This document shows, in pieces, positions 1-64,000 of a DNA stretch of 64,000 nt. The stretch is from Lepidodermella squamata (taxonomy: Eukaryota > Animalia > Gastrotricha): assembly GCA_047495785.1 (NCBI GenBank), contig JBLDXI010000007.1, positions 248,001 through 312,000 on the forward strand. The letters run 5' to 3'. How positions within the stretch are numbered: position 1 is the stretch's first letter; the number at the start of each line of letters is the position of its first letter. Both the position numbers and the translations under genes were made by a program. The notes under the pieces were generated by a model. That model had not been told where the DNA came from, did no database searches, and was given only the letters and a program-made list of their open reading frames with translations.

Positions 1-72
1 GAATGCCAAAAGACAAAATTGGCGCAAAGAATGCACCTTTAGTCTTCACCCTCAACAGGAACAATAGGTCTT

Positions 73-240
73 TCTCAAAAAAGTCTCTTTACCCACCTAA
101 AAAAAATGAGGACGCGGAAGAACTTTGTCACGTTGTTTCTAAGGGACAATTAAAAAAATAGTAGAATAAATAGAAACAACGTGACAAAGTTCTTCCGCGT
201 CCTCATTCTTTTTAGGTGGGTAAAGGGACTTTTTTTGAGA
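73..240. repeat. Near-perfect foldback/inverted repeat (MITE-like), ~69-bp arms, 29-bp spacer
   Basis: 73-141 (tctcaaaaaagtctctttacccacc...cgttgtttcta) is the reverse complement of 171-240 with only a few mismatches. Confidence 0.85.
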
Positions 241-1247
241 GTGGTCATAAGCCGTTAAATGACCCAATCAGGTTTTTTGTACCAGGCTAAGTGATGATAG
301 GGACGATCAGGTATGACTTTTTTTACGAAGACTTTGGCCACGCAGAATAATCTTTGCATAAAGCTGTGATTGACATAGTATTTCGAAGCCGCCTGCTTCC
401 CGCTCAAGTGATTTTTGGACATTCGATTCCTTCAAACTTTCATCCACCTTCGTGCTGGCTTATAATTGGAGATTTTCATAGCCACTTCCTAAATTCGGCT
501 GCCGGCCGATTTTTGAACATGAAGTGCTGTGCAGCAGTTTTTTCACGAAGATCAAGCAATTTGCACTGTCTGTTTCAATCTGTTTCGTGACTTTTCAAGC
601 ACCTGATCGCAAAAAATGATAATAAATGGGCTAGGTGGATCATGAGGAAAAGCTCACAGGTAAAGCAACAAAGGCAATTTCCACACTAAACTTATCGAGG
701 AAAATTTAACGGTATCAAGCTTAAGAAGAGCCATAAATTGGCCACAAATCAAGGTAAAATCATCCGGACTTGTGGGAACTGGCATTCGATAGCCCGAGGA
801 TTCTTCTATAAATTTGTTTTTTTGCCAATTTTTTTTCAAAAAATTCAACAGGATGGCTAAGTAGGGAATACCCTAAAAGTGGCCGAATTTAGGGTGCAAT
901 GCTCTATAATATCAAAGCCAAAAAATTGCATCATTTTTACCTACCGGTTTTAGACAAAGTTTTGGTGTTTACCACGAAATTTCAATCTTGGTTAATAGTG
1001 TATTTTTTGCCTCTTTGAGAAAAAATTTACTAATGAAGTTTGTAAATTATAGTAGGTTGAAAATCGCAGTCCGTGATTTGTAAAACAACAGCGCACTTGT
1101 TCAAAAGCAGGCGGTGTTTTTTTCAAATCACGTGTATCCAAAGCAAAATACGCGCGCGCGTGGCTGTCCGCTGACCTAAAAAATGTGTTTCAATTCATTT
1201 TATTTTCATGATTTCAGTTGCACGAGAACAAGCTTTATTATTACCAG

Positions 1248-4200
1248 ATGTTGTATTTTCCGTGTTTTTGGCTGTCATTTGTCACTGCCGCAGCTTTTTT
1301 CCAAGCGGCTTCGTGCTACAACTGGCTGCGATGCTTCTCACAATTCGACAACACATTCGTTCAATGCCGAAATGACGCCCCCAACTGTCCAACGCTTACA
1401 GAATATCAAGTTAGAGAATTATTCACGCTAGAATAAAATTGTTAATTAAAAAATCACTAAATTATGAAGTTGAGAATAAATCTTTCATCTTGAGAAAGAG
1501 TAATCATTTATTTTTTCTATCTTGAAAATTTAATTTTGCAAATCTGCGATAACTATTTCATTCTATCTAATATTTTACGGGTTCTCCTCTTACCGGAACC
1601 TAATTTGCGATTGCGGAACCATATTTATTGGACGTAGAACCACTTTTCAGAATTTCGAAAGGTGATACAATATCGTAAGTCTGAATAAAGGATTTTTAAA
1701 TTCAGCGTAAAATTATTTACAAGACGTAGCATTCACGTTAGAAATCATACATTGTCTCAAATTCTTGGAGTGATTTAAAAATCAATATTTGGCATATTTT
1801 CAATATTTTCAGGTACACGCTCAAAATAAGGAGCCTCTACACGGGTGACAAATTATAATTGAATTGTAAATCGCAATTTTGGCCCCCTATGGGGATAATT
1901 GCAGTTCCTATTTGAGTCGTCTAGGGGTGTATCTCTGTTTCTTTCGACACCTCCCTCACCTTCCCGGTCGTTCTATGGGGTTTTGCTTCGAGCGCGTATA
2001 GGTTCCGCAAGATGCAAATTTGGTTCCGCTAAAAAATATTCCGCCATTTTATTTTATACAGGTCAACTATGGCGCGCAAGATTCTACGCTATGTATTCGA
2101 GGCGTATGCTGTTTGCAGCAGTTTTGCTCATATAAATTAACAACTTCTGTTTTAGAACGGCAAAATTTGCTACAGATTTGCGGCAATCACTCCACGATGC
2201 ACGAGCGGGGCAGATAAGTGTGATGCTGATGAAATCGTGGTGAGTAATAGGTTTACAAAAATCGAATTGCAAATTTACACTCGATTTTTGGACAGCTAAA
2301 TTTCTTTCGCGGTAGCTTATTACTGAGTGCTAATCAAAAGGCGTGCAGAGATGCAATCAGCAAATTCGGCGTAAGTTTATTCTGTACTTCTCGAGTAAAA
2401 TGACTTCATTTGATCACCTTACCTCTCAGAATCAACCATTCCAACGTTGTACTTCAAATGGTCGGACAGTCACGTGCGTTCCAAGTGTCGATAACGTCTT
2501 TTCATGCCCAGCAAATACGGTATTTTATACAAATCGCGCATGAACGATATTTCTCAGATCGAGCGAATATTATTTAGACGATTGGTGGTGTAACTTATGG
2601 CAATTTGAATGCCTGTTTGAATGGAGCCGGTGAGTTATCAATTGATGACAATACCGTAATCCGGTTCAACTTTGAACACCTACGTCCATGCAAACTTCTA
2701 TATGCTGCGTGTAAATTCAACATATGTGATTTTGGTCCAGTTTTCAATGTAGTTCGACTGAGGCCGCCCACCGTAACATCCTGATATTTTTTATTCTCGG
2801 AAATTCGCAAGCGTAAGGATTTGGCAAGGGGTACCCCAAAAGTACAACTTTGAACACCAAGAAATAAAAAATCCACCTTTATTCGTGCGCAGAGAATTTC
2901 GCGAGAAATTTGCTATTTTCAACTCGCTGGTTTGCTCCATAGAGAGCGTAGTGGGCGAAAATTGAAAAATTATAATAAGTTATTAACATTTTTATGGTGG
3001 GCTTTTTACTCGGTATTTGAAATTAATTCGTTGCCATTACGATATAGGAAGTCTTTTTCTGATCACTACGTTCTCTATGGGGCATAGTAGGGTTCAGTAA
3101 ATGCGAACGAAGTCTATAAAAACTTCTATAGAAACATTCTCCACAAAGTCAAAATAATGAATTTCTATCGTGTTCAAAGTTGTACCGGCTACCCTGGCAA
3201 CTTTGAGCGAACGCCACGCAAAAACTACTCTATAGATGGGTGTGCCATTTTGGCTACTTCTTCAGAAAAGTATAAGCTTGAATTCGCCAAGTTGGACCGC
3301 TCGGATATCTGCTACGGTTATCGTAGGGCAACACTTCAAAGTAGACCAAAAACGCTGTTTTTTCGAGAATTTTCAAGGGAGAGACCGTGGGGTCTGTGTT
3401 GATGAAACTTGGCAAAATGTTAGACCACAACGATATCTGTATTCAGTAAAATTCCCAAGTGGTAGATCCCCATGGTTTCAGAGAAAAGCTGATTTGCGTG
3501 AAATGTTCAAACTATAGTACCTGTTCAAAGTTGTACCGGATTACGGTAATTATTGACAAACATATTTTGATGATTTCAATTCAGTGCAAGTGCCCGATAG
3601 CGAGAAGCCCCACATTCGCTGCTTCGATGCCACAACTCGTAATTTTGTCGGCTGTCGACTCGCTTCTGCCGGTTGCGGGAGTGATGTTCCTGATTATTCG
3701 AGTGGAAGTTACAGAACCCTTGCAAACTGCCTCCGTTGGGTAAATCTCAAAAACATTAATTATTTCTTCATTTGTTTTGCTTTGTTTAGCGAGCTGCCAA
3801 GTGCCTCACTGCCGCTGGGGAGATTTGCTACAATTTGTGCCCCTCGGGCTCACAATTGGTATTATGATTCGTTTTACTGACTTCATCTGTTTTGTAAATC
3901 TTGGGTTTTGATGCTGCTAGCTCGCCATCTTCTCTTCGGCTCCGACATTTGCTGAAAACTACGCCGCATGCCAGGGGAATATTTCATTGGTAAAATATTA
4001 TGATTGGTTGATTTATTGTCAGAAGGACAGCTGCTTATTGTGTTTTTAATCAGCCTCTTGATTGTAAGAACAACGGAACTTATCAACCAGCTACTAGAAC
4101 TTGCGCCTGCACTGCGGCGTACCGCGGCGAAACTTGCCAATTGAGTGAGTTTATCGCGGCTGTGTCTTTTGTCGTTAATGAAAATTTTGAGGCGGGGCCC

Positions 4201-7200
4201 AAATGAGACGCTCCGCCTGAAAAATATTCATTGTTATTCGAGAACTTCCACCAGGAAGCAACCATGGTTTTAATATTTCGAAAACAGGTTTTATCTCATA
4301 ACATAAAGGATTTCTTTCTGAACATATATTGGCGTTAGCAGTATCAACGTATCCAGCAAAATAAAATTTCAATGTTATAAAAAATAAATAAATAAATTCT
4401 GATGGAGTGTCTCAACGCATGACCACTATTTTCTTTGCCTCGCATTTTTCTGTAACCATGAGGAACTTTCCTGAAATTCTCGTTAGAATGGGATTTTCTT
4501 AACTTCACTTTCTCAACTAAGGTCTCTGATGAGTCTCATGGCCCAGACGAAACGTATACACGTCAGACTAGCCATTTTTAGAATGGGATTTGTGAGAAGA
4601 AATTGGTGGCAAAATTTTGATCGAGGAATCTGGAATTATTGGAATAAGGATTATGGAACATCAAGTAATTATTTGACATCACTGGCAGCTCTGCCCAACG
4701 AGTAGCATTGCTACTTTGCTGCCAAAGTAGTATATTTTTAATTTCGGGCTTTCGTCTTTAATTTCAGGCTTTAATTTTTTCAGAGCGATATTTCTGGTCA
4801 GGCAATGGACCATGGCGGGGAACTATCCGCAGCTGCGCTAATCAGGGTAATTCTCGAGTTGCAGTGATAAAGACGCAAGAAGAATACGAACTGGCTAAGA
4901 AGGCGATTGACACCGGATTTACAAATTTGGACCGTTATTGGATAGGAGCGACGGCTGTTTTCAACTGGTTGGATGGCTCAACTGTCAACATGTATTCCGA
5001 TAAGTATTGGTCCGTCGATGATCAAGAACCTCGTGGTCGGGGTGAATGTATGAACGATTTTTTTATTTTTGCATCCATATTAGAAGGCAGAACCTAAATG
5101 GAGGGCAGTTATATAAGCCAGAACCCCTAAATATGCCCCATGTAAGATTTAACCCAAAATTGTTATAGGTAATCAATTATGGATCCACTGAAAGCTTAGG
5201 CCTTCTCTCTTGCGCATCACTTAATAATGCACTGTAATGCTCAGGTCTCACATTCTCAACCAGCAGTGGTTTCGCCGATTCAGATTGCAGCCATAACCTG
5301 ACGATGTCGGCTTGTAGTAGCCCTACCGATGTGCGTAATCAATTTCTAATCATCGAGCACATTTTCTAGATGTTTCTTTCTTACAGCCATCTGATATTGT
5401 AATGGGAGGTGTGTTACCGGGTGGGTATGATGATCACTTGCAGTTCTGCAATTCTTTGCAAAGAACACTGCCGATCGTCAAAAGCCCGGCTGTTGCGGCA
5501 GCCCTGAGGCAGTCCATGGTGGATTTTAATGGCGGCGATGACAAAGTGGTATACTTAGGCGCTCGGCGCCCCAACAACCTCGACTCATTTATCTGGTCAA
5601 CTGCTGATACGTTTACGATGGCTACGTCATTGCCACCATTCTCAACTGCGTCGGTTCTGAGTAAAGAAAATCATTGTAAGCTCTGAAAGCAAGCGTAGTT
5701 GTTTATGACGTTTGTAAGCTTGTTGCAAAAATTGAAGGCTGCGCGATTTTTATTACGATTGACGCTACATCCTAATGATTCATAGTAAGTTCGTACCAGT
5801 AGAATCGTACCGTGATTCATTCGTAACTTGATACATATTCAGATAGAGTACAAGATCGATCTGAAAATTTGTTTTAAGCACAAATTAATGCCCGGTTAAA
5901 ATTTCGAAAATGGTGATCTTTTCGTAACAAGCGTTAATAGAAGGAAAAACGAAAATAGAGCAAAACGACAAACAAGCAAATTAAATAATCAATTTTATCG
6001 CGAAAATTGCGCAACGAAATAGGAGCAAAACGAATAAAGAGCAACGACAGTAGAGCAAATTAATGAATAATATATGTGTCGTATATAATGTGGACTTTTA
6101 TCTAATGTCAACTTTACATAGCAAAAGTGCCCTATGTAATGTTGATTTTCATCCCGATTTCTGAAAGCCCTTGGAATCCCAAGTTGACCACAAATTAGAG
6201 TCGGCATCGAGGAATTCGAATCTGATATTTTGAAAGAAATACCGATCACCCAAACTCCCAAAATGATCGATTTTCGAAAATCGATTCCGATCGATTTTTC
6301 GAATATTGTCGATATCATCGGCTATGTTTCACCCATGTGAATGAAGAAATTCATTTTCGAATTCCTCGATGCCGACTCTAATTTGTGGTCAACTTGGGAT
6401 TCCAAGGGCTTTCAGAAATCGGGATGAAAATCAACATTACATAGGGCACTTTTGCTATGTAAAGTTGACATTAGATAAAAGTCCACATTATATACGACAT
6501 ATGCATATATAGAGCAACGAAAATACATTGTGGTCTGAAACTTGTAAAGATGCGACTTGAAATTCACGAATCGTAGTTGAAAATTGAATGATGATGGGCA
6601 CATGACCTTGTAGCTACGCAGTAGTTTGAGTTCATTTTCTCCATCAGCTTTTTTCATTTTCAAAAATAATATTTTAAATGGAAATTGACTTTATTAAAAT
6701 ATTAATAATTTAATAATAATATAATATAATAATAATTTAATTTATTAATAATTCAGAAACTAGTTCATCGAAGCAATAAACTAACGCGGTTTAGAGTTAC
6801 CGAATTACATATCCGTGAAGGAGACACGCAGTAAGAGAAGGGTCCTTACCCAAGCCCGGAAGAAAATTTGAGAAAGTGAAATGTTCTAGCCCAATGATTG
6901 GGACTTATTTTTGTGACAGAAAAAAATATGCCTTTTCATACCTTCAATTATTTGGCCTAGTTAGGAATTGAGGTGAGGTAGAAGTTAAGGTGAAGACGCG
7001 AATCTAGGAAAAAAGAGCTAACTCTACGTAATGGCTAATCAGATGTGCGCCATTGAATTGAAGCTGATAAATAGATTGAAGAAATTGATTAGCTTCGTGA
7101 TCATCAGGTATCTGAAAACGCAATTATTTGAATAAATGCGCGTTCTTTACTATTTTCAGACCACACTATTTCTATTCCGTTGCTCCGTTAGTAATAAATC

Positions 7201-7393
7201 TTTAAAAATGAACTAGCGAGTACCAACTACTCACTATACTAATTACTATTACTATTCACCATCTGAATTCTTCAAGAATAATAATTCAAGAAATCTTTCA
7301 CATGTTTCAGGCCTCGCTCTTCAGCGATCTGATTACAAACTCGCTGCATATAAATGTCAGTCTAGTCTGTATGGCCTTTGCGAGCGGCTGTGA
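1248..7393 (+). CDS. Secreted multidomain protein: Cys-rich repeats + EGF-like + two C-type lectin domains (multi-exon)
   Basis: Signal peptide MLYFPCFWLSFVTAAAFFQAASC (ATG 1248). Phase-consistent GT-AG exons near 2062, 2156, 2296, 2430, 2578, 3585, 3790, 3921, 4054 (EGF: CKNNGTYQPATRTCACTAAYRGETCQ), 4784 (CTLD1: W..C..VAVIKTQEE..YWIGA..FNWLDGS..W..EP), 5245, 5387 (CTLD2) and 7311-7393 (CLALQRSDYKLAAYKCQSSLYGLCERL*). Confidence 0.85.
1591..2031. mobile_element. Non-autonomous TIR element in lectin intron 1
   Basis: ~33-bp imperfect TIRs taccggaacctaatttgcgattgcggaacc / ggttccgcaagatgcaaatttggttccgcta. The same caaatttggttccgct unit recurs in tandem at ~48840-48920. Confidence 0.65.
2654..3546. 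mobile_element. Tc1/mariner-pogo-type non-autonomous element (TA TSD, CCGTA termini)
   Basis: TA|CCGTAATCCGGTTCAACTTTGAACA ... TGTTCAAAGTTGTACCGGATTACGG|TA; internal copies of the caactttgaaca motif at ~2846 and ~3171; no transposase ORF. Confidence 0.8.
4521..4569 (+). ncRNA. Type I hammerhead ribozyme
   Basis: GGUCU-CUGAUGA-GUCU(CAUGGCCC)AGAC-GAAA-CGU(AUAC)ACG-UC-AGACU: full catalytic core, stems I, II and III all pair, GUC cleavage triplet ending at 4564. Confidence 0.88.
6077..6499. mobile_element. MITE with ~145-bp TIRs (family copy 1) in lectin last intron
   Basis: 6077-6220 is the near-perfect reverse complement of 6356-6499; TA-rich flanks; homologous copy at ~13425-13835. Confidence 0.85.
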
Positions 7394-7987
7394 ATCAATG
7401 GATCCCGTTCTATCGCAGTGCAGTGCAAAACTATGCACCCTGAAGTTCGCTTGACTATTCGCTTGTCTTTCCAACTCTAACAGCCCAGCGCTCGTGATGT
7501 AGAGATTCAACAGAAGTTATAACTTCCATTGTCAATTGTCTATGAAATTTTCGAAATTCCCGTTCACCTCGAAGGATACAGTATATTAGTATAAAGAATC
7601 GAGGCTATTTACTGTAAGTAATTTATTGGGCCTTTTGAATGTCTTGATCAGCCTATAATTTATCTAAACAATGCTTCAAGTTATTTCAAAATAAAAATGA
7701 AAGTTTTCAAATGCTGCAAGTGAGTAAATATGAAGACATTTTTGCATTTTTTAATATTTTCGAGCCAAATAGAGGAGCCAACTCTAATGGCCAAGGCAAG
7801 CCACCATCCAAAAGTATCGACAGAAATATCCGTTCTCTAATTAGCAAATCCAGCCACGTCATCGGCTCAACAGCTGGACTTCGCAGACGACCTGCTGCTA
7901 TTCGCCACGTGGGCCAAGCATCTATAAGGTCGGCTACAAATGCAGTGTTCGATAACCTTGGGAGTGTCAAGAGCCTCGGCTGCACTA

Positions 7988-8112
7988 CAGGGTGGCCACA
8001 AAGAGCCGCTTGAAGAATTTCAAGCATTCTTTCGTCGATGAAACTCAACAATTTCATTGAAACTTCTCATCGCTCCGCCCCCTCGCGACTTTTGTGGCCA
8101 CCCGCCACCCTG
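7988..8112. mobile_element. Short Tc1/mariner-type MITE (CAGGGTGGCC termini), copy 1
   Basis: TA|CAGGGTGGCCACAAAG...CTTTTGTGGCCACCC(GCCACCC)TG|TA; internal ttgaagaatttcaagcattctt shared with the 11207 and 63760 copies. Confidence 0.8.
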
Positions 8113-8430
8113 TATAGCTGTCATATGAAGCAAAGCCGAACAATACCAGAGCAGCGTATTTATATAGGTCTACAGATTGAGCAAATTTATATTCAATTTA
8201 TATTATTTAATATAAAATAAAAATGTATTGGTATTTTTATTCGGCGGCAAATGTAAAAATTCCTTTGAAAAAACAACAAAACCATTGAAACGAAATAAAA
8301 ATTGATGTGACGCACAGGTGTCGATGTTCATCCGTCAAACGGGTTGAGATTTATCCATAAACGCTTCGGCCGTCTCATAGATACTGAAACAGACTTGTGT
8401 GTTGCTGCTGTGATAGGCGAGTTGCTTTTT

Positions 8431-8613
8431 TCAATCTGAACACCGTATAGATGCAACCACGAAGGTGGTAAGTGCGGCGAACACGCCGATTCCGAGCAGG
8501 CTCGACGCCATGACGCCCAGGCCGAGGTCGGAGAGGATGAAGCCGCTCATTAGCGAAGCACCCGCATTTAGAACAACGAGTAAAACTACCACGACGAACG
8601 CGCACCAACGCAT
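8431..8613 (-). CDS. Small (60 aa) two-helix hydrophobic membrane protein
   Basis: ATG-started intronless GC-rich ORF in AT-rich flanks; two hydrophobic Gly/Ala-rich segments; resembles the ORF at 12552. Confidence 0.55.
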   Translation of the reverse strand: MRWCAFVVVVLLVVLNAGASLMSGFILSDLGLGVMASSLLGIGVFAALTTFVVASIRCSD

Positions 8614-9811
8614 TAAATTTTTAATTTTCTAAAAAATAAATTATTAAATAGTATTGCTTTCCGCAGAACGTCCCGATAATAGCCGATTTTAGGTTCAAAA
8701 CTATTGCAAAATCTCACGATGTAAACACGGCCGTAATGTGTATTAAAGCGTGAAATTATCCTTGAAAGAAACCTTCGCGAGTGGTTATGTCTGCCTGGCC
8801 AAAAGATAAATAGCGGAAGCAAGCCAAAAAAGCGTATAGGGGGCCGCCAAAAAAAACCTTGATAGTAGTCTCTTAGCGCTTATAGCTAGACGAATTTCTC
8901 CGACGTTCGCTTAATTCCATCATCACCCGCGCCCCCTGCTCATCGAAAGTACTCATGAACGTATATATTCGCAGCACGATCGGCGGCGTTGAAACGTTGC
9001 TTGGGCGATACGATTACATCGCGGCTGAGCACGCACTACACCATCATAAAAAAAAAGCAGCGATGCACATGCGCAATGCGCACAAAAAAAGCACCGCTCT
9101 CTTGTTTTATTATTGCGCGTTCTTGTGAGCGCGCGCACCCGCTCATCATCGCCATCATCGCGATTATACATAGGTATATTGCGCAAAAAAATATCCCCGC
9201 CATTCCGGATTCCGTGTGTTTTATAACCGCACGTTTTTTTTGGGCCGATACCAACTGATTTATTTCGATGCGTTCGATGCGATGAAACACCGCAAGAACC
9301 ACGCCTCCAGGTTTTTTCGGGTGAGATTATCAAAATGTTCGGCTCTTCCTCTCTAACTACTTGTCCGTGTATCTTGGCGTTCGGCTATTTGCTCTGCACC
9401 CTCTGTACTCTAAAAAAACCAGAACGCTGCCGAAAAAAGTGGGACGAAGAAAACTATTTTTTTGTATCGAAACGCTTGGATATAAATTGATCTCTAACAA
9501 ATATTATATTCGTTGTTATTAAAAATTTAAATCACTCAATCCTGTTTTAAAATGAAAAAGAAATCCGAAAATTTATCAAATTTGATTGGCAGTCGAAGAA
9601 AATGAATGTACTGCTACAGTTAATTTATTCTATTCTTGTGTTATAATGAATGACTTCTGTTGCTGGCACCCGTCCAAGAAATATTATTTGACTGTAAAAA
9701 TGCAAAAAAAATGAATGTTGAAAAACTGAGATTTTTTCGATGCCGTGTTCAAGATTCGGCAGACCGTCATAAAACAGCAAATACCCAAAAGTTTTAACAT
9801 AGTAAGTTTTC

Positions 9812-9885
9812 GCTGTTTTGTCGCAAAATAAAAAATTTGCTGTTTTGTCGCATTCGCAGTTCTGCGAAGTGCTGTTTTGTCGCCG
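9812..9885. repeat. Degenerate tandem repeat (gctgttttgtcgc x3)
   Basis: Three spaced copies of gctgttttgtcgc. Confidence 0.6.
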
Positions 9886-10401
9886 TACCCTAGATTCAAG
9901 ATCAATGAACGAGTCGAACGACGTTAGAATTGCTGAGAAAGCTAGTCCCAAAATTTACCAGCAAAAAATGCTAATTTGAGTGAGCACTTTTTTCCATTTT
10001 TCTCATTTTTACGTTAATTATCCGCCTCAAATTTTATCGCCATTGTCTGCCGCTTTTATCCAGAGGTGATGATGGGCTAGATGGGTATTCAATTATTTAA
10101 TTAGAATCATCCTAGAATTTAAAACTTTGAAATTTAAAAGTGACAGGTTTAGAACATCCGTCTGCTATTTTCTGAAAAAAATTTTCACATCAAAAGTAAT
10201 GGGTGCCTAATTTGCTCGAGAAGATAGCGGATTAATCTCACTTTCCGCCTCTATTTTATCTCTGTGGCTTTCCATGAAGGTAGAGATAAGCGATTCAAAC
10301 ACGTCGAGATACTAAAGATAGCTGTTAGTCTTTGCATCTCTTGTTCGGTCTTCATTGATAGAGGCACATGGCGTGTCTTTGACATTTTTTTTACATCATG
10401 C

Positions 10402-10821
10402 ATGGCAAAGTCTGAAAGGCAAAAAATTATGATAAACTTCGCAGCCGGTGATCAAATTGAAGACGTCAAGGGACGAGCTAGCAGTTATGGCTCGACAACA
10501 AACAGCAGCCGAATTATGATACCAGCTTCGTCGCGGCGGCCGATAAAGGCACCGAGAAAGACGCCGCTTTTGAAGAAGCTCATTCCTGGCTATCTGCTGT
10601 CCATATCCATCCTAGCGTTAACTGTCGCCTTTATAATTCTGGTGTCACAACTGCCGCAGTTCGAGTGGTTTTGGTTCGTATGGCTGCCGTTTTTTCCCGC
10701 ATTTTCTGTTGTGTATTTTATTCTGATTGGATGTGGTTGCGTTTACCATCAGAGCCGAGGGAAGACAAGTCAAGTTGTAAGTTCAATTAATAGAGTCTTA
10801 ATTGTAGTGGAACCAAAGTAG
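10402..10821 (+). CDS. Small protein with basic N-terminus and C-terminal two-TM hairpin (5' end uncertain)
   Basis: Hydrophobic segments LIPGYLLSISILALTVAFIILV and WFWFVWLPFFPAFSVVYFILIGCGC; AATAAA at ~10931. Confidence 0.6.
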   Translation: MAKSERQKIMINFAAGDQIEDVKGRASSYGSTTNSSRIMIPASSRRPIKAPRKTPLLKKLIPGYLLSISILALTVAFIILVSQLPQFEWFWFVWLPFFPAFSVVYFILIGCGCVYHQSRGKTSQVVSSINRVLIVVEPK

Positions 10822-11206
10822 CCTGTTGGGGGAGCAAAACATGACCGGAAGCAAATTTTGTATAATTAATTCGCCCAAAACTGCCATTTCTGAATTCTCT
10901 GGAATTTCACGATTAATTCAGAAAAATCCAAATAAAGTACGTTTAAATTTTCGGTGATTTCCCGTATAAGGCCTGGTCCTCACTTTCAGAACGCGACACC
11001 GTCCCGATCTAAAAAAATAATTATAAATTAGCGCTTTCCACAAGTCTTAAGTTTGCTATTGATTCCGTTGAATGATATTCTGATGATTTTATTGCTCAAA
11101 AATGCCCTTATAAATTGATGGGATTTTCATGATTAATTATTAGAAACCTGTATAAATACCCATAAAATTATGCGCAATTTCCTATTTAAGGCTTCAGCAT
11201 CGTTTA

Positions 11207-11367
11207 CAGGGTGGTCAAAAAATTTCGCAAAGGCGAATTCGATGCGCATCAATTTAATGAGGAGTTTTAAGAATTTGAAGAATTGCAAGCATTCTTTTGC
11301 CGATGGAACTTCTAAATTCTTGACACTCCTCACTAAAGTGATGCGAATCGAATTTTTGGCCACCCTA
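11207..11367. mobile_element. Short Tc1/mariner-type MITE (CAGGGTGG termini), copy 2
   Basis: TA|CAGGGTGGTCAAAAAATT...AATTTTTGGCCACCCTA|TA; clearly homologous to 63760-63924. Confidence 0.8.
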
Positions 11368-11822
11368 TAGAGGGCGCACAGCGTCAACTTAAAGCATGAA
11401 TCATCAATTTTACATTTAAATTTAAAACAAACCAAGTTTTGCCTACAGGCATGTTTTTTCCGATGAAAAGCATGCTCTGAAATTAATAACGTTTTAGTCA
11501 GAGTCCATGATAGGACTTATAGACCTAAATAGCTGGCCTAATCCGGGCTAATCTGACTGACCAAATAACCAGATTTTTAAAGAAACTGCCAAGTTGAAAT
11601 CAGCTGGAAAATTGATCGCACCCTTGCCCTTGAAATTGAACATGTAAGGAAGCGATGAATAGATGAGAATCAAGAATTACACTCCAGCCAAATAATGTCA
11701 TCCCGAATTCAGCTATAAAATTAATCTTAAATCACACGCTGGTTTCAAGAAAATTTTCTGGCAAATAATTCTCCGTTTTTTAGCAGGAAATTTAACTGAA
11801 CTTTTGCTCAATCTTTCATTAG

Positions 11823-12088
11823 TTGAACGGCTTGCTTGGCGTTTTATTTTTGGCCTACGCTGGATTCTTCGGGCTCGAGCTCTTCGAAACACCCTGGCCA
11901 GAGAATGATTACGAACAATTTACCTACAGCTTCACAGAAACAACCGCCATCATGCTGTCCACGGTGACAACGGTAAAATTCCACTATAATATTCACGCCA
12001 CCAATTACACGTTATTTTTTCACCTAAAATACAGCTTCTGTCAGTTTGTCTAGCCGTTGTACACTGGGTGTATGCATGTATCCTGTGA
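11823..12088 (+). CDS. Probable 3' exons of a small two-TM protein (start not resolved)
   Basis: After acceptor cattag: LNGLLGVLFLAYAGFFGLELF...AIMLSTVTT | ~61-nt GT-AG intron | LLSVCLAVVHWVYACIL*. Confidence 0.4.
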
Positions 12089-12551
12089 TAATGGAGTTTT
12101 AGTTTTTTCTTTATTGATAACAATAACACAAAACGGTTAATATAATAAATGATGAGAAAAAACGTCTTGTTTTGAGGCGGGTGCAAAATCGTAGTTTGTT
12201 GTGCTTGTTATACCACGTGCGCCGATCATGAGGTTAACAATATTATAACCCCGGTGATATAACCGATAATAAACAACGCGCACGGCGCACAAAAAAACAA
12301 ACGGCGTCTGCGCATGCGCAATTTACGCGCGCCGATCGCTAAAAACTAGGCTGCAGTCGTGGGTGGACGCGCGATTTTTAGCCGGCTCTGATATATATGT
12401 TAAAAGCAACGTTTATCATTAACACGCCGTATATGTAATATCGAAAGTACACGCGTTTTTGTGTAAACGAATCGAACCTAATATGATGAGCAGCGGTGGT
12501 TATGAAACGCCTGCTTTAGCCGCCCGCTTTTTTACTTGTCGAAAAAACGAA

Positions 12552-12833
12552 ATGGCCCAAGGCTGCACCTGGTGGCAAGTCTTGCTGGCGATAGTCGGCT
12601 TCCTCAGCCTCGGTGCCGCCGTCGGCTTCGTGTTAACAGGCATCGGCTTCGCGCCGTGGATGGGCGGCTTTGTCGGGGTCACGCTGATCATCGGCGTATC
12701 GCTATCAAGCAGTCTGTACGTTTGCTCGAGGCGAACTGATACGTGCAGCGCCCGCCTTACCGCCTGCTCAGCGCTGTTTAGATCACCAACACCGGATACA
12801 GCCTCATCTCGTAACGACTTTGCAAATAGTTGA
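12552..12833 (+). CDS. Small Gly-rich two-TM hairpin membrane protein (93 aa)
   Basis: aaATG start, GC-rich coding-like ORF, two TM segments with GxxxG motifs and juxtamembrane Cys. Confidence 0.65.
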   Translation: MAQGCTWWQVLLAIVGFLSLGAAVGFVLTGIGFAPWMGGFVGVTLIIGVSLSSSLYVCSRRTDTCSARLTACSALFRSPTPDTASSRNDFANS

Positions 12834-13424
12834 ACAAAAAATCCGGTTTTCAAACCACGCGGCGACTAGATATCGAATTTGCATCTCTCAGCAACAATTT
12901 TCATGTGAATTTTGATGATGTTTTGCTATATAGAAATAAAGTTTGTTGGAAACAAGAGCCACGATGTTTTGCATTCATGCGTGGAAAAATCGCAGCGGAT
13001 AATTTGTTCTATACAACCAAGAAATTTCGTATGCCGCCATTTTTCGCTAAGATGATTCATTTTTAGATGCATGAATTTTTTATCGCCGCCTTTTTTGCGA
13101 GTATGAATCATTATTATATGCATGAATTTTTTACCGCCGCCACGTGTATAACACACGCTATTTTGGCGCTATTTTGTCATCTGAAACCACAGCATGTGTC
13201 CTTTGAACCGCCGGCGGTGTATAATAATAATAATATTAAAGGAGATTGGAGTTTTAATTTTTTTGTCTGTGCTATTTTGCGAGAGACCACAAAATTTCCT
13301 TGCATGCGTAAATGCCTAAAACTAGCTCGTAGAACTACATTTCGTCAGCTTTCATCTCTCATCTATGCCTGCTTTTCCCAATTCATCCGCTCGCTAAATT
13401 TCTCAGAATATTTATACCTGCTGC

Positions 13425-13835
13425 ATATAATGTCAGCTTATATGTAATGTTAGCATTACATAGCAAAAGTGCCCTATGTAATGTTGATTTTTATCCTAAT
13501 TTTTGAAAGCTCTTGGAATCCCAAGTTGAACACAAATTGAGAGTCGGCAGCAAGGAATTCGAATCTGAATTTATTTTTTCGCTTGGGTCAAAAATAGCCG
13601 ACCATATCGCCAAATTAAAAATGAATAATTGAAATTGGGAAAAAAAATTAAAAAATCGATCAGAATCGATTTTCGACCATTTCGAAGTTCGAGTCATCTA
13701 TCATATTATATCTCATCTAATTCCTCAATGTTGACTCGAATTTGTGGTCAATTTGGGATTTTCAGAGCTTTCAAAAATCAGGATCAAAATCAAGAATAGG
13801 GCACTTTTGCTGACATATTATATACGACATATATA
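13425..13835. mobile_element. MITE with long TIRs (family copy 2, more decayed)
   Basis: Shares tagcaaaagtgccctatgtaatgttgatttt...cttggaatcccaagttga and its reverse complement with 6077-6499. Confidence 0.8.
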
Positions 13836-15222
13836 CTCAAGAGCCAGCTTCTCCGAGTTATAATTGCTTCAGGGTTGTGATGTAAAGAAAAGTGTAAATT
13901 TGCACGTTTTGCTACGCAACAATGAACGACCCGATAAGAGCCAAAATTTAATCGGCGTTAGCCATACCTAAGAGCTACCTGTGGTAGAAAAATAGACCGG
14001 CTAGGATCACCCATTTAAATGTAATCAAGACTCAAAGTTTGCATTATTCTTTCGATCACAACCCTGGTAGTGTAGTACAATTAAGAGCAAGAGGTCAAAG
14101 TGGAGCCACCTGGCCTCTTGTTACAAAGGCTGGTATTTATACCACACAATCTATATATGCCCTTCATAAAAGCATTTGCATCTTATTTGAGTGCGATAAG
14201 GCTCTTCTGACATCTGGCCAAGGCGGTTTTTTTACCTCCGCTAGGAACAAGGTGCCGTGTCAAGTTATAAAAGCGCAAAAAACTGCTGCAAAAAAAGCGC
14301 AAGCTCATTCAATTATCACGCTGTGTAGCTGACTCATATTATATATGATTACAGCCTTGCCAAAACAGTGTCGTAAAAAAACGCAAAAATTTATTGCCGT
14401 GAATTAGTATATAGGGTGAGATCGGATAACGTAAAAAATACATTTCAGTCATGACAGATTCATTTACAAGCCCCGTAATTTATAACGTTTCACTATCTGC
14501 TTAACCCAGTTTTGAACTGGCTCGCATAATTTGAGCGTAGAAAATCACATAATTATATTATTTTACTTCGAAAAATTCCTATTTAAAATAAGAGATGCTT
14601 TCGCTATCTAAAAACATATCATACTCTAAGAGTATTCCCATCGGCCATCAAGCGGAACTTTCAATATTTTTCCATTTAATTGATTTTAGATTGATTCGTG
14701 GAGATCTCATGTATAAAAATTTCTACGCTCTCTCACAGATTATTCAGCCCCTGGATATCTCTTGGCATAGAGTTGCGCGTTGCGCTATTGTAAATCATCC
14801 GAAGCCAAGTATTTTTTGCATGCCACACCAAATCACCTGCAGGGCGTTCACGCTCCAATGCCAAATATTCTAGCAGTAATCAATCATAACTCAAAGCTGG
14901 TAATATAAAAACAGATTCTATATCTCCGTATATAAGACCAACTTTTTTCATGAGAAATGAATCAAGGAAGACGTTATCCTGATGCAAAAAAAAATACTTT
15001 TTACTTGTTTGTTAAGGGTTAAAAGATAAGGGTGACCAAGGTGACCAGTCTTAATAAAAGCTGTTATTTTTTTCTAAAGCAGAAATGCGCCTTAACATTA
15101 ATATACGTGTATAACGTATTATTTTTACGTTGACTATCTCTCTTTCCTGGCAAGTATTTTTTCGACAAGCTTGTCGTAAACTGTGTTTTTCTATGGCCTA
15201 GAGTTGTGGCTTTTATTTAAAA

Positions 15223-15687
15223 ATGCCGCGAAAAGAGAGATCTCTTCGCAAAAACAATTTGAAAACCGTAATTAGGAGCGGTTCCGTATCGTCTCTGCCG
15301 AGTTACAGCGATTTTGTAACAATTCATGGCGATGGTTCTTCGGCGGAAAATACAACGCTACTGCCTTTATACTACGACCGAAACCGGGTGTTACCAATCT
15401 CTTGGGTTCCGGCATCCACCCTAACAGCCAGCTTTGTTCAAACCGAATGCAACTGCCCATCCTCTAATTCGGCGGAGGAGCCGAAGCCTGAGAAAGCCGT
15501 TTTAAGAATTGTGAACGTTGCCAGGGACGCCGTTGTTACTATCGATAAGCCCGTGGCTTTGAGCCAAAAACGCCGGCGAACCGTTATTGCCGCTCTAGTG
15601 CTCGCGCTGGCGATTTTACCGCCGATAATCATCGCTCTAATCATTCGCCTTCAAATGACTACAACCTCGCCGCCAGCTGCGAGGTAG
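15223..15687 (+). CDS. Intronless 154-aa protein with a single C-terminal TM helix (type II/tail-anchored-like)
   Basis: aaaaATG start; KRRR followed by TVIAALVLALAILPPIIIALII; LPSY/LPLY PY-like motifs; AATAAA at ~15799. Confidence 0.65.
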   Translation: MPRKERSLRKNNLKTVIRSGSVSSLPSYSDFVTIHGDGSSAENTTLLPLYYDRNRVLPISWVPASTLTASFVQTECNCPSSNSAEEPKPEKAVLRIVNVARDAVVTIDKPVALSQKRRRTVIAALVLALAILPPIIIALIIRLQMTTTSPPAAR

Positions 15688-16379
15688 CGAGCCTTATTTT
15701 TTACCAGATTTCATAATAACCCGGTACCGGACTATAAAGCTACAACAGCATGTCAAGTTTTAAAAAGACTTAAAATTATTATTAAAATAATCGAGTATTA
15801 ATAAAATGCCTGAGGCTCATTATTTGATTTTTGAGAAAATCGTTAATTTTTCCTTCCGCATTGATACCCGCTACTTCGATAGAGCGAAAAATGGGGAGCA
15901 AGAATTCGAAAACCCCATATTTTTATCACTTACGGTTACGGTGAAATTCCAGTGTCAAGTTGGTCACGTGACCTTTTACCTGGTGTCACACCTGAGTGGT
16001 TATCTCGAGAACGGTGATAGCTAGGAAGCCGCTCTCAAAGAAAAAGTTCATCAGCGTGGCGAGATCTACCTAGATATGCATTCCTTTTGGTCACAGGTGT
16101 GTTGTTTCGTGCACAATAAAATTTGATGACACAGGCCCTAGCTCATCACCGACGAGACACTTGTTATTTATCCGTTTTCACCGAATTTATAGGATTTCCC
16201 AGCGTGGAGATATGCCTTTTATACAACCTGTCACCTTACATGAAAAAGCTACCTAATAATTCTCCTGAAAATGCTCAAACTCAGCAATCAGCAACTTTGA
16301 CATGTTTTATTCATGAATGGGTCTCGTAAAACTCATTCCATTGAATGAAAATAGACAAAAACGAGTGGGTTTTTTTCAA

Positions 16380-18108
16380 TTACGGTGTTCGCGATGAGTT
16401 AGCTACCATTTTAGCTTGAAGCCAGCTTATCATCCGCTCGCTATCCGGATTAGTCTGGTCAGCGTACCTCTCCGCAATCGCCAGCAGCGAATGGCCGCAG
16501 TTTGTAGTAGCATCAAACATGGCGGGATAATTTTGAACAAAATACTGTACAGCTTCAACGCGAATATGCATAGCTGAAGCATGAACAGGTAGTACGCCGC
16601 AGTTGCTCAAACTTCGAGCATTAACGTCCGCGCCTCGTTGAATCAAATACTCAATTAGAGTGGTATTGCCACTGAAAGCCGCGTGGTGTAGCAGCGTATA
16701 GCCTTCAAGGTCCTTCTCAGAATTGATGCCGATGCCGCGGTCTAAAAAGTACTGAACGATAGGTACGGAACCAGCTAACGCGCCCTGTAAAGCTGGCGTT
16801 GTTCCCTTCGTCCTCGTTGCGTTGATCATTTCGGGCCATTTTGTGATAAAATAATTGACAACTTCCAACCAACCAGCGGCGCAGGCTGAGTGAATCGGCA
16901 TCGTTCCCTGGTCGTTGTATTCGTCAGCCCTGGCGTACACATTGGCGCCCTTGCCGACAAGGTACTGAACCAGGTCGAGACTGCCGTTTCGACACGCCAT
17001 GTGAAGCGGCGTGAATGCGAAGCGGGAAGAGCGGGCGTCCACTGGTACGCTGCTGTTTGTTATCAAATAATCGACAATTCGCTGATAACCCATCAACGCA
17101 GCCATGTGAATCGCGGTATAGCCGTTTTCGTTGTAGTAGTTGAGCTGATATAATAAAAGGAGACAATTAGTGACCTGTGACCTACTTATTTTTTGAGATA
17201 CCTATTTCTAGCGGTACCAAAGTTTAAAACCCTTCATTTTTCGAATGTATCCAATTACTTTTAATTTTTATTTTTTATTTTTATTTTTATTTAATTATTA
17301 AATTTTGGAGAATTTTGAAGAGTTTTCCGAAATAAGAACAATTTATTTTGCAATTTCGCTAATTTTTTAAATTATTCATTATTTGAATAGCTACCTGGGA
17401 AGGATCGAAGTTGACCAAGATCTTGACAATCTCATAATTGCCGGCACTTGCAGCCATGAGTAAGGGCGTGTCGCCATTAGCCTGCTTCAAAGAAACCATC
17501 TCCGGATCAATAGAAAGCAGGTATTTGAGAGCGTCAATCTTATTGTTATACGCAGCCTCGTGAATCGGATATGAGAAGCTGTAGTTTTTCGGACTCTGCT
17601 GGTATATATCCCCGCCTTTCTTAAAGAAAAGCTTGACAAGATCCACAAAGCCGTACTCAGCCGCTAGATACAGCGGAGATCTAAGATACGTCCCATCTCT
17701 CAATGAAATCAAGTTAGGCTGCAGTTGTAGCAAATAATCCGCTGCATCCTTGGCGCCATTCATCGCAGCCTCGTGAATTGGAGTTAAATTTTTTGCGTTT
17801 TGCAGGGTCAATAAGTTTAGCCCGAGAACAGGGCTCAGCTGTCTCAACACAGCAACTTGGTTCTTGCGAGCCGCTCGGTGGTAAGGGGTATCTAAATCTG
17901 TCCGCTCGCCGAGCATCAGCCATGTTATAGCGGTTGAAAGCTGCGATCTATCTGCATTTGATAGAAGATTTGCGACTGATATACTGTCACCGGCTTCTGA
18001 GGCAGTGAGCAGTTGAATCAGCCGCTGGCTTGATAGCAGGGACTCGCTTTGGCCGGAGGTTCCTCCGATTGTCGTAATTAGAAGGCATAAAAACAAGACA
18101 GCAGCCAT
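16380..18108 (-). CDS. Ankyrin-repeat protein with N-terminal signal peptide (2 exons, ~492 aa)
   Basis: Exon 18108-17395 (CAG|GTAG donor) joins in frame to exon 17144-16380 (LNYYNENGYTAIHMAA...). About 12 ankyrin repeats (TPYHRAA, TPIHEAA, SPLYLAA, TPLLMAA, TPLHMAC, TLLHHAA). N-terminus MAAVLFLCLLITTIGGTSG. Confidence 0.9.
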
Positions 18109-18469
18109 TTCCTGCTTACCTCGAAATTTCAGTATAAGAGTGAGAAAGAATGGGCATAAAACATCAGAGATGACTAGTTTCTGCCTTGAGTTACTCGTGT
18201 TTACGTAATAGGCTATTACAGCACGGTGGTTTTTTCATGTAAGCTTTCTAAGCATTTTTTGCTTGGTAGCATGCCTTTTACTCATCATTGATACATTTAT
18301 GAGCCCTGTTTTCAAAATAATTGATTTTCCAATTATCCCAAAGACGGGTAAAATTAATGAATAACTTTACTGTAATGGAAGGTAATTTTCGACAAAATCA
18401 TGTTTTTCGAGGATTAAAAATCAGTCCTAATTTAGAAATCGATGAATTTTGCCCCAATATATCGGTGAA

Positions 18470-18569
18470 ATTTGGTGATTTTACGATATTTACCTGATTT
18501 TTGACGATCGAAAACTTATAATGGCTAAAACAATTATCGGGAAATTCTGGTCACGCTCATTTGCATATG
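18470..18569 (-). repeat. Dispersed repeat carrying CATATGCAAATGAGCG (other copies at 20761-20850 and 61865-61960)
   Basis: Reverse-complement match to catatgcaaatgagcg...aatt.c.c...aaaatcagg at 20761 and 61865. Confidence 0.65.
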
Positions 18570-19677
18570 GAAGGACATAGAGAGTTTTAAGTATTTTCTG
18601 AGTTTTGGGTCAACATTGTTTCTCACCGCATTTATATAAAGTTCAAAACTATACCCGATATTTACCTCAACTTCACGTGAATGCCCTCATAAACCAATCG
18701 TGCAGGATCTTCATTTTTCTTTCGATAACTGAGATACCCAAGCCAATCTTAATCCCAAAATTATAATTCCAATTTTTGGGAAATAAGAGGGGTTCCAATT
18801 CGATGTTTGAGTTACCATTCTTATAACATTTCTTAAAAATCAAACACTGCTCCAATCACTGTGGGACTTGCGGCATTCGGAAGCTCATGAGACGGAGAAT
18901 TATATGCAACAATTCGCACGTGTTGTTATTGTATGAGATTACAAACCTATTCACCTGCAAAGCCGAAGTGTCCGAAATTACTCTGTCCAAATCTATACCC
19001 TGCGCTACGGTACTCAATTTGGGCAATATTTCGATCTTCGAACTAGTTTTCTGTTTTCTTCAACTTTTCTCATTTTTTGGAGAAAGATCGCGCGATTATC
19101 ACCACGCGGCATTTTTCGCGTTTCTTTTCCAGAAATAGCTTGTATTTTGCGCTTTTGGCCAAGTAGCGCAAATTATTACGCCATCAGCGTATATGCTGGC
19201 CACGGCGGTAAGCCAAAAAGAATAAAAATTGCATATACGAGGCCAGTAATTCATTAGCATTCTCCAAACAATGGATAACAATCATCACGACCGGTGCCAC
19301 AGAAAAACGCCACGTTTATTCAAGATATTGCCGCGATTATTATTAGCTACCTTTATACCATATTAAAACACGTGAGCCAATAAAATAATTTAGCGAAATT
19401 TCACGTCATGTCCCAATAAATATGATTTCTATAGGGTGTTTACCGCCTATATGGCGTGTTTGAACAAGCGCGAAATATTGTTGTGCAATTAGCCCGCGAC
19501 TTTTTGTTAACTTTTCGCAAATTATTTTTCGGCAAACGTGTGTACGACTGTGGAAAATAATTCTGGTTAATTATTATTGTTTATTACAGCTACCAAAAAA
19601 CTGCTATTTGCTTTGATGCGATCTCATCTGAAATTTAATTAATTTTTATTTCATATAATTAAAGATTTTTTTCAGAG

Positions 19678-21501
19678 ATGATAGACTGTTTTGTAGCATT
19701 ACTTGTTGCTGTAACACTGCCGTTCACTCGATCAGGTAAAAAATAAATTAGTCTGCCTTAAAATTTTATTACTTGCGAATATAGTTGAAGTAGGATGCCC
19801 AAATGTTGACCTTCAAGTTCCGCCTGCGTTCAACTTCAGCGAGTCGAATTTATACGACTTCAGCGATGGGACATTTCAAATTTTCAGCCAAATACGAATG
19901 CCATGCGACGGCTGGATAACCGAATGGCGGTTTTTAACCAGAATAGCTATCATCGAAGGCTTGAATGTTGCCATTTTCCGGCAACGCATGTTCGAGCCGG
20001 TTTTCGACCTAGTCGGCGATAGCTTGATAGACAAAATGGCGACGCCTCGTGGGTTGACCAACATTTGGGTCCAGTACCGCCTTAAAACGCCGATAGCTGT
20101 TAAAGCTAACGACGTGCTCGGGCTATTCTACTCGGACGTCATGGCTCCGGCCTCGAGCCTATCAGTGGCTATTAAGGAGGATCAGGGACCTATATCTGTC
20201 GATCAGTTGCCCACTTACGTAATGTTTATCGATGCGACTCAAGTCAGAAAAACAAGTAATAAAATTCTAGAAATGAAATTAAATCGCTTAAATTGGATTT
20301 TTTTAGGATCTGTCGAGGTCACGAATGCGATTCAAACAATGAGGACACCGGCGTTACTCGGCATTTTGTCCGGCTACAATCCGTTCGATCACGAGGACAC
20401 GCATTCGTTCAAAGTTGCTGCTGAAGCACATAAAGTAGGAATTTCAACGGCATTTGTAACTGAAACGCCCCCACCGCCGCCGCCGCCGAAAATCATTTAT
20501 CAAACAACGCCGGCTGATGTCGGCGAAACTCAGCCTCCAATTGTATCAGCAAGTGAGTTAATTCTAGTTCTACAAATATTTTCAAATATTTGCGAACAAT
20601 TACCGTAAAACGTGAATTTCAGGTATAAAATAGGGTAAAATTGGCTATAATAAATATGCCACTTACAATTTCACTTGAATTAACAAAATTGCCGATTCGC
20701 AATCTTTAATGAATTTGACCCACATTTTGTGTGTGATTATTTAAATTTATTATGCCTTTGCATATGCAAATGAGCGTTCAAAATTACTCGATAAAATTGT
20801 CAATACTAAGATATTTCAAATTACCAAAAATCAGGTAAAAATCTCACAATTTAAGGGAAAATGAGGAATCTCGTATCCCACCTTCGACACAATTTCAGAA
20901 TCTGATTGGGATGATTTAAAGTTACCCCTGTTTGTTTTACTTTGAAATTTTATTTATAATTTATTTATAATTTTTTTTAAACTAAATTTGCTGAATAGGA
21001 TGTTATTACGCGCCCCGACATCGCGAGAATTTTTGCTGGCGGCCGAGATGGCGGTATTACTTCGAAGTCGAAACATCGACCTGTCGCCAATTCTACGGCT
21101 GTCGGTCGCTCGAGCCCGAAGCCAACAACTTCGACACGCGACTTGACTGCCGCTATCACTGCCGAGAAATGCCGCAGCCTGAGCACTACTTCCACAATAA
21201 CCACCTTCACCACAACCACCCGATGCCGCACGGCTACGAAGAACACCACGCGGTGCCGATTGTTCTGCCCTCGCCGTCGAATGACGACTACGTAGCGGCC
21301 CCGATTCAGTTGCCGGTTTCGAGTCGGTACATGCGACGGCGCCAAAATTACGGCCCGGAAGTTCCGCAACCGGCGTATCACAACCGATATCGATACCAGT
21401 CGAAACCAGCCAGTGGTGAACGAGTCAGATACGGATCATCATTACCTCAAAAACAACCGACCTCTTTACGACAATCTTATCGATGGTATTGGAGTGGATA
21501 G
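19678..21501 (+). CDS. Secreted PCDG-domain family member A: SP + conserved domain + Pro/Thr linker + variant Kunitz + His-rich tail
   Basis: SP MIDCFVALLVAVTLPFTRS; GCPNVDLQVP...QIFSQIRMPCDGWITEWRF; last exon from 20999 encodes CYYAPRHRENFCWRPRWRYYFEVETSTCRQFYGC...NNFDTRLDCRYHC then HYFHNNHLHHNH. Confidence 0.85.
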
Positions 21502-22600
21502 TCAACATCAAACTTGAATCAATTTTTTCGAATTTAAACCCGTTCAAGCTTGCCATGTTTTCGAAATGAACTATATTTCCCTCACCCTACAAATTTTGTA
21601 CCTGAAGTTTTACGGTTGTTTATAATTGCGACACACGTGCCATATTTTGAATAATAACCGTAATCATTGTTGTGGCTAAAATATCATGCTGCCACTCGTT
21701 GGTTTCTCAATTTATACCTTCTTAATAGCCGTAATTTACGGCGATGATAGTGCGCCATTCGATGAAAGATGAATAAAGACGCAGAGGTTATTCACATGTT
21801 TTTTTCATTATACTGTTTTTGTCCTGCCCTAGATATTTCTGCTTGACCAGGTACCATTTATTACTGTCCGCTCAAAGTTTTAAATTAATTTTGAGCGAAA
21901 AATAATTATTGATTATAAAACGTAATTTTCTACCTGTTGGGTTTATGTCACGCAAAATGTGGAGTGGCACTCCTGGTTCTATTTCTAGGAAAAAGGCCCG
22001 GCGGAATTATTGTTCTGAGGCCTAACAATAAGAACCGTGCTGCAAATCTGAGCATCAACACAATATGTATGAAACAATAAAACAGGTTGTTGTTATATCA
22101 CATGTATTAAATTGTTAGCGGAAAGTGAGCTCAAGTAGGCGAAATCTAAAAAAGAAACACGTGAGCAGCTCGGCTCGGCATCGGCACAACGGGCAGCGTG
22201 CGGCAGAAAACACTCGCGGTGAGGCACGTAATCGGGCGCCGATGAAAGACGCCGTCCGCCGCACGCATTCCTGTAATATACTACTATGTGCGCCTCTTTT
22301 TGCGCGCGCGCGTGTTTATTTATAGCAAGCGCGCCTGTCACATTTTTAACTTGAAACAATGTTATATTGACGAAAAATACACCGCCTTTTTGATACCTAA
22401 TGATGCAGCACAATAGCGCAACTCACCCGCTATTGTCATCATAAAATGTCTCTCTCGAAAGTATCTTGAGCAAAAAAGTTTCGTTAATAATTTTTCAAAG
22501 GATGATGTTTAAACATTTACAGTCCTTCTAAAAATATTATTCTTGAGATACGATAAGAGCGCTATATGTGACAAAAGCGCGATGATTATCGGTCGAGTTT

Positions 22601-24909
22601 ATGCGCGGTGTCGACAAAAACTTCCACTGTTTACTCTCGGCGTTAATTCGCTTCAACTTTTTTGCGCTCATCTCGTTGAAACGCGCTGAAGCTTATCGGC
22701 AACTCAACACCAAATTTTTACTTGTTTTACAATTTTTATAGACGTTGCCTCTTATGCAAGAGAGATTCCAGCATGTTAGGCAAATTTGACTCAGCAAGGA
22801 CAGTACGATTGGTACAGTTCACCCTATTGGCTTTGATGAGATTTTTCTCAACAGGAGGTTCGATTAATTGACCATATTTCAATAAATTTAAAAAGTATTT
22901 TGATTGGCCTGTATTTTTTCAAGAAATTTAATTTAATTTATTTATCAGCATCCCCATATTTTGTTGGATTTTTTATACCAAACATAAAGCCATAGTGTGT
23001 CCCATAAAAACGGAAAATGGACTAATTTCCACCTGAATGGCTGATAATCAGCCAAAATTTATAAAAAAAATTCGGAAAAATCTCTTTATATACAAAATGA
23101 TTAGCAAACTAGTGTCCATCGGGTTTTTCCGGGTTATTTCCGAAAAAATGCAAACTTTTGAAAGTTTAAAAATTGATATAATTCGCAAAAATTTTACATT
23201 TTTTTGTTTCTTTTCAAGGTGCAAAGGAATGTCCCTACTCTAGTACCTACAAAATTCCATCTGGATTGACAAGTGAGGTGGCGAAAAAATTCCCGTTCGT
23301 CGAAGCTGGCTTACAGGTAGCGTTGAATTATTTTCGAAAATATTAATAAATCTCCCCGATTTTTCTAGATTTTCAGTGATATAGTGATACCTTGCGACGG
23401 CTATTTAAATCAATGGCGGTTTATACCAAGCAGCGAGTACATAGTTGGCCTGCACCTAGCGGTATTCCGCCGCCGGGTCGACTACCCAACAATGTTCGAA
23501 GTTGTAGGGGAAACCTACATCGACCGACTGCTAGTACCGAAAAGCCACGTCGGTACATGGGTGAAATATACGACCTACTCGCCGATTCGCGTAAAAGACG
23601 GTGATTTGATCGGGTTTTTCTACGACCACATTGTCACGCCGACTACAATGCTGACGATTCGAAACAAAAATTGCGCATTCACCGATAACTTCCGCAACAC
23701 TTTCGTTTTTCTACTCGATCAAAATGCTTTCATGGAGTCTAATATCAAAAGTAATTTTTATTGATTTATTCCGAATTTTTTGGATATTTTTTCGATTTTT
23801 TTTAGGGGTGACTGTCGATCTTAGGAACGCTTACAAGGAGTGTAGAAAGCCGGCTCTTGTCGCTGTAGTTGTAAGCCAGGATTTGACAACAACTCCTAGT
23901 CCAATAACGACCCCAATCGCCACGACTATGGCAATCTACGACTACGGCGATGGCGGTTCTGGCGAAGATTTGAACCCTCGAGCTTCGTCGCCCGAACTTC
24001 CAGACACGACAACAACTTCAACGACAACTACAACGACTAGGCCGACTACAACGACGACAATGTCGACTACGGCGACAACAGAGCCATCATTTCCAGTGCC
24101 GAATTTCATCAGTTTTGAGTCCGGGAACAAATTACTAAAATCTTTTGGACATCATAAAAACCACAACGTTACGTTCAACAGATCGTCGATTTACCTGCCG
24201 AAACCTATCAACCAAATGGGCGTCATGTCCAGCCGTGCGTTTTACTATATAAAAAAATTCACCCGGGAAATGAAAAAAATACAACAAAATGCTTGGGAAA
24301 ATTATATTACTGGTGCATGATTTATTTGCTTTTTTGAATATTTTTTATAACCGCTTTTTATCAGCTGCGCATGTGGTTGAGGGATCACCCTAAACCCTTG
24401 CTAATTTTTTGCATTTTTCAGGATGTTTCAGCGTCCCGTCAATGCTACAGCGTTGCGTGCGAGAAACTGTTAGGGCGTATTTTGATTACTACTCCGGCGC
24501 GTGTACCCTATTCTACGGCTGCCCGGCGTCTGCGGCGGATGCCAACAACTTCGAACGCCTCGAAGACTGCGTTTTTTCGTGCGAGCAACACACGAGACGG
24601 TACCAGGAGATGTTCATCAAAGGCGAACTTATCCCGCCGCCAATGACGACGCAAGAGCCGTTTATGCCGAAGCCTTTATCCACCATACCACCCTATGTAC
24701 CAGCCGGGCCTTTCCAGCGACTCGTTCTTAATAACTTTAAATCGGCGAATAACCAGCCCAACTACTATCGACCTCGGATCGAAAACGATAACGAATTTGA
24801 TTCGCCTGTTTTGGACTCTTTAGGGTTGAGCTCGACATTCCGCCGGCCACCGTTTTGGACTTACTTCATGGGGCAACAAGGACGATTTAGACGGCGGCAT
24901 TTGACCTAG
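22601..24909 (+). CDS. Secreted PCDG-domain family member B (+ Thr-rich linker + variant Kunitz); first exon tentative
   Basis: Exons at 23219 (ECPYSSTYKIP..FVEAGLQ), 23370 (IPCDGYLNQWRF), ~23807 (Thr-rich) and 24422 (CFSVPSMLQRC..YFDY..CTLFYGC..NNF..C..C). Putative SP MRGVDKNFHCLLSALIRFNFFALISL at 22601; its splice junction was not resolved. Confidence 0.8.
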
Positions 24910-26532
24910 TAACTGACAATCCATTGACGTCAAAATTAGCCAAAAAAATCATTGTTCAAAAAAATACGCAATCTCAATTTTTTTATACCTAATTATTATT
25001 ATATGACTTGATTTTTGTCGGACGAGCATGAAATGTGTCTATAAAAAGTATATATAAAGCCGTTATTTGTATATTGTTTAGCTGCATTTTGTGTTTGTGC
25101 TACTATTGTATAAAACTAGAAAACTTTTGCGCTGCTGCGACGCGCGCTTTTGGCGCTACGATGACCATATACATACAGATGTTGGCGAAATGACCGAAAC
25201 GTGTAGAAAGACGGATAATAAAAATTTGACATGTTTGCTCAATCGCGTAATGTCTCTTGTACGACGTCGCAAGATATGTGCGAAGAGCACTCTCTGCAGA
25301 GGAGATTCAGATTCACGTGCAATGATGACTTGTTTCTCACATCCTGCCTGGCCAGGAATCATTTAGCCAAAGAAAGGCAAATTTCAGAGGATATTTACCG
25401 AATTAAATCCACAAATCGCCAGCTTTTAGCAACTGCGATATTTGGTATAAAAAAATCATTTTAATTTCAAAGTATTTGCTCACTGAATTTTGCCTTTATT
25501 AAAATAATCCGTTTTCATACCTCTAGGCCTTGAGGCGTTACAGATGATAATTTTGTGTACCAATATCTCTGCTGTAAACATATCTGTGCAGTGTATTTAT
25601 TACCGAAGTGAGTAGCTTTTATTAATTAAATGAGTAGATTAATTGTTTATTCAACGAGCGCTGTCCAATAGATTAACAACAAGTTTTCGACTTTGAAATT
25701 CTTGATAGCGCGTAAATTGAAAACAAACATACCTTAAGAGGGCTTTAACCCTTCATTGAGCGACGCCCGAAAAGTTAATTTCAGTAAGATTACACTCTTA
25801 CAAAGTAATTTACGCTCAAATTTATCTGAGTATGGCTCAATCCAAAGCTTCATTCTTGACAAGTAAACCATATAAATTTCACTCTGTTAAATTTTGTCTC
25901 ATACAATGTATAAAATTTGGCTGATTTAACGGTTTTTTAGCCATTTTCGGGCCTAAACTTTCACAACATTATACTGCTGTTTTTCAATTGGATAATTAGC
26001 CATTTAGTTGATCCCCTAGAGGTTTATTATCTCCGTAAATATATCATACAAGCATTGAAGTGAGTATGTTTATAGTGTTAAACGCTATGCGTTAATTATC
26101 TAAGGCAACAATCGGTTTTTTTCGCCGCAAGATAGCTCGGGATTATTTCGCAATTCATCATGCGCGCGCAACGAGATGACTCGCGTGCTTTTTGCGCGCG
26201 CGCTTGTGCTGAAAATAATCTCAAATGAGCGTCTATTACACGCGCGTGGTAAAAGAAGCGCGCCGCGCTATATGCCGGTAGCGCACGAAACTTACACGCG
26301 CGCGCTGATTTGCGCGCTGATTTTAGGCGTCGGTCACTTTGTTTGTAGCCGCAAAGATTGTTTGTCGAATGCAGCGATTAAACATCGCTTTGTAGTTTTT
26401 AAAATATCTTATATAATCGCTGAATAATAGGAACGCAATTTCCTATCAATAACGCTATCAATATGCACTGATAACAAATTATTTCACGAATCTCTTCAGC
26501 TTAAATTTTCAATTTCTTGTGATATTTTTTAG

Positions 26533-28470
26533 ATGGACACTTTAGTGATTTTATGGCTTCTGGCTATCTGGAGATTAGTATCTGGTGATAATCGAAGTAA
26601 GAATTCCCTTACTGCGAAAATCCTATATCTCATCATTTTGTCTTCCAGGACCTTCAGAAACCTTACTACCAGTTAATCCTCAATGTAAAAGGCAAACCTT
26701 GGTACCTCCGGATTTTTCGATGGACCCAAACCAGGTGTACAACTTTGCCGAGTCAACGCTTCAAATTTTCACTGAGCTTCGAATCCCCTGCGATGGTAAA
26801 TTTATTCCATCCTAATCAACTCGGAATGATGCATGCTTCTATTATAGGATTATTGAAAGAGTGGAAATTTCTAGCGAAAAATCCTATAGTCGCTGGGCTC
26901 CATCTCGCTGTTTTCAGGCCGCGAGTGAAATGGTCACCGGTGATGGTGAAGCCTAGCATTTCAGAAGAGCACAAAGTGTTCGACGTTGTCGGCGAGTCCT
27001 ATTTAAGAGCCCTCGCATCACCCGACAATCTACACAACACCTGGATTTACTACCCATTAGCCGAGCCGATACCTGTCGCGAAAGGCGATGTCCTCGGCTT
27101 CTACTACGACAGCTTCACAATGGTGGCTGATACTCTTACGATAAGTTCGAAATCGCGATATGACGTGCCGGACGAGAAACGCGTTAGACCGACCTATATC
27201 CTAATGCTAGATGACAGAACTCTAGCTAAAAACAGTTAGTTGGTCCTTTGATTTGAAAACTTTATATTTTTGTGTATGCTTAGGAACGGTTGATGCTAGA
27301 ATGGCTTTTGTCGATATTCGGGAACCTGCATTGGCTGTCTCGATAGTTCCAGCAAACGCGACTGTTCGATCGGACTTTGTCGGTAACTTCCCGACAACCG
27401 AACAGGAAATCACTTTTCCCGAACGAACGCGCCGGCCACGCCCTTCTAACCGCTTGCCTTCGAACCGATCGGGGAAACGGTCGAGGAACACCAATTTGTA
27501 CCGGACTTATGACGATCAAGTTGTTGTGAATAAGGTGGCGCAGGAGAGGCCGAATCCTTACGTCCATCACTATCATAACCCGAAAAAGGTTCGAGTCACT
27601 GGGCGGAAACACATGACTACGAAGAGCAGGCTATCGCGAAAGCGGCTGGGTAGCTCGACGCAAAAGGTCACCTATAAAGCGCCGATTGTCCGGAGAACCA
27701 CGACTCAGCCTCCGTTGTATTTACCCGAGGAAGAGTTGAGGAAAGCTTATCTAGCTTCGCTAGGTGATGGCCCACTTTTTTGGCATTTGATAAAAACCAT
27801 TCGGACTTCAACTACGCCGGTGCCTGTTACTACGGCCTATATCAAGTCGACAATAGATGGCGAATATTACGATGACCTAGATACTGTCGCAACGAGGACA
27901 AGAATTCCTACTACATCCACTGTTGCCACGACTACTACATCTACAACTAGATATGACGTCGCGACAAAAATGTCGAAAATTCGAACTGAAAGTGTTGTTG
28001 CTGACTTTAAAAGCGGCGAACTATACGTTCCAGCGCCGGTTGTAAATGCAATGATGAACGTTGTGGAACCGAGGATTATCGCCCGAGGTCAAGCGAAGGT
28101 CGAAGATATTGGGACAATGCCGGAGAAAATAATTTTCCCACCGAGTCTATCGAGTGCTCCTCGAATGAACGAAAGTAATTACTTGATTATTATTATTTTA
28201 TCAAATTAACCTTATTTTTTATTTAAGTATGCTACAGCCCTCCAATCGCAATGTTTCAATGCTCAGCGAAGAGACTTCGAGTCTATTTCGATTACGAGTC
28301 CGGAATTTGCAGGTTTGATAAAATTCAAATTTTTGTTTACCAGAAAATTTATTTTTTGTCAATTTAGAATGTTTTTCGGTTGCGAAGCTTGGAATCCTGG
28401 AAATGCGAACAATTTTGCGACAATCGCCGAGTGCCGGCGGAAATGTCGCAGGCCAGACGGAAGATTTTGA
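26533..28470 (+). CDS. Secreted PCDG-domain family member C (+ long basic/Thr linker + variant Kunitz)
   Basis: SP MDTLVILWLLAIWRLVSG; IPCDG|LLKEWKF; Kunitz CYSPPIAMFQC..YFDYESGICR|MFFGC..NNF..CRRKC split by an intron. Confidence 0.85.
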
Positions 28471-29234
28471 AACTTTGGCTAAAATTGTGTTCCATATCCT
28501 CCTACTGATTTTTACCTCATCATCATCGTTTTTACTTGGTTATAATCAATTTTTACGGGCTTCGAAGCCAATTTTCAAGTAATAAAAAATTTGAGTTGCA
28601 ATGATGAACTTGGTGTATTTTGGACTACGTTAATTAATTGCAGCACTTATAGTTTATAGCCGGCGTTGAAAATAGGTTACGAAAAGTCATGTCAACACGC
28701 AGCGGCAAGGCGTTATTTAGCCGAAAAATAGTGTAGGTATTGTCATCAGAGATGAAAATAATGATTAAACAAAGCGGAATTCGGCGCTATTTTCACTAAA
28801 TAAATGCAACGCATTTTGTTTCCGGTTGCAAGGTGTTCACGTATATATACATTTATGAAAAAGAACTATGCCGCGTTTTCAGTGCGCGTTAAAAAGCGTA
28901 AAAACATAGCCCGAAATAGTCATCGCCGTTATCAACAATCGCAAGCTTCTTTCATTGTTGCGCGCTCGGCAGCAATTTCTGCGCTTACAGAAAGCAGCAG
29001 TTGTTATACTGGTGTTTAATTAATATTAAACCGCTCATCAGCTGCATTCTTCGCGGCACCGCTAAAAACTACGGCTTAGCCTTATGTAAATAATTAACGA
29101 GGTTTTTTAAGAGAGTTTTACCCGTAATTAATTATTTCTGTCATCACCAGTCATTTTTGTGCGCACATTTTACGTCTCGCAAAAAGTCACATATATTTCA
29201 CTAATTTTGTAGACATATAATTCCACGTTCACAC

Positions 29235-31330
29235 ATGTGGAAAATCCTCAAGTCGCTGCTGCTGATTTGGAGCTCGCTTCTTCAGTCATCGCTAACTCAA
29301 GGTATTCGAATAATAGCTTCCCTTTACTTTGATTAATTTTACACGATATCTTAGAAAATTCGAGTTCGACCGTTTACGATGTCCCAGAACCACTCGACTA
29401 CAACTGCAAATCATCAGCCATGGTTCCGCATTACTTTACAGAGATTCAGGATGATATATTCAAATTTACTGAGCCAACACTGCAGATTTTCTCGAATTTG
29501 AATGTACCCTGTGACGGCCTGTTGACTCAGTGGAGGTTTCTCGCGAAGAACCCTGTCGTCTACGGCCTGCATTTAGCTGTTTTCCGCCCGCGTGAGGCTA
29601 ACAACAGAGTTTTCGACGTTGTTGGCGAGTCTTACCTTCGTGCATTTTCAACACCGGGTCTTGGGGCCCATGACACCTGGGTGTATTACCCTCTCGAAGA
29701 CCCTATCTACGTCGTGAAAGGAGACTTGTTAGGTGAGTCACTTCTCGCTTAAAATAACTCAACATTCACTGGGGAAATTTCAGGATTTTACTACGACAGC
29801 TACGCAACGCTGGCTGAAATGTTAACTATCAGTTCGAAGACTCATTTTGATATCAAAACTAAACGAATTCGACCGACTTATGTGATGATGATCGACGCGA
29901 AAACCATCTCGGCAAACAGTAAGTTTTTGAAATTTTTCATTAAGGTGGCATTTTTTCAATTTCAATCACAAACCTATTTTTCGAGGCTTTGGATTTCGGA
30001 TAACTTCGGTCATCTATTCATTCCAAAGCTCAGGGCAGGGTCATCAATTAGTTAAATTGCCTTGGGGTCCGATGAAAACTTTGACACTTCAGATCCTTAC
30101 CTTTGAGGGCCCGCAGGGTCCCATTCAGGAATTTGCCCAAGGGTCCGAATTAATTAGAAACCTATATCTCAAGTTTTTTCGTGGGAATTTTTTCTTAATC
30201 TCTCTTATTTCATTTGTTTCTAGCCACTATTGACACTCGTATGGCCTTTGTCGACATTCGAGAGCCAGCTTTTGGCGCTGTTATCAGCGTGCTGAAACCC
30301 GGCCAAGCTCGGAAACTGACGCATCCTACAACAACTCCCTCCGCTACCACAACAGAACTCAGCCAGAATTCAACCTTCGAAATAATTTTGAATTCAACCA
30401 CTTCGGTGGAATTCTTTAACATTGGCCAGTTGCTGAATGAGACCTCGACATCTATGGCGTCACCTACTGAGCAGGAGCAGTCGAAGATAGCAGCCTATTC
30501 GACTGCTGCGACTGAATTAGTAACAAAAATTAATCCAATGGTTGGTATGGAATTATCGGACATGTTCCCTGGTCGCGGTCAAAAGGGCCGACCGCAACAG
30601 GAGCGAGCTGAGCATTCAGAAGAGGACGACTCGGCTGAAGATGAAGGGTTACTTGCAAATCAGCCGAAATTGATGACTACAACGCACAGGTTGACAACGA
30701 AAAAAGCGGGTTCGACGCGTCTTATCAGCAAGAAACGCCGCCAGACTATTACAATGTCCGCAAGCGCATCGATTATTACGTCATCGGCTCCAATGAAATC
30801 TTCGGCCAAGACGCAGCGTAACAGGACTAAGAGGCGGAGGCGAACGACTACGGCCGTTCCATCCACAACTACTAGGGCATCAACTACGACGCAGCGAGTA
30901 ACAGAAGCGACTACAACGGCGTCTACTACAACGACGAAGAAACAGGAGGAAACACTGCCCTATGGTCTAGTCACCGTGCCAGGGGTGCCAGTGCATATGC
31001 CGGTCACGTTGAGTTTAGGCTACATGCCGCCAAAGGTCGACGATGAGCGGGATGACCCGAAAAATCGAGCCGTCATCGCATTTGTCTGCCTCAACCCGCC
31101 TACGGCTATGCCGACTTGCAACCGGAAAAAGCGACGTGTTTATTTTGACTACCAACAGGGGATTTGCAAGTGAGTGTCTCGACCTGAAAGCTTTTGTATC
31201 GAATTTTAAATTATTTTTTTCATTTGCATCAAGGCAATTTTTCGGCTGTGAATCATGGGACAGCGCGAACGCGAACAATTTCGGCTCGTTCGGCGAATGC
31301 CAGGCGAAATGCTTACGACGGGAATCTTGA
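29235..31330 (+). CDS. Secreted PCDG-domain family member D (+ Ser/Thr mucin linker + variant Kunitz)
   Basis: SP MWKILKSLLLIWSSLLQSSLT; VPCDGLLTQWRF; the Kunitz domain is split by an intron at the same position as in member C. Confidence 0.85.
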
Positions 31331-31897
31331 CGTTAAAAATTCGTTATCATCGAATAAATTTTACGAAACAAAAAAAATATGCTGGTCACCCGCGCAGTTC
31401 GGGTAATAGTGGTCGCGAAATAAAATAAAACACGCTCAACACATAAATTTGTAGTTCACAGTAGAATAATTCCGCCATTCCATTCCATAGATGATTAACT
31501 GCTTCTATCGAGAATCAGCGTTTTTTGTATACATATTTTATGCCTTATTTATCAAGCCCGCGAAGTTATAAAGAAGATAAATAAACTGGAACAAAAATTA
31601 TATTTTTTCTCATACTTTTTTTTTGTCCCCAAATATTTCCGATGAATCATTAGCTTGTTTTTTTCGTAAGGCTATACTCAATACATTTCAACTGGCGTAA
31701 ATATTTTGAGAATATCGAACATTTTTACGTCGAGGTTACTCTTAAAAGTGCTGGAGCGACGGCGAGTACTAAGTGGGGGTAGCAAAACAGGTGCTTGGAA
31801 ATCAGCTGCTAAAACATCTAGGCAGCTTCACCCCCATCAGCGCTGTATAAAATGCTCGAGAAATCGGCGGGGAGCGAAATACTACGAAAACGCAGAT

Positions 31898-32346
31898 ATG
31901 GACAACTTGCAAGTTGTTGCCTTCATAGGCCTTCACGTTATCATCAGCCAAGCAATCGCTTTACCCATCTCTTCTTCAACCGCGGAAATTTCGTCTTCAC
32001 CAGTCTCCACTACAACATCTATACCCTACGACGAAAAATTAATGCTAATAGGTATTAAATATTAATTTATTTTTAAAATAATTTTTCAAAAAATATAATT
32101 TTTTAAGGAAGTTATCTGGTTGATATTGTTGAGAACAGAAAAATGAAGGACCTGGAGAAGATGGTTGGGGCTGTTCAGCGGGCCCTTCGTGGTCATCATT
32201 CGGTGCGGAAGTGCTTCGCTAAATACAGCTCAATGAAACTGTGCACGAAAGCCGCGACTATGCACGTATTCACTCAAATCGCATCGGCTGTCAAGCGGCA
32301 TGGTCAGATACAGAATCAACAGCAAGCCATAGTACCGTTATCATAG
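31898..32346 (+). CDS. Small secreted helical protein with one Cys pair, paralogue 1 (2 exons)
   Basis: TATA-like tataaaa at ~31846; SP MDNLQVVAFIGLHVIISQAIA; exon 2 VQRALRGHHSVRKCFAKYSSMKLCTKAATMHVF; AATAAA at ~32386. Confidence 0.8.
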
Positions 32347-33573
32347 CTATCATAGACAAATAATATACGGCATATAGAAAGTTGAAATAAAGAAAAGTGA
32401 AATCTTACCCTTTTGCCTGAAAATCTCATGTCCGAAGGTTATAATACTTGCCGGCAAATTTAGTAATGCTAATTCTCAGCCTCGTCACGTTACATATAAT
32501 TGCCAAGTTCGTGGATGCGGAACGTGGCTTTTTTGTTTAAAAACAACCCCCGCCTCCCGAGAGACGACTCAAGAAACTGCCTTTATGACAGGTTTCAAAA
32601 ACAATATAGCCACGATGTTTAAATATAGATTTATTGCTGCTCGCCAGCCATGTGACTCATGTCTTCTATTGGCCGAGCGCGGATCTGTATAAAATCAAAT
32701 TAAAGGGGCATCGAAGCGTGATTACCTCCGGACAGTGCGACGTGGATCGATTGGCATATATACCGTGTCCGTCGCTAAATTGTCTTCTTTAGCCCGGTTT
32801 CGAAAACCATTTTATAAAAAATTTCAGACGTTTTTCAAATAACCTGTTTTCTAACTTATATAAACAACTCACTTAGATTTAAGGTGATAGATGACAAGTA
32901 AAAAGTCGCGTTTTTTACGGGAATAAAAAATAAAAAAACGATTATATTTTACTTGTCACCTATAACCTTAAAACTTATACAGAAAAACTTTGCAACAATG
33001 CTAACGGTATCATCACAGTCGATTTTATTGGGTCAGTAAGTGAAATAATATATTAATCCTAAATAGACAAATCACGCTCGTCCTACTGTGGATCGAATTT
33101 GATGGATGATGCCACTTGCCAATAATTTTCTAAAGAATCGATATGTTCGTTTCAATGTGATTACATGCAGGTTTACGTCCCACTTTAATAGGTGTAAGGA
33201 CTGATTCGTTTTTTGTCCAATAATTAACTCCGTCTTCACATCTCTGTCACGAAGAATTACTATTAATTAGGCTGGACTAACCGCAGATCTATTGCGTGTA
33301 TTTTTAAGGTTGTAAGCATCTCGAATAAACATGTCAATCAGCTACCCCGCTAGACAGAACTTTTCTTATAGCATTTCGGTTGATTTCGTCTTTGTAATTT
33401 CCCCCAATAGTACAAACGCGCGCTGCGAGGCTTGTAAATTATTTACAATGAAAAAAGCTCTCCCAGGCCATGTTTACACTTTCGCTACGCAGGCGTGAAA
33501 TGCCTGGATTTTACGCTGAAAATTAATTTTTACTCACTTTTATATATAGGTTACTTGTTACAATTCGAAGGAC

Positions 33574-33979
33574 ATGCCTTCAGACTTGTTGCTTAATTCA
33601 ATTATTTCTGCTGTTATCCTATTGGGTGTCCATCAATCGTTCGCCATGACGACACCAAGAAGTCCACTGGACGATGCAGAATTTACTGACCCCTTGGCGA
33701 AAATTCGTAAATAATTTCAATAATATTCACAAGTTTTTTTCTATAACTTCATTTTTTGAAGGGTACTTTATAACATCAGCACTGGACCAGCAACGGTTAG
33801 CCGATGTCGATCAACTCATTCGAGACGTACATCGGGCAGTTCGTCGCCACCCATCCGTCATGAGATGTTTAAATCATATCGGCTCAAAGAAATTGTGCAC
33901 AAACGCGGCAACTCTTTATATATTTACTGTTTTGGCTCACAAATTGGATGAAAGAAAAATAAAGCATTTTCTTCTTTAA
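33574..33979 (+). CDS. Small secreted helical protein with one Cys pair, paralogue 2 (2 exons)
   Basis: SP MPSDLLLNSIISAVILLGVHQSFA; phase-1 intron; VHRAVRRHPSVMRCLNHIGSKKLCTNAATLYIF. Confidence 0.8.
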
Positions 33980-35255
33980 CTTTCTTTCTCCGCCTTAACG
34001 AGGCGCAACTTTGGACAAAACTTTGCAACTTTGCAAGCCTATCGAAACTTTATTGGGTGGGTATAGCCGAAAAATGGGGTAAAATGGGGTCTCAAAAGCT
34101 CGCAAAATAATGACCAAGAGGGTTTAAAAGTGATTAGATAAACCCGAAACCCAGTAAAGAAAATCACTAATGGATTATAAAAGATTGGGCATTATAGGCC
34201 GATTTCTGTGGTCGTTTTCGAAGGTTACCTTGATTTTATAAAAATTCTCAAAGGTTTGTTTAATTTTGGGCACCTCATTTGCATATTTGCATAATTACAT
34301 TATAAGCTTGAATCTCATTTTTCCAGCAGCCATTTTATCGCAACGCTTTTACACCGTCTGCGTGACCTAAACTTTGAGCTCACCTCTAATGAATCGTGTT
34401 TACGATAACTGTCCTACTTTTTTTTCAAAGCAACATGACTCTGCATTGGTCAGCCAAAAAGGGCATTGAATCTTCGTTTAGAAGATTTCACTTTTTTCAT
34501 TCATCAAAAAAATATTTGAATTTCAAAAAGCCTTATATTGGTTACCGCTAGAAAGCCTGCCTTCCACGAGGAGCTAGGGGAAATTATGCTAGCCTCTTTA
34601 GTATGAGCTGAGCGGAAGGAAGGTGGGTTTATTACGCCGCTCAAATTTAGCCACAAGTACGGTAGTTTTCAGACTTTCTTAGTATGTGTGTCTGCGATTT
34701 TAGTTATATCATCCTGCGCGTGGCCTGAAAAAGTTGTCTTATGACCGGTAATCATTACTGCAATAATTGCTGTGTGGCGCCTTTTCAGCTTCCGGGTCAC
34801 GACGCAGTAGAAAAATACGCCTGCGTTTATATGGCTATGCGGTTAACATGGTTTGATGAAGCTAATTATTCCATTCATCAATTTTACGTAGTTAAAACGA
34901 AGCTAATTGGCGAAACGAGTCACCCACTTGATGATTTAAGCTTGTTTACTACGGGGACAATTTTAATTTCAATCTCTGCTTGACGTGTTTGACAGGTTAT
35001 TCAAATGTCAAATGTTATTCAAAGAGAGAATTTCAGTGTATTTTGTTTTTTGCGCCATTCAGCCTCTAAAATCTAAAATGAGCGTGGCAATAAGCATGAT
35101 AATATCCGATTCGTGAGAGGTATTTTGCTGAAAAAATAACGACGTCATCCGATGAAATGAAGCCAGAGAATTCACCTGACAAGCGATGACGCAAATGAAT
35201 TTTATTATATAAATGCGCAAAAATGCACCGAATTCGCCGTGTCTCATCTTGAAAA

Positions 35256-35648
35256 ATGGATACCTCAACAACGCTGCAGGTCATCGTTGCTCTATGGATA
35301 GTTTCTTTACTACACTCATCTGATGCAGCTGCTAATCCATCGAACCGCTTCGATAATCAGATACATCGATTCAGTAAAATAATAGTTATCTTTTAATCAA
35401 CAAAATTTGACTCTTTTTCATCATTCTGCCCAGGTAATTATTTGGATAAGCTAGTGAAAAGGAACAGATCGCCCGAACTTAGAAAACTAGTTCTAACCGT
35501 TCACCAGGCAGTGAAAAGACACGCTTTCATAACATCGCTCTGCAAAGATTACCAACTGTCCGAAGCTGACTGCTCTCAAGCCGCAACTGTAGTCGTATTC
35601 AGTCAAATGCTACACAAGCCTGTCCCTGCTTTAGAGACTATTCTGTGA
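35256..35648 (+). CDS. Small secreted helical protein with one Cys pair, paralogue 3 (2 exons)
   Basis: tatataaa at ~35206; SP MDTSTTLQVIVALWIVSLLHSSDA; VHQAVKRHAFITSLCKDYQLSEADCSQAATVVVF. Confidence 0.8.
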
Positions 35649-35851
35649 AGCCGAAATTGATAGTATCATCTAAAACCGAAGATTAAAATCAAACTCGCAA
35701 AACCAGTGTCTTTTTGTTGAGGTGAAATAGGGCCTAATGTTGTGTAAATCGGCTCGCTGTCTGGCGAGAGAGCGCAACTCTATTTTGCTTTCTTTTGACT
35801 GCAAACTCACACAATTGTTTTATTTTGAATTTTCGCGCATTGACTATAAAA

Positions 35852-36988
35852 ATGTATGCAGTAGTAGAAAGGATACTAGCGTTTGCAGTCCTTTGTACGC
35901 TATTCTGGAGGTCAGAATGTGGCAAGCGCGTGTGTCCGCTGTTCCAGGAATTGCAGACACCCTGGGAGGACATACCCGACCCGCAAGAATATCGCTTCCT
36001 CGAGTCATCCCTCACGATTTTTACCAACTTACGCGTCCCCTGCACTGGCCAGCTGGTTGCCTGGAAATTTTGGGCCCAAAACGCGATTGTCTACGGCGTT
36101 TATCTCGGCGTTTTCCGCGAGAGAAAAGGCAGGAATGGCATTTTTGACCAGGTTGGTACGACACACATATTTGAAGAAGCCTCTCGAAACGACACAATGA
36201 ACGCGTACTGGCGCCGTTTCGAAGCCAATCCTGCCATCGATGTGAAGCAGGGCGATTTAATAGGCGTTTATTACGAGAAATTCAGAATTCGAAGCGAGCT
36301 ATTGACCATCAGCACGAAATCGGCGATGCAAATGTCGGCGGAAGAAAAGTACGACAACCCATCTTACATCTTACTCATGGACTCTTACGACATTGAAGCG
36401 CGAAATGGAGTTGTAGACACAAAATCAGCAATTAGAGGTTTTTCGCTAATTTTCACGGAAAAAATCTTAAGGTGGTGTTTTTATTTTTTAGATTTCCGAA
36501 AACCTGCATTATTGGCTTATTTTTCCACGATCAGTGAGTTATTCGTGGGAAATTGTATATTTTAATTTTTTTTCAATTGACAGATCAAAATAAAATTGAG
36601 TCAGCCCAGCTTGCAATCGGAGTATGATTTCCGAAATTTATGTCAAAAATTTGTCGTAATTTTTGTAATTTTTCAGGACTTGAACGAGTATACAAGCACG
36701 CGAAATCCTAAGCTTTTACTGCCGAATCCTTGCTTCAACCAGCCAAGCGTATCGACAAGCTGCTGGCTTCAGGAGGAACGAGCCTATTTCGACCTTTACC
36801 AAAGCATCTGCGAGACGTTTACTGGTTGCCCGGCCGCGTTCTCCGAGACGGAGGCGCCGAACAATTTCGACTCGCTGAACGACTGCATCCTGGCGTGCCG
36901 GCCGGAGAAACAAATCAAGCAAATCAGCGCCGAGCCAGTGCCGCGGCGACTGTTGCCACTGCGGAGCAAATTAGCTAGCCGCTCTTAA
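35852..36988 (+). CDS. Secreted PCDG-domain family member E (short linker + variant Kunitz)
   Basis: SP MYAVVERILAFAVLCTLFWRSECG; VPCTGQLVAWKF...IDVKQGDLIGVYY; Kunitz CFNQPSVSTSC..YFDLYQSICETFTGC..NNF..CILAC. Confidence 0.85.
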
Positions 36989-37903
36989 TCTAACTGGAGG
37001 CTCGAGGCTATTTCATCATCATCGTCACAACATTATTGTTTTGTTGCTGCGCGCATTGAATGGTTAAATCGTGGCGAAAAACACAACTGTAGATAGATGA
37101 ATGATAACAAATAAAAATAAATGAAACGTGGCCTGTTAACACCGTGGACACTTTGGTCTTTTTCACAAAAAATATTTGCGGTTTTGTTTTTCGGGAACTT
37201 GTCGAACACATATTATACGCCGCCTTCTTTTTTGTTTTTTTTTCTTCGCTCACTTGACGCGCGTCATCATTTTCGGCGCGCGGGGACGACTTTATTATTA
37301 GTAGGGCGGCGCGGTTTTGTTGTCGCTGTGAGCGCACTGGCTATTTTTGAAGCAAACAAAGTCGAAGCGCATGTTTATCTCCTGCTGAATGCCAAGCAAT
37401 CCGTCGCTGTTCTTTTGACAACATCTCACCCAAGGCCTGAAATTTAAAATTCTTTGAACAAATAAAACGCGCCCGTGTCTTCACTGTACTACGCAGGAAT
37501 CATCTGAGTTTGTTTTGAGCATCTATTAATCTTTATAAATAATAAAGCTTGCTGTTTTTATTCATAAAGTTTCAGCTTTGATAACTAGTCGCTTCGGTTT
37601 TTGCGGCCTATACATTCTTGTTTTCGACAATAGAAATTATTATATTTTATGATGTGTCACCTTCTATTACCTCTTTCCGCATCAAGTTTTTTGTTTGCAT
37701 TGCGCGCGAAGCTTCTGCGCTTGTAACGGATACAATAATTGACCCGCTTAAATGTCTCATTTTTAAAGAAATAATTTGTTTACAATAGCTTCCGCTTTTG
37801 AATTTTTTTTCGTGCGTAATTATATCTCGCCGCGGTCCTTAACTCAGTTCTGAAGAGCAAACATAACAGCTGTGGTATGCTTTTGAAAGTTAGACAATTA
37901 AAA

Positions 37904-39027
37904 ATGAGAAAAATACCATGGACAAATACATTCGAGCTCGGCAATCAGCTGATAGCTGTACTAATCATGTCGTCGATAGGTATAAGTTTTTCCTATATTA
38001 AAAAGCGCTTCAGAATATTTTTTATGAATTAGCCGGGCTGAATGCTGACAAATGCTACGTTGACGAGACGAAGGTGCCGATCGATTTCAAAATGGAGCAA
38101 GCTGATAGTTATCGATTTTTAGAAAGCGCACTTCAGATTTATACAGATCTTGAAATTCCATGTGACGGTGAGCTATTTCGTGGAGGGAAATATTTTTCTC
38201 AAATTCTTTCAATTAGGATATTTAACTGAATGGCGCTTTCTCGCGGGAAACCCATTTATTTACGCTCTTCATTTGGGCATCTTCAGGCCTAAACAAGCTA
38301 GTCCATGGCCGGTGTTTGAACTGGTGGCTGAGAGTCATCTTTCAGCCATGTCAACGCCCGAAGGCCTCTCAGGGATATGGGTCTACTACCCGCCGAGCGA
38401 ACCGATCGCCGTGAAACAGGGCGATTTAATCGGCGTCTTCTACGATAAATTTGCGATATCTATGGAAATGCTGACAATTATGAACAAGAACGAAGTAACT
38501 ATGGGAGAAATGGCCAGGACGAAGACTTATATCATGCTCTTGGATAATCTCACTCTTCGGAAAAACAGTAAGAGCCTCCTTAATTTGTTGTTATATTTTT
38601 CAAAAATTGATTAAATATAGAAACTATTGACACGGCAAATGCTGCTGTTTCGTTTCGAAAACCAGCATTATCAGCAATTGTTTCACCCTGGATTAAGAAG
38701 CCGAATTCTGACGAGAATTATTCAGCCGAAGCTGACAGCGTCGAAGTGATCAGTGGCTACAACAGTCCGTATTACAGCAGCAATAAGGGTGAATTAAGGC
38801 GTAAAAAGAAGCTGAGCCCGCCCATCCAATCGACCTTCACTCGTCGCGTGAAGACAACGACTACAACCACGTTTACACCCCCTACCTGGAGGTCGTCTCG
38901 GCATCGAACTCCCGAGCCGGAAACTACGACAGAGGCGGGCCCTATCGCGACTTGGAGCACAACGCTACCGGCAGAGGAGATTATTTGCAACGGAATTTTG
39001 TGCTGGCCATCGCTGGACTACGATTAG
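37904..39027 (+). CDS. Secreted PCDG-domain family member F (Thr-rich tail, no Kunitz)
   Basis: KCYVDETKVP..LQIYTDLEIPCDG|YLTEWRF..PIAVKQGDLIGVFYD; ends IICNGILCWPSLDYD*; AATAAA at ~39154. Confidence 0.8.
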
Positions 39028-39297
39028 TATAATATCTATCACATTTATAGAGCTGAAGATATTCAACACGCAACTCAAAACGCATTGTATCATGTATTGT
39101 TTTCGTGTAATATAGATTTTATTCGTGTATTGCTGTTGATTTTTATCAAAATGAATAAAGATAGCAAATTTGTTTTTGAATGGGCATTGCCATTAAATAA
39201 TGTACGAGCCTATCAAACTTGCCGCCCTAAATTTTTAATGCGCAATCACAGCTATAAGCATGGATGATTGAGCAATATATCGCACTTGAAAAATAAG

Positions 39298-40995
39298 ATG
39301 GATAGGCGAGCTTCAACTTTCAATGATGTAAACGAAATTCGTGCCAGAAATTCAAATTATTTCTTTGTTATCTCCAGCAGGGTACGCATCCGAGTAACCG
39401 TCCGATTCCTATTGAACTCTTGAATAAGCACACGAATCAGCGAGGGCCTACTTTGTCAGCTGGTAAACTCGCAAAGGTCCTTCGAGAACCAGTCGAGCGT
39501 GAATTCGGCGACTACAAGTTCTTCATTCCAAGTTTCGACTACGCAACAAAGCACACGGTCAATTTCACAGGGTTCAACCTATTCGTACCCTCTGTCTCCT
39601 ATGGCAACGTGGCTCAGCTGGCTATGGAGCTGATTTTGGCGACAAATGGGACAAATGCAGATATAGACGACACTACGACGGAGGACGATGATTCAAGTTT
39701 CTTTGACGCGGACGCAATGTTGGGCAGAAACACCTCAGCCCCAGCCGGTTTAGGGCAAAGGGCGCCGTCTGTTTCCCCCGAACCGGTCGCCTTGACCCGG
39801 ATAGGCGCCGTATCGGCTCAAAATAGCAAGCAACAACTGGAGATGGGTCATTATATTTGCGAACACGCTGGGTGGCTCATGCCTGTTAGCGACTGCCTAG
39901 TTCCAGTTGTAGGCAGCAATCCTTTCGGCAGTAAATCGCCGAGTTTGGCCACAGCAGCTGATGTCTACGTCAATTTACCGCATAAAAATGTCTTCATACA
40001 ATTCCGATCCAACATTGTTCAAGTTTGTTTCTTTTATCGACCATAATCGTGGAAAAAGCTATTTTAATTGCTAAAAATCAGGTAAAATTCTAAAAAATTG
40101 CCAAAATTATCAGAACAATTTTTTTAATTCTCGAAACACGTCTTTGAACTTTTTCTGAAATGTTATTGAATTATTAAAGAACTGTGAAAGGCTATTCGCT
40201 GAGGAAATGGCCGAATGGATAAAAGCTGCGAAATTTGTAAATGTTATCATCATGACGTCATCATTTTCATTTGCGCGAATCGATGAGCAAATTCAGTCGA
40301 AGGAGCAACAGATTCGGTGGATTGCAACACCGGCGGCTCTTGACCCCGAAAAACGAACTAATCTCGGCGAGAAATTGGCGCGAACTTTCGGGCTGTCGCT
40401 TGAGATGGAGGGCGTTAGAGATGTACCCCGCTCTGAACGAAAAGCTGGCCTTGTCCGAATTCCAGGCGGTGGATTTGCTGGGCCTTTATTTCGGGCAATG
40501 TAATTTTACATTTAAAATAAATATTTCTCAATCATCGAGTTTTTATTTAGCTGGAGGCGCCTTCCCGATCTGTCATGTTTCGCTATCGTTCGATTTTCAT
40601 CCGAGGGTGACAATGTACCTGATGCTTTCGACTTGGCTAACCACATAGCCGCTTTTGCGAACATCGTAGACATCACAGACGCTCCTATTAAGCCACTAAC
40701 TTTCGCAACGAAGAAGAAGAATATTCAGGTAAATATCTTAAATGATTTCATTTTTTGAAAATTGATAGAGGGTGATTGTATTATAAAAATAATGATAATT
40801 TAAGGCTAGATCAGAGCCCTTTTATAGACCGATAAAGAGCGTAGTAAATGGAATTGAGGTATTACGGAGATCAAGAAATAGTGAAAAATCGGTTTAATTC
40901 TAAAACAGGAAAATACCTTGTTTCGAGCTGACGAGCTGAAATGGAAGCTACCGCTAACTTGGCGCTACCTTTACGGATCGATTCGCCGCGGTTGA
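39298..40995 (+). CDS. PSMG2: Proteasome assembly chaperone 2 (PAC2)-like protein, copy a
   Basis: PAC2 motifs FTGFNLFVPSVSYGNVAQLAMELIL, VPVVGSNPF, IQFRS, RIPGGGF, FSSEGDNVPDAFDLA and C-terminal WKLPLTWRYLYG; start exon tentative. Confidence 0.85.
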
Positions 40996-41202
40996 ACCCG
41001 TCATCATGCGAAAACTGAACTGACTCATTTGGAAGGAAGAAAATTGGTGTGACGATGTTTATGTGTGCACTCAAATTAATAATTTTGTTAGATTTGAGTT
41101 GACACATTTTATGCCTGTCATTCTGATGATTAATAAAAGTTCGACAACAGGACTATCATTAAATTTTTTCCTTCATTTTGTTACCTCGCCTCTGTGGTGA
41201 CT

Positions 41203-43062
41203 ATGTATTCAAAGCTTTGGACCGCAGCCTCTAATCGACTAGCTGATTTGCACGTAAAAAAAAAGCTGCGTTAACTGAATATCATTTCACTAATTAATAT
41301 CATTACTACAGAATAATGGTTTGACTCTCGAGTCGATCAGGTCGAACCTCACCCGTGAGAGGGTGTCTGAAATTATGAGTGTGCCTGGAGGACCACACTA
41401 CAAATTCTACTTCCCACGTAGGCAAGATCGCGATAGGACTGATTTTAGCGGCCATTTACTTATCATCGTATAGATTACCAAGTAAAGTCGAATATAAAGT
41501 TTTCCATTTCTCAAATTTTTCAGCCGTCAATTTCGATTGGGAATGTACCGCAGCTGGCTATCGACCTGATTCTAGCAACGAACGGGACATTTATTCGAAG
41601 AGTTCGGCGGCAAGACGTGAAGGAGGAGCTGCGACGCATGAAAACTGTCGGCATGAAAAGCGACAGCAGGCCGACTCAGTTCATTCGCAAATCATCAGCC
41701 CCTGGCGAGTTGGATCGCGAAGATTCATACGTTATGCAAGCGACGCGATATCTGGTATCGAAATCGGCCGCTGCTCTGAAGCTGCCAGAGCCTAAACAAC
41801 TGCCATGCGAGCACGCAGGATGGCTGTCGCCGACTATCGAATGCTGGCTGCCTGTTGTAGGCTCGAATCCATTCGGAGAGGCGATGCCTAGAGTTTCATC
41901 AGCTGCTGATGTCTACGTCAATGACGCCCGCAAAAATGTCTTCATTCAATTTCGATCAGAAATTCATCCGGTGACAAAGAAATTACAGTAACAAAAGGGA
42001 TAAATTGGGACATGGCGGTTAAAAAATCAGCTTTTGCTAAAAAATTCTGAAATTTCAAACAAAGTTGGGCAAAGTGACTTCTGAGTTCCCTGCAAATTTT
42101 GAATTTTTTTTATAATTTCCTGATTTTCGGAAATATGCTTGTCAAACTTTAGAAAATTATGCCTAAGTTTGAATTTGCATATTCATGAATTTCATCGCTT
42201 TGAACTCGGGTCAAATTTTTAAAAGGAAATTCCAAATTTATCCTGTTCAAAAAATACAATATTAATACAAATTTATGTTTTTAACAGCAATTTGAGAAAG
42301 CTTTTCTGGACGAGTTTGTCGAGTGGATCAAAGACTCTAATTTCTCCGATGTTGTCATTCTCACTTCGGTGTTTTCGTTCCTTCGAAACGACGCAGAAAT
42401 TCGAGATCCCTGCCAAGTCAGGTGGATTGGCTCACCCGCTATTTTCATCGAGAATAAATCCAAGCTGGCTGAAGCACTCTTCGATACCCTCGGGACTGAG
42501 CTGGAGCTGCATGAAATACAAAAAATTGGGCTGAAAGATCGGAAAGCTGCTCACGCCAGAATCCCTGGTGGCGGATTTGCTGGCAAGCTATTTCGCTCAA
42601 TGTGAGAATTCATTCAACTTTTTTTTATTAATTTTGATGTTTTTCATTCAAGCTGGAGAAAAATTCCGGCTTTACCTTGTGTTGCCTTGATTCGATTCGC
42701 GGCAGAGGGTGACAATTTGAATGACGCAATTGACCTAACAAATCACTTGGCGTCCTTTACCGACATTGTCGATTCGCCTTACTACAACAGGAAGTATTCA
42801 AAAAAACGAGAACCCCCGCCATCATCAAGTATTTCATCGATCAGCAAATTAGTATGAAAAAATCGCCTCTCTGCTGCCAAAAATTTAATTACTTTTTTTT
42901 ACCGCACAGTCATCAGCTGACAGCTTGGAGCTATTTGAGACGGCAGAGGGAAAAGGTTATGATTTCGATTGGCTCAGAAATGATGAGGACTTTGAATGGC
43001 GATTTAAGGCCGACCGACTTCAATGGAAAATTCCGGCGCATTTACAGCTCGGCCTTTACTAA
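41203..43062 (+). CDS. PSMG2: Proteasome assembly chaperone 2 (PAC2)-like protein, copy b
   Basis: FSGHLLII|PSISIGNVPQLAIDLILATN, LPVVGSNPF, RIPGGGF, FAAEGDNLNDAIDL, WKIPAHLQLGLY*. Confidence 0.85.
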
Positions 43063-43476
43063 AAGCCCGTCAAAATGTCTAATTACCTCGTTCGCATTGA
43101 CCTAATAATAAATACAGCTGGCCGAAAATAGGTTCCTCAGGCGCAATAAAAACTGATCACCCCACACGGACTTTTTTTAACGCTATTGATCCGAAGGAGG
43201 CAAAAGCTTTTTTCTTGCTAATTTAAGAAAAGTTGTCGCTGAAAGCCATCGCATGGCGACTTTTCTCCTCGTTGCAATGAATACAGGTGCCAACAGGTAG
43301 CGGTGTTCTATTGGCATATGAAATGACGTGCTGGCTGAATGCTGAATATCTTAGCGCCCCACGAGACTGCGCATTCAATTCAGCAGCTGAAAAAACTCGT
43401 GACATTTTCACAAAATTACACTCCTTGACCGCGTTTTATCTCTATTTTATTGTCTCTAATCGAAACTAGCATAATA

Positions 43477-46266
43477 ATGGCAACCATAGCTTCAACAAAA
43501 GATTACGAAGTTGTCGAGCAAATTAAAGGATCTTTCGCTCAGATAGTTCGGCGCGCTCGAGATGGCGCCGCTCTCTTCGTGAAGCGAGTCAAATTATCGC
43601 CGAACGCAACATTGGACGAATTGGCGAGGTTGAAACGCGAGGCAACAGTTAAAACTCTGAGCCAACTGGATCATCGAAATTTGCTGAAGGTTTTCGCATA
43701 TTTTGAAGGTCATACTCGAATTCTGCGTCAAATTTTCAATAATATTTCCTATTATTAGAGAGTGGATACTGCCATACTGTCTGCGAATTCGTTTCATCCG
43801 TGGGTAAGATTGAAAAATGCTGTAAAATTTAATTCGTAATTTTTTCGACATAGACACATTGGAGAAGCTTATTTTCCGGCAAGAAAACGCGGTTGAGCCA
43901 TTTTCGGAGCAACAAATCGCGCTTTGGGGGATCCAGATCGCAAATGCCATTGCTTACCTGCATAGCAACAACCTGATACATCGCGGCATTCAAGGCGATG
44001 TATGATTTCTGTCTTTTTTAATATTACCTTAATTTAAGTGCTCGAATTTTAGTCATGTTTGGTCGTTAACAAGCGAAAGATCAAACTCTCAGGCTTCGAT
44101 TGGCTTCAGAGCAGCAGGTTACTTATTCCTTGGTTTGATAAAATGAAAATATCGAAATTTCCTAAATTTTCCAGCCCTCAGGACTGCCAGAAAGCGAGCC
44201 TCGTTGGATCACCGGCTTATTGGTCTCCAGAAATAATCAAAGAAGGCCCATTCGATGCCAAAATCGACTGTTGGGCCTATGGTGTTTTGCTATATCAACT
44301 TGCCACACTTCACTTACCGGTCAGCCATCAATTTTGTTGAAAAAAGGATTCACGTAAAAGTTTAAATTTAGTTCGACGCAGCTTGTCCGATCCCTGTGCT
44401 GCTTCAAAAAATTATCAGGTTTCTTGGTCATTTTAATTGAGCTATAAAAGTATTATTGGAAATATCCAGGACTGAACCAGATTCTATAGCTGAGAGATTC
44501 AATGCGAATCTCCGAAGCCTTATATCGAGTCTGCTGAATAAAGACCCGGCCAGTAGACCGTCAATGGTCGAGGTCTGCTCCAGCCCGTTTTTGAAAATAT
44601 CAGCCGAAGAAGCGAGCAAAGTCGATTTTGAAACTCATGGGGTTAGCTTTCAATGGTAATATGGAGATTAATAACTTGTGATTTGTGTAGCTTCAACCGG
44701 CTAAAGCGCTTAATGGATTCGGCCAACCACGATCACCGGGCGTAATAGCTGTTCCTGCACCTGTTCATGCGCCCTTGGAGCCGAAAATGTCTAACGGGGT
44801 TGGGGGAGAGACGAACAAGCTCATGAAGGTAATTAATATAATAATCAGTTTAATTCAAAAATAAATGTCATTTCTCTAGGAAATCGATTCTATCAAAAGA
44901 GAATTCGAATCACTGAAGGAAAAATGTGAGAACGAGGAGAAAAAATGCGCACAACTCGAAGATGAGAATCGACAGCTCAAGGCATTGGTAATATCAAATT
45001 ATTACCTATATCAATTATAATATCAAAGTATTACCTTGAATTTAATTGGATTCTTTCAGCTTGAGAAAACGGTAATGATGAATTCGCGGAAAGAATACAC
45101 TGAGGTTGCTGAGCTCGGCAAAGGCGCCTTTGGCCGCGTAATTCTAGCCAGTCGAAATTCTGATAAAGCCGAGTTCACCATCAAGGAGATAAACCTCACA
45201 GCCATGGTGAAGAAATGTGGCAACGAAAATGTAGCCAAACAAATGATTGAAGCCACTGTTACGGATGTAAGGAAAGCCTTTTTAATTTTTTTAAATTTAC
45301 AGCTCCAATTTTCAGACGGCTACTTTATCTTCCCTGCATCACCCGAATATCGTCCGAATTTTCGGATCTTTTCGAGGTTAGTTAGGTGGCCAATTAATTC
45401 GAAATTCCTTAATAAAATTTCAATTTTCAGAGCAACCAAGAGATGTCGATTTTTTCCACGTGATTATGGAATGCCTGGATCCGAGTACGATAAACAAAAA
45501 TTGCGAAATAATTTATAAAAAAATTCATTTCAGTCACGATGGAGAGCGCTATAAAAGCACGAAACGGCAAAGCTTTCCTCGAGCCTGTGATTCATTTCTG
45601 GGCAAAACAGCTGGTTTCGGTCGTAAAATACATCCACGACCGCGGATTTCTTCATTGCGATATCAAAGCGCAAGTTTGTCCTACAACATTCAGCGTTTTA
45701 AATTTCTTATGAAATTAATAATTTTAAGAACATTTTCCTGGTTAACGGGAGACGTTTGGTGAAGTTGGGCCACTTCGAGTTGGTCAAGAGCCCGAACCAG
45801 CATCGAAGAAGGGCGCTGGCCGATGATTGCCACATGGAGTACAACGCCCCGGAACTGTGGCGAGATGAACCTTTTACAGCTAAAGCAGACGTATGGGCGC
45901 TTGGCTGCCTTCTCTACGAACTAGCCAGCTTAAGTCTACCGGTGAGTTAAACCCATAATCAGGTGGTTCAAAGAGTAATTTTTTGCTTTCTCATTAGTTT
46001 GCCATGTCGAACAGCACAACATTGATGAATATAGTTCAAAAGTAAGAATGATAGTTGCCGAAATATCTCATTAACTTCCTTTGAATTTCATTTATAGCTC
46101 AACGCCAAAGCCTCTAGCAGTCACTTGGAGCCAAGAATTCAAGGCACTGGTTGGAAAAATGATGGAAAAATCACTCGCGAAACGTATAACCAGTGCGCAA
46201 GCACTTGACGATCCTTTCATCAAAGCCAAGCCATCGAAAAAAATTGTCGAATACCTGAATGAATGA
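43477..46266 (+). CDS. NEK-like protein with two tandem degenerate kinase domains separated by a coiled coil, copy 1
   Basis: KD1: no Gly loop, HRGIQGD, LSGFD, GSPAYWSPE, DCWAYG. In-frame linker exons include EIDSIKREFESLKEKCENEEKKCAQLEDENRQLKAL. KD2: LGKGAFGRV, TIKEI, HCDIKAQN, KLGHFE, YNAPE, DVWALGC. Confidence 0.85.
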
Positions 46267-46436
46267 CAATTGATAACATTATCGTTTTTTTCTACATAAC
46301 CTCGTTTTTGTCATCCTACATATCATTTGGTGTACAGTAAAAAAACTTCGTCGTTAAAGTTAATGGGTCATTTATATCCAGGCAACCCTGGTAAATTGCT
46401 TTGCTAACAAAATATTTGAAAAAAATACAACAGAAC

Positions 46437-49400
46437 ATGGCTCTGACTTCGATAAATAACTACGACGTTGTAGAGCAGGTAAAAGGTTCGATTCCGCACC
46501 AAATCGTGTGCCGCAAACGCGATGGGGCTGTTTTTTTTGTTAAACGCTACAGAATTCTCGGCCCAGTCGGTGCCGATGAAACTTCAAAACGCCGAAGAGA
46601 ACTTTATGCTAAAAAGTTGATGTCTCTTGACCACATAAATATCCCAAAAGTTCTGGGAGCATTCGAAGGTAGGTACATAATCAATCTATGTACAACCTCT
46701 CCAACTTTCTCTTATAACCAGAGGAAGGAATCAGCCATTTGGTATTCGAATGCCTTGGATTTCCTGGTCAGAATCTTCGTCCTAATTCGTCTCATGGAAT
46801 ATATTTGCCTATAGATAACCTAGAGAGGCTGATTTTCTGGCACGAAATCACCGTCGAGCCGTTCACGGAGCAGCAAGTAGCACTTTGGGGTCTCCAAATA
46901 GCAAGAGCCCTCAGTTACCTTCATGCCATCGGGCTTATTCATCGATGTGTCGAAGCTGCGTCTTGTCTTGTCATCAATGGAACCTTCATTAAGCTATCCG
47001 GCTTCGATTTCATGCAAAACTATAGGTATCTTCTTGATCCTTACCCTTTTCCTCGAAACTGTCATTTCGTTAAAAAAAGACCCGAAGATTGCAAATCTGC
47101 TTCTCTCATCGGTTCGCCGGCCTATTGGGCTCCTGAAGTCGTTTCAGAGGGCCAGTATGACTACAAGATTGATGTTTGGGCATTCGGAATCCTGCTTTTC
47201 CAACTTGCAACTCTCTATTTACCAGTCAATAATTTTCGAATTCCTAAAACTATTCCTAAACTTTATGTTTATAGTACGACATCGCTTCAAATTCCCTTGG
47301 CGAGATTTTTGATCAAATTATGAAGTGAGTCCTTTAGTTCAAGCTGGTTTCGCCTATTTTTTTTCTTCATAATCCAGTAAAGAGCCGGATCAAGTTCCTG
47401 ACATGTTCAGTCCGAGCTTGCGACTATTGGTAGGAAGACTTCTCAAGAAACAGGCAGCTGAACGACCAAAAATGCATGACATTCTTCAGGATGAGTTCTT
47501 TAAGAATTCAAAACGAGAAGCTGACAAACTGCCGTTCAACCAAACGGTACATAGATTCCCTAGTTTCATTAATTTTTCAATTTTAAATCGAAGATTTTCG
47601 TCAATCCACGTTCCAACTCGGATTTACCGGTGTCTTTAGGGGCGACGGGCAAGATAATGAAGGAAATAGACACGATGAATAGCGATGCCACTGATTTCAG
47701 AATCAGACTGGATCAGGCTGCCAAGTTACGTTTAAAACTTGAGGTTGAAAATTTCCAAATCGGCAAAGTGGTGAGTAAGAAGCTTGTTCTTTTGAAATTT
47801 TTTATAACTTTACTGGACGATAAAGCTTGGTCAATGCATGGAAGACAACAGAATCGCTGGCTACGAAGAGGTTGAAGAGCTTAGCAAGGGCAAATTTACT
47901 CGAGTTTTCGTGGCACAGCGACTGGTAGATTTAGCCGAATTTGTCATCAAAGAAATAAATTTGACGGCAATCGCTTCGAAATGTTCCTTCGAGTATGTCG
48001 CTAATAAATTGGTAAAATCTGTCATCAGCGATGTAAGCTATTTTAATGTCGTTTTTCGAATTTTTACAACAATTCCGCAAATTTCAGGCCAAAACACTTG
48101 CCGCTCTTCGACATCCTAACGTAATCCGAGTATTCGGATCATTTGAAGGTTTAGCTCACTTAAAAGTATTTATTTCCTTTCGTAAAATTGACTGTTATAG
48201 ATAATATCGGTGACGTTCGATACTGCTATCTTGTCATGGAGTACCTTGAGCAAATCACCCTGGAAGACGTTATCTATGACAGAAATGGCAAACTATTACC
48301 CGAATGTGTAGTTCAGCATTGGACCCGGCAGCTGGTATCTACTTTGAAGTACATCCACGAGCTCGGCTATCTGCATTGCGACATCAAATCGAAGGTTGAG
48401 CTTAAAAATTTTGAGTCATTCCACCTCAATTTGACGGGCCACCATAATTCCTAGAAAATCTTAATATGATGTTTATGGAGCTCGAAAATTAAGGGGCTTG
48501 GGGTTTTTCTGTGATCTGATTAGACGATGGAAACGGTGGCCTTTTCAATATTCGCTGAATCGGATTGTACCAATTTATCGGAATTATCGGATTACCGTAG
48601 TAATGGGCCATTTTATTTTAGACAAAACAATGTTTTAGATGATATTTCGGTCTTGATTCAGAAATGTACGAAATTTGAGAAACATGAGTGATCCCTTACC
48701 GTAATTTACCGCAATGGGCCAAAAATGTGGACACCCTAAATTTGGACACTTTGAGATTTGGCCCCAAAATCCAATTGTGCATTCTTAGAAATATTCAAAA
48801 AATGACTCTTGGCATATTTCGAGTTTGGTTACGCAAAAAGCAAATTTGGTTCCGCTACAGCGTATTTGGTTCCTATACAGCAAATTTGGTTCCGCTCACT
48901 GTAAATTTGGTTCCGCTAAAAGATATTCCCATTGACAAATATCACTATAAAATAGCTCGCCTTTTGGCTTTTTCGGCTTTCCAGCTGTACCAAATTTGCC
49001 TATACTTTCATATACCATCGATGTTTGAAAAATCGCCGAAGCTCGATCACTCAAAAAGGTGTTTTGTAACCCCCTGCTTGCCAAACGCTCGCCAGTGAAC
49101 CGTTGGGGCTGAAAATTGTTTAGCACACACATTGATGTATGACGAGGTGATGGTTGTTGATGTCATTTTACTTTGTTTGTTTTCAGGCCCTGATGATGAC
49201 GTGAAAAATAAAACGTCGAAACCTGTCGGCGCGGGGGTGATTGGGTGTTGGGAAAGTAAAAAAACGTGTTTTGTCCAGAATTAGGACGCATTGCGGTATA
49301 TCTGTAAATTTTTGTGATTTTACAATTTTTACCTGATTTTTGGCAATGTTTTTGAACGAAGTTGGACAATTAGCGGGTATATTTTCGGACTCTCATTACA

Positions 49401-50164
49401 AAACGGCATTGTCAATTTTAAGTTTATATTAAATCAAGCCACAAGTGCTAACCCACTTAATTTTTCGAGCTCTACATGAAAACAATTATATTAAGCTATC
49501 GTGAAGACAATGTCGCCTGTCAAACTGAGGTGTTATATAACCCCCCTTTTCAAATAAAGAACATTTTTCTTGACAACAACTGGCGGACGATCAAAATGCT
49601 GCCGTTCGAGGTTGTCAAAAATGCACATCAGTAAGTTCTTCAAGATATGGCTCGTTAGAGTCTCATGAGCTAACCCTACGAATTAATCACCTTACACAAG
49701 GGTTAGGCGGCGATCTATTTCTGATGACAACGGCCTGCTCGAGTACAATGCGCCCGAGTTGTGGCGTGACGAGCCCTACACGGATAAAGCTGACATTTGG
49801 TCACTAGGTTGTTTGTTTTACGAATTGGCCTGCCTCCAATTGCCCGTGAGTAAATTGCTATTATCATCATCTCAAATACTGTTCATTTTTAATTATTATT
49901 TTTTCAAGTATGCATCAAGCCCAGAATGTACGCTGATGACTGCCGTCCTAAAGTTAGTTATTATCTTCAATTTTTATCATTTTTTATTTTTAATTTGTCA
50001 GTTTTGACCGGAAACCTGTGCCGAGTTGCTTTAGCGACGAGCTTAGAGATCTAATCGCTAAAATGCTGCACGAGGAGCCTTGTCAACGATTGAAGAGCCG
50101 TGACGTTTTGAATCATCCTTTCTTCGAGATGCATCTCTCCGGCCTCGGCGAGTTCTTTAATTGA
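46437..50164 (+). CDS. NEK-like dual degenerate kinase-domain protein, copy 2
   Basis: KD1 HRCVEAA/LSGFD/GSPAYWAPE; KD2 LSKGKFTRV, HCDIKSK|NIF, KMLPFE, YNAPE, DIWSLGC; ~1.16-kb intron at 48394-49559. Confidence 0.85.
48476..49474. mobile_element. Putative ~1-kb non-autonomous TIR element in kinase intron
   Basis: Termini tggagctcgaaaattaagggg / cccacttaatttttcgagctcta are inverted; no clean TSD; contains tandem caaatttggttccgct units. Confidence 0.5.
49187..49230 (+). ncRNA. Minimal (Penelope-type) hammerhead-like motif
   Basis: GCC-CUGAUGA-U-GACGU(GAAAAAUAAA)ACGUC-GAAA-CCUG-UC-GGC; stem II 5 bp, stem I 3 bp, stem III vestigial. Confidence 0.5.
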
Positions 50165-50980
50165 GTCGATGCGAAAAAAAAACGACTCGCACTATTGTTT
50201 GCAAATGCTGTTTGTGAAAACGTCACTTGTTTAACACTAAACTGCAAACGCGCATCTTTATCGCGCATGGCTTCTGACAGAAACCCGTTGTTTATACTTT
50301 TTATTTTTATCACAAAAACGGCAGTGAGAAATATTTATCCTTGCGAGTAATATAACTTTTTATTGGAGGCAGCAGTCAATTTGAACCTAATAAAGAAGTT
50401 CATATTTATCATCAAAACGGCGCTACTGTATTAAGAAGCGCATTATACGCGTTATTGCCAGGCTTTTTAACGCCACTTTTTTCGCTAAAACGTTGTGTCA
50501 AACTATTTAAAATGCCCGCTTTGTTTGCTCGCGTATGCGCGCGTATCGATGCGCGCGCGCGACCGCCAATTTTGCGGGTGAAACAGCAATTACGCATACA
50601 ATTACTCGCGAGTAGGTAGTCATTGAAACTCGTATTGGACTATAGGCACCTGTGGCGTTTTGCGGTGCCTGAACGCCGAAAAAATTTAATAATATTTATT
50701 AACTGAACGCTATAAACTTTCTCGCTTTTTTATAAAAATACCTAGCATGACTTCTCATCGTAAGCCAAACACGCTTGTTCGGTCCCAATTATATCGCTAC
50801 AAGTCACACGCTTGATATCGCTTTTTTTTTTAGTTTGCGAAAATATGTTTATAAATATATTTGGCAATTAATGTTGAACTAAATAACCATAGACTGTCGC
50901 GCCACTACTTATTATGATTATTGGCGGCAATACAACAACAGTGAACTCAGTCTGGCCACGCTGTAAATAGGACAATAAAT

Positions 50981-52538
50981 ATGAATCAGCTATTAATCTT
51001 CACCTTGATATGTTTTGTAAAAGGTTAGCCGGGTACAAATTGTCTCCTTAATTTGTAAATAATTTGTAATATTAAGGTGCGCCGTATGATCAACAATGCT
51101 CTAGCGATATCGAATACAGAGTTCCGCCTGAAATCAATCTCGAACTGCCAACGTCGTTCCAGTTCGTCGATTCTGGTCTCACTATATGCCCATCTTATTC
51201 AATCCCATGTGACGGTTAATTTTTGTTATAAAATGAATTTTTCCCGAAATTACAGCGATGATTTTTAGGCTATTTAACCCAATGGCAATTTGTTGCCGTG
51301 AATCCTTACGTTATCGGCCTCAACCTTGGAGTATTCAGACGGCTGTCCGATACGTCGAGTGTATTTTTCCTCGTTGGGTCAACATACCTTAACGCATTAC
51401 ATACCCCGTCGAAAATGCGTCAAACCTGGATTTACCACCCAGTTAATCCTCCAATCGCTGTCAATCAGTCAGACATGCTTGGTGATTTTTCACGAGATTT
51501 TTTAGACAAAATTACAGCGAATTTTATTAGGATTTTTCTACGACGATTTCCAAACCCGAAACGAATTGCTAACCATCGGAAGCATGAGGCTGATTGATGA
51601 GAAGGACATCATAAAATCAGACATGCAACCGTGCCTCGTATCGCTTATCGATGGCAGCAGTTTTGTCAACAAAGGTTCGAGATCTCCAAAAAGCAAGTCA
51701 CGTTTCAATTAATTGACACGCTTTCATTTTGTTTTTATTTTTTTTGTTAAATCGATTTTTGCCTCAGCTAATTCAGGTATCTTTGCATTATACTTGTCAC
51801 CACTGCTACATAGTAGAATAGATTAAATAAATTTAAACTCACCTTCTAGATAGCTAACCTAACTGAAAATTACTTTGCTGATTTATTGCGAATTTTTTTA
51901 TAGAAATCGTGGATATGAATTCAGCAGCGGTAGATTATCGAATGCCTGGCCTGACAGCAATTATAAAAACCAGCTTAATAGAGGCAAATTACCTGGAGCA
52001 ACCTGCAGCAGCAAATTACGAAAATAACGAAGTAGTCGAAGTTACCGTGCCATCAACGCCCGCGTTTTCTCGAAAGTTTCGCACTAGGACAACTACGCCG
52101 ACGACTACGACAACATTAGCCCCTAATTACGCGTCGTCAGGTGATGAGGACGAAAATATACCCTACGAAGTTGGGGGTTCATTAGCCAATGACATGCCTG
52201 CCCCTCCTGAGCCAGTTATGGAAATCTCACCAGCTTCATCATCGTCTGTTCTTGAGATATCCTACTCCAATCCTCAACCAGTCAAAGAAGAAACTCTGAA
52301 GCTATTACCAATAGGTGAGGAAAAATGCGACTCCTTAATTTTTTTTAAGGTTGCTCTTTTATTAGTTTGCCTCAAAACACCAACCGCTCTGCAAATCTGC
52401 GCCGAGGCGTCGACTCGGGCCTTTTTCGACTATCGACAAGGCATTTGTCAAGCCTTTTACGGATGCCCTCCAATAGCCGAGGGCGTCGAAAATAATTTCC
52501 AGTCTCTAGATCACTGCCAGAGAGCGTGTTATAGATAG
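50981..52538 (+). CDS. Secreted PCDG-domain family member G (+ linker + variant Kunitz)
   Basis: SP MNQLLIFTLICFVKRLAG; SIPCDG|YLTQWQF; PPIAVNQSDMLG; Kunitz CLKTPTALQIC..FFDYRQGICQAFYGC..NNFQSLDHCQRAC. Confidence 0.85.
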
Positions 52539-52701
52539 TAGTTACTATCGACGAAATCATTTATTATATACAACTCAGTTATTTTCTATTAAACGGAGCA
52601 ACCAACGATGTGTAATTATTGCTTGATGATTTATTTCGTGTTTTTAAAAATGAAATGAAAGAGATGAATGAATAAAAAGAATCAATCTTCAATAGTTTTC
52701 A

Positions 52702-53082
52702 TCACCCTCTCGTCCTTATGGGTTTCCGATGTTCAACGGCAGCAGGCTGCTGTTCGACTTCGTTGTAATTGTGATCGTAGAATAGATTTTGGTTGTTAAA
52801 ATAACGCTCGTCAAGCTCCATCTTCTGATAGACGAATAGCTGCCGAGCTGCCAGGATCATGACGAGTACAACGGCGTTGGTGAGGCGAAAATTGTTGAAC
52901 AAAAAGGCGATTAGCGACGTGATGGTGTACCAAAGCGTGAAGGCGTAAATGGCCGAGATGAGGATGGCCTGCGTGGCAAGGGAGAGGCGAAATACCAGGC
53001 GTTCTATGCAGTTGACAGGCGGCGGTGAAGCCGGCAGCTCGAGAGAGCAATTCTCGGTGAAAATTTGAAAAAAATTTCGCAT
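52702..53082 (-). CDS. Small membrane protein with 2-3 hydrophobic segments (5' end uncertain)
   Basis: GC-rich ORF with hydrophobic AILISAIYAFTLWYTITSLIAFLF and AVVLVMILAA segments and a polar tail. Confidence 0.55.
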   Translation of the reverse strand: MRNFFQIFTENCSLELPASPPPVNCIERLVFRLSLATQAILISAIYAFTLWYTITSLIAFLFNNFRLTNAVVLVMILAARQLFVYQKMELDERYFNNQNLFYDHNYNEVEQQPAAVEHRKPIRTRG

Positions 53083-54291
53083 CTCATGTAACAATTTTTG
53101 GCAGTAAAAATGTTGTAAATGAGCTATTCAACGTAGGGTCACAAGCTCAAGTATAGCGGTCGCGCGCGGGATTGGCTCTACATTGTGATAGTATAGTACC
53201 GTACGCATTATATTTTGTTAATTAAAATCACAATAGCAATGTGGGTATTAGGAAGAAAATATTTTAGCGCGCAAACATATAGACAAGTGATAACCGGTAA
53301 TAAAATTGTTAGTATTTAGAGCGACGCTATGTACGTGTTATTTGCTACTCGTACAAATAGCTGATGTTCGACCCTCAACCTAACCCTAAAATTATTATTT
53401 TATTCGCAAAGCACGAGTGACATGACCTAAATGAGTGCGTGGCTGAAAGAGCAATAATTTCTAATGCGATGATACACGTAATTTTATTATTCGTGTCATC
53501 ATCATCATCAAGTGACTTTTTAATGCGTGGAAGCAATTTACGTTTTTCTTTCGGTCAAGACTAAAAGGGAGAGGCGTGTGTGAAATAAGACGCCCGCCTA
53601 TATGCTGAAGAGTGATTTGACGTTGTAAGTTTCGAGAAAAACAAATTAAGGTGACTCAGCTAATGTTGTTGCCAGCAGCAGAGTGAGAAAGAGGCAAACG
53701 GCGCCTTGTCGCGCTAATTCAATGACGAAATTACTACTACGTAAAAACTGCAATTGTAATAATGTAAACATTGATAGCCTATAGAGTTGACCAGGTGCGC
53801 GTGGCGTGTATACATTCCAAGATTTTTATTAAGGGAGTTCGAGTGGGTTGGCAATTTTTTCTATCCTCACTGCCTATACGTCGTTGCTCGGGTAGCCAAT
53901 TGTCAGTTCGTGCGAGCGGCTAGCCAACAACGATAGTATCCTAATGACATTACAAACTCTGCACAGACGACCGCGAAGAGGATTTACACCTGGAGACGAG
54001 ATAAGCTGCAGGCCCGCTCATTTTTTCTCCCGACTCGCTAGATTTCGCCTCGGGATTTAACGGTGAGGGGGTACCGAGCCTGCTTATAATGCCACCGTTA
54101 TCATCTCGTACCATCGGCATCGTCACCTATGCGCATCTCGTCCATCTCGTATATATACTACAACTAGCACTCGTTTAATATCTTGTCAAAAAAAACATAA
54201 ACACAAACAAACATTCGTTTACATTTAATTTTGATAAAAATAAATTGTTGTTTATTTTTACCTGCTCCTCTAGGTTAAATTATTAATTAAA

Positions 54292-57200
54292 ATGCTGCCT
54301 GCCTTACTGGGCATAGGCATAGCAGGAACTTTCTTGGCTGATCTCGCATCAGGTATTCAATCATTTTCAGGCCGATATGAGTCCAGAAATAATTTGATAT
54401 TTTTTATAGCCCAAGTATGTCCTTTATCGAACACCTTGGTGCCTCCGGAATACCAGTTGGAGCCGGCTAGAAAATTCCCTTTTGCCGAAGCTGGTCTTCA
54501 GATCTTCACTCAACTCCGCGTCCCTTGTGATGGTACGATTTTTCTTTGATTTTATCTTAATTTTAGCTGATAGCTGATTATTTACGGAATTTAAATTTAA
54601 ATTTATTTTACCATATAGGATATCTAACACAATGGCGATTTTTGGCGCGAAACAGCATTGTCGTAGGCCTTCACTTGGGCGTGTTCCGCCCACGCGCCGG
54701 CGTGCGTAACGTTGTAGATTTGGTCGCCGAGTCTTACATCGACTCGCTGGCCACGCCGGACAACAAACGCGGCACCTGGGTTTACTACCCGGTTGAACCG
54801 CCAATCGTCGTGAGGCGCGGCGACTATCTCGGCTTTTTCTACGACAAACTCGACACTGTTGCTGATTTGTTGACGATAGTCAGTAAAAGCGAGTATGACA
54901 TTAAAGACCCAATCCCACCTACTGCTGTCTTTTTGAAAGACGCATCTGATCTTATACTAAATCGTGAGTTTTGAGTAATTTTTATGGCCTGATTATATAA
55001 TTCCCAATATTTCAGAGACAATTGATGCTAGAAATGCTCAACGCGGTAAATTTAAAAATTATTGCTGAATTATAGTTTATTTCAATTTTTTCATGAATTT
55101 AGAATATAGATACCCAGCTTTAACGGCAATAGTCAAATCGCTGACTAGTGATGTTCAGGATTTAATGCCAGTAACCCGGGCTGTTCCTGTCGTTGACCCA
55201 AACTGGGGCTTTGAAGAGACAACAACAGAGGCGCCGACTACAACCACGTTAAGGCCCCGTCCTCGGCCAAGAACGCGACCTCCTACAGACCCACCCACGA
55301 CTACAACAACAACGACTACGACGACGACAACGCCTATTCCACCGCCACCACCGACTACGACTCGCCGGATTATTGTCCCAACGCGGGATAATTCAATAAC
55401 CCCATCCGTTCCTATTGGTCCTTACATGCCGGCAACTTTGCCTGGCAGTCAGCCAAATCTTCGAGTCCCTGGACGTAAGCTAATTACATTTTTCTTTAAT
55501 TAATTACCATAAGTCAAGTTCACCGGTCACTATGAGATTTTGACTAAGGAATTTTTTATCTGGATTGAGGAAAGGGTGTGCCAACTGCACCTACTAAAAA
55601 TAAGGGTCCAGCACTAAATTTAAGGTTCCAGCACTAAATTTGAAAGTCACTCGCACTAATCCTATTCAACACTAAATAAGCAACTCTAACACTAAATATA
55701 CAAAGCCACCACCTAATTCGTGGATCATCATGCCGCACTAGCGAGGCCGCTGGAGAGCAGTTACTACAAGGATATGCCAATCGACCTGGGCCCTATTCCC
55801 TGTCCCCTATCCCCAATCAATCAACCATAAACACTTGCGTTTTCACACTTAGACACTGCAGATTTGGTGGTAATGTCCACCGCTAATCGCAAGCAGGGTC
55901 AGGCATCACTTGTAGGTCAAATGACAACAGTTTGCTAGGCCATAAAAAATGTGCGTATATGCAAATAAGGCAGGATGTTGAAATTTAAGTTACGTTGGGA
56001 GGGCCTGTTTCAGGAGGGACTCATTTTTAGTCATGGGCAAATAGCACTATTTATTGCTACTACAGCCACTCACATCCTGCTAAAACGAGATGGCAAACCA
56101 TTTCAGTCCTATCTCTATCGTATGCATTTCAAAAGGTGAAAGCTGACTGTGATCACTATTGCGCAACACCTAACCTTCAAACAAAGACTGCGATGATAGA
56201 GATTGCCACGTCTCAGTTAGCTATAATAACTCTTGAAGCTGATCAAACTTTCAAAGTTTCGGATAAAAGCCCATACTGCCACCGAAATACAGTCAATACT
56301 GCCACTCAGGGTCCCACCATGATGGTCCCGTGTAAAAAGCCAATGGTTGCGTTCCGTAGCAGAGTTGTAGGCAGTGAGCAACTTTCAATTCCCAATCGAA
56401 AGAGTGTGTCATAAAGTGATGCTAATCTCAACATCATGGCTCATTTGCATAATATGCATTATTTTTAAGTCCGTATTTCTCTGCTTAAAATTATGCAAGC
56501 GAGCCTAAAATCGCGGGTGCATCATATCCTAATCCTAACTCCTTAACATTTCTGGGAACCGTAAACCCATGCCTACCTTCAGCTCTATAAAAGTGGCTTG
56601 AGCTGCCAATAATACGGAATACGGTGAAAACCTAGTCATGCATCGTCTGAGGGCGCGTGGTTGAGAATGCCTTAGAGCCTCGCCTGGGCTTAACAGCAGT
56701 AATAGGCGCTGAATGCTGATATTTAGTGCTGGAACTCATATTTAGGTGCCCAAATGATTTAGTGCGAGCTGTTTGCAAATTAGGTAAACGCACTCTCGAA
56801 TTTAGTGCTGGAACCTCATTTTAGGTGGTGCACTTATTTAGACCCTTGAGGAAATTGAAATTTTTGATAAAGACTCCCTTTAAATTTTCATTTTTGCACA
56901 GATTTTTGTACAGATTTCCCAAATTATTTCCCTCTTTATTGCATTTGGATAATTCTAAGTTATGGGTAACATCTGAATTAGCTCCCATTTTCGTGAAATG
57001 CAAAATCTTTTTTTTTAACTTGAAAATCGAAGCCGAAAAAAGTTTGAATCTGCGTAAAAAAAATCAAATATTGCGTCTTTTCTAAGTCAAAACAAAGGCC
57101 TACAAAGAAATATTTCCTTTGCTCCTGTTACTACACATTTTATTCATTTATTCTTATCCTAACCGATAATTTGGACAAAAAGATCCTAGTTATAGACAAT

Positions 57201-58594
57201 TTCGAATACTTGTTCCTAGCATTTCGGATTCTCCATTTTCTCTCAATTGAAAACTTCAGGAAATTAGGAATAAACAGAAAGAATGGGCTGCATTGAAGTT
57301 TTTTTGAAAAAAGTGTATCCTTTCCTTAAGTAAACTGAAGTTTATTTTTTATTTTATTTTTATTTTAGAGTGTTTAAATCCACCAACGGCTCTTCAAACC
57401 TGCGTACGGCTCAGCTTGCGTGGTTTCTTCGACTACGACCGCGGCATGTGCCGGCCATTTTACGGCTGCGAATCCTTCGCGCCTGATGCCAACAACTTCG
57501 GAACTGTCGACGAGTGCCGCCGCGTTTGCGAGGGTGCCGGTGGTACCATGTTCGTCACGCCCCGAAACTCCAACCAGGTCGGCACGGAACCGTTCGTCGC
57601 CGGCGGCGCGCCTGTCCTGAATAGCGGCAGTCGCGTTAACAGCCTACCCCAAAACGCCCCGGTAGGCCCTTACCCGGAACAGCGGCAACAGCAAGAACAG
57701 CTACCGGGTTCGGCTGAATGCTTCCAGCCACCTAGCGCCTCAACTTTCTGCAGCGAAACAACCACCCGTTATTACCATGACCCATCGAAACGGACCTGCT
57801 ATTCCTTCTACGGTTGCGGGTTGGTCGGCCAGTCTGGCAACAACTTCGCCTCGATGTTCGAGTGCACGATGAGGTGTAATGCTACGGCGGCGCCGATTCC
57901 TCAGGTCTTCACCCAGCAAGCCCCGGAGACTACCCCGCAGCCTCGCCCACCACCCCCGCCACCACCTGCTCCAGTTCCGATTATTCCGTTGATCCCAATC
58001 ACGCCCCCTACAACCCCTAGAATGGTCATAATACAAATCGACAACGCCGCTTCAACACCAGCCCCGTTCCAACCGTTGCCAACCCCGATAGCACCAGTGA
58101 TACCTAGTTATCAGTATCAGCAACCACAGCCAGTTGAGCCGACTTACATTTTACCAGCCCCTGCCCCGCCTAGTTACCAAATCCCTGTCCAGCAAATGCA
58201 GCCAGTTCAGTACTACCAACCGGCGCCGGCCCCGCCTCCGGTCCGCAGCCAACCAGCCGCGGCCCCGTTTTCGGGCGGAATTTTCGACGCGTTGCCGAAT
58301 TTATCGCAACGCCTGCAAGGCACCTTCCCGGGCAGTGCACCGGTCCCGGCTCAGCCTGTTTATTACCAGGCGGCGCCTAACGGCCAGTTCGTGCCCGTAC
58401 AGCCGCGGTCGTCGATGAACCAGCCGAGAAGTTACTACTCGCAGGCAATCAACGCGCCTCAAGGCGAGCCGAGCGAATCTTACGCGGCGCAAGATGACGC
58501 GAAAGATGGTAGTCAACCGTATTACTCGGGCGGTTTACCATCAAATTTCTTCCCATCGATATTCAATAGACGGCGAGAGTCCTTTGGCGGCTAG
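54292..58594 (+). CDS. Secreted PCDG-domain family member H (+ Thr/Pro linker + two variant Kunitz + Pro/Gln/Tyr-rich tail)
   Basis: SP MLPALLGIGIAGTFLADLAS; VCPLSNTLVP..VPCDG|YLTQWRF; Kunitz 1 from 57369 (ECLNPPTALQTC..), Kunitz 2 (CFQPPSASTFC..); ~1.9-kb intron containing a MULE-like element. Confidence 0.88.
55574..56845. mobile_element. Mutator/MULE-like non-autonomous element with perfect 9-bp TSD
   Basis: TTGAGGAAA at 55565-55573 and 56846-56854; GGGT...ACCC termini; subterminal (g)cactaaat repeats on the left inverted as atttagtgc on the right. Confidence 0.85.
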
Positions 58595-59222
58595 TTAAAT
58601 AATTTTTATTATATTGTTCATCAATAATGTTTTTGCTCCAAAAAAATGGATATATATGTTTACAATTGTTATACATGCCCTCGAACGCTGTAAATTATGA
58701 GGCTTTATCGTGTTATAGTCCGGTGAAAGGTTACAAAACCGAAGACAGACGACCAAACCTCATTTTATATATACTCATCTCGCGCACATTTGTCAACCCT
58801 CATGATGCTATATTATTATTATTATATTTTTTGAACAATTTTATTTCTATATTATTCACTTGATTATTGTCAAAAATCTCCGAAAAGCCTTCTTATACAT
58901 CTGCCAACTCTGATTGTGCGTGCTTTGTCAACCCTAAATTTCAAAAAATTTCAAAATTTTTTTGTTACCTTAATTTTTTAATCACTGCTGCAAAGAATAA
59001 AATCAGTATTAATGCGTTGGAAAATGAGCTCGAATTTTATTATCTCAAAATCTAGATGAAACGCGGCAAGCTAAGAGCTGTTCCACAACTCTTTTGTTTG
59101 AGAGGACAGACAATTTCACCTTTTGTTGTGCCTTGAACTAAAATGCTATTATTTTACGGTGGTCATCAGCTTCATTCTACAGCAGTTGTTATGAACGAAA
59201 ATCTTATCTGTTTCAATAAAAG

Positions 59223-60037
59223 ATGCCCGCCATCTTTTTCCTGACAACTGCTGGCTTCATTATTGTAATCACCCTGCTCGGTGGAACTGCTCACGCGCGA
59301 TCTGCCGACTACTTCTGCCCGACTGGTGAGAACGTATTCGTGCCTGAGGTTAAAATTCTAGGCGATGCCTCGACTTACAGCATCGCCGAGGTAGGGCTGA
59401 CGCTGTACACCAACTTGACGTTCAACTGCGACGGTGTAGTCACCCAGTGGCGATTTGTCACCCGAAATGCGTGGATTTACAGCTTGCATCTAGCCGTTTT
59501 CAGGTGGTCATCCGCCAGTCGAAACCAGCTTCTTACAGGCCATACTGAGGTTCAACTTGTCGGGGATACCTTGATTGACTATCACAGAGCGAGTCGGACG
59601 GCGACACCCATTTGGACTTACCACCGGGCTCAGCCACCTATTCAAGTCCAACCTGGAGACTTCATAGGCAATTTTCAAGTTTAAAATGATTTTTTTTCAA
59701 TTTTCCAAATTTTTTAGGCGTTTTCTACGAATATTTGAACATTCCGAAAGCTCATCTATCAAGCGTGTCTAAACCAGTTGCAAGGGATGATAAAGGCTAC
59801 GACATACTGACGACAGCTCCAACTCTAGTTATGCCCCTTGTTGACGGCCAGCAAATTCGCAAAGCTAACGGTGAGATAAAAAGACATAATTATTTCTTTT
59901 TCATCTCTCTTTTTTGATTGTATTGAACAACAGGTTCAATTAAAATAAGCCACGCCATTCAGTATAACCGCTTGCCGGCCATAATTGCGGTCATGCGGCC
60001 CGGAATAACGCGCTCGAAAATGTCCCTCTCGACTTGA
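59223..60037 (+). CDS. Secreted PCDG-domain family member I (domain only; no linker or Kunitz)
   Basis: SP MPAIFFLTTAGFIIVITLLGGTAHA; FCPTGENVFVP..FNCDGVVTQWRF..PPIQVQPGDFIG; requires a GC-AG intron at ~59668; ends YNRLPAIIAVMRPGITRSKMSLST*. Confidence 0.82.
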
Positions 60038-60930
60038 GAATGGGTGGGCGCGAAAACAAGTCGTTATAATTCAAACATAAAATCTCGCAAACAATAACAT
60101 TATATGAATAAGCGACTTTTTATAGCAAATAAAAAGGCATCAGAACAATGTTTACACCTTAATGTCTCTCGCTTTTCATTTTTTTCAGGAGTGTTCGCAA
60201 TTGCCACCTGCTTTCAATCGGCACTTTTTATTTAATTTTAAAACCTTTTGTTTATGCGTTCGCGAGCAAACGCTTTAGCTAGTAATTAAAAATCGCGATT
60301 AATTACAAAGCTCCTTTTTTATTCAAAATATTTACGAAACACATCAAGGTGAGACCGTGCGCTTCAAATGTTTGCGTTTGCTTGCCTCTTCATGACATGC
60401 GATACTATCCTATTTTCATTTTTCATATAACCAACCTTAAAAAATACCCTCAAACCTGCTCGGGGTCCATTAGAATGTCATTGCTGTTTATAGGATAACT
60501 AAAAGTATAAAACCCTCGCGATGTGATAGCACTCTGGTGTGTCGTTGATGTCGTTGAACAACTTTTTATGCCGTTATTATTTGCGGTCTTTTATAGCACC
60601 AACAGGGACTTGTCATATATAGCCCGAGCTTGTTTTATAACACCCGGCGTTTTGCAAACTTGTAACCAGTCACAAGCTAATTTATCGGCTCAGGCACGTA
60701 TTTTGCGTGTGCCAGAAACACGCGCGCATGTGTAACACGGTGTTTTATGACACTTGCGAGGTCTTGAATTACCCCTTAATTGAATGTTGACCAACGACAT
60801 ATCTAACAGCATCGCAAAATTTTTATGATCGGCAATTCTCAATTGCAATAGCCGCCGATTTTTTATTTACTTTTCAATGACTCGGACGATTGATTCGTCG
60901 ATGCAAATAAACAAGCCGACTCTCTGAAAA

Positions 60931-62968
60931 ATGTTCCGATATTTAAGTGTCATCCTCCTTTTAACGACAGTTCATGGTGAATTTTCAATTTTTCGATTTT
61001 TAATAATTTTGACAGCTAATGTAAACAGGTCGAAATTGCCCGAATCACGATTCGTTTGTTCCGAATTTCAAACGTCTCGAGCCTGGTGATAGATTTCCTA
61101 TCGCAGATTCGCGGCTTCACATCTTCCCCCAGCTCTCATTGCCTTGCGATGGTTTGCCCCCGAAATTTGATAGAAAAATCAGGGATTAAATCAATAATTT
61201 TATAGGGTATCTAACCGACTGGAAGTTTTACGCGCAAGGTCCTTCTATTTATGGCCTCCATCTCGCTGTTTTCCGGCTAATAGGCCGGGAGAAGTACGGC
61301 CTTGTAGCTGAGACTTACATCGATAATTTCCAAAGCAACTCGACTAATGGGACTTGGGTGTATTTCGCCACCCAGCCGCCGTTGATTGTCGCTCGAGGCG
61401 ACGTTCTCGGCTTCTTCTACGACGATCTTGACATGGAAGCTTCACAGCTAACTATTATGACTCGAAACACCCTGCGAAGCGGCACAGAGCCAAGAACTTA
61501 TGTTGTCGATATTGACGCAACTGATATTGACGAGACAAGTAAATTTTTAAATTTCAATGAGAAATTATCTGATATTTCCCATTTTCAAGATTCGATTGAC
61601 GTTTCGGGTTTGCTGCGAGATTATCAATATCCGGCGCTGGTAGCTGTTCTCAATGATTCGCCCCTAGTCCATAAATCATTGACAACAGTTGGAAAGTTGG
61701 AAACGCCAGAGCCCATTGATGACCAACTGCCCGCCAAGGTCGATAGATTCGTCAAAGCCTCACTGTCTCATGTTGACCATTCCCTAATGGTTCACCCACC
61801 TAGTGAGTAGCAAGTTATTTTTCGCTATTTTTTAACGAGTAATAATTACCTCGCAAGATCATTGCATATGCAAATGAGCGTCCATAATTACCCACTAATT
61901 CAGCAAACACTTTTTAAATTGCCTAAAATCAGGGGAAAATTGAAAAATTCTCAAAATTTTCACGAAAATCAGGAATAACCTTGACCACCTTTACTTGAAA
62001 TTTCTGAATTTTTTGAGAAAAATCTGATTTTTAATTGTAATTTGAAAGTTTACTTCTTTGTTGCGATTTATAGGATAGCAATTTTTTTCAACACTAATTA
62101 TTGCTTTTCGGAATTTGCAGAGTGCCTCAACCCGCCGATTCAAACAAAGTTCTGCTCCGGACTGAGCTTGCGGTCTTACTTCGACTATTCTCGCTTCGAA
62201 TGCCGAGCATTTTTCGGCTGCCAAAGCGATGACCCAGATGCGAATAACTTCGCCAGCATAGAACTATGCTACCGGTCCTGCGTAAACCAGGCCCGGCTGA
62301 CTTCAGCCAGCCGCGATGCCGTCTGTGAACGCGCGCCTGTCTACAACAACTTCTGCTACCACCCGTCAGCGCGGTTCTACTACGACCGAAGCTCGCAGCG
62401 TTGCTATAGCTACTTAGGCTGCCCTGTGCCTAAAACGAACAACTTCGGATCTGCGATGGAATGCACCTCGAAATGCAACGCCCCTTATTCGCCCGACTCA
62501 ATGCCTATAACTACTAGCTACAACTCTAGCGTCCAACTTGGCGCAACTCGAGGTAAAACCAGCCTGACCCCTGTTGTCAGCCAATCGATCGGCAACCATT
62601 ACCAACCGAATTACATCTCAACTGGAAATTACCAGCCTGTAATCAAAGCTCAAAATACTGAAAACTTGACGCCGAAAAAAACTCGACTCGCTCTCCCTGA
62701 GGAAAAGGTTACTGAATCCGGAAAGACCCGTGCGGAACTGATTGATTCGTTCTTCGGGCCGAGGAATAAAGATTCAGGGCTGATGACATCGCATAGCTCT
62801 GAAATTGAAAAGCCGCTACCGGAGCTATTGACAGACAGCATATTCTCACGTATACCCGGCTTTTCGTCTAAAAGTGACAACTCTAATAATAGGAAGTCGT
62901 CGCCGATGGACAAATTCGAGACAGAGTGGCTATTCGGCCGGCCGATTATCAGAACTTGGAGATTATGA
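60931..62968 (+). CDS. Secreted PCDG-domain family member J (+ two variant Kunitz)
   Basis: SP MFRYLSVILLLTTVHG; NCPNHDSFVP..LPCDG|YLTDWKF; Kunitz CLNPPIQTKFC.. and CERAPVYNNFC... Confidence 0.87.
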
Positions 62969-63759
62969 TCGCTATATCATAAGCAAACTCAATAATGGCT
63001 CAAAAATCATCACTATTTTATATATGCTGATAATGGAAATTCACGATTTTTCCGAAATATTCTGTAATAAATTGTTTGGTGAAACCTAATGGACTGATTT
63101 ATAGGAAAATCTTGGGAGATGTTTCCTTTCCAGCGGTAATGAACCCAACATCATAAAAAAAACTAGCACGAATTCTGCTAAATAAGGCATGAGAAAAGAA
63201 AGCTCAGCACATCGCCAATGGATAACGCTTTCCCCTTCCTTCGTCAAATTTCAAGACTGAAATTTCGCAAGCCAAGCCAAATTTTTCCCGAAACATTTAG
63301 GCCATGATCTTCTAAATATTGTTGGACTTCATCCAGGTTAAAAAGAAATGATATAGTTGTATGTATAACATTGCAGTATTTTTCCGACTTTTTGGGGAAA
63401 TTTTCTTAACCCTTTAATTGCAGGAATGTGTAACGAGGACACATCTTTCTTTCCGAATGAAGCAGAAACTAACTAATTTCGAAGCAACAGGAAGCTTTCA
63501 GGCTGAGTGCTTTAGAAAAGCTGAATCCTTGGGCTAATTTCGGTAATTTTCTCATCATTTTATAAAAAAACTTTCGTAGCATGGTGATTTGAAACGTTAT
63601 TTAACTCGAGTAGAGTATAGGGCCCATTTCGCAGTGCTTAACACTCGGTGCGACGCAAAAAAATTAGTCCAAGAGACAATGATTCAGATTTGTTAAAACA
63701 TTCAGACTGAATGCTTCCTGAAGCTTCCTATCTGACCAAGATCAGTCCTATCCAATATA

Positions 63760-63924
63760 CAGGGTTGCCAAAAAATTCCGCAGAAGGCGACGAATTCGAT
63801 GCGCATCAAATTAATGAGGAGTTTTAAGAAGTTGAAGAATTTCAAGCATTCTTTTGACGATGGAACTCGTCATTAAAATGATGCGCATCGAATTTGCCTT
63901 CTGCGGAATTTTTTGGCCACCCTG
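63760..63924. mobile_element. Short Tc1/mariner-type MITE (CAGGGT termini), copy 3
   Basis: TA|CAGGGTTGCCAAAAAATTCCGCAGAAGGC...GCCTTCTGCGGAATTTTTTGGCCACCCTG|TA; ~55-bp TIRs. Confidence 0.88.
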
Positions 63925-64000
63925 TATAGTAAACAGTTTTATGAATTGTTTTTAATTTTTTTTCTCATAATTCTGTTGAATTAAATGTGATCTAATAGTT

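Follow-up and report, generated by a model that had tools for sequence, protein, structure and literature searches.

The insert at positions 4497-4577 of a 64,000-nucleotide stretch of the Lepidodermella squamata genome (hereafter the window, meaning the whole stretch analysed) most probably descends from a small non-coding retroelement of a Penelope-passenger-like kind, as a copy that lost its 5' part and was dead on arrival, and is a relic rather than a device of the host gene in whose intron it lies. The insert carries a type-I hammerhead ribozyme motif near its 3' end. The features on which this reading rests are the following, in window coordinates.

4054-4144, plus strand: EGF-domain exon of the host gene (Pfam EGF_Teneurin, 25.3 bits, above cut-off; spliced contig)
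4145-4783, plus strand: host intron holding the insert, GT..AG, 639 nt (a spliced RNA-type contig joins 4144 to 4784)
4200-4396, no strand assigned: dispersed repeat that lengthens the intron (at least 12 copies, 70-81% identity; query 601-797)
4419-4496, no strand assigned: upstream half of an older repeat, the target of the hammerhead element (downstream half at 4592-4614)
4483-4496, no strand assigned: left 14-bp target-site duplication, TTAGAATGGGATTT (exact repeat)
4497-4577, plus strand: inserted DNA of 81 nt, the probable 5'-truncated 3' end of a retroelement (family alignments)
4521-4569, plus strand: type-I hammerhead motif with helices I of 5 bp, II of 4 bp and III of 4 bp with an AUAC loop, and a complete core
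4558-4559, plus strand: AC insertion private to the window copy (alignment of copies)
4578-4591, no strand assigned: right 14-bp target-site duplication, TTAGAATGGGATTT (exact repeat)
4784-5047, plus strand: next host exon, with C-type-lectin-like sequence (spliced contig, open frame)

The sequence confirmed that the motif at 4521-4569 is a real, putatively self-cleaving type-I hammerhead. Helix I pairs GGUCU (4521-4525) with AGACU (4565-4569) in 5 bp, including one G.U; helix II pairs GUCU (4533-4536) with AGAC (4545-4548) around a loop of 8 nt; and helix III pairs ACGU (4552-4555) with ACGU (4560-4563) around the loop AUAC, with GUAUAC occupying 4554-4559. The core consists of CUGAUGA (4526-4532) and GAA (4549-4551), and C17 falls at 4564, so that cleavage is predicted between 4564 and 4565. 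All elements of the conserved type-I core (CUGANGA, GAA, the A15.1-U16.1 pair and H17) were found, at 4526-4532, 4549-4552 and 4563-4564, together with the type-I topology of three helices with helix I open, and the alignment to the Rfam model spans its positions 1-45. A preliminary description of this DNA, made from the letters alone, had placed a hammerhead here, and its parts and coordinates agree base for base with the sequence.

The same description had proposed a search with Infernal against Rfam Hammerhead_1 as a check, in which the motif fell short of the curated threshold. At curated thresholds nothing in the window reached gathering; a relaxed scan gave a full-length match to Hammerhead_1 (RF00163) with 18.2 bits against a gathering threshold of 34 (E 0.084 on 301 nt), and sister copies of the family likewise fell below the hammerhead threshold in a relaxed search. 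A pattern of core plus spacing matched once in the 64-kb window, compared with 0.01 matches expected from shuffles. Across the whole 121-Mb genome this core-and-spacing pattern gave 20 matches compared with 6 for a reversed control, and about half of the 20 are members of the repeat family to which the motif at 4521-4569 belongs. A chance match is ruled out by the shuffles together with this family of copies.

The motif had also been called intact, a description that holds for the core and fails for helix II, which in the window copy has 4 pairs and a C.C mismatch compared with 5 pairs in the family. A G-to-C change relative to the family costs the one pair, and loop 2 is altered as well. The distal closing stem of helix I is missing from the window copy, having been removed by the end of the element. 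In addition, the private AC breaks the palindromic helix III of the family (ACGUAUACGU) and gives a 4-bp helix III with a tetraloop, which would turn a dimer-prone palindromic helix into a hairpin that is stable in the monomer. When contigs from DNA of other copies are placed on the window, they omit 2 letters at 4558.

The boundaries of the insertion are sharp. Homology to the family runs from ~4502 to 4577-4580, and positions 4497-4501 are junction filler. When the window flanks were joined with one 14-mer kept, they aligned without gaps to L025:1430-1485 (near C50:307886), with 45 of 56 positions identical, whereas the filled window sequence aligned to the same interval only as far as the 14-mer. 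In this uninterrupted copy of the older repeat the 14-mer TTAGAATGGGATTT is single, and a further block of the repeat (4419-4466) matches L025:1329-1388. On these alignments L025:1430-1485 can serve as a paralogous empty site for the hammerhead insert. The claim of an insertion flanked by a target-site duplication is thus upheld by the exact 14/14 repeat together with the uninterrupted paralogous site. The perfect repeat suggests that the insert is not very old.

One public sequencing run acts as RNA, in that its contigs skip GT..AG intervals, and was used to define the host gene. RNA contigs join 4144 to 4784 and seven other exon pairs, and the joined exons form one open frame across 8 exons that ends in a stop codon. 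The later exons resemble C-type lectin, for which Pfam, run on single exons, gave a weak hint of Lectin_C (12.8 bits) on one of them. The spliced contig confirmed that the insert lies in sense orientation in the intron that separates the EGF exon from the lectin-like exon after it. This intron is long for the gene: among the other nine spliced introns, seven measure 50-64 nt and the remaining two 197 and 1635 nt. A paralog at C7:4107114-4108554, on the same contig and with ~72% exon identity, has an intron of 67 nt in the same codon phase. The window intron has been lengthened by three pieces, namely the dispersed repeat at 4200-4396, the older repeat at 4419-4496 and 4592-4614, and the hammerhead fragment. 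The insert probably landed after the duplication of the host gene.

We found that the insert is one member of a dispersed repeat family. A genome search with 4470-4600 returned at least 24 other places that match ~4504-4580 alone, at 78-92% identity, and no fewer than 30 copies of the family are scattered over the 121-Mb genome. On alignment, many copies ran on upstream into common sequence, and in all of them similarity was lost a few bases past ..AGACTAGCCATATTGATT. A longer query gave 40 matches with common 3' ends and with 5' ends at query positions 588, 662, ~734-750 and ~802-824. The longest copies measure ~283-289 nt (for example L011:1287-1575) and several begin at the same 5' point; other copies begin ~75, 140-150 or 210-225 nt further in, with an identical 3' end. 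The element is therefore ~285-300 nt long, with a canonical type-I hammerhead of the invertebrate style at its 3' end, and its copies have been shortened from the 5' side to varying degrees; the window copy, with ~75 of the ~285-300 nt, belongs to the shortest class. Target duplications of 11-14 bp were found in six copies (window 14 bp, L002 13 bp, L003 13 bp, L010 12 bp, L027 13 bp with the sequence TTTAATTGTATGC, and L019 ~11 bp with one mismatch). The family unit has a GC content of 0.42-0.43 and no ORF.

The truncation series bears directly on the earlier proposal of a retrotransposed mini-ribozyme element. Its retroelement part is supported by the copies and their duplications, whereas its 'mini-element' part gives way to a severely 5'-truncated longer element. 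Four or five copies (L002, L003, L008 and L010 among them) are similarly short, as a complete mini-element of 81 nt would predict, yet all that they contain is also found at the 3' ends of the 140-, 200- and 285-nt copies, within which they are nested, and they show no 5' end sequence peculiar to them. We regard it as extremely improbable that the insert is a complete mini-element or, given the copy family and the shuffles, that its motif arose by chance.

Core and cleavage site are kept in 11 of 22 independent loci in the family alignment, and in the remaining loci the core has been damaged by point mutations, insertions or deletions, as would be expected for neutral decay. One locus, of a variant subfamily, holds two ribozymes as a dimer with 117-nt spacing, while no tandem master array of the exact family was seen in the genome. 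Family RNA was absent from the one RNA-type run, which consists of contigs only and in which short RNAs are lost. Among the features of a non-LTR retrozyme, the family has a type-I hammerhead in a non-coding, low-GC unit within the range of 150-450 bp, and target duplications longer than 4 bp.

The ends of full-length copies point to how the element's RNA may be formed. In L027, L032 and L038/L039 the element's own 3' tail (..AGACTAGCCATATTGAT) lies just upstream of the 5' head, giving full-length copies a terminal redundancy of 10-17 nt. Their 5' boundaries fall 0, ~4, ~7 and ~17 nt downstream of the hammerhead cleavage site; the furthest 5' extension stops exactly at that site, and none of the copies reaches into an upstream ribozyme. 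The sample behind these boundaries is four insertion events, with L038 and L039 counted as one event that was later duplicated within a 2.1-kb segment. L038/L039 had been considered as a coding parent because of their common first 89 nt and upstream tail, and were rejected as such, being a single duplicated event without a reverse transcriptase ORF. Since the full-length 5' boundaries lie 0-17 nt downstream of the site, the 5' end of the template RNA may have been made by upstream hammerhead cleavage, and the element 5' ends would then be fossil evidence that in vivo hammerhead cleavage defines the template.

The RNA intermediate, cleavage in vivo and the choice of the mobilising reverse transcriptase are inferences. 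In the proposed life cycle, RNA would be transcribed from a unit that is preceded by another hammerhead, and this upstream ribozyme would cut the RNA and so set its 5' end at AGACUAGCC. Reverse transcription would be primed at a staggered chromosomal nick and would start from the tail ..CCAUAUUGAUU, ~17 nt beyond the downstream cleavage site, the template 3' end presumably lying ~17-20 nt past that site. It would often halt early, leaving copies of ~60-75, 140, 200 and 285 nt with 11-14-bp target duplications. The window copy would have landed in the sense orientation in the older repeat, within an originally short intron, after the host gene had been duplicated. Penelope-like elements often lose their 5' part, occur as partial tandems and carry a short extension called the 'tail' (PMC8557442), and their hammerheads have been proposed to process tandem precursor RNAs (PMC4209133). 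The reading of the ends given here matches these three features as well as the precursor-processing proposal.

We additionally searched for the element that moves the family. There was no reverse transcriptase or GIY-YIG match near any family copy, which makes the family at most a non-autonomous passenger. In the genome as a whole we found at least 25 Penelope-like reverse transcriptase matches, many of them near contig ends, and at least 21 GIY-YIG matches, and both endonuclease-positive and endonuclease-less Penelope-like elements are present. On contig C24, a 617-aa ORF combines a reverse transcriptase with GIY-YIG and is followed ~100 nt after its stop codon by a minimal hammerhead and then AATAAA, with an inverted truncated copy upstream. 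In a second reverse transcriptase-bearing element (L077), the ORF is followed 460 nt downstream by a hammerhead of the ACCGGU type. When two Penelope-like tails (of L077 and L078) were compared with the family, they showed no similarity to it beyond the ribozyme core, so neither of these two could be identified as its partner. The C24 element and the further Penelope-like reverse transcriptases are possible helpers.

The family could instead be a SINE-like passenger of a LINE, with the hammerhead merely part of its body. Target-primed reverse transcription by LINEs, too, typically leaves heavily 5'-truncated copies between target duplications of 11-14 bp, LINEs are present in the genome, and they have been left open as mobilisers of retrozymes (PMC7229834). 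One copy, at L022, lies 235 nt after a LINE reverse transcriptase ORF, and the hammerhead was therefore considered as part of a LINE 3' UTR. This adjacency is coincidental, since the LINE itself, judged from at least 10 of its other copies, stops ~100 nt short of the ribozyme and finishes in a repeat of ATCC type. The sole LINE found beside a family copy thus does not include the ribozyme and has a 3' end unlike the tail of the family, whose copies end without poly(A) or a microsatellite tail. Across a full-length copy there was no Rfam match to a tRNA-, 5S- or 7SL-derived head, nor to any other kind of head, at E up to 10, and a tRNA-derived SINE with a Pol III-type head was rejected for the same lack of a match. 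Type-I hammerheads, partial-tandem redundancy and a short tail are, in addition, hallmarks of Penelope-like elements (PMC4209133, PMC8557442). Mobilisation by a LINE is thus unlikely, and a Penelope-like passenger is the reading we prefer.

The preliminary description had further suggested that the insert could cleave the host pre-mRNA during transcription. As an explanation for its presence, this would mean that the intronic hammerhead is active as a monomer and cuts the lectin-like pre-mRNA so as to lower or tune expression, as proposed for amniote intronic ribozymes. The complete core, the sense position in the intron and the perfect 14/14 repeat, which speaks for an insert that is not very old, are compatible with such a role. 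In the RNA-type run, in contrast, the host mRNA was correctly spliced, with a contig depth like that of neighbouring exons, and depth was zero over 4367-4563. The paralog does without the insert. Because about half of the family copies have lost their core, an intact core at this place is expected by chance.

Thermodynamic predictions gave the hammerhead fold no support. The fold has a predicted free energy of -6.2 kcal/mol compared with an MFE of -8.3 kcal/mol; it is not the MFE structure, the stability z-score is -0.21, and ~0.5% of the ensemble is predicted to adopt it. We compared the window copy with seven other intact copies by means of a partition-function model that included 45 nt of flank and ignores tertiary contacts. 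Predicted pairing of helix II, in which the G-to-C change removed a pair, was 0.00 in the window copy, compared with 0.55-0.92 in five of the seven others and 0.04 and 0.20 in the remaining two. Helix III, made more stable by the private AC, had a predicted pairing of 0.66, compared with 0.00-0.10 where helix III is of the standard form and 0.35-0.64 in variants in which it is lengthened. Since tertiary contacts are needed to stabilise hammerhead cores, the lack of thermodynamic support is not decisive.

In the retrozyme hammerheads of invertebrates, 2 bp and a tetraloop are enough for helix III (PMC7229834), which favours activity of the window copy, whereas single minimal Penelope-type motifs gave no detectable cleavage (PMC4209133) and hammerheads with a short helix III have weak activity as monomers (PMC4209133, PMC7229834). 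The window copy has, moreover, lost the distal closing stem of helix I to the element's end. Non-LTR retrozymes have been reported to be depleted from introns (bioRxiv 10.64898/2026.07.22.740005), which points to a cost rather than a use. Taken together, the normal splicing, the helix II mutation, the loss of the core in about half of the copies and the paralog without an insert argue against co-transcriptional cleavage of the host pre-mRNA, which we consider very unlikely. It is equally doubtful that the window copy is a working single-copy ribozyme that modulates expression of the lectin-like gene, which would make it an early step in the domestication of a ribozyme by an invertebrate.

With the insert read as a truncated relic, the likeliest consequence for the host gene is none. 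Our analysis documents one more hammerhead-tailed, protein-less retroelement family, and the window provides a clean, bounded example of its insertion: the target duplication measures 14 bp, the empty site is known from a paralogous repeat, and the intron has grown from ~67 nt to 639 nt. Where the full-length copies begin and end adds modest support to a long-held view, namely that the ribozyme trims the element's own RNA.

Finally, we compared the family with known hammerhead-bearing systems. Sm-alpha of Schistosoma is a short non-coding retroelement, dispersed or in tandem, with a type-I hammerhead; it reaches a very high copy number and has been described as tRNA-related, whereas no tRNA-like head was detected in the family described here. 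The conserved intronic hammerheads of amniotes and the CPEB3 intronic ribozyme lie in the sense orientation within introns of protein-coding genes and are kept at orthologous sites across species. In contrast, the window motif belongs to a transposon fragment of recent date, which the paralog lacks, and shows no sign of conservation.

A likeness is also found among truncated Penelope-like copies with terminal-repeat hammerheads, which share the 3' hammerhead, the strong 5' truncation and the short repeated tail (Cervera and de la Pena 2014, PMC4209133; Craig et al. 2021, PMC8557442). Single dispersed hammerheads have been explained as truncated Penelope-like copies, their motifs being mostly single dispersed relics like those of the family (PMC4209133). 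Unlike such copies, no member of the family carries a reverse transcriptase ORF, and there is no likeness to the L077 and L078 tails. The family ribozyme also differs from those of the coding elements of this genome in having a real helix III, rather than a minimal ACGU or ACCGGU.

Non-LTR retrozymes measure ~300 bp, are low in GC and lie between target duplications of more than 4 bp, and Penelope-like elements are candidates for moving them (PMC7229834). They have been described as derived from the terminal repeats of Penelope-like elements and as occurring in part as dispersed monomers (bioRxiv 10.64898/2026.07.22.740005). The family resembles the metazoan representatives (Cervera and de la Pena 2020, PMC7229834; Li, Clavereau and Pollet 2026, preprint) in its non-coding unit of ~300 nt with GC below 50%, in a canonical type-I hammerhead whose helix I has ~5-6 bp, helix II 4-5 bp and helix III, closed by a palindromic tetraloop, 2 bp in addition to the A-U pair, and in its target duplications longer than 4 bp, dispersed monomers and co-occurrence with Penelope-like elements. 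It differs in that no long tandem arrays were seen, its only traces of tandem arrangement being the 10-17-nt terminal redundancy and one variant dimer, and in that it numbers ~30 copies, of which the window copy is a quarter-length fragment. The family departs from the class of non-LTR retrozymes or Penelope passengers in its low copy number and the absence of observed tandem arrays. It fits that class in the type of its ribozyme, the size and GC content of its unit, its target duplications and the presence of Penelope-like elements in the same genome.

Two intact hammerheads of the family lie in the same orientation with a spacing of 117 nt at one fetched locus on contig C54 (L013:1380-1565, corresponding to G000:C54:596437-596620, minus strand), and we found a near-identical second locus of this pair elsewhere in the genome (G000:C6:12299-12482), with 99.6% identity across 2.5 kb. 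In both L013 ribozymes helix III is extended to ~6 bp, and double cleavage is therefore predicted to free an RNA of ~122 nt. The L013 hammerhead pair is a very small retrozyme-like dimer.

We additionally observed two hammerhead copies separated by 2.49 kb on contig C50 (L015 and L025; G000:C50:307957-310502). Their downstream 382 bp are identical but the upstream sequence differs, and the identity gives out within the ribozyme core, a pattern suggestive of a conversion tract or segmental duplication with its end at this point.

P-element-type transposase copies also contain hammerhead copies of ~60 nt, placed in sense orientation in the stretch that separates two large ORFs (L016:1432-1599, G000:C7:4208474-4208641, and L022:1441-1590, G000:C38:250039-250200, minus strand). 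According to Pfam, these ORFs carry Tnp_P_element, TNP-like RNase H and GTP-binding domains. Between the two loci the ribozyme is 94% identical and the flanking blocks are 70-84% identical, and ~45 nt downstream there is a conserved 9-nt segment flanked by AG..GT.

The host intron carrying the window's hammerhead insert also contains a separate dispersed repeat (window 4200-4396), present in the genome in at least 12 copies (70-81% identity). On the same contig, ~3.9 Mb away, lies a paralog of the EGF/lectin-like host gene (L079; G000:C7:4107000-4108700, minus strand); its exons are ~71-73% identical to those of the window gene, and its intron at this position measures 67 nt compared with 639 nt in the window.

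Among the Penelope-like elements, L078:656-2700 (G000:C24:4309155-4311200) is a canonical endonuclease-positive element, with a single 617-aa open frame containing RT and GIY-YIG domains, followed ~100 nt past the stop codon by a minimal hammerhead (helix III ACGU) and then AATAAA; on its 5' side lies an inverted, truncated copy of its hammerhead-bearing tail. The RT-bearing element L077:1834-4070 (G000:C54:2950833-2953069) displays an RYLDD motif, a weak RVT_1 match and an ACCGGU-type hammerhead 460 nt past the ORF. ORFs on both of its flanks encode a glycosyltransferase DXD domain, an arrangement that resembles a host gene duplicated to either side of the element. Genome-wide, we found numerous Penelope-like RT open frames, the longest of 1084 aa, situated from a few kb to ~240 kb from contig ends, for example:

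Examples of Penelope-like RT frames near contig ends (contig:position)
C9:19511
C13:6308
C20:4191
C57:203766-228285

This siting is consistent with telomere-associated, endonuclease-less Penelope-like elements.

Follow-up and report, generated by a model that had tools for sequence, protein, structure and literature searches.

A tandem array of ten genes combining a predicted jelly-roll head domain with mucin-like linkers and Kunitz-like modules in Lepidodermella squamata

The window (the whole 64,000-nucleotide [nt] stretch of DNA that was analyzed) contains ten paralogous genes, all on the + strand, between positions 19678 and 62968. The same ten + strand genes that an earlier note had listed from the sequence were recovered both by tblastn with the gene A domain and by a six-frame hidden Markov model (HMM) scan of the window, with E-values for the domain pieces ranging from 1e-10 to 2e-53, and neither search detected further fragments or minus-strand copies. 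All ten spliced models are open and lack internal stops, and they extend over 233 to 708 codons. They follow a common layout, in which a signal-type first exon leads into a head of ~180 amino acids (aa), a Ser/Thr/Pro-rich linker, and zero, one, or two Kunitz-like modules. Scanned against Rfam with gathering scores as cut-offs, the window gave no match. The ten genes are as follows.

Gene A, 19678..21501 (+), 425 aa: exons 19678-19735, 19785-20255, 20307-20552, and 20999-21501; signal exon, head, short Pro-rich linker, one Kunitz-like module (21001-21162), and a His/Pro/Tyr-rich tail
Gene B, 23219..24909 (+), about 490 aa: exons 23219-23316, 23369-23750, 23806-24234, and 24422-24909; head, Thr-rich linker, and one Kunitz-like module (24424-24582); candidate 5' signal exons at 22601 or 22773
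Gene C, 26533..28470 (+), 558 aa: six exons; signal, head, 275-aa basic/Thr-rich linker, and one Kunitz-like module interrupted by an intron (28230-28312 and 28368-28446)
Gene D, 29235..31330 (+), 540 aa: five exons; one Kunitz-like module interrupted by an intron (31087-31169 and 31234-31318)
Gene E, 35852..36988 (+), 316 aa: three exons; short linker and one Kunitz-like module (36725-36898)
Gene F, 37904..39027 (+), 322 aa: four exons; head and Thr-rich tail, without a Kunitz module
Gene G, 50981..52538 (+), 390 aa: five exons; head, linker, and one Kunitz-like module (52368-52535)
Gene H, 54292..58594 (+), 708 aa: exons 54292-54352, 54410-54532, 54619-54963, 55103-55474, and 57369-58594; head, Thr/Pro stalk that includes 12 consecutive Thr, a pair of Kunitz-like modules (57371-57529 and 57716-57877), and a 238-aa Pro/Gln-rich tail
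Gene I, 59223..60037 (+), 233 aa: signal and head only
Gene J, 60931..62968 (+), 520 aa: five exons; head, short linker, a pair of Kunitz-like modules (62120-62284 and 62321-62476), and a 163-aa tail

The spliced models contain GT..AG introns of 49 to 57 nt at conserved positions, and they reproduce nine of the ten start coordinates assigned previously, as well as the end of the array. The exception is gene B, whose assigned start at 22601 lies in an open reading frame with no phase-compatible GT donor and cannot be spliced in frame. Signal and head of gene E lie within one exon, and an in-frame 54-nt intron precedes the last strand; gene I requires a GC..AG intron (59668-59717), which falls at the conserved 'GD..G|.FY' intron position; and in gene H, a strong in-frame donor and acceptor point to a 1,894-nt intron upstream of both Kunitz modules. 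A signal peptide had been described as shared by the whole family; by eye it is clear in eight of the ten genes, but it is atypical in F, and B has candidate first exons only. The assignment of the C-terminal modules held throughout, with none in I, a Thr-rich tail in F, one Kunitz module in A to E and G, and two in H and J.

At least two genes of the array, A and B, are expressed. In one run (X2), apparently of RNA, spliced contigs (99% identical) confirm three introns of these genes: the 51-nt intron of gene A at 20256-20306 is removed, the gene A joint 20552>20999 is present, and so is the gene B joint 24234>24422, both joints being of the GT..AG type. For these two genes, expression and splicing are thus as inferred from the sequence.

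Across the ten heads, 17 positions are invariant, including both cysteines, G, W, F, FR, W, D, G, Y, and the P of 'R.PAL', in agreement with the consensus drawn up earlier. Every copy also matches a superfamily profile, 'C.G-W.F / VWR / GD.IG.Y', which spans a core of ~90 aa. Among 123 aligned family segments, five residues (model numbering) are nearly invariant, namely, G43 (114 segments), W48 (118), R66 (119), D113 (117), and G116 (115), and these look structural. The two cysteines of the head occur together in 90 sequences of the superfamily, are both missing from 9, and are discordant in 11, as expected of a pair, which is consistent with the single disulfide suggested before. The head had been called unrecognized, and it stays so: none of the 123 segments has a meaningful match to a Pfam family, the window exons likewise yield no family for the head, and a sequence-profile search of the PDB returned no match. 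Nor was a conserved sugar-binding motif, binding site, or ligand identified in the head.

The fold of the head was modeled on P0009, which is not a protein of the window but a metagenome partner of gene E with 50% identity to it. The AF2 model (pLDDT, 93.5; pTM, 0.90) is a jelly-roll beta-sandwich, supporting the beta-sandwich predicted from the alternating hydrophobic pattern. Another AF2 model, built from the gene A exon with an unspliced intron and a shallow alignment assembled in pieces, was poor (pLDDT, 68.7), and fold searches with it were uninformative.

The P0009 jelly-roll can be superposed on lectin and carbohydrate-binding (CBM) modules. By VIA, its highest scores are Z 11.6 for residues 214-407 of a Bxb1 tail-tip chain, 9d93_Pa (170 residues; rmsd, 3.7), Z 10.1 for a capsid-associated chain of cyanophage A4, and Z 8.4 for the lectin-like domain of Cwp84, values of 8 to 12 being only moderately above background. 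They are followed by the carbohydrate esterase PbeAcXE (7tog, residues 9-175; Z 7.5), PHR domains (Z 5.8-6.6), and F-type lectins and CBM32 (Z 5-6.6). A Foldseek search of the PDB with the head model returned nothing at an E-value of ≤1e-3, and the 13 matches in BFVD at that threshold are all phage proteins, mostly of minor-tail, collagen-repeat, and FN3-type. The nearest structural kin of the head therefore appear, from the model, to be tail-fiber and minor-tail domains of tailed phages together with bacterial modules of the lectin/CBM type.

The phage proteins (Bxb1, the Douge central fiber gp20, and those in BFVD) have the same jelly-roll over nearly the whole head. Their domains sit in trimeric fibers and have neither the signal peptide and putative disulfide arm nor the mucin-like stalk and Kunitz modules of the array proteins. 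Judging from its length only, chain 9d93_Pa is probably the 617-aa 'tail spike' gp29 of Bxb1. An hhalign alignment onto residues 268-341 of gp29 places the W..F, V.R, and GD motifs in register, at a probability of 1.6%, which is not significant. Baseplate accessory proteins of mycobacteriophages contain CBM-like domains, which have been proposed to engage cell-wall glycans (PMC13252515). With the bacterial families, namely, the Cwp84 lectin-like domain (PF18560), the CBM-containing region of AcXE, CBM32, and the F-type lectins, the head has the general beta-sandwich fold in common, but there is no HMM match, and the likeness is one of fold only.

A resemblance to DUF4082 (PF13313), a bacterial and phage jelly-roll similar in size to the head, had also been proposed. 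This holds at the level of fold only, and the one link is a feature score in the Atlas, where the nearest named clusters are DUF4082 (0.85), Lectin_like (0.87), and PHR (0.87), all of them leads only. Membership in DUF4082 is not supported, because neither the 123 segments nor any window exon matches PF13313 at an E-value of ≤1. Similarly, the nearest solved structure is not confirmed as a DUF4082 domain, because Bxb1 gp29 has no named domain in Pfam. Literature searches on DUF4082, and on Kunitz modules with mucin in rotifers, found nothing relevant.

The linkers consist of 29 to 52% Ser, Thr, and Pro, with Thr runs of up to 12, a composition that presumably marks them as mucin-like, O-glycosylated stalks. 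At the C-terminal end, the Kunitz assignment is borne out by Pfam: all eight single-exon modules match PF00014, six of them above its gathering score of 21 bits, with scores of 24.1 to 32.1 (A, 24.3; G, 26.9; H, 25.9 and 32.1; J, 24.1 and 26.7), and those of B (19.4) and E (18.4) fall below it. The intron-split modules of C and D align with the single-exon modules by tblastn. All modules keep the six cysteines, and the NNF motif is common to the array modules and Kunitz/BPTI proteins. Canonical Kunitz modules have three disulfides and a cysteine spacing of 8-15-7-12-3; in the array the spacing is 9(10)-15-5-13..18-3, which can be summarized as 9-15-5-15-3, and the secondary binding loop is shortened. 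Targets of the trypsin type call for Lys or Arg at P1; the ten modules instead carry W, V, S, N, W, A, V, S, S, and Y at this site, with neither Lys nor Arg among them. Because of the altered cysteine spacing and the absence of a basic P1, protease inhibition by these modules is uncertain. Papilin, HAI-1/SPINT1, and AMBP are mosaic proteins in which, as in the array proteins, Kunitz modules are joined to unrelated extracellular domains; the array differs in that the partner is a jelly-roll head with a mucin-like stalk, and in its own cysteine spacing and nonbasic P1 residues.

The individual building blocks (jelly-roll, mucin stalk, and Kunitz module) are of familiar kinds. The array is most likely an old tandem family of secreted, mucin-like proteins that bind surfaces or glycans and carry Kunitz modules, a reading to which we assign a probability of about 0.55. 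The proteins would be secreted through the signal peptide, and the N-terminal arm of the head would probably be pinned to the first strand of the core by one disulfide (Cys4-Cys41). On this reading, the head is a member of an unnamed domain family spread over many phyla of marine invertebrates and some bacteria, and its nearest structural kin include the distal domains with which phage tail fibers bind host surfaces. The head would most likely bind a glycan or other polymer surface, such as matrix, mucus, or microbes; the stalk would act as an O-glycosylated, mucin-like spacer; and the Kunitz end, present in eight genes, would bind or inhibit a protease or another partner. The conserved residues would form the scaffold and the loops vary between paralogs, so that each paralog may have a specificity of its own.

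The head could instead be a module for protein-protein interaction or oligomerization, like those of TNF/C1q or PHR proteins, that cross-links a matrix such as cuticle, egg envelope, or adhesive. This is somewhat unlikely, although several observations agree with it: TNF-family and C1q heads are among the weak Foldseek rows, PHR domains recur in both the VIA and the Atlas comparisons, the Pro/Gln/Tyr-rich tails of A, H, and J resemble those of matrix proteins, and the domain is found together with Sushi, PAN, and EB modules, which are typical of protein-binding mosaics. However, the TNF/C1q rows reach TM scores of only 0.23 to 0.32, and phage fiber tips and lectin/CBM-type modules match the structure better.

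It is less likely still that the main task of these secreted proteins is protease inhibition, in a digestive, defensive, or anti-predator/anti-parasite role, with the Kunitz end active and the head only a means of targeting or stabilizing it. Retention of all six cysteines in the Kunitz modules of eight of the ten genes speaks for such a role, and the variety of residues at P1 (W, Y, V, A, S, and N) could suit enzymes of the chymotrypsin or elastase type. But F and I have intact heads without any Kunitz module, the secondary loop and P1 residues depart from those expected, and the head, which occurs without Kunitz modules in other phyla, is the conserved part that defines the family.

A profile search with the head retrieved 186 cluster representatives at an E-value of ≤1e-3 and 64 at ≤1e-10, and a single relative came from a word-indexed search of proteins. 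Large multidomain proteins that contain the ~90-aa core occur in a nemertean (Lineus), molluscs (Babylonia and Haliotis), a sea star (Patiria), and hemichordates (Glandiceps and Ptychodera), and the core is also present in one bacterium (Candidatus Entotheonella). The core is repeated in proteins with Sushi, PAN, EB, HRM, and astacin-ApeC-CUB-kringle-C-lectin architectures, and clusters in the Atlas suggest sponges and annelids as further carriers. The suggestion that the family is lineage specific therefore fails for the domain itself; for the full architecture of head, mucin, and Kunitz module it may hold, this combination having been found only in metagenome relatives (P0019, P0023, and P0068).

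The array defines, cleanly and with high confidence, an extracellular domain of ~180 residues that has neither a Pfam model nor a solved structure and is given no name in the NCBI records examined, yet is spread over at least four named phyla of invertebrates as well as one bacterium. Defining it would provide annotation for hundreds of 'uncharacterized' proteins and would tie an animal extracellular module to the surface-binding jelly-rolls of phages and bacteria, and the combination of head, mucin, and Kunitz modules is a testable candidate for a secreted family targeted to surfaces or glycans. A bolder proposal, which we consider doubtful, is that the head founds an undescribed superfamily of phage tail-fiber tips, some bacteria, and many invertebrate phyla, and that dozens of paralogs in the lineage of this animal, constant in scaffold but variable in their loops, form a germline-encoded recognition repertoire, tethering mucin and Kunitz modules to the microbial or matrix surfaces that they recognize.

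The tandem array is real and old. The paralogs are 25 to 56% identical, and in the tree they are interleaved with the metagenome relatives, five of the ten each having a partner of its own among them. That part of the array is decaying, with some copies pseudogenes or mis-modeled and their function lost, is very improbable: the first exon of B lacks an in-frame splice, I needs its GC..AG intron, H requires a 1.9-kb intron compared with the typical ~50 nt, and RNA support covers A and B only, but ten open models, 17 positions kept invariant at this level of divergence, and conserved partners for five copies all argue against it. Tandem arrangement also occurs on a metagenome scaffold (L002), which contains three copies. 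Within the array, C and D form a young sister pair with 56% identity.

Ten copies of an N-terminal head domain, which extends for ~170 to 190 residues from a cysteine near the mature N terminus to an R.PAL strand, occur on the + strand of the window (tblastn with the single-exon domain of gene A; copies at 19772, 23363, 26702, 29423, 35948, 38216, 51106, 54418, 59316, and 61037). A six-frame scan with the family HMM recovers these copies and no other on either strand, and they correspond to the ten paralogs (genes A to J, in order) proposed in the earlier note. The best-supported account is that the array products would form a secreted, mucin-like protein family, in which the jelly-roll head would bind a glycan or polymer surface, the Kunitz end would bind or inhibit a partner protease, and the loops would be specific to each paralog. 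The analysis shows the anatomy, the fold, the distribution, and the age of the family; we infer the binding and inhibition, as well as the glycosylation and the biological setting of these proteins. Less likely readings, in falling order of probability, are that the head is a protein-binding or assembly module, that the proteins act mainly as inhibitors, and that part of the array is decaying.

Judging from database searches, the head is new to standard libraries. No Pfam family matches it in the window exons, the 123 aligned family segments return only scattered, chance-level rows, and the head profile retrieves nothing from among all PDB sequences. A word-indexed protein search yields a single relative (P0001, from a metagenome contig), and an exhaustive head-profile search of 1.84 billion representatives returns 186 proteins at E<=1e-3, 64 at <=1e-10, and 17 at <=1e-30, with the top matches covering the whole domain. 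All of the close relatives that were looked up derive from ENA metagenome assemblies; two metagenome proteins (P0002 and P0003) have two heads each, and two others (P0019 and P0023) share the architecture of the array, consisting of signal, head, Pro/Thr linker, and Kunitz module. Weaker matches are limited to a ~90-residue core that is repeated two to five times, ~160 residues apart, in large mosaic proteins containing Sushi, PAN, EB, and HRM or astacin, ApeC, CUB, kringle, and C-type lectin domains, and no Pfam domain covers the stretches matched by this core. Carriers with a species name comprise uncharacterised proteins from Lineus longissimus, Patiria miniata, Babylonia areolata, Haliotis asinina, and Glandiceps talaboti, one Ptychodera flava protein labelled "polycystin-1-like", and one Candidatus Entotheonella protein with a LamG domain. 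The core signature reads, in order, C.G....W.F, h.h.VWR, LVG, and I.V..GD.IG..Y, and G43, W48, R66, D113, and G116 (model numbering) are near-invariant across the 123 segments. The constituent parts of the array proteins are of familiar kinds, and no literature report was found of an architecture joining this head to a mucin-like linker and a Kunitz module.

An initial AlphaFold2 model, built from the gene A exon with its intron read through, was mediocre. The second was built from a 123-row alignment headed by residues 24 to 208 of P0009, the metagenome partner of gene E (50% identical), and this AlphaFold2 model (pLDDT, 93.5; pTM, 0.90) is a beta-sandwich with an N-terminal arm. Foldseek finds no match to it in the PDB at E<=1e-3. 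In an exhaustive VIA search, the best match (Z, 11.6; 170 residues aligned) is to residues 214 to 407 of a Bxb1 tail-tip chain, probably gp29 judging by its length, followed by a cyanophage A4 capsid-associated chain (Z, 10.1), the lectin-like domain of Cwp84 (Z, 8.4), a phi812 baseplate protein (Z, 8.0), an acetyl-xylan esterase (residues 9 to 175) and the N-terminal region of a PVA esterase (residues 5 to 178) (Z, 7.5 to 7.8), and PHR domains, F-type lectins, and CBM32 modules (Z, 5 to 6.6). Tailed phages account for all 13 matches at E<=1e-3 among predicted viral structures; most of these are minor tail proteins, and collagen-repeat proteins and FN3-type proteins are included. The alignment of the head family to gp29 by hhalign is not significant; it places the W..F, V.R, and GD motifs on gp29 residues 268 to 341, within the structurally matched range. 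According to a recent preprint (PMC13252515), mycobacteriophage baseplate accessory proteins contain CBM-like domains, and these proteins probably engage host cell wall glycans. Atlas shape searches return unlabelled clusters from sponges (TM, 0.72), actinobacteria (0.69), and phages (0.65), and the nearest named clusters in the feature search, which the tool grades as leads only, are PHR, Lectin_like, DUF4082, and Glft2_N (0.85 to 0.87). The model and structure searches thus bear out the predicted beta-sandwich or jelly roll, and the suggested DUF4082 link holds as a resemblance of fold but not as family membership.

Both head cysteines are invariant in the 10 window copies, and across superfamily segments both are present in 90, neither in 9, and only one in 11, as would be expected of the bonded pair that had been suggested. 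Seventeen positions are invariant in all ten heads. The invariant W-x-F and h-x-h-x-V-W-R patterns lie in strands and the GD turn connects two strands; these residues appear to form the scaffold and not to contact a ligand. Entropy is high in the N-terminal arm and in between-strand segments, several of which have insertions in genes C and I.

Outside the head, the first exon, judged by eye, is a plain hydrophobic signal type in eight genes and atypical in F, that of gene B not being placed. Linkers range from 11 to 275 residues and are 29 to 52% Ser/Thr/Pro, with Thr runs of up to 12. The claimed module counts are all reproduced: none in I, only a Thr-rich tail in F, one Kunitz-like module in A to E and G, and two in H and J. 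PF00014 matches all eight single-exon modules, six above the gathering score; the modules of genes C and D, each split by an intron, can be aligned to these. Six cysteines and the NNF motif are kept in every module, but the cysteines are spaced 9-15-5-15-3, as opposed to the canonical 8-15-7-12-3; the P1 residues across the array are W, V, S, N, W, A, V, S, S, and Y.

The window is ~40% G+C animal DNA with very short GT..AG introns, and the gene models come from listing the GT..AG pairs that keep the frame from one conserved peptide anchor to the next. All ten spliced models have uninterrupted frames (233 to 708 codons), which speaks against partial decay of the array. Nine of the ten claimed starts and the end at 62968 are reproduced, but the start of gene B at 22601 is not, its ORF offering no phase-1 GT donor; a first exon at 22773 is only a candidate. 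Introns, mostly 49 to 57 nt, occupy positions common to the paralogs: one follows the signal exon, one splits the Gly codon of PCDG, and one precedes the last strand, with another, at GD..G|.FY, shared by some copies. The gene I intron at 59668-59717, in a conserved position, is GC..AG and has the sole non-GT donor among 37 modelled introns. We infer that gene H joins its two Kunitz modules across an intron of 1,894 nt (55475-57368), against ~50 nt for family introns; this interval may contain an insertion, and its ORFs, the longest of 127 codons, show no similarity to the family. The introns before the last head strand in genes A (20256-20306, 51 nt) and E (36438-36491, 54 nt) are in frame and stop-free, and their retention would insert 17 to 18 residues while keeping the frame.

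Genes A and B are both transcribed, and their splicing is that of the models, since contigs from a 2015 run (X2, RNA by the tool's guess) match their exons at >=99% identity and carry the GT..AG joints 20552>20999 (gene A) and 24234>24422 (gene B). One contig leaves the window at 20256 and resumes with the sequence beyond the 51-nt in-frame intron of gene A, which shows that this intron is removed. Within the 446-nt intron of gene A, many contigs from the DNA run X1 (depth, 48 to 79) match only 24 to 36 nt at 20752-20842 and then diverge from the window, which suggests a short dispersed repeat.

The ten heads are 25 to 56% identical to one another. When 26 close relatives are added in a maximum-likelihood tree, each of A, E, F, G, and I has a metagenome partner of its own (support, 98 to 100; four of the five pairs starred), and only C and D are mutual nearest relatives. 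Because the window copies require at least 6 to 8 label changes, the tree argues that they are not one recent burst. Three tandem copies, one of them with two Kunitz modules, also occur on L002 (11.5 kb, 38% G+C), a metagenome scaffold from a relative, and the array is therefore old and conserved as an array. The family genes at L002 539-5017 are single long ORFs, including an intronless whole protein of 461 aa with two Kunitz modules, versus two to five introns in the window genes.

The array is interrupted at 31.4 to 35.8 kb and at 39 to 51 kb, the latter gap holding protein-kinase exons (43.4 to 47.3 kb) and two paralogous ORFs. The flanking and intervening ORFs are as follows:

16380-17105, - strand, ankyrin-repeat ORF upstream of the array
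17359-18108, - strand, ankyrin-repeat ORF upstream of the array
39420-40046, + strand, paralogous ORF adjoining the protein-kinase exons
41617-41991, + strand, paralogous ORF adjoining the protein-kinase exons

The paralogous ORFs, neither with a Pfam match, have a common C-terminal block, CEHAGWL..C.(V/L)PVVGSNPFG...AADVYVN..KNVFIQFRS. Rfam detects no RNA family at gathering scores across positions 1-64000. The ankyrin-repeat ORF at 17359-18108 has a signal-peptide-like hydrophobic N terminus (MAAVLFLCLLITTIGG...), which is unusual among ankyrin proteins.
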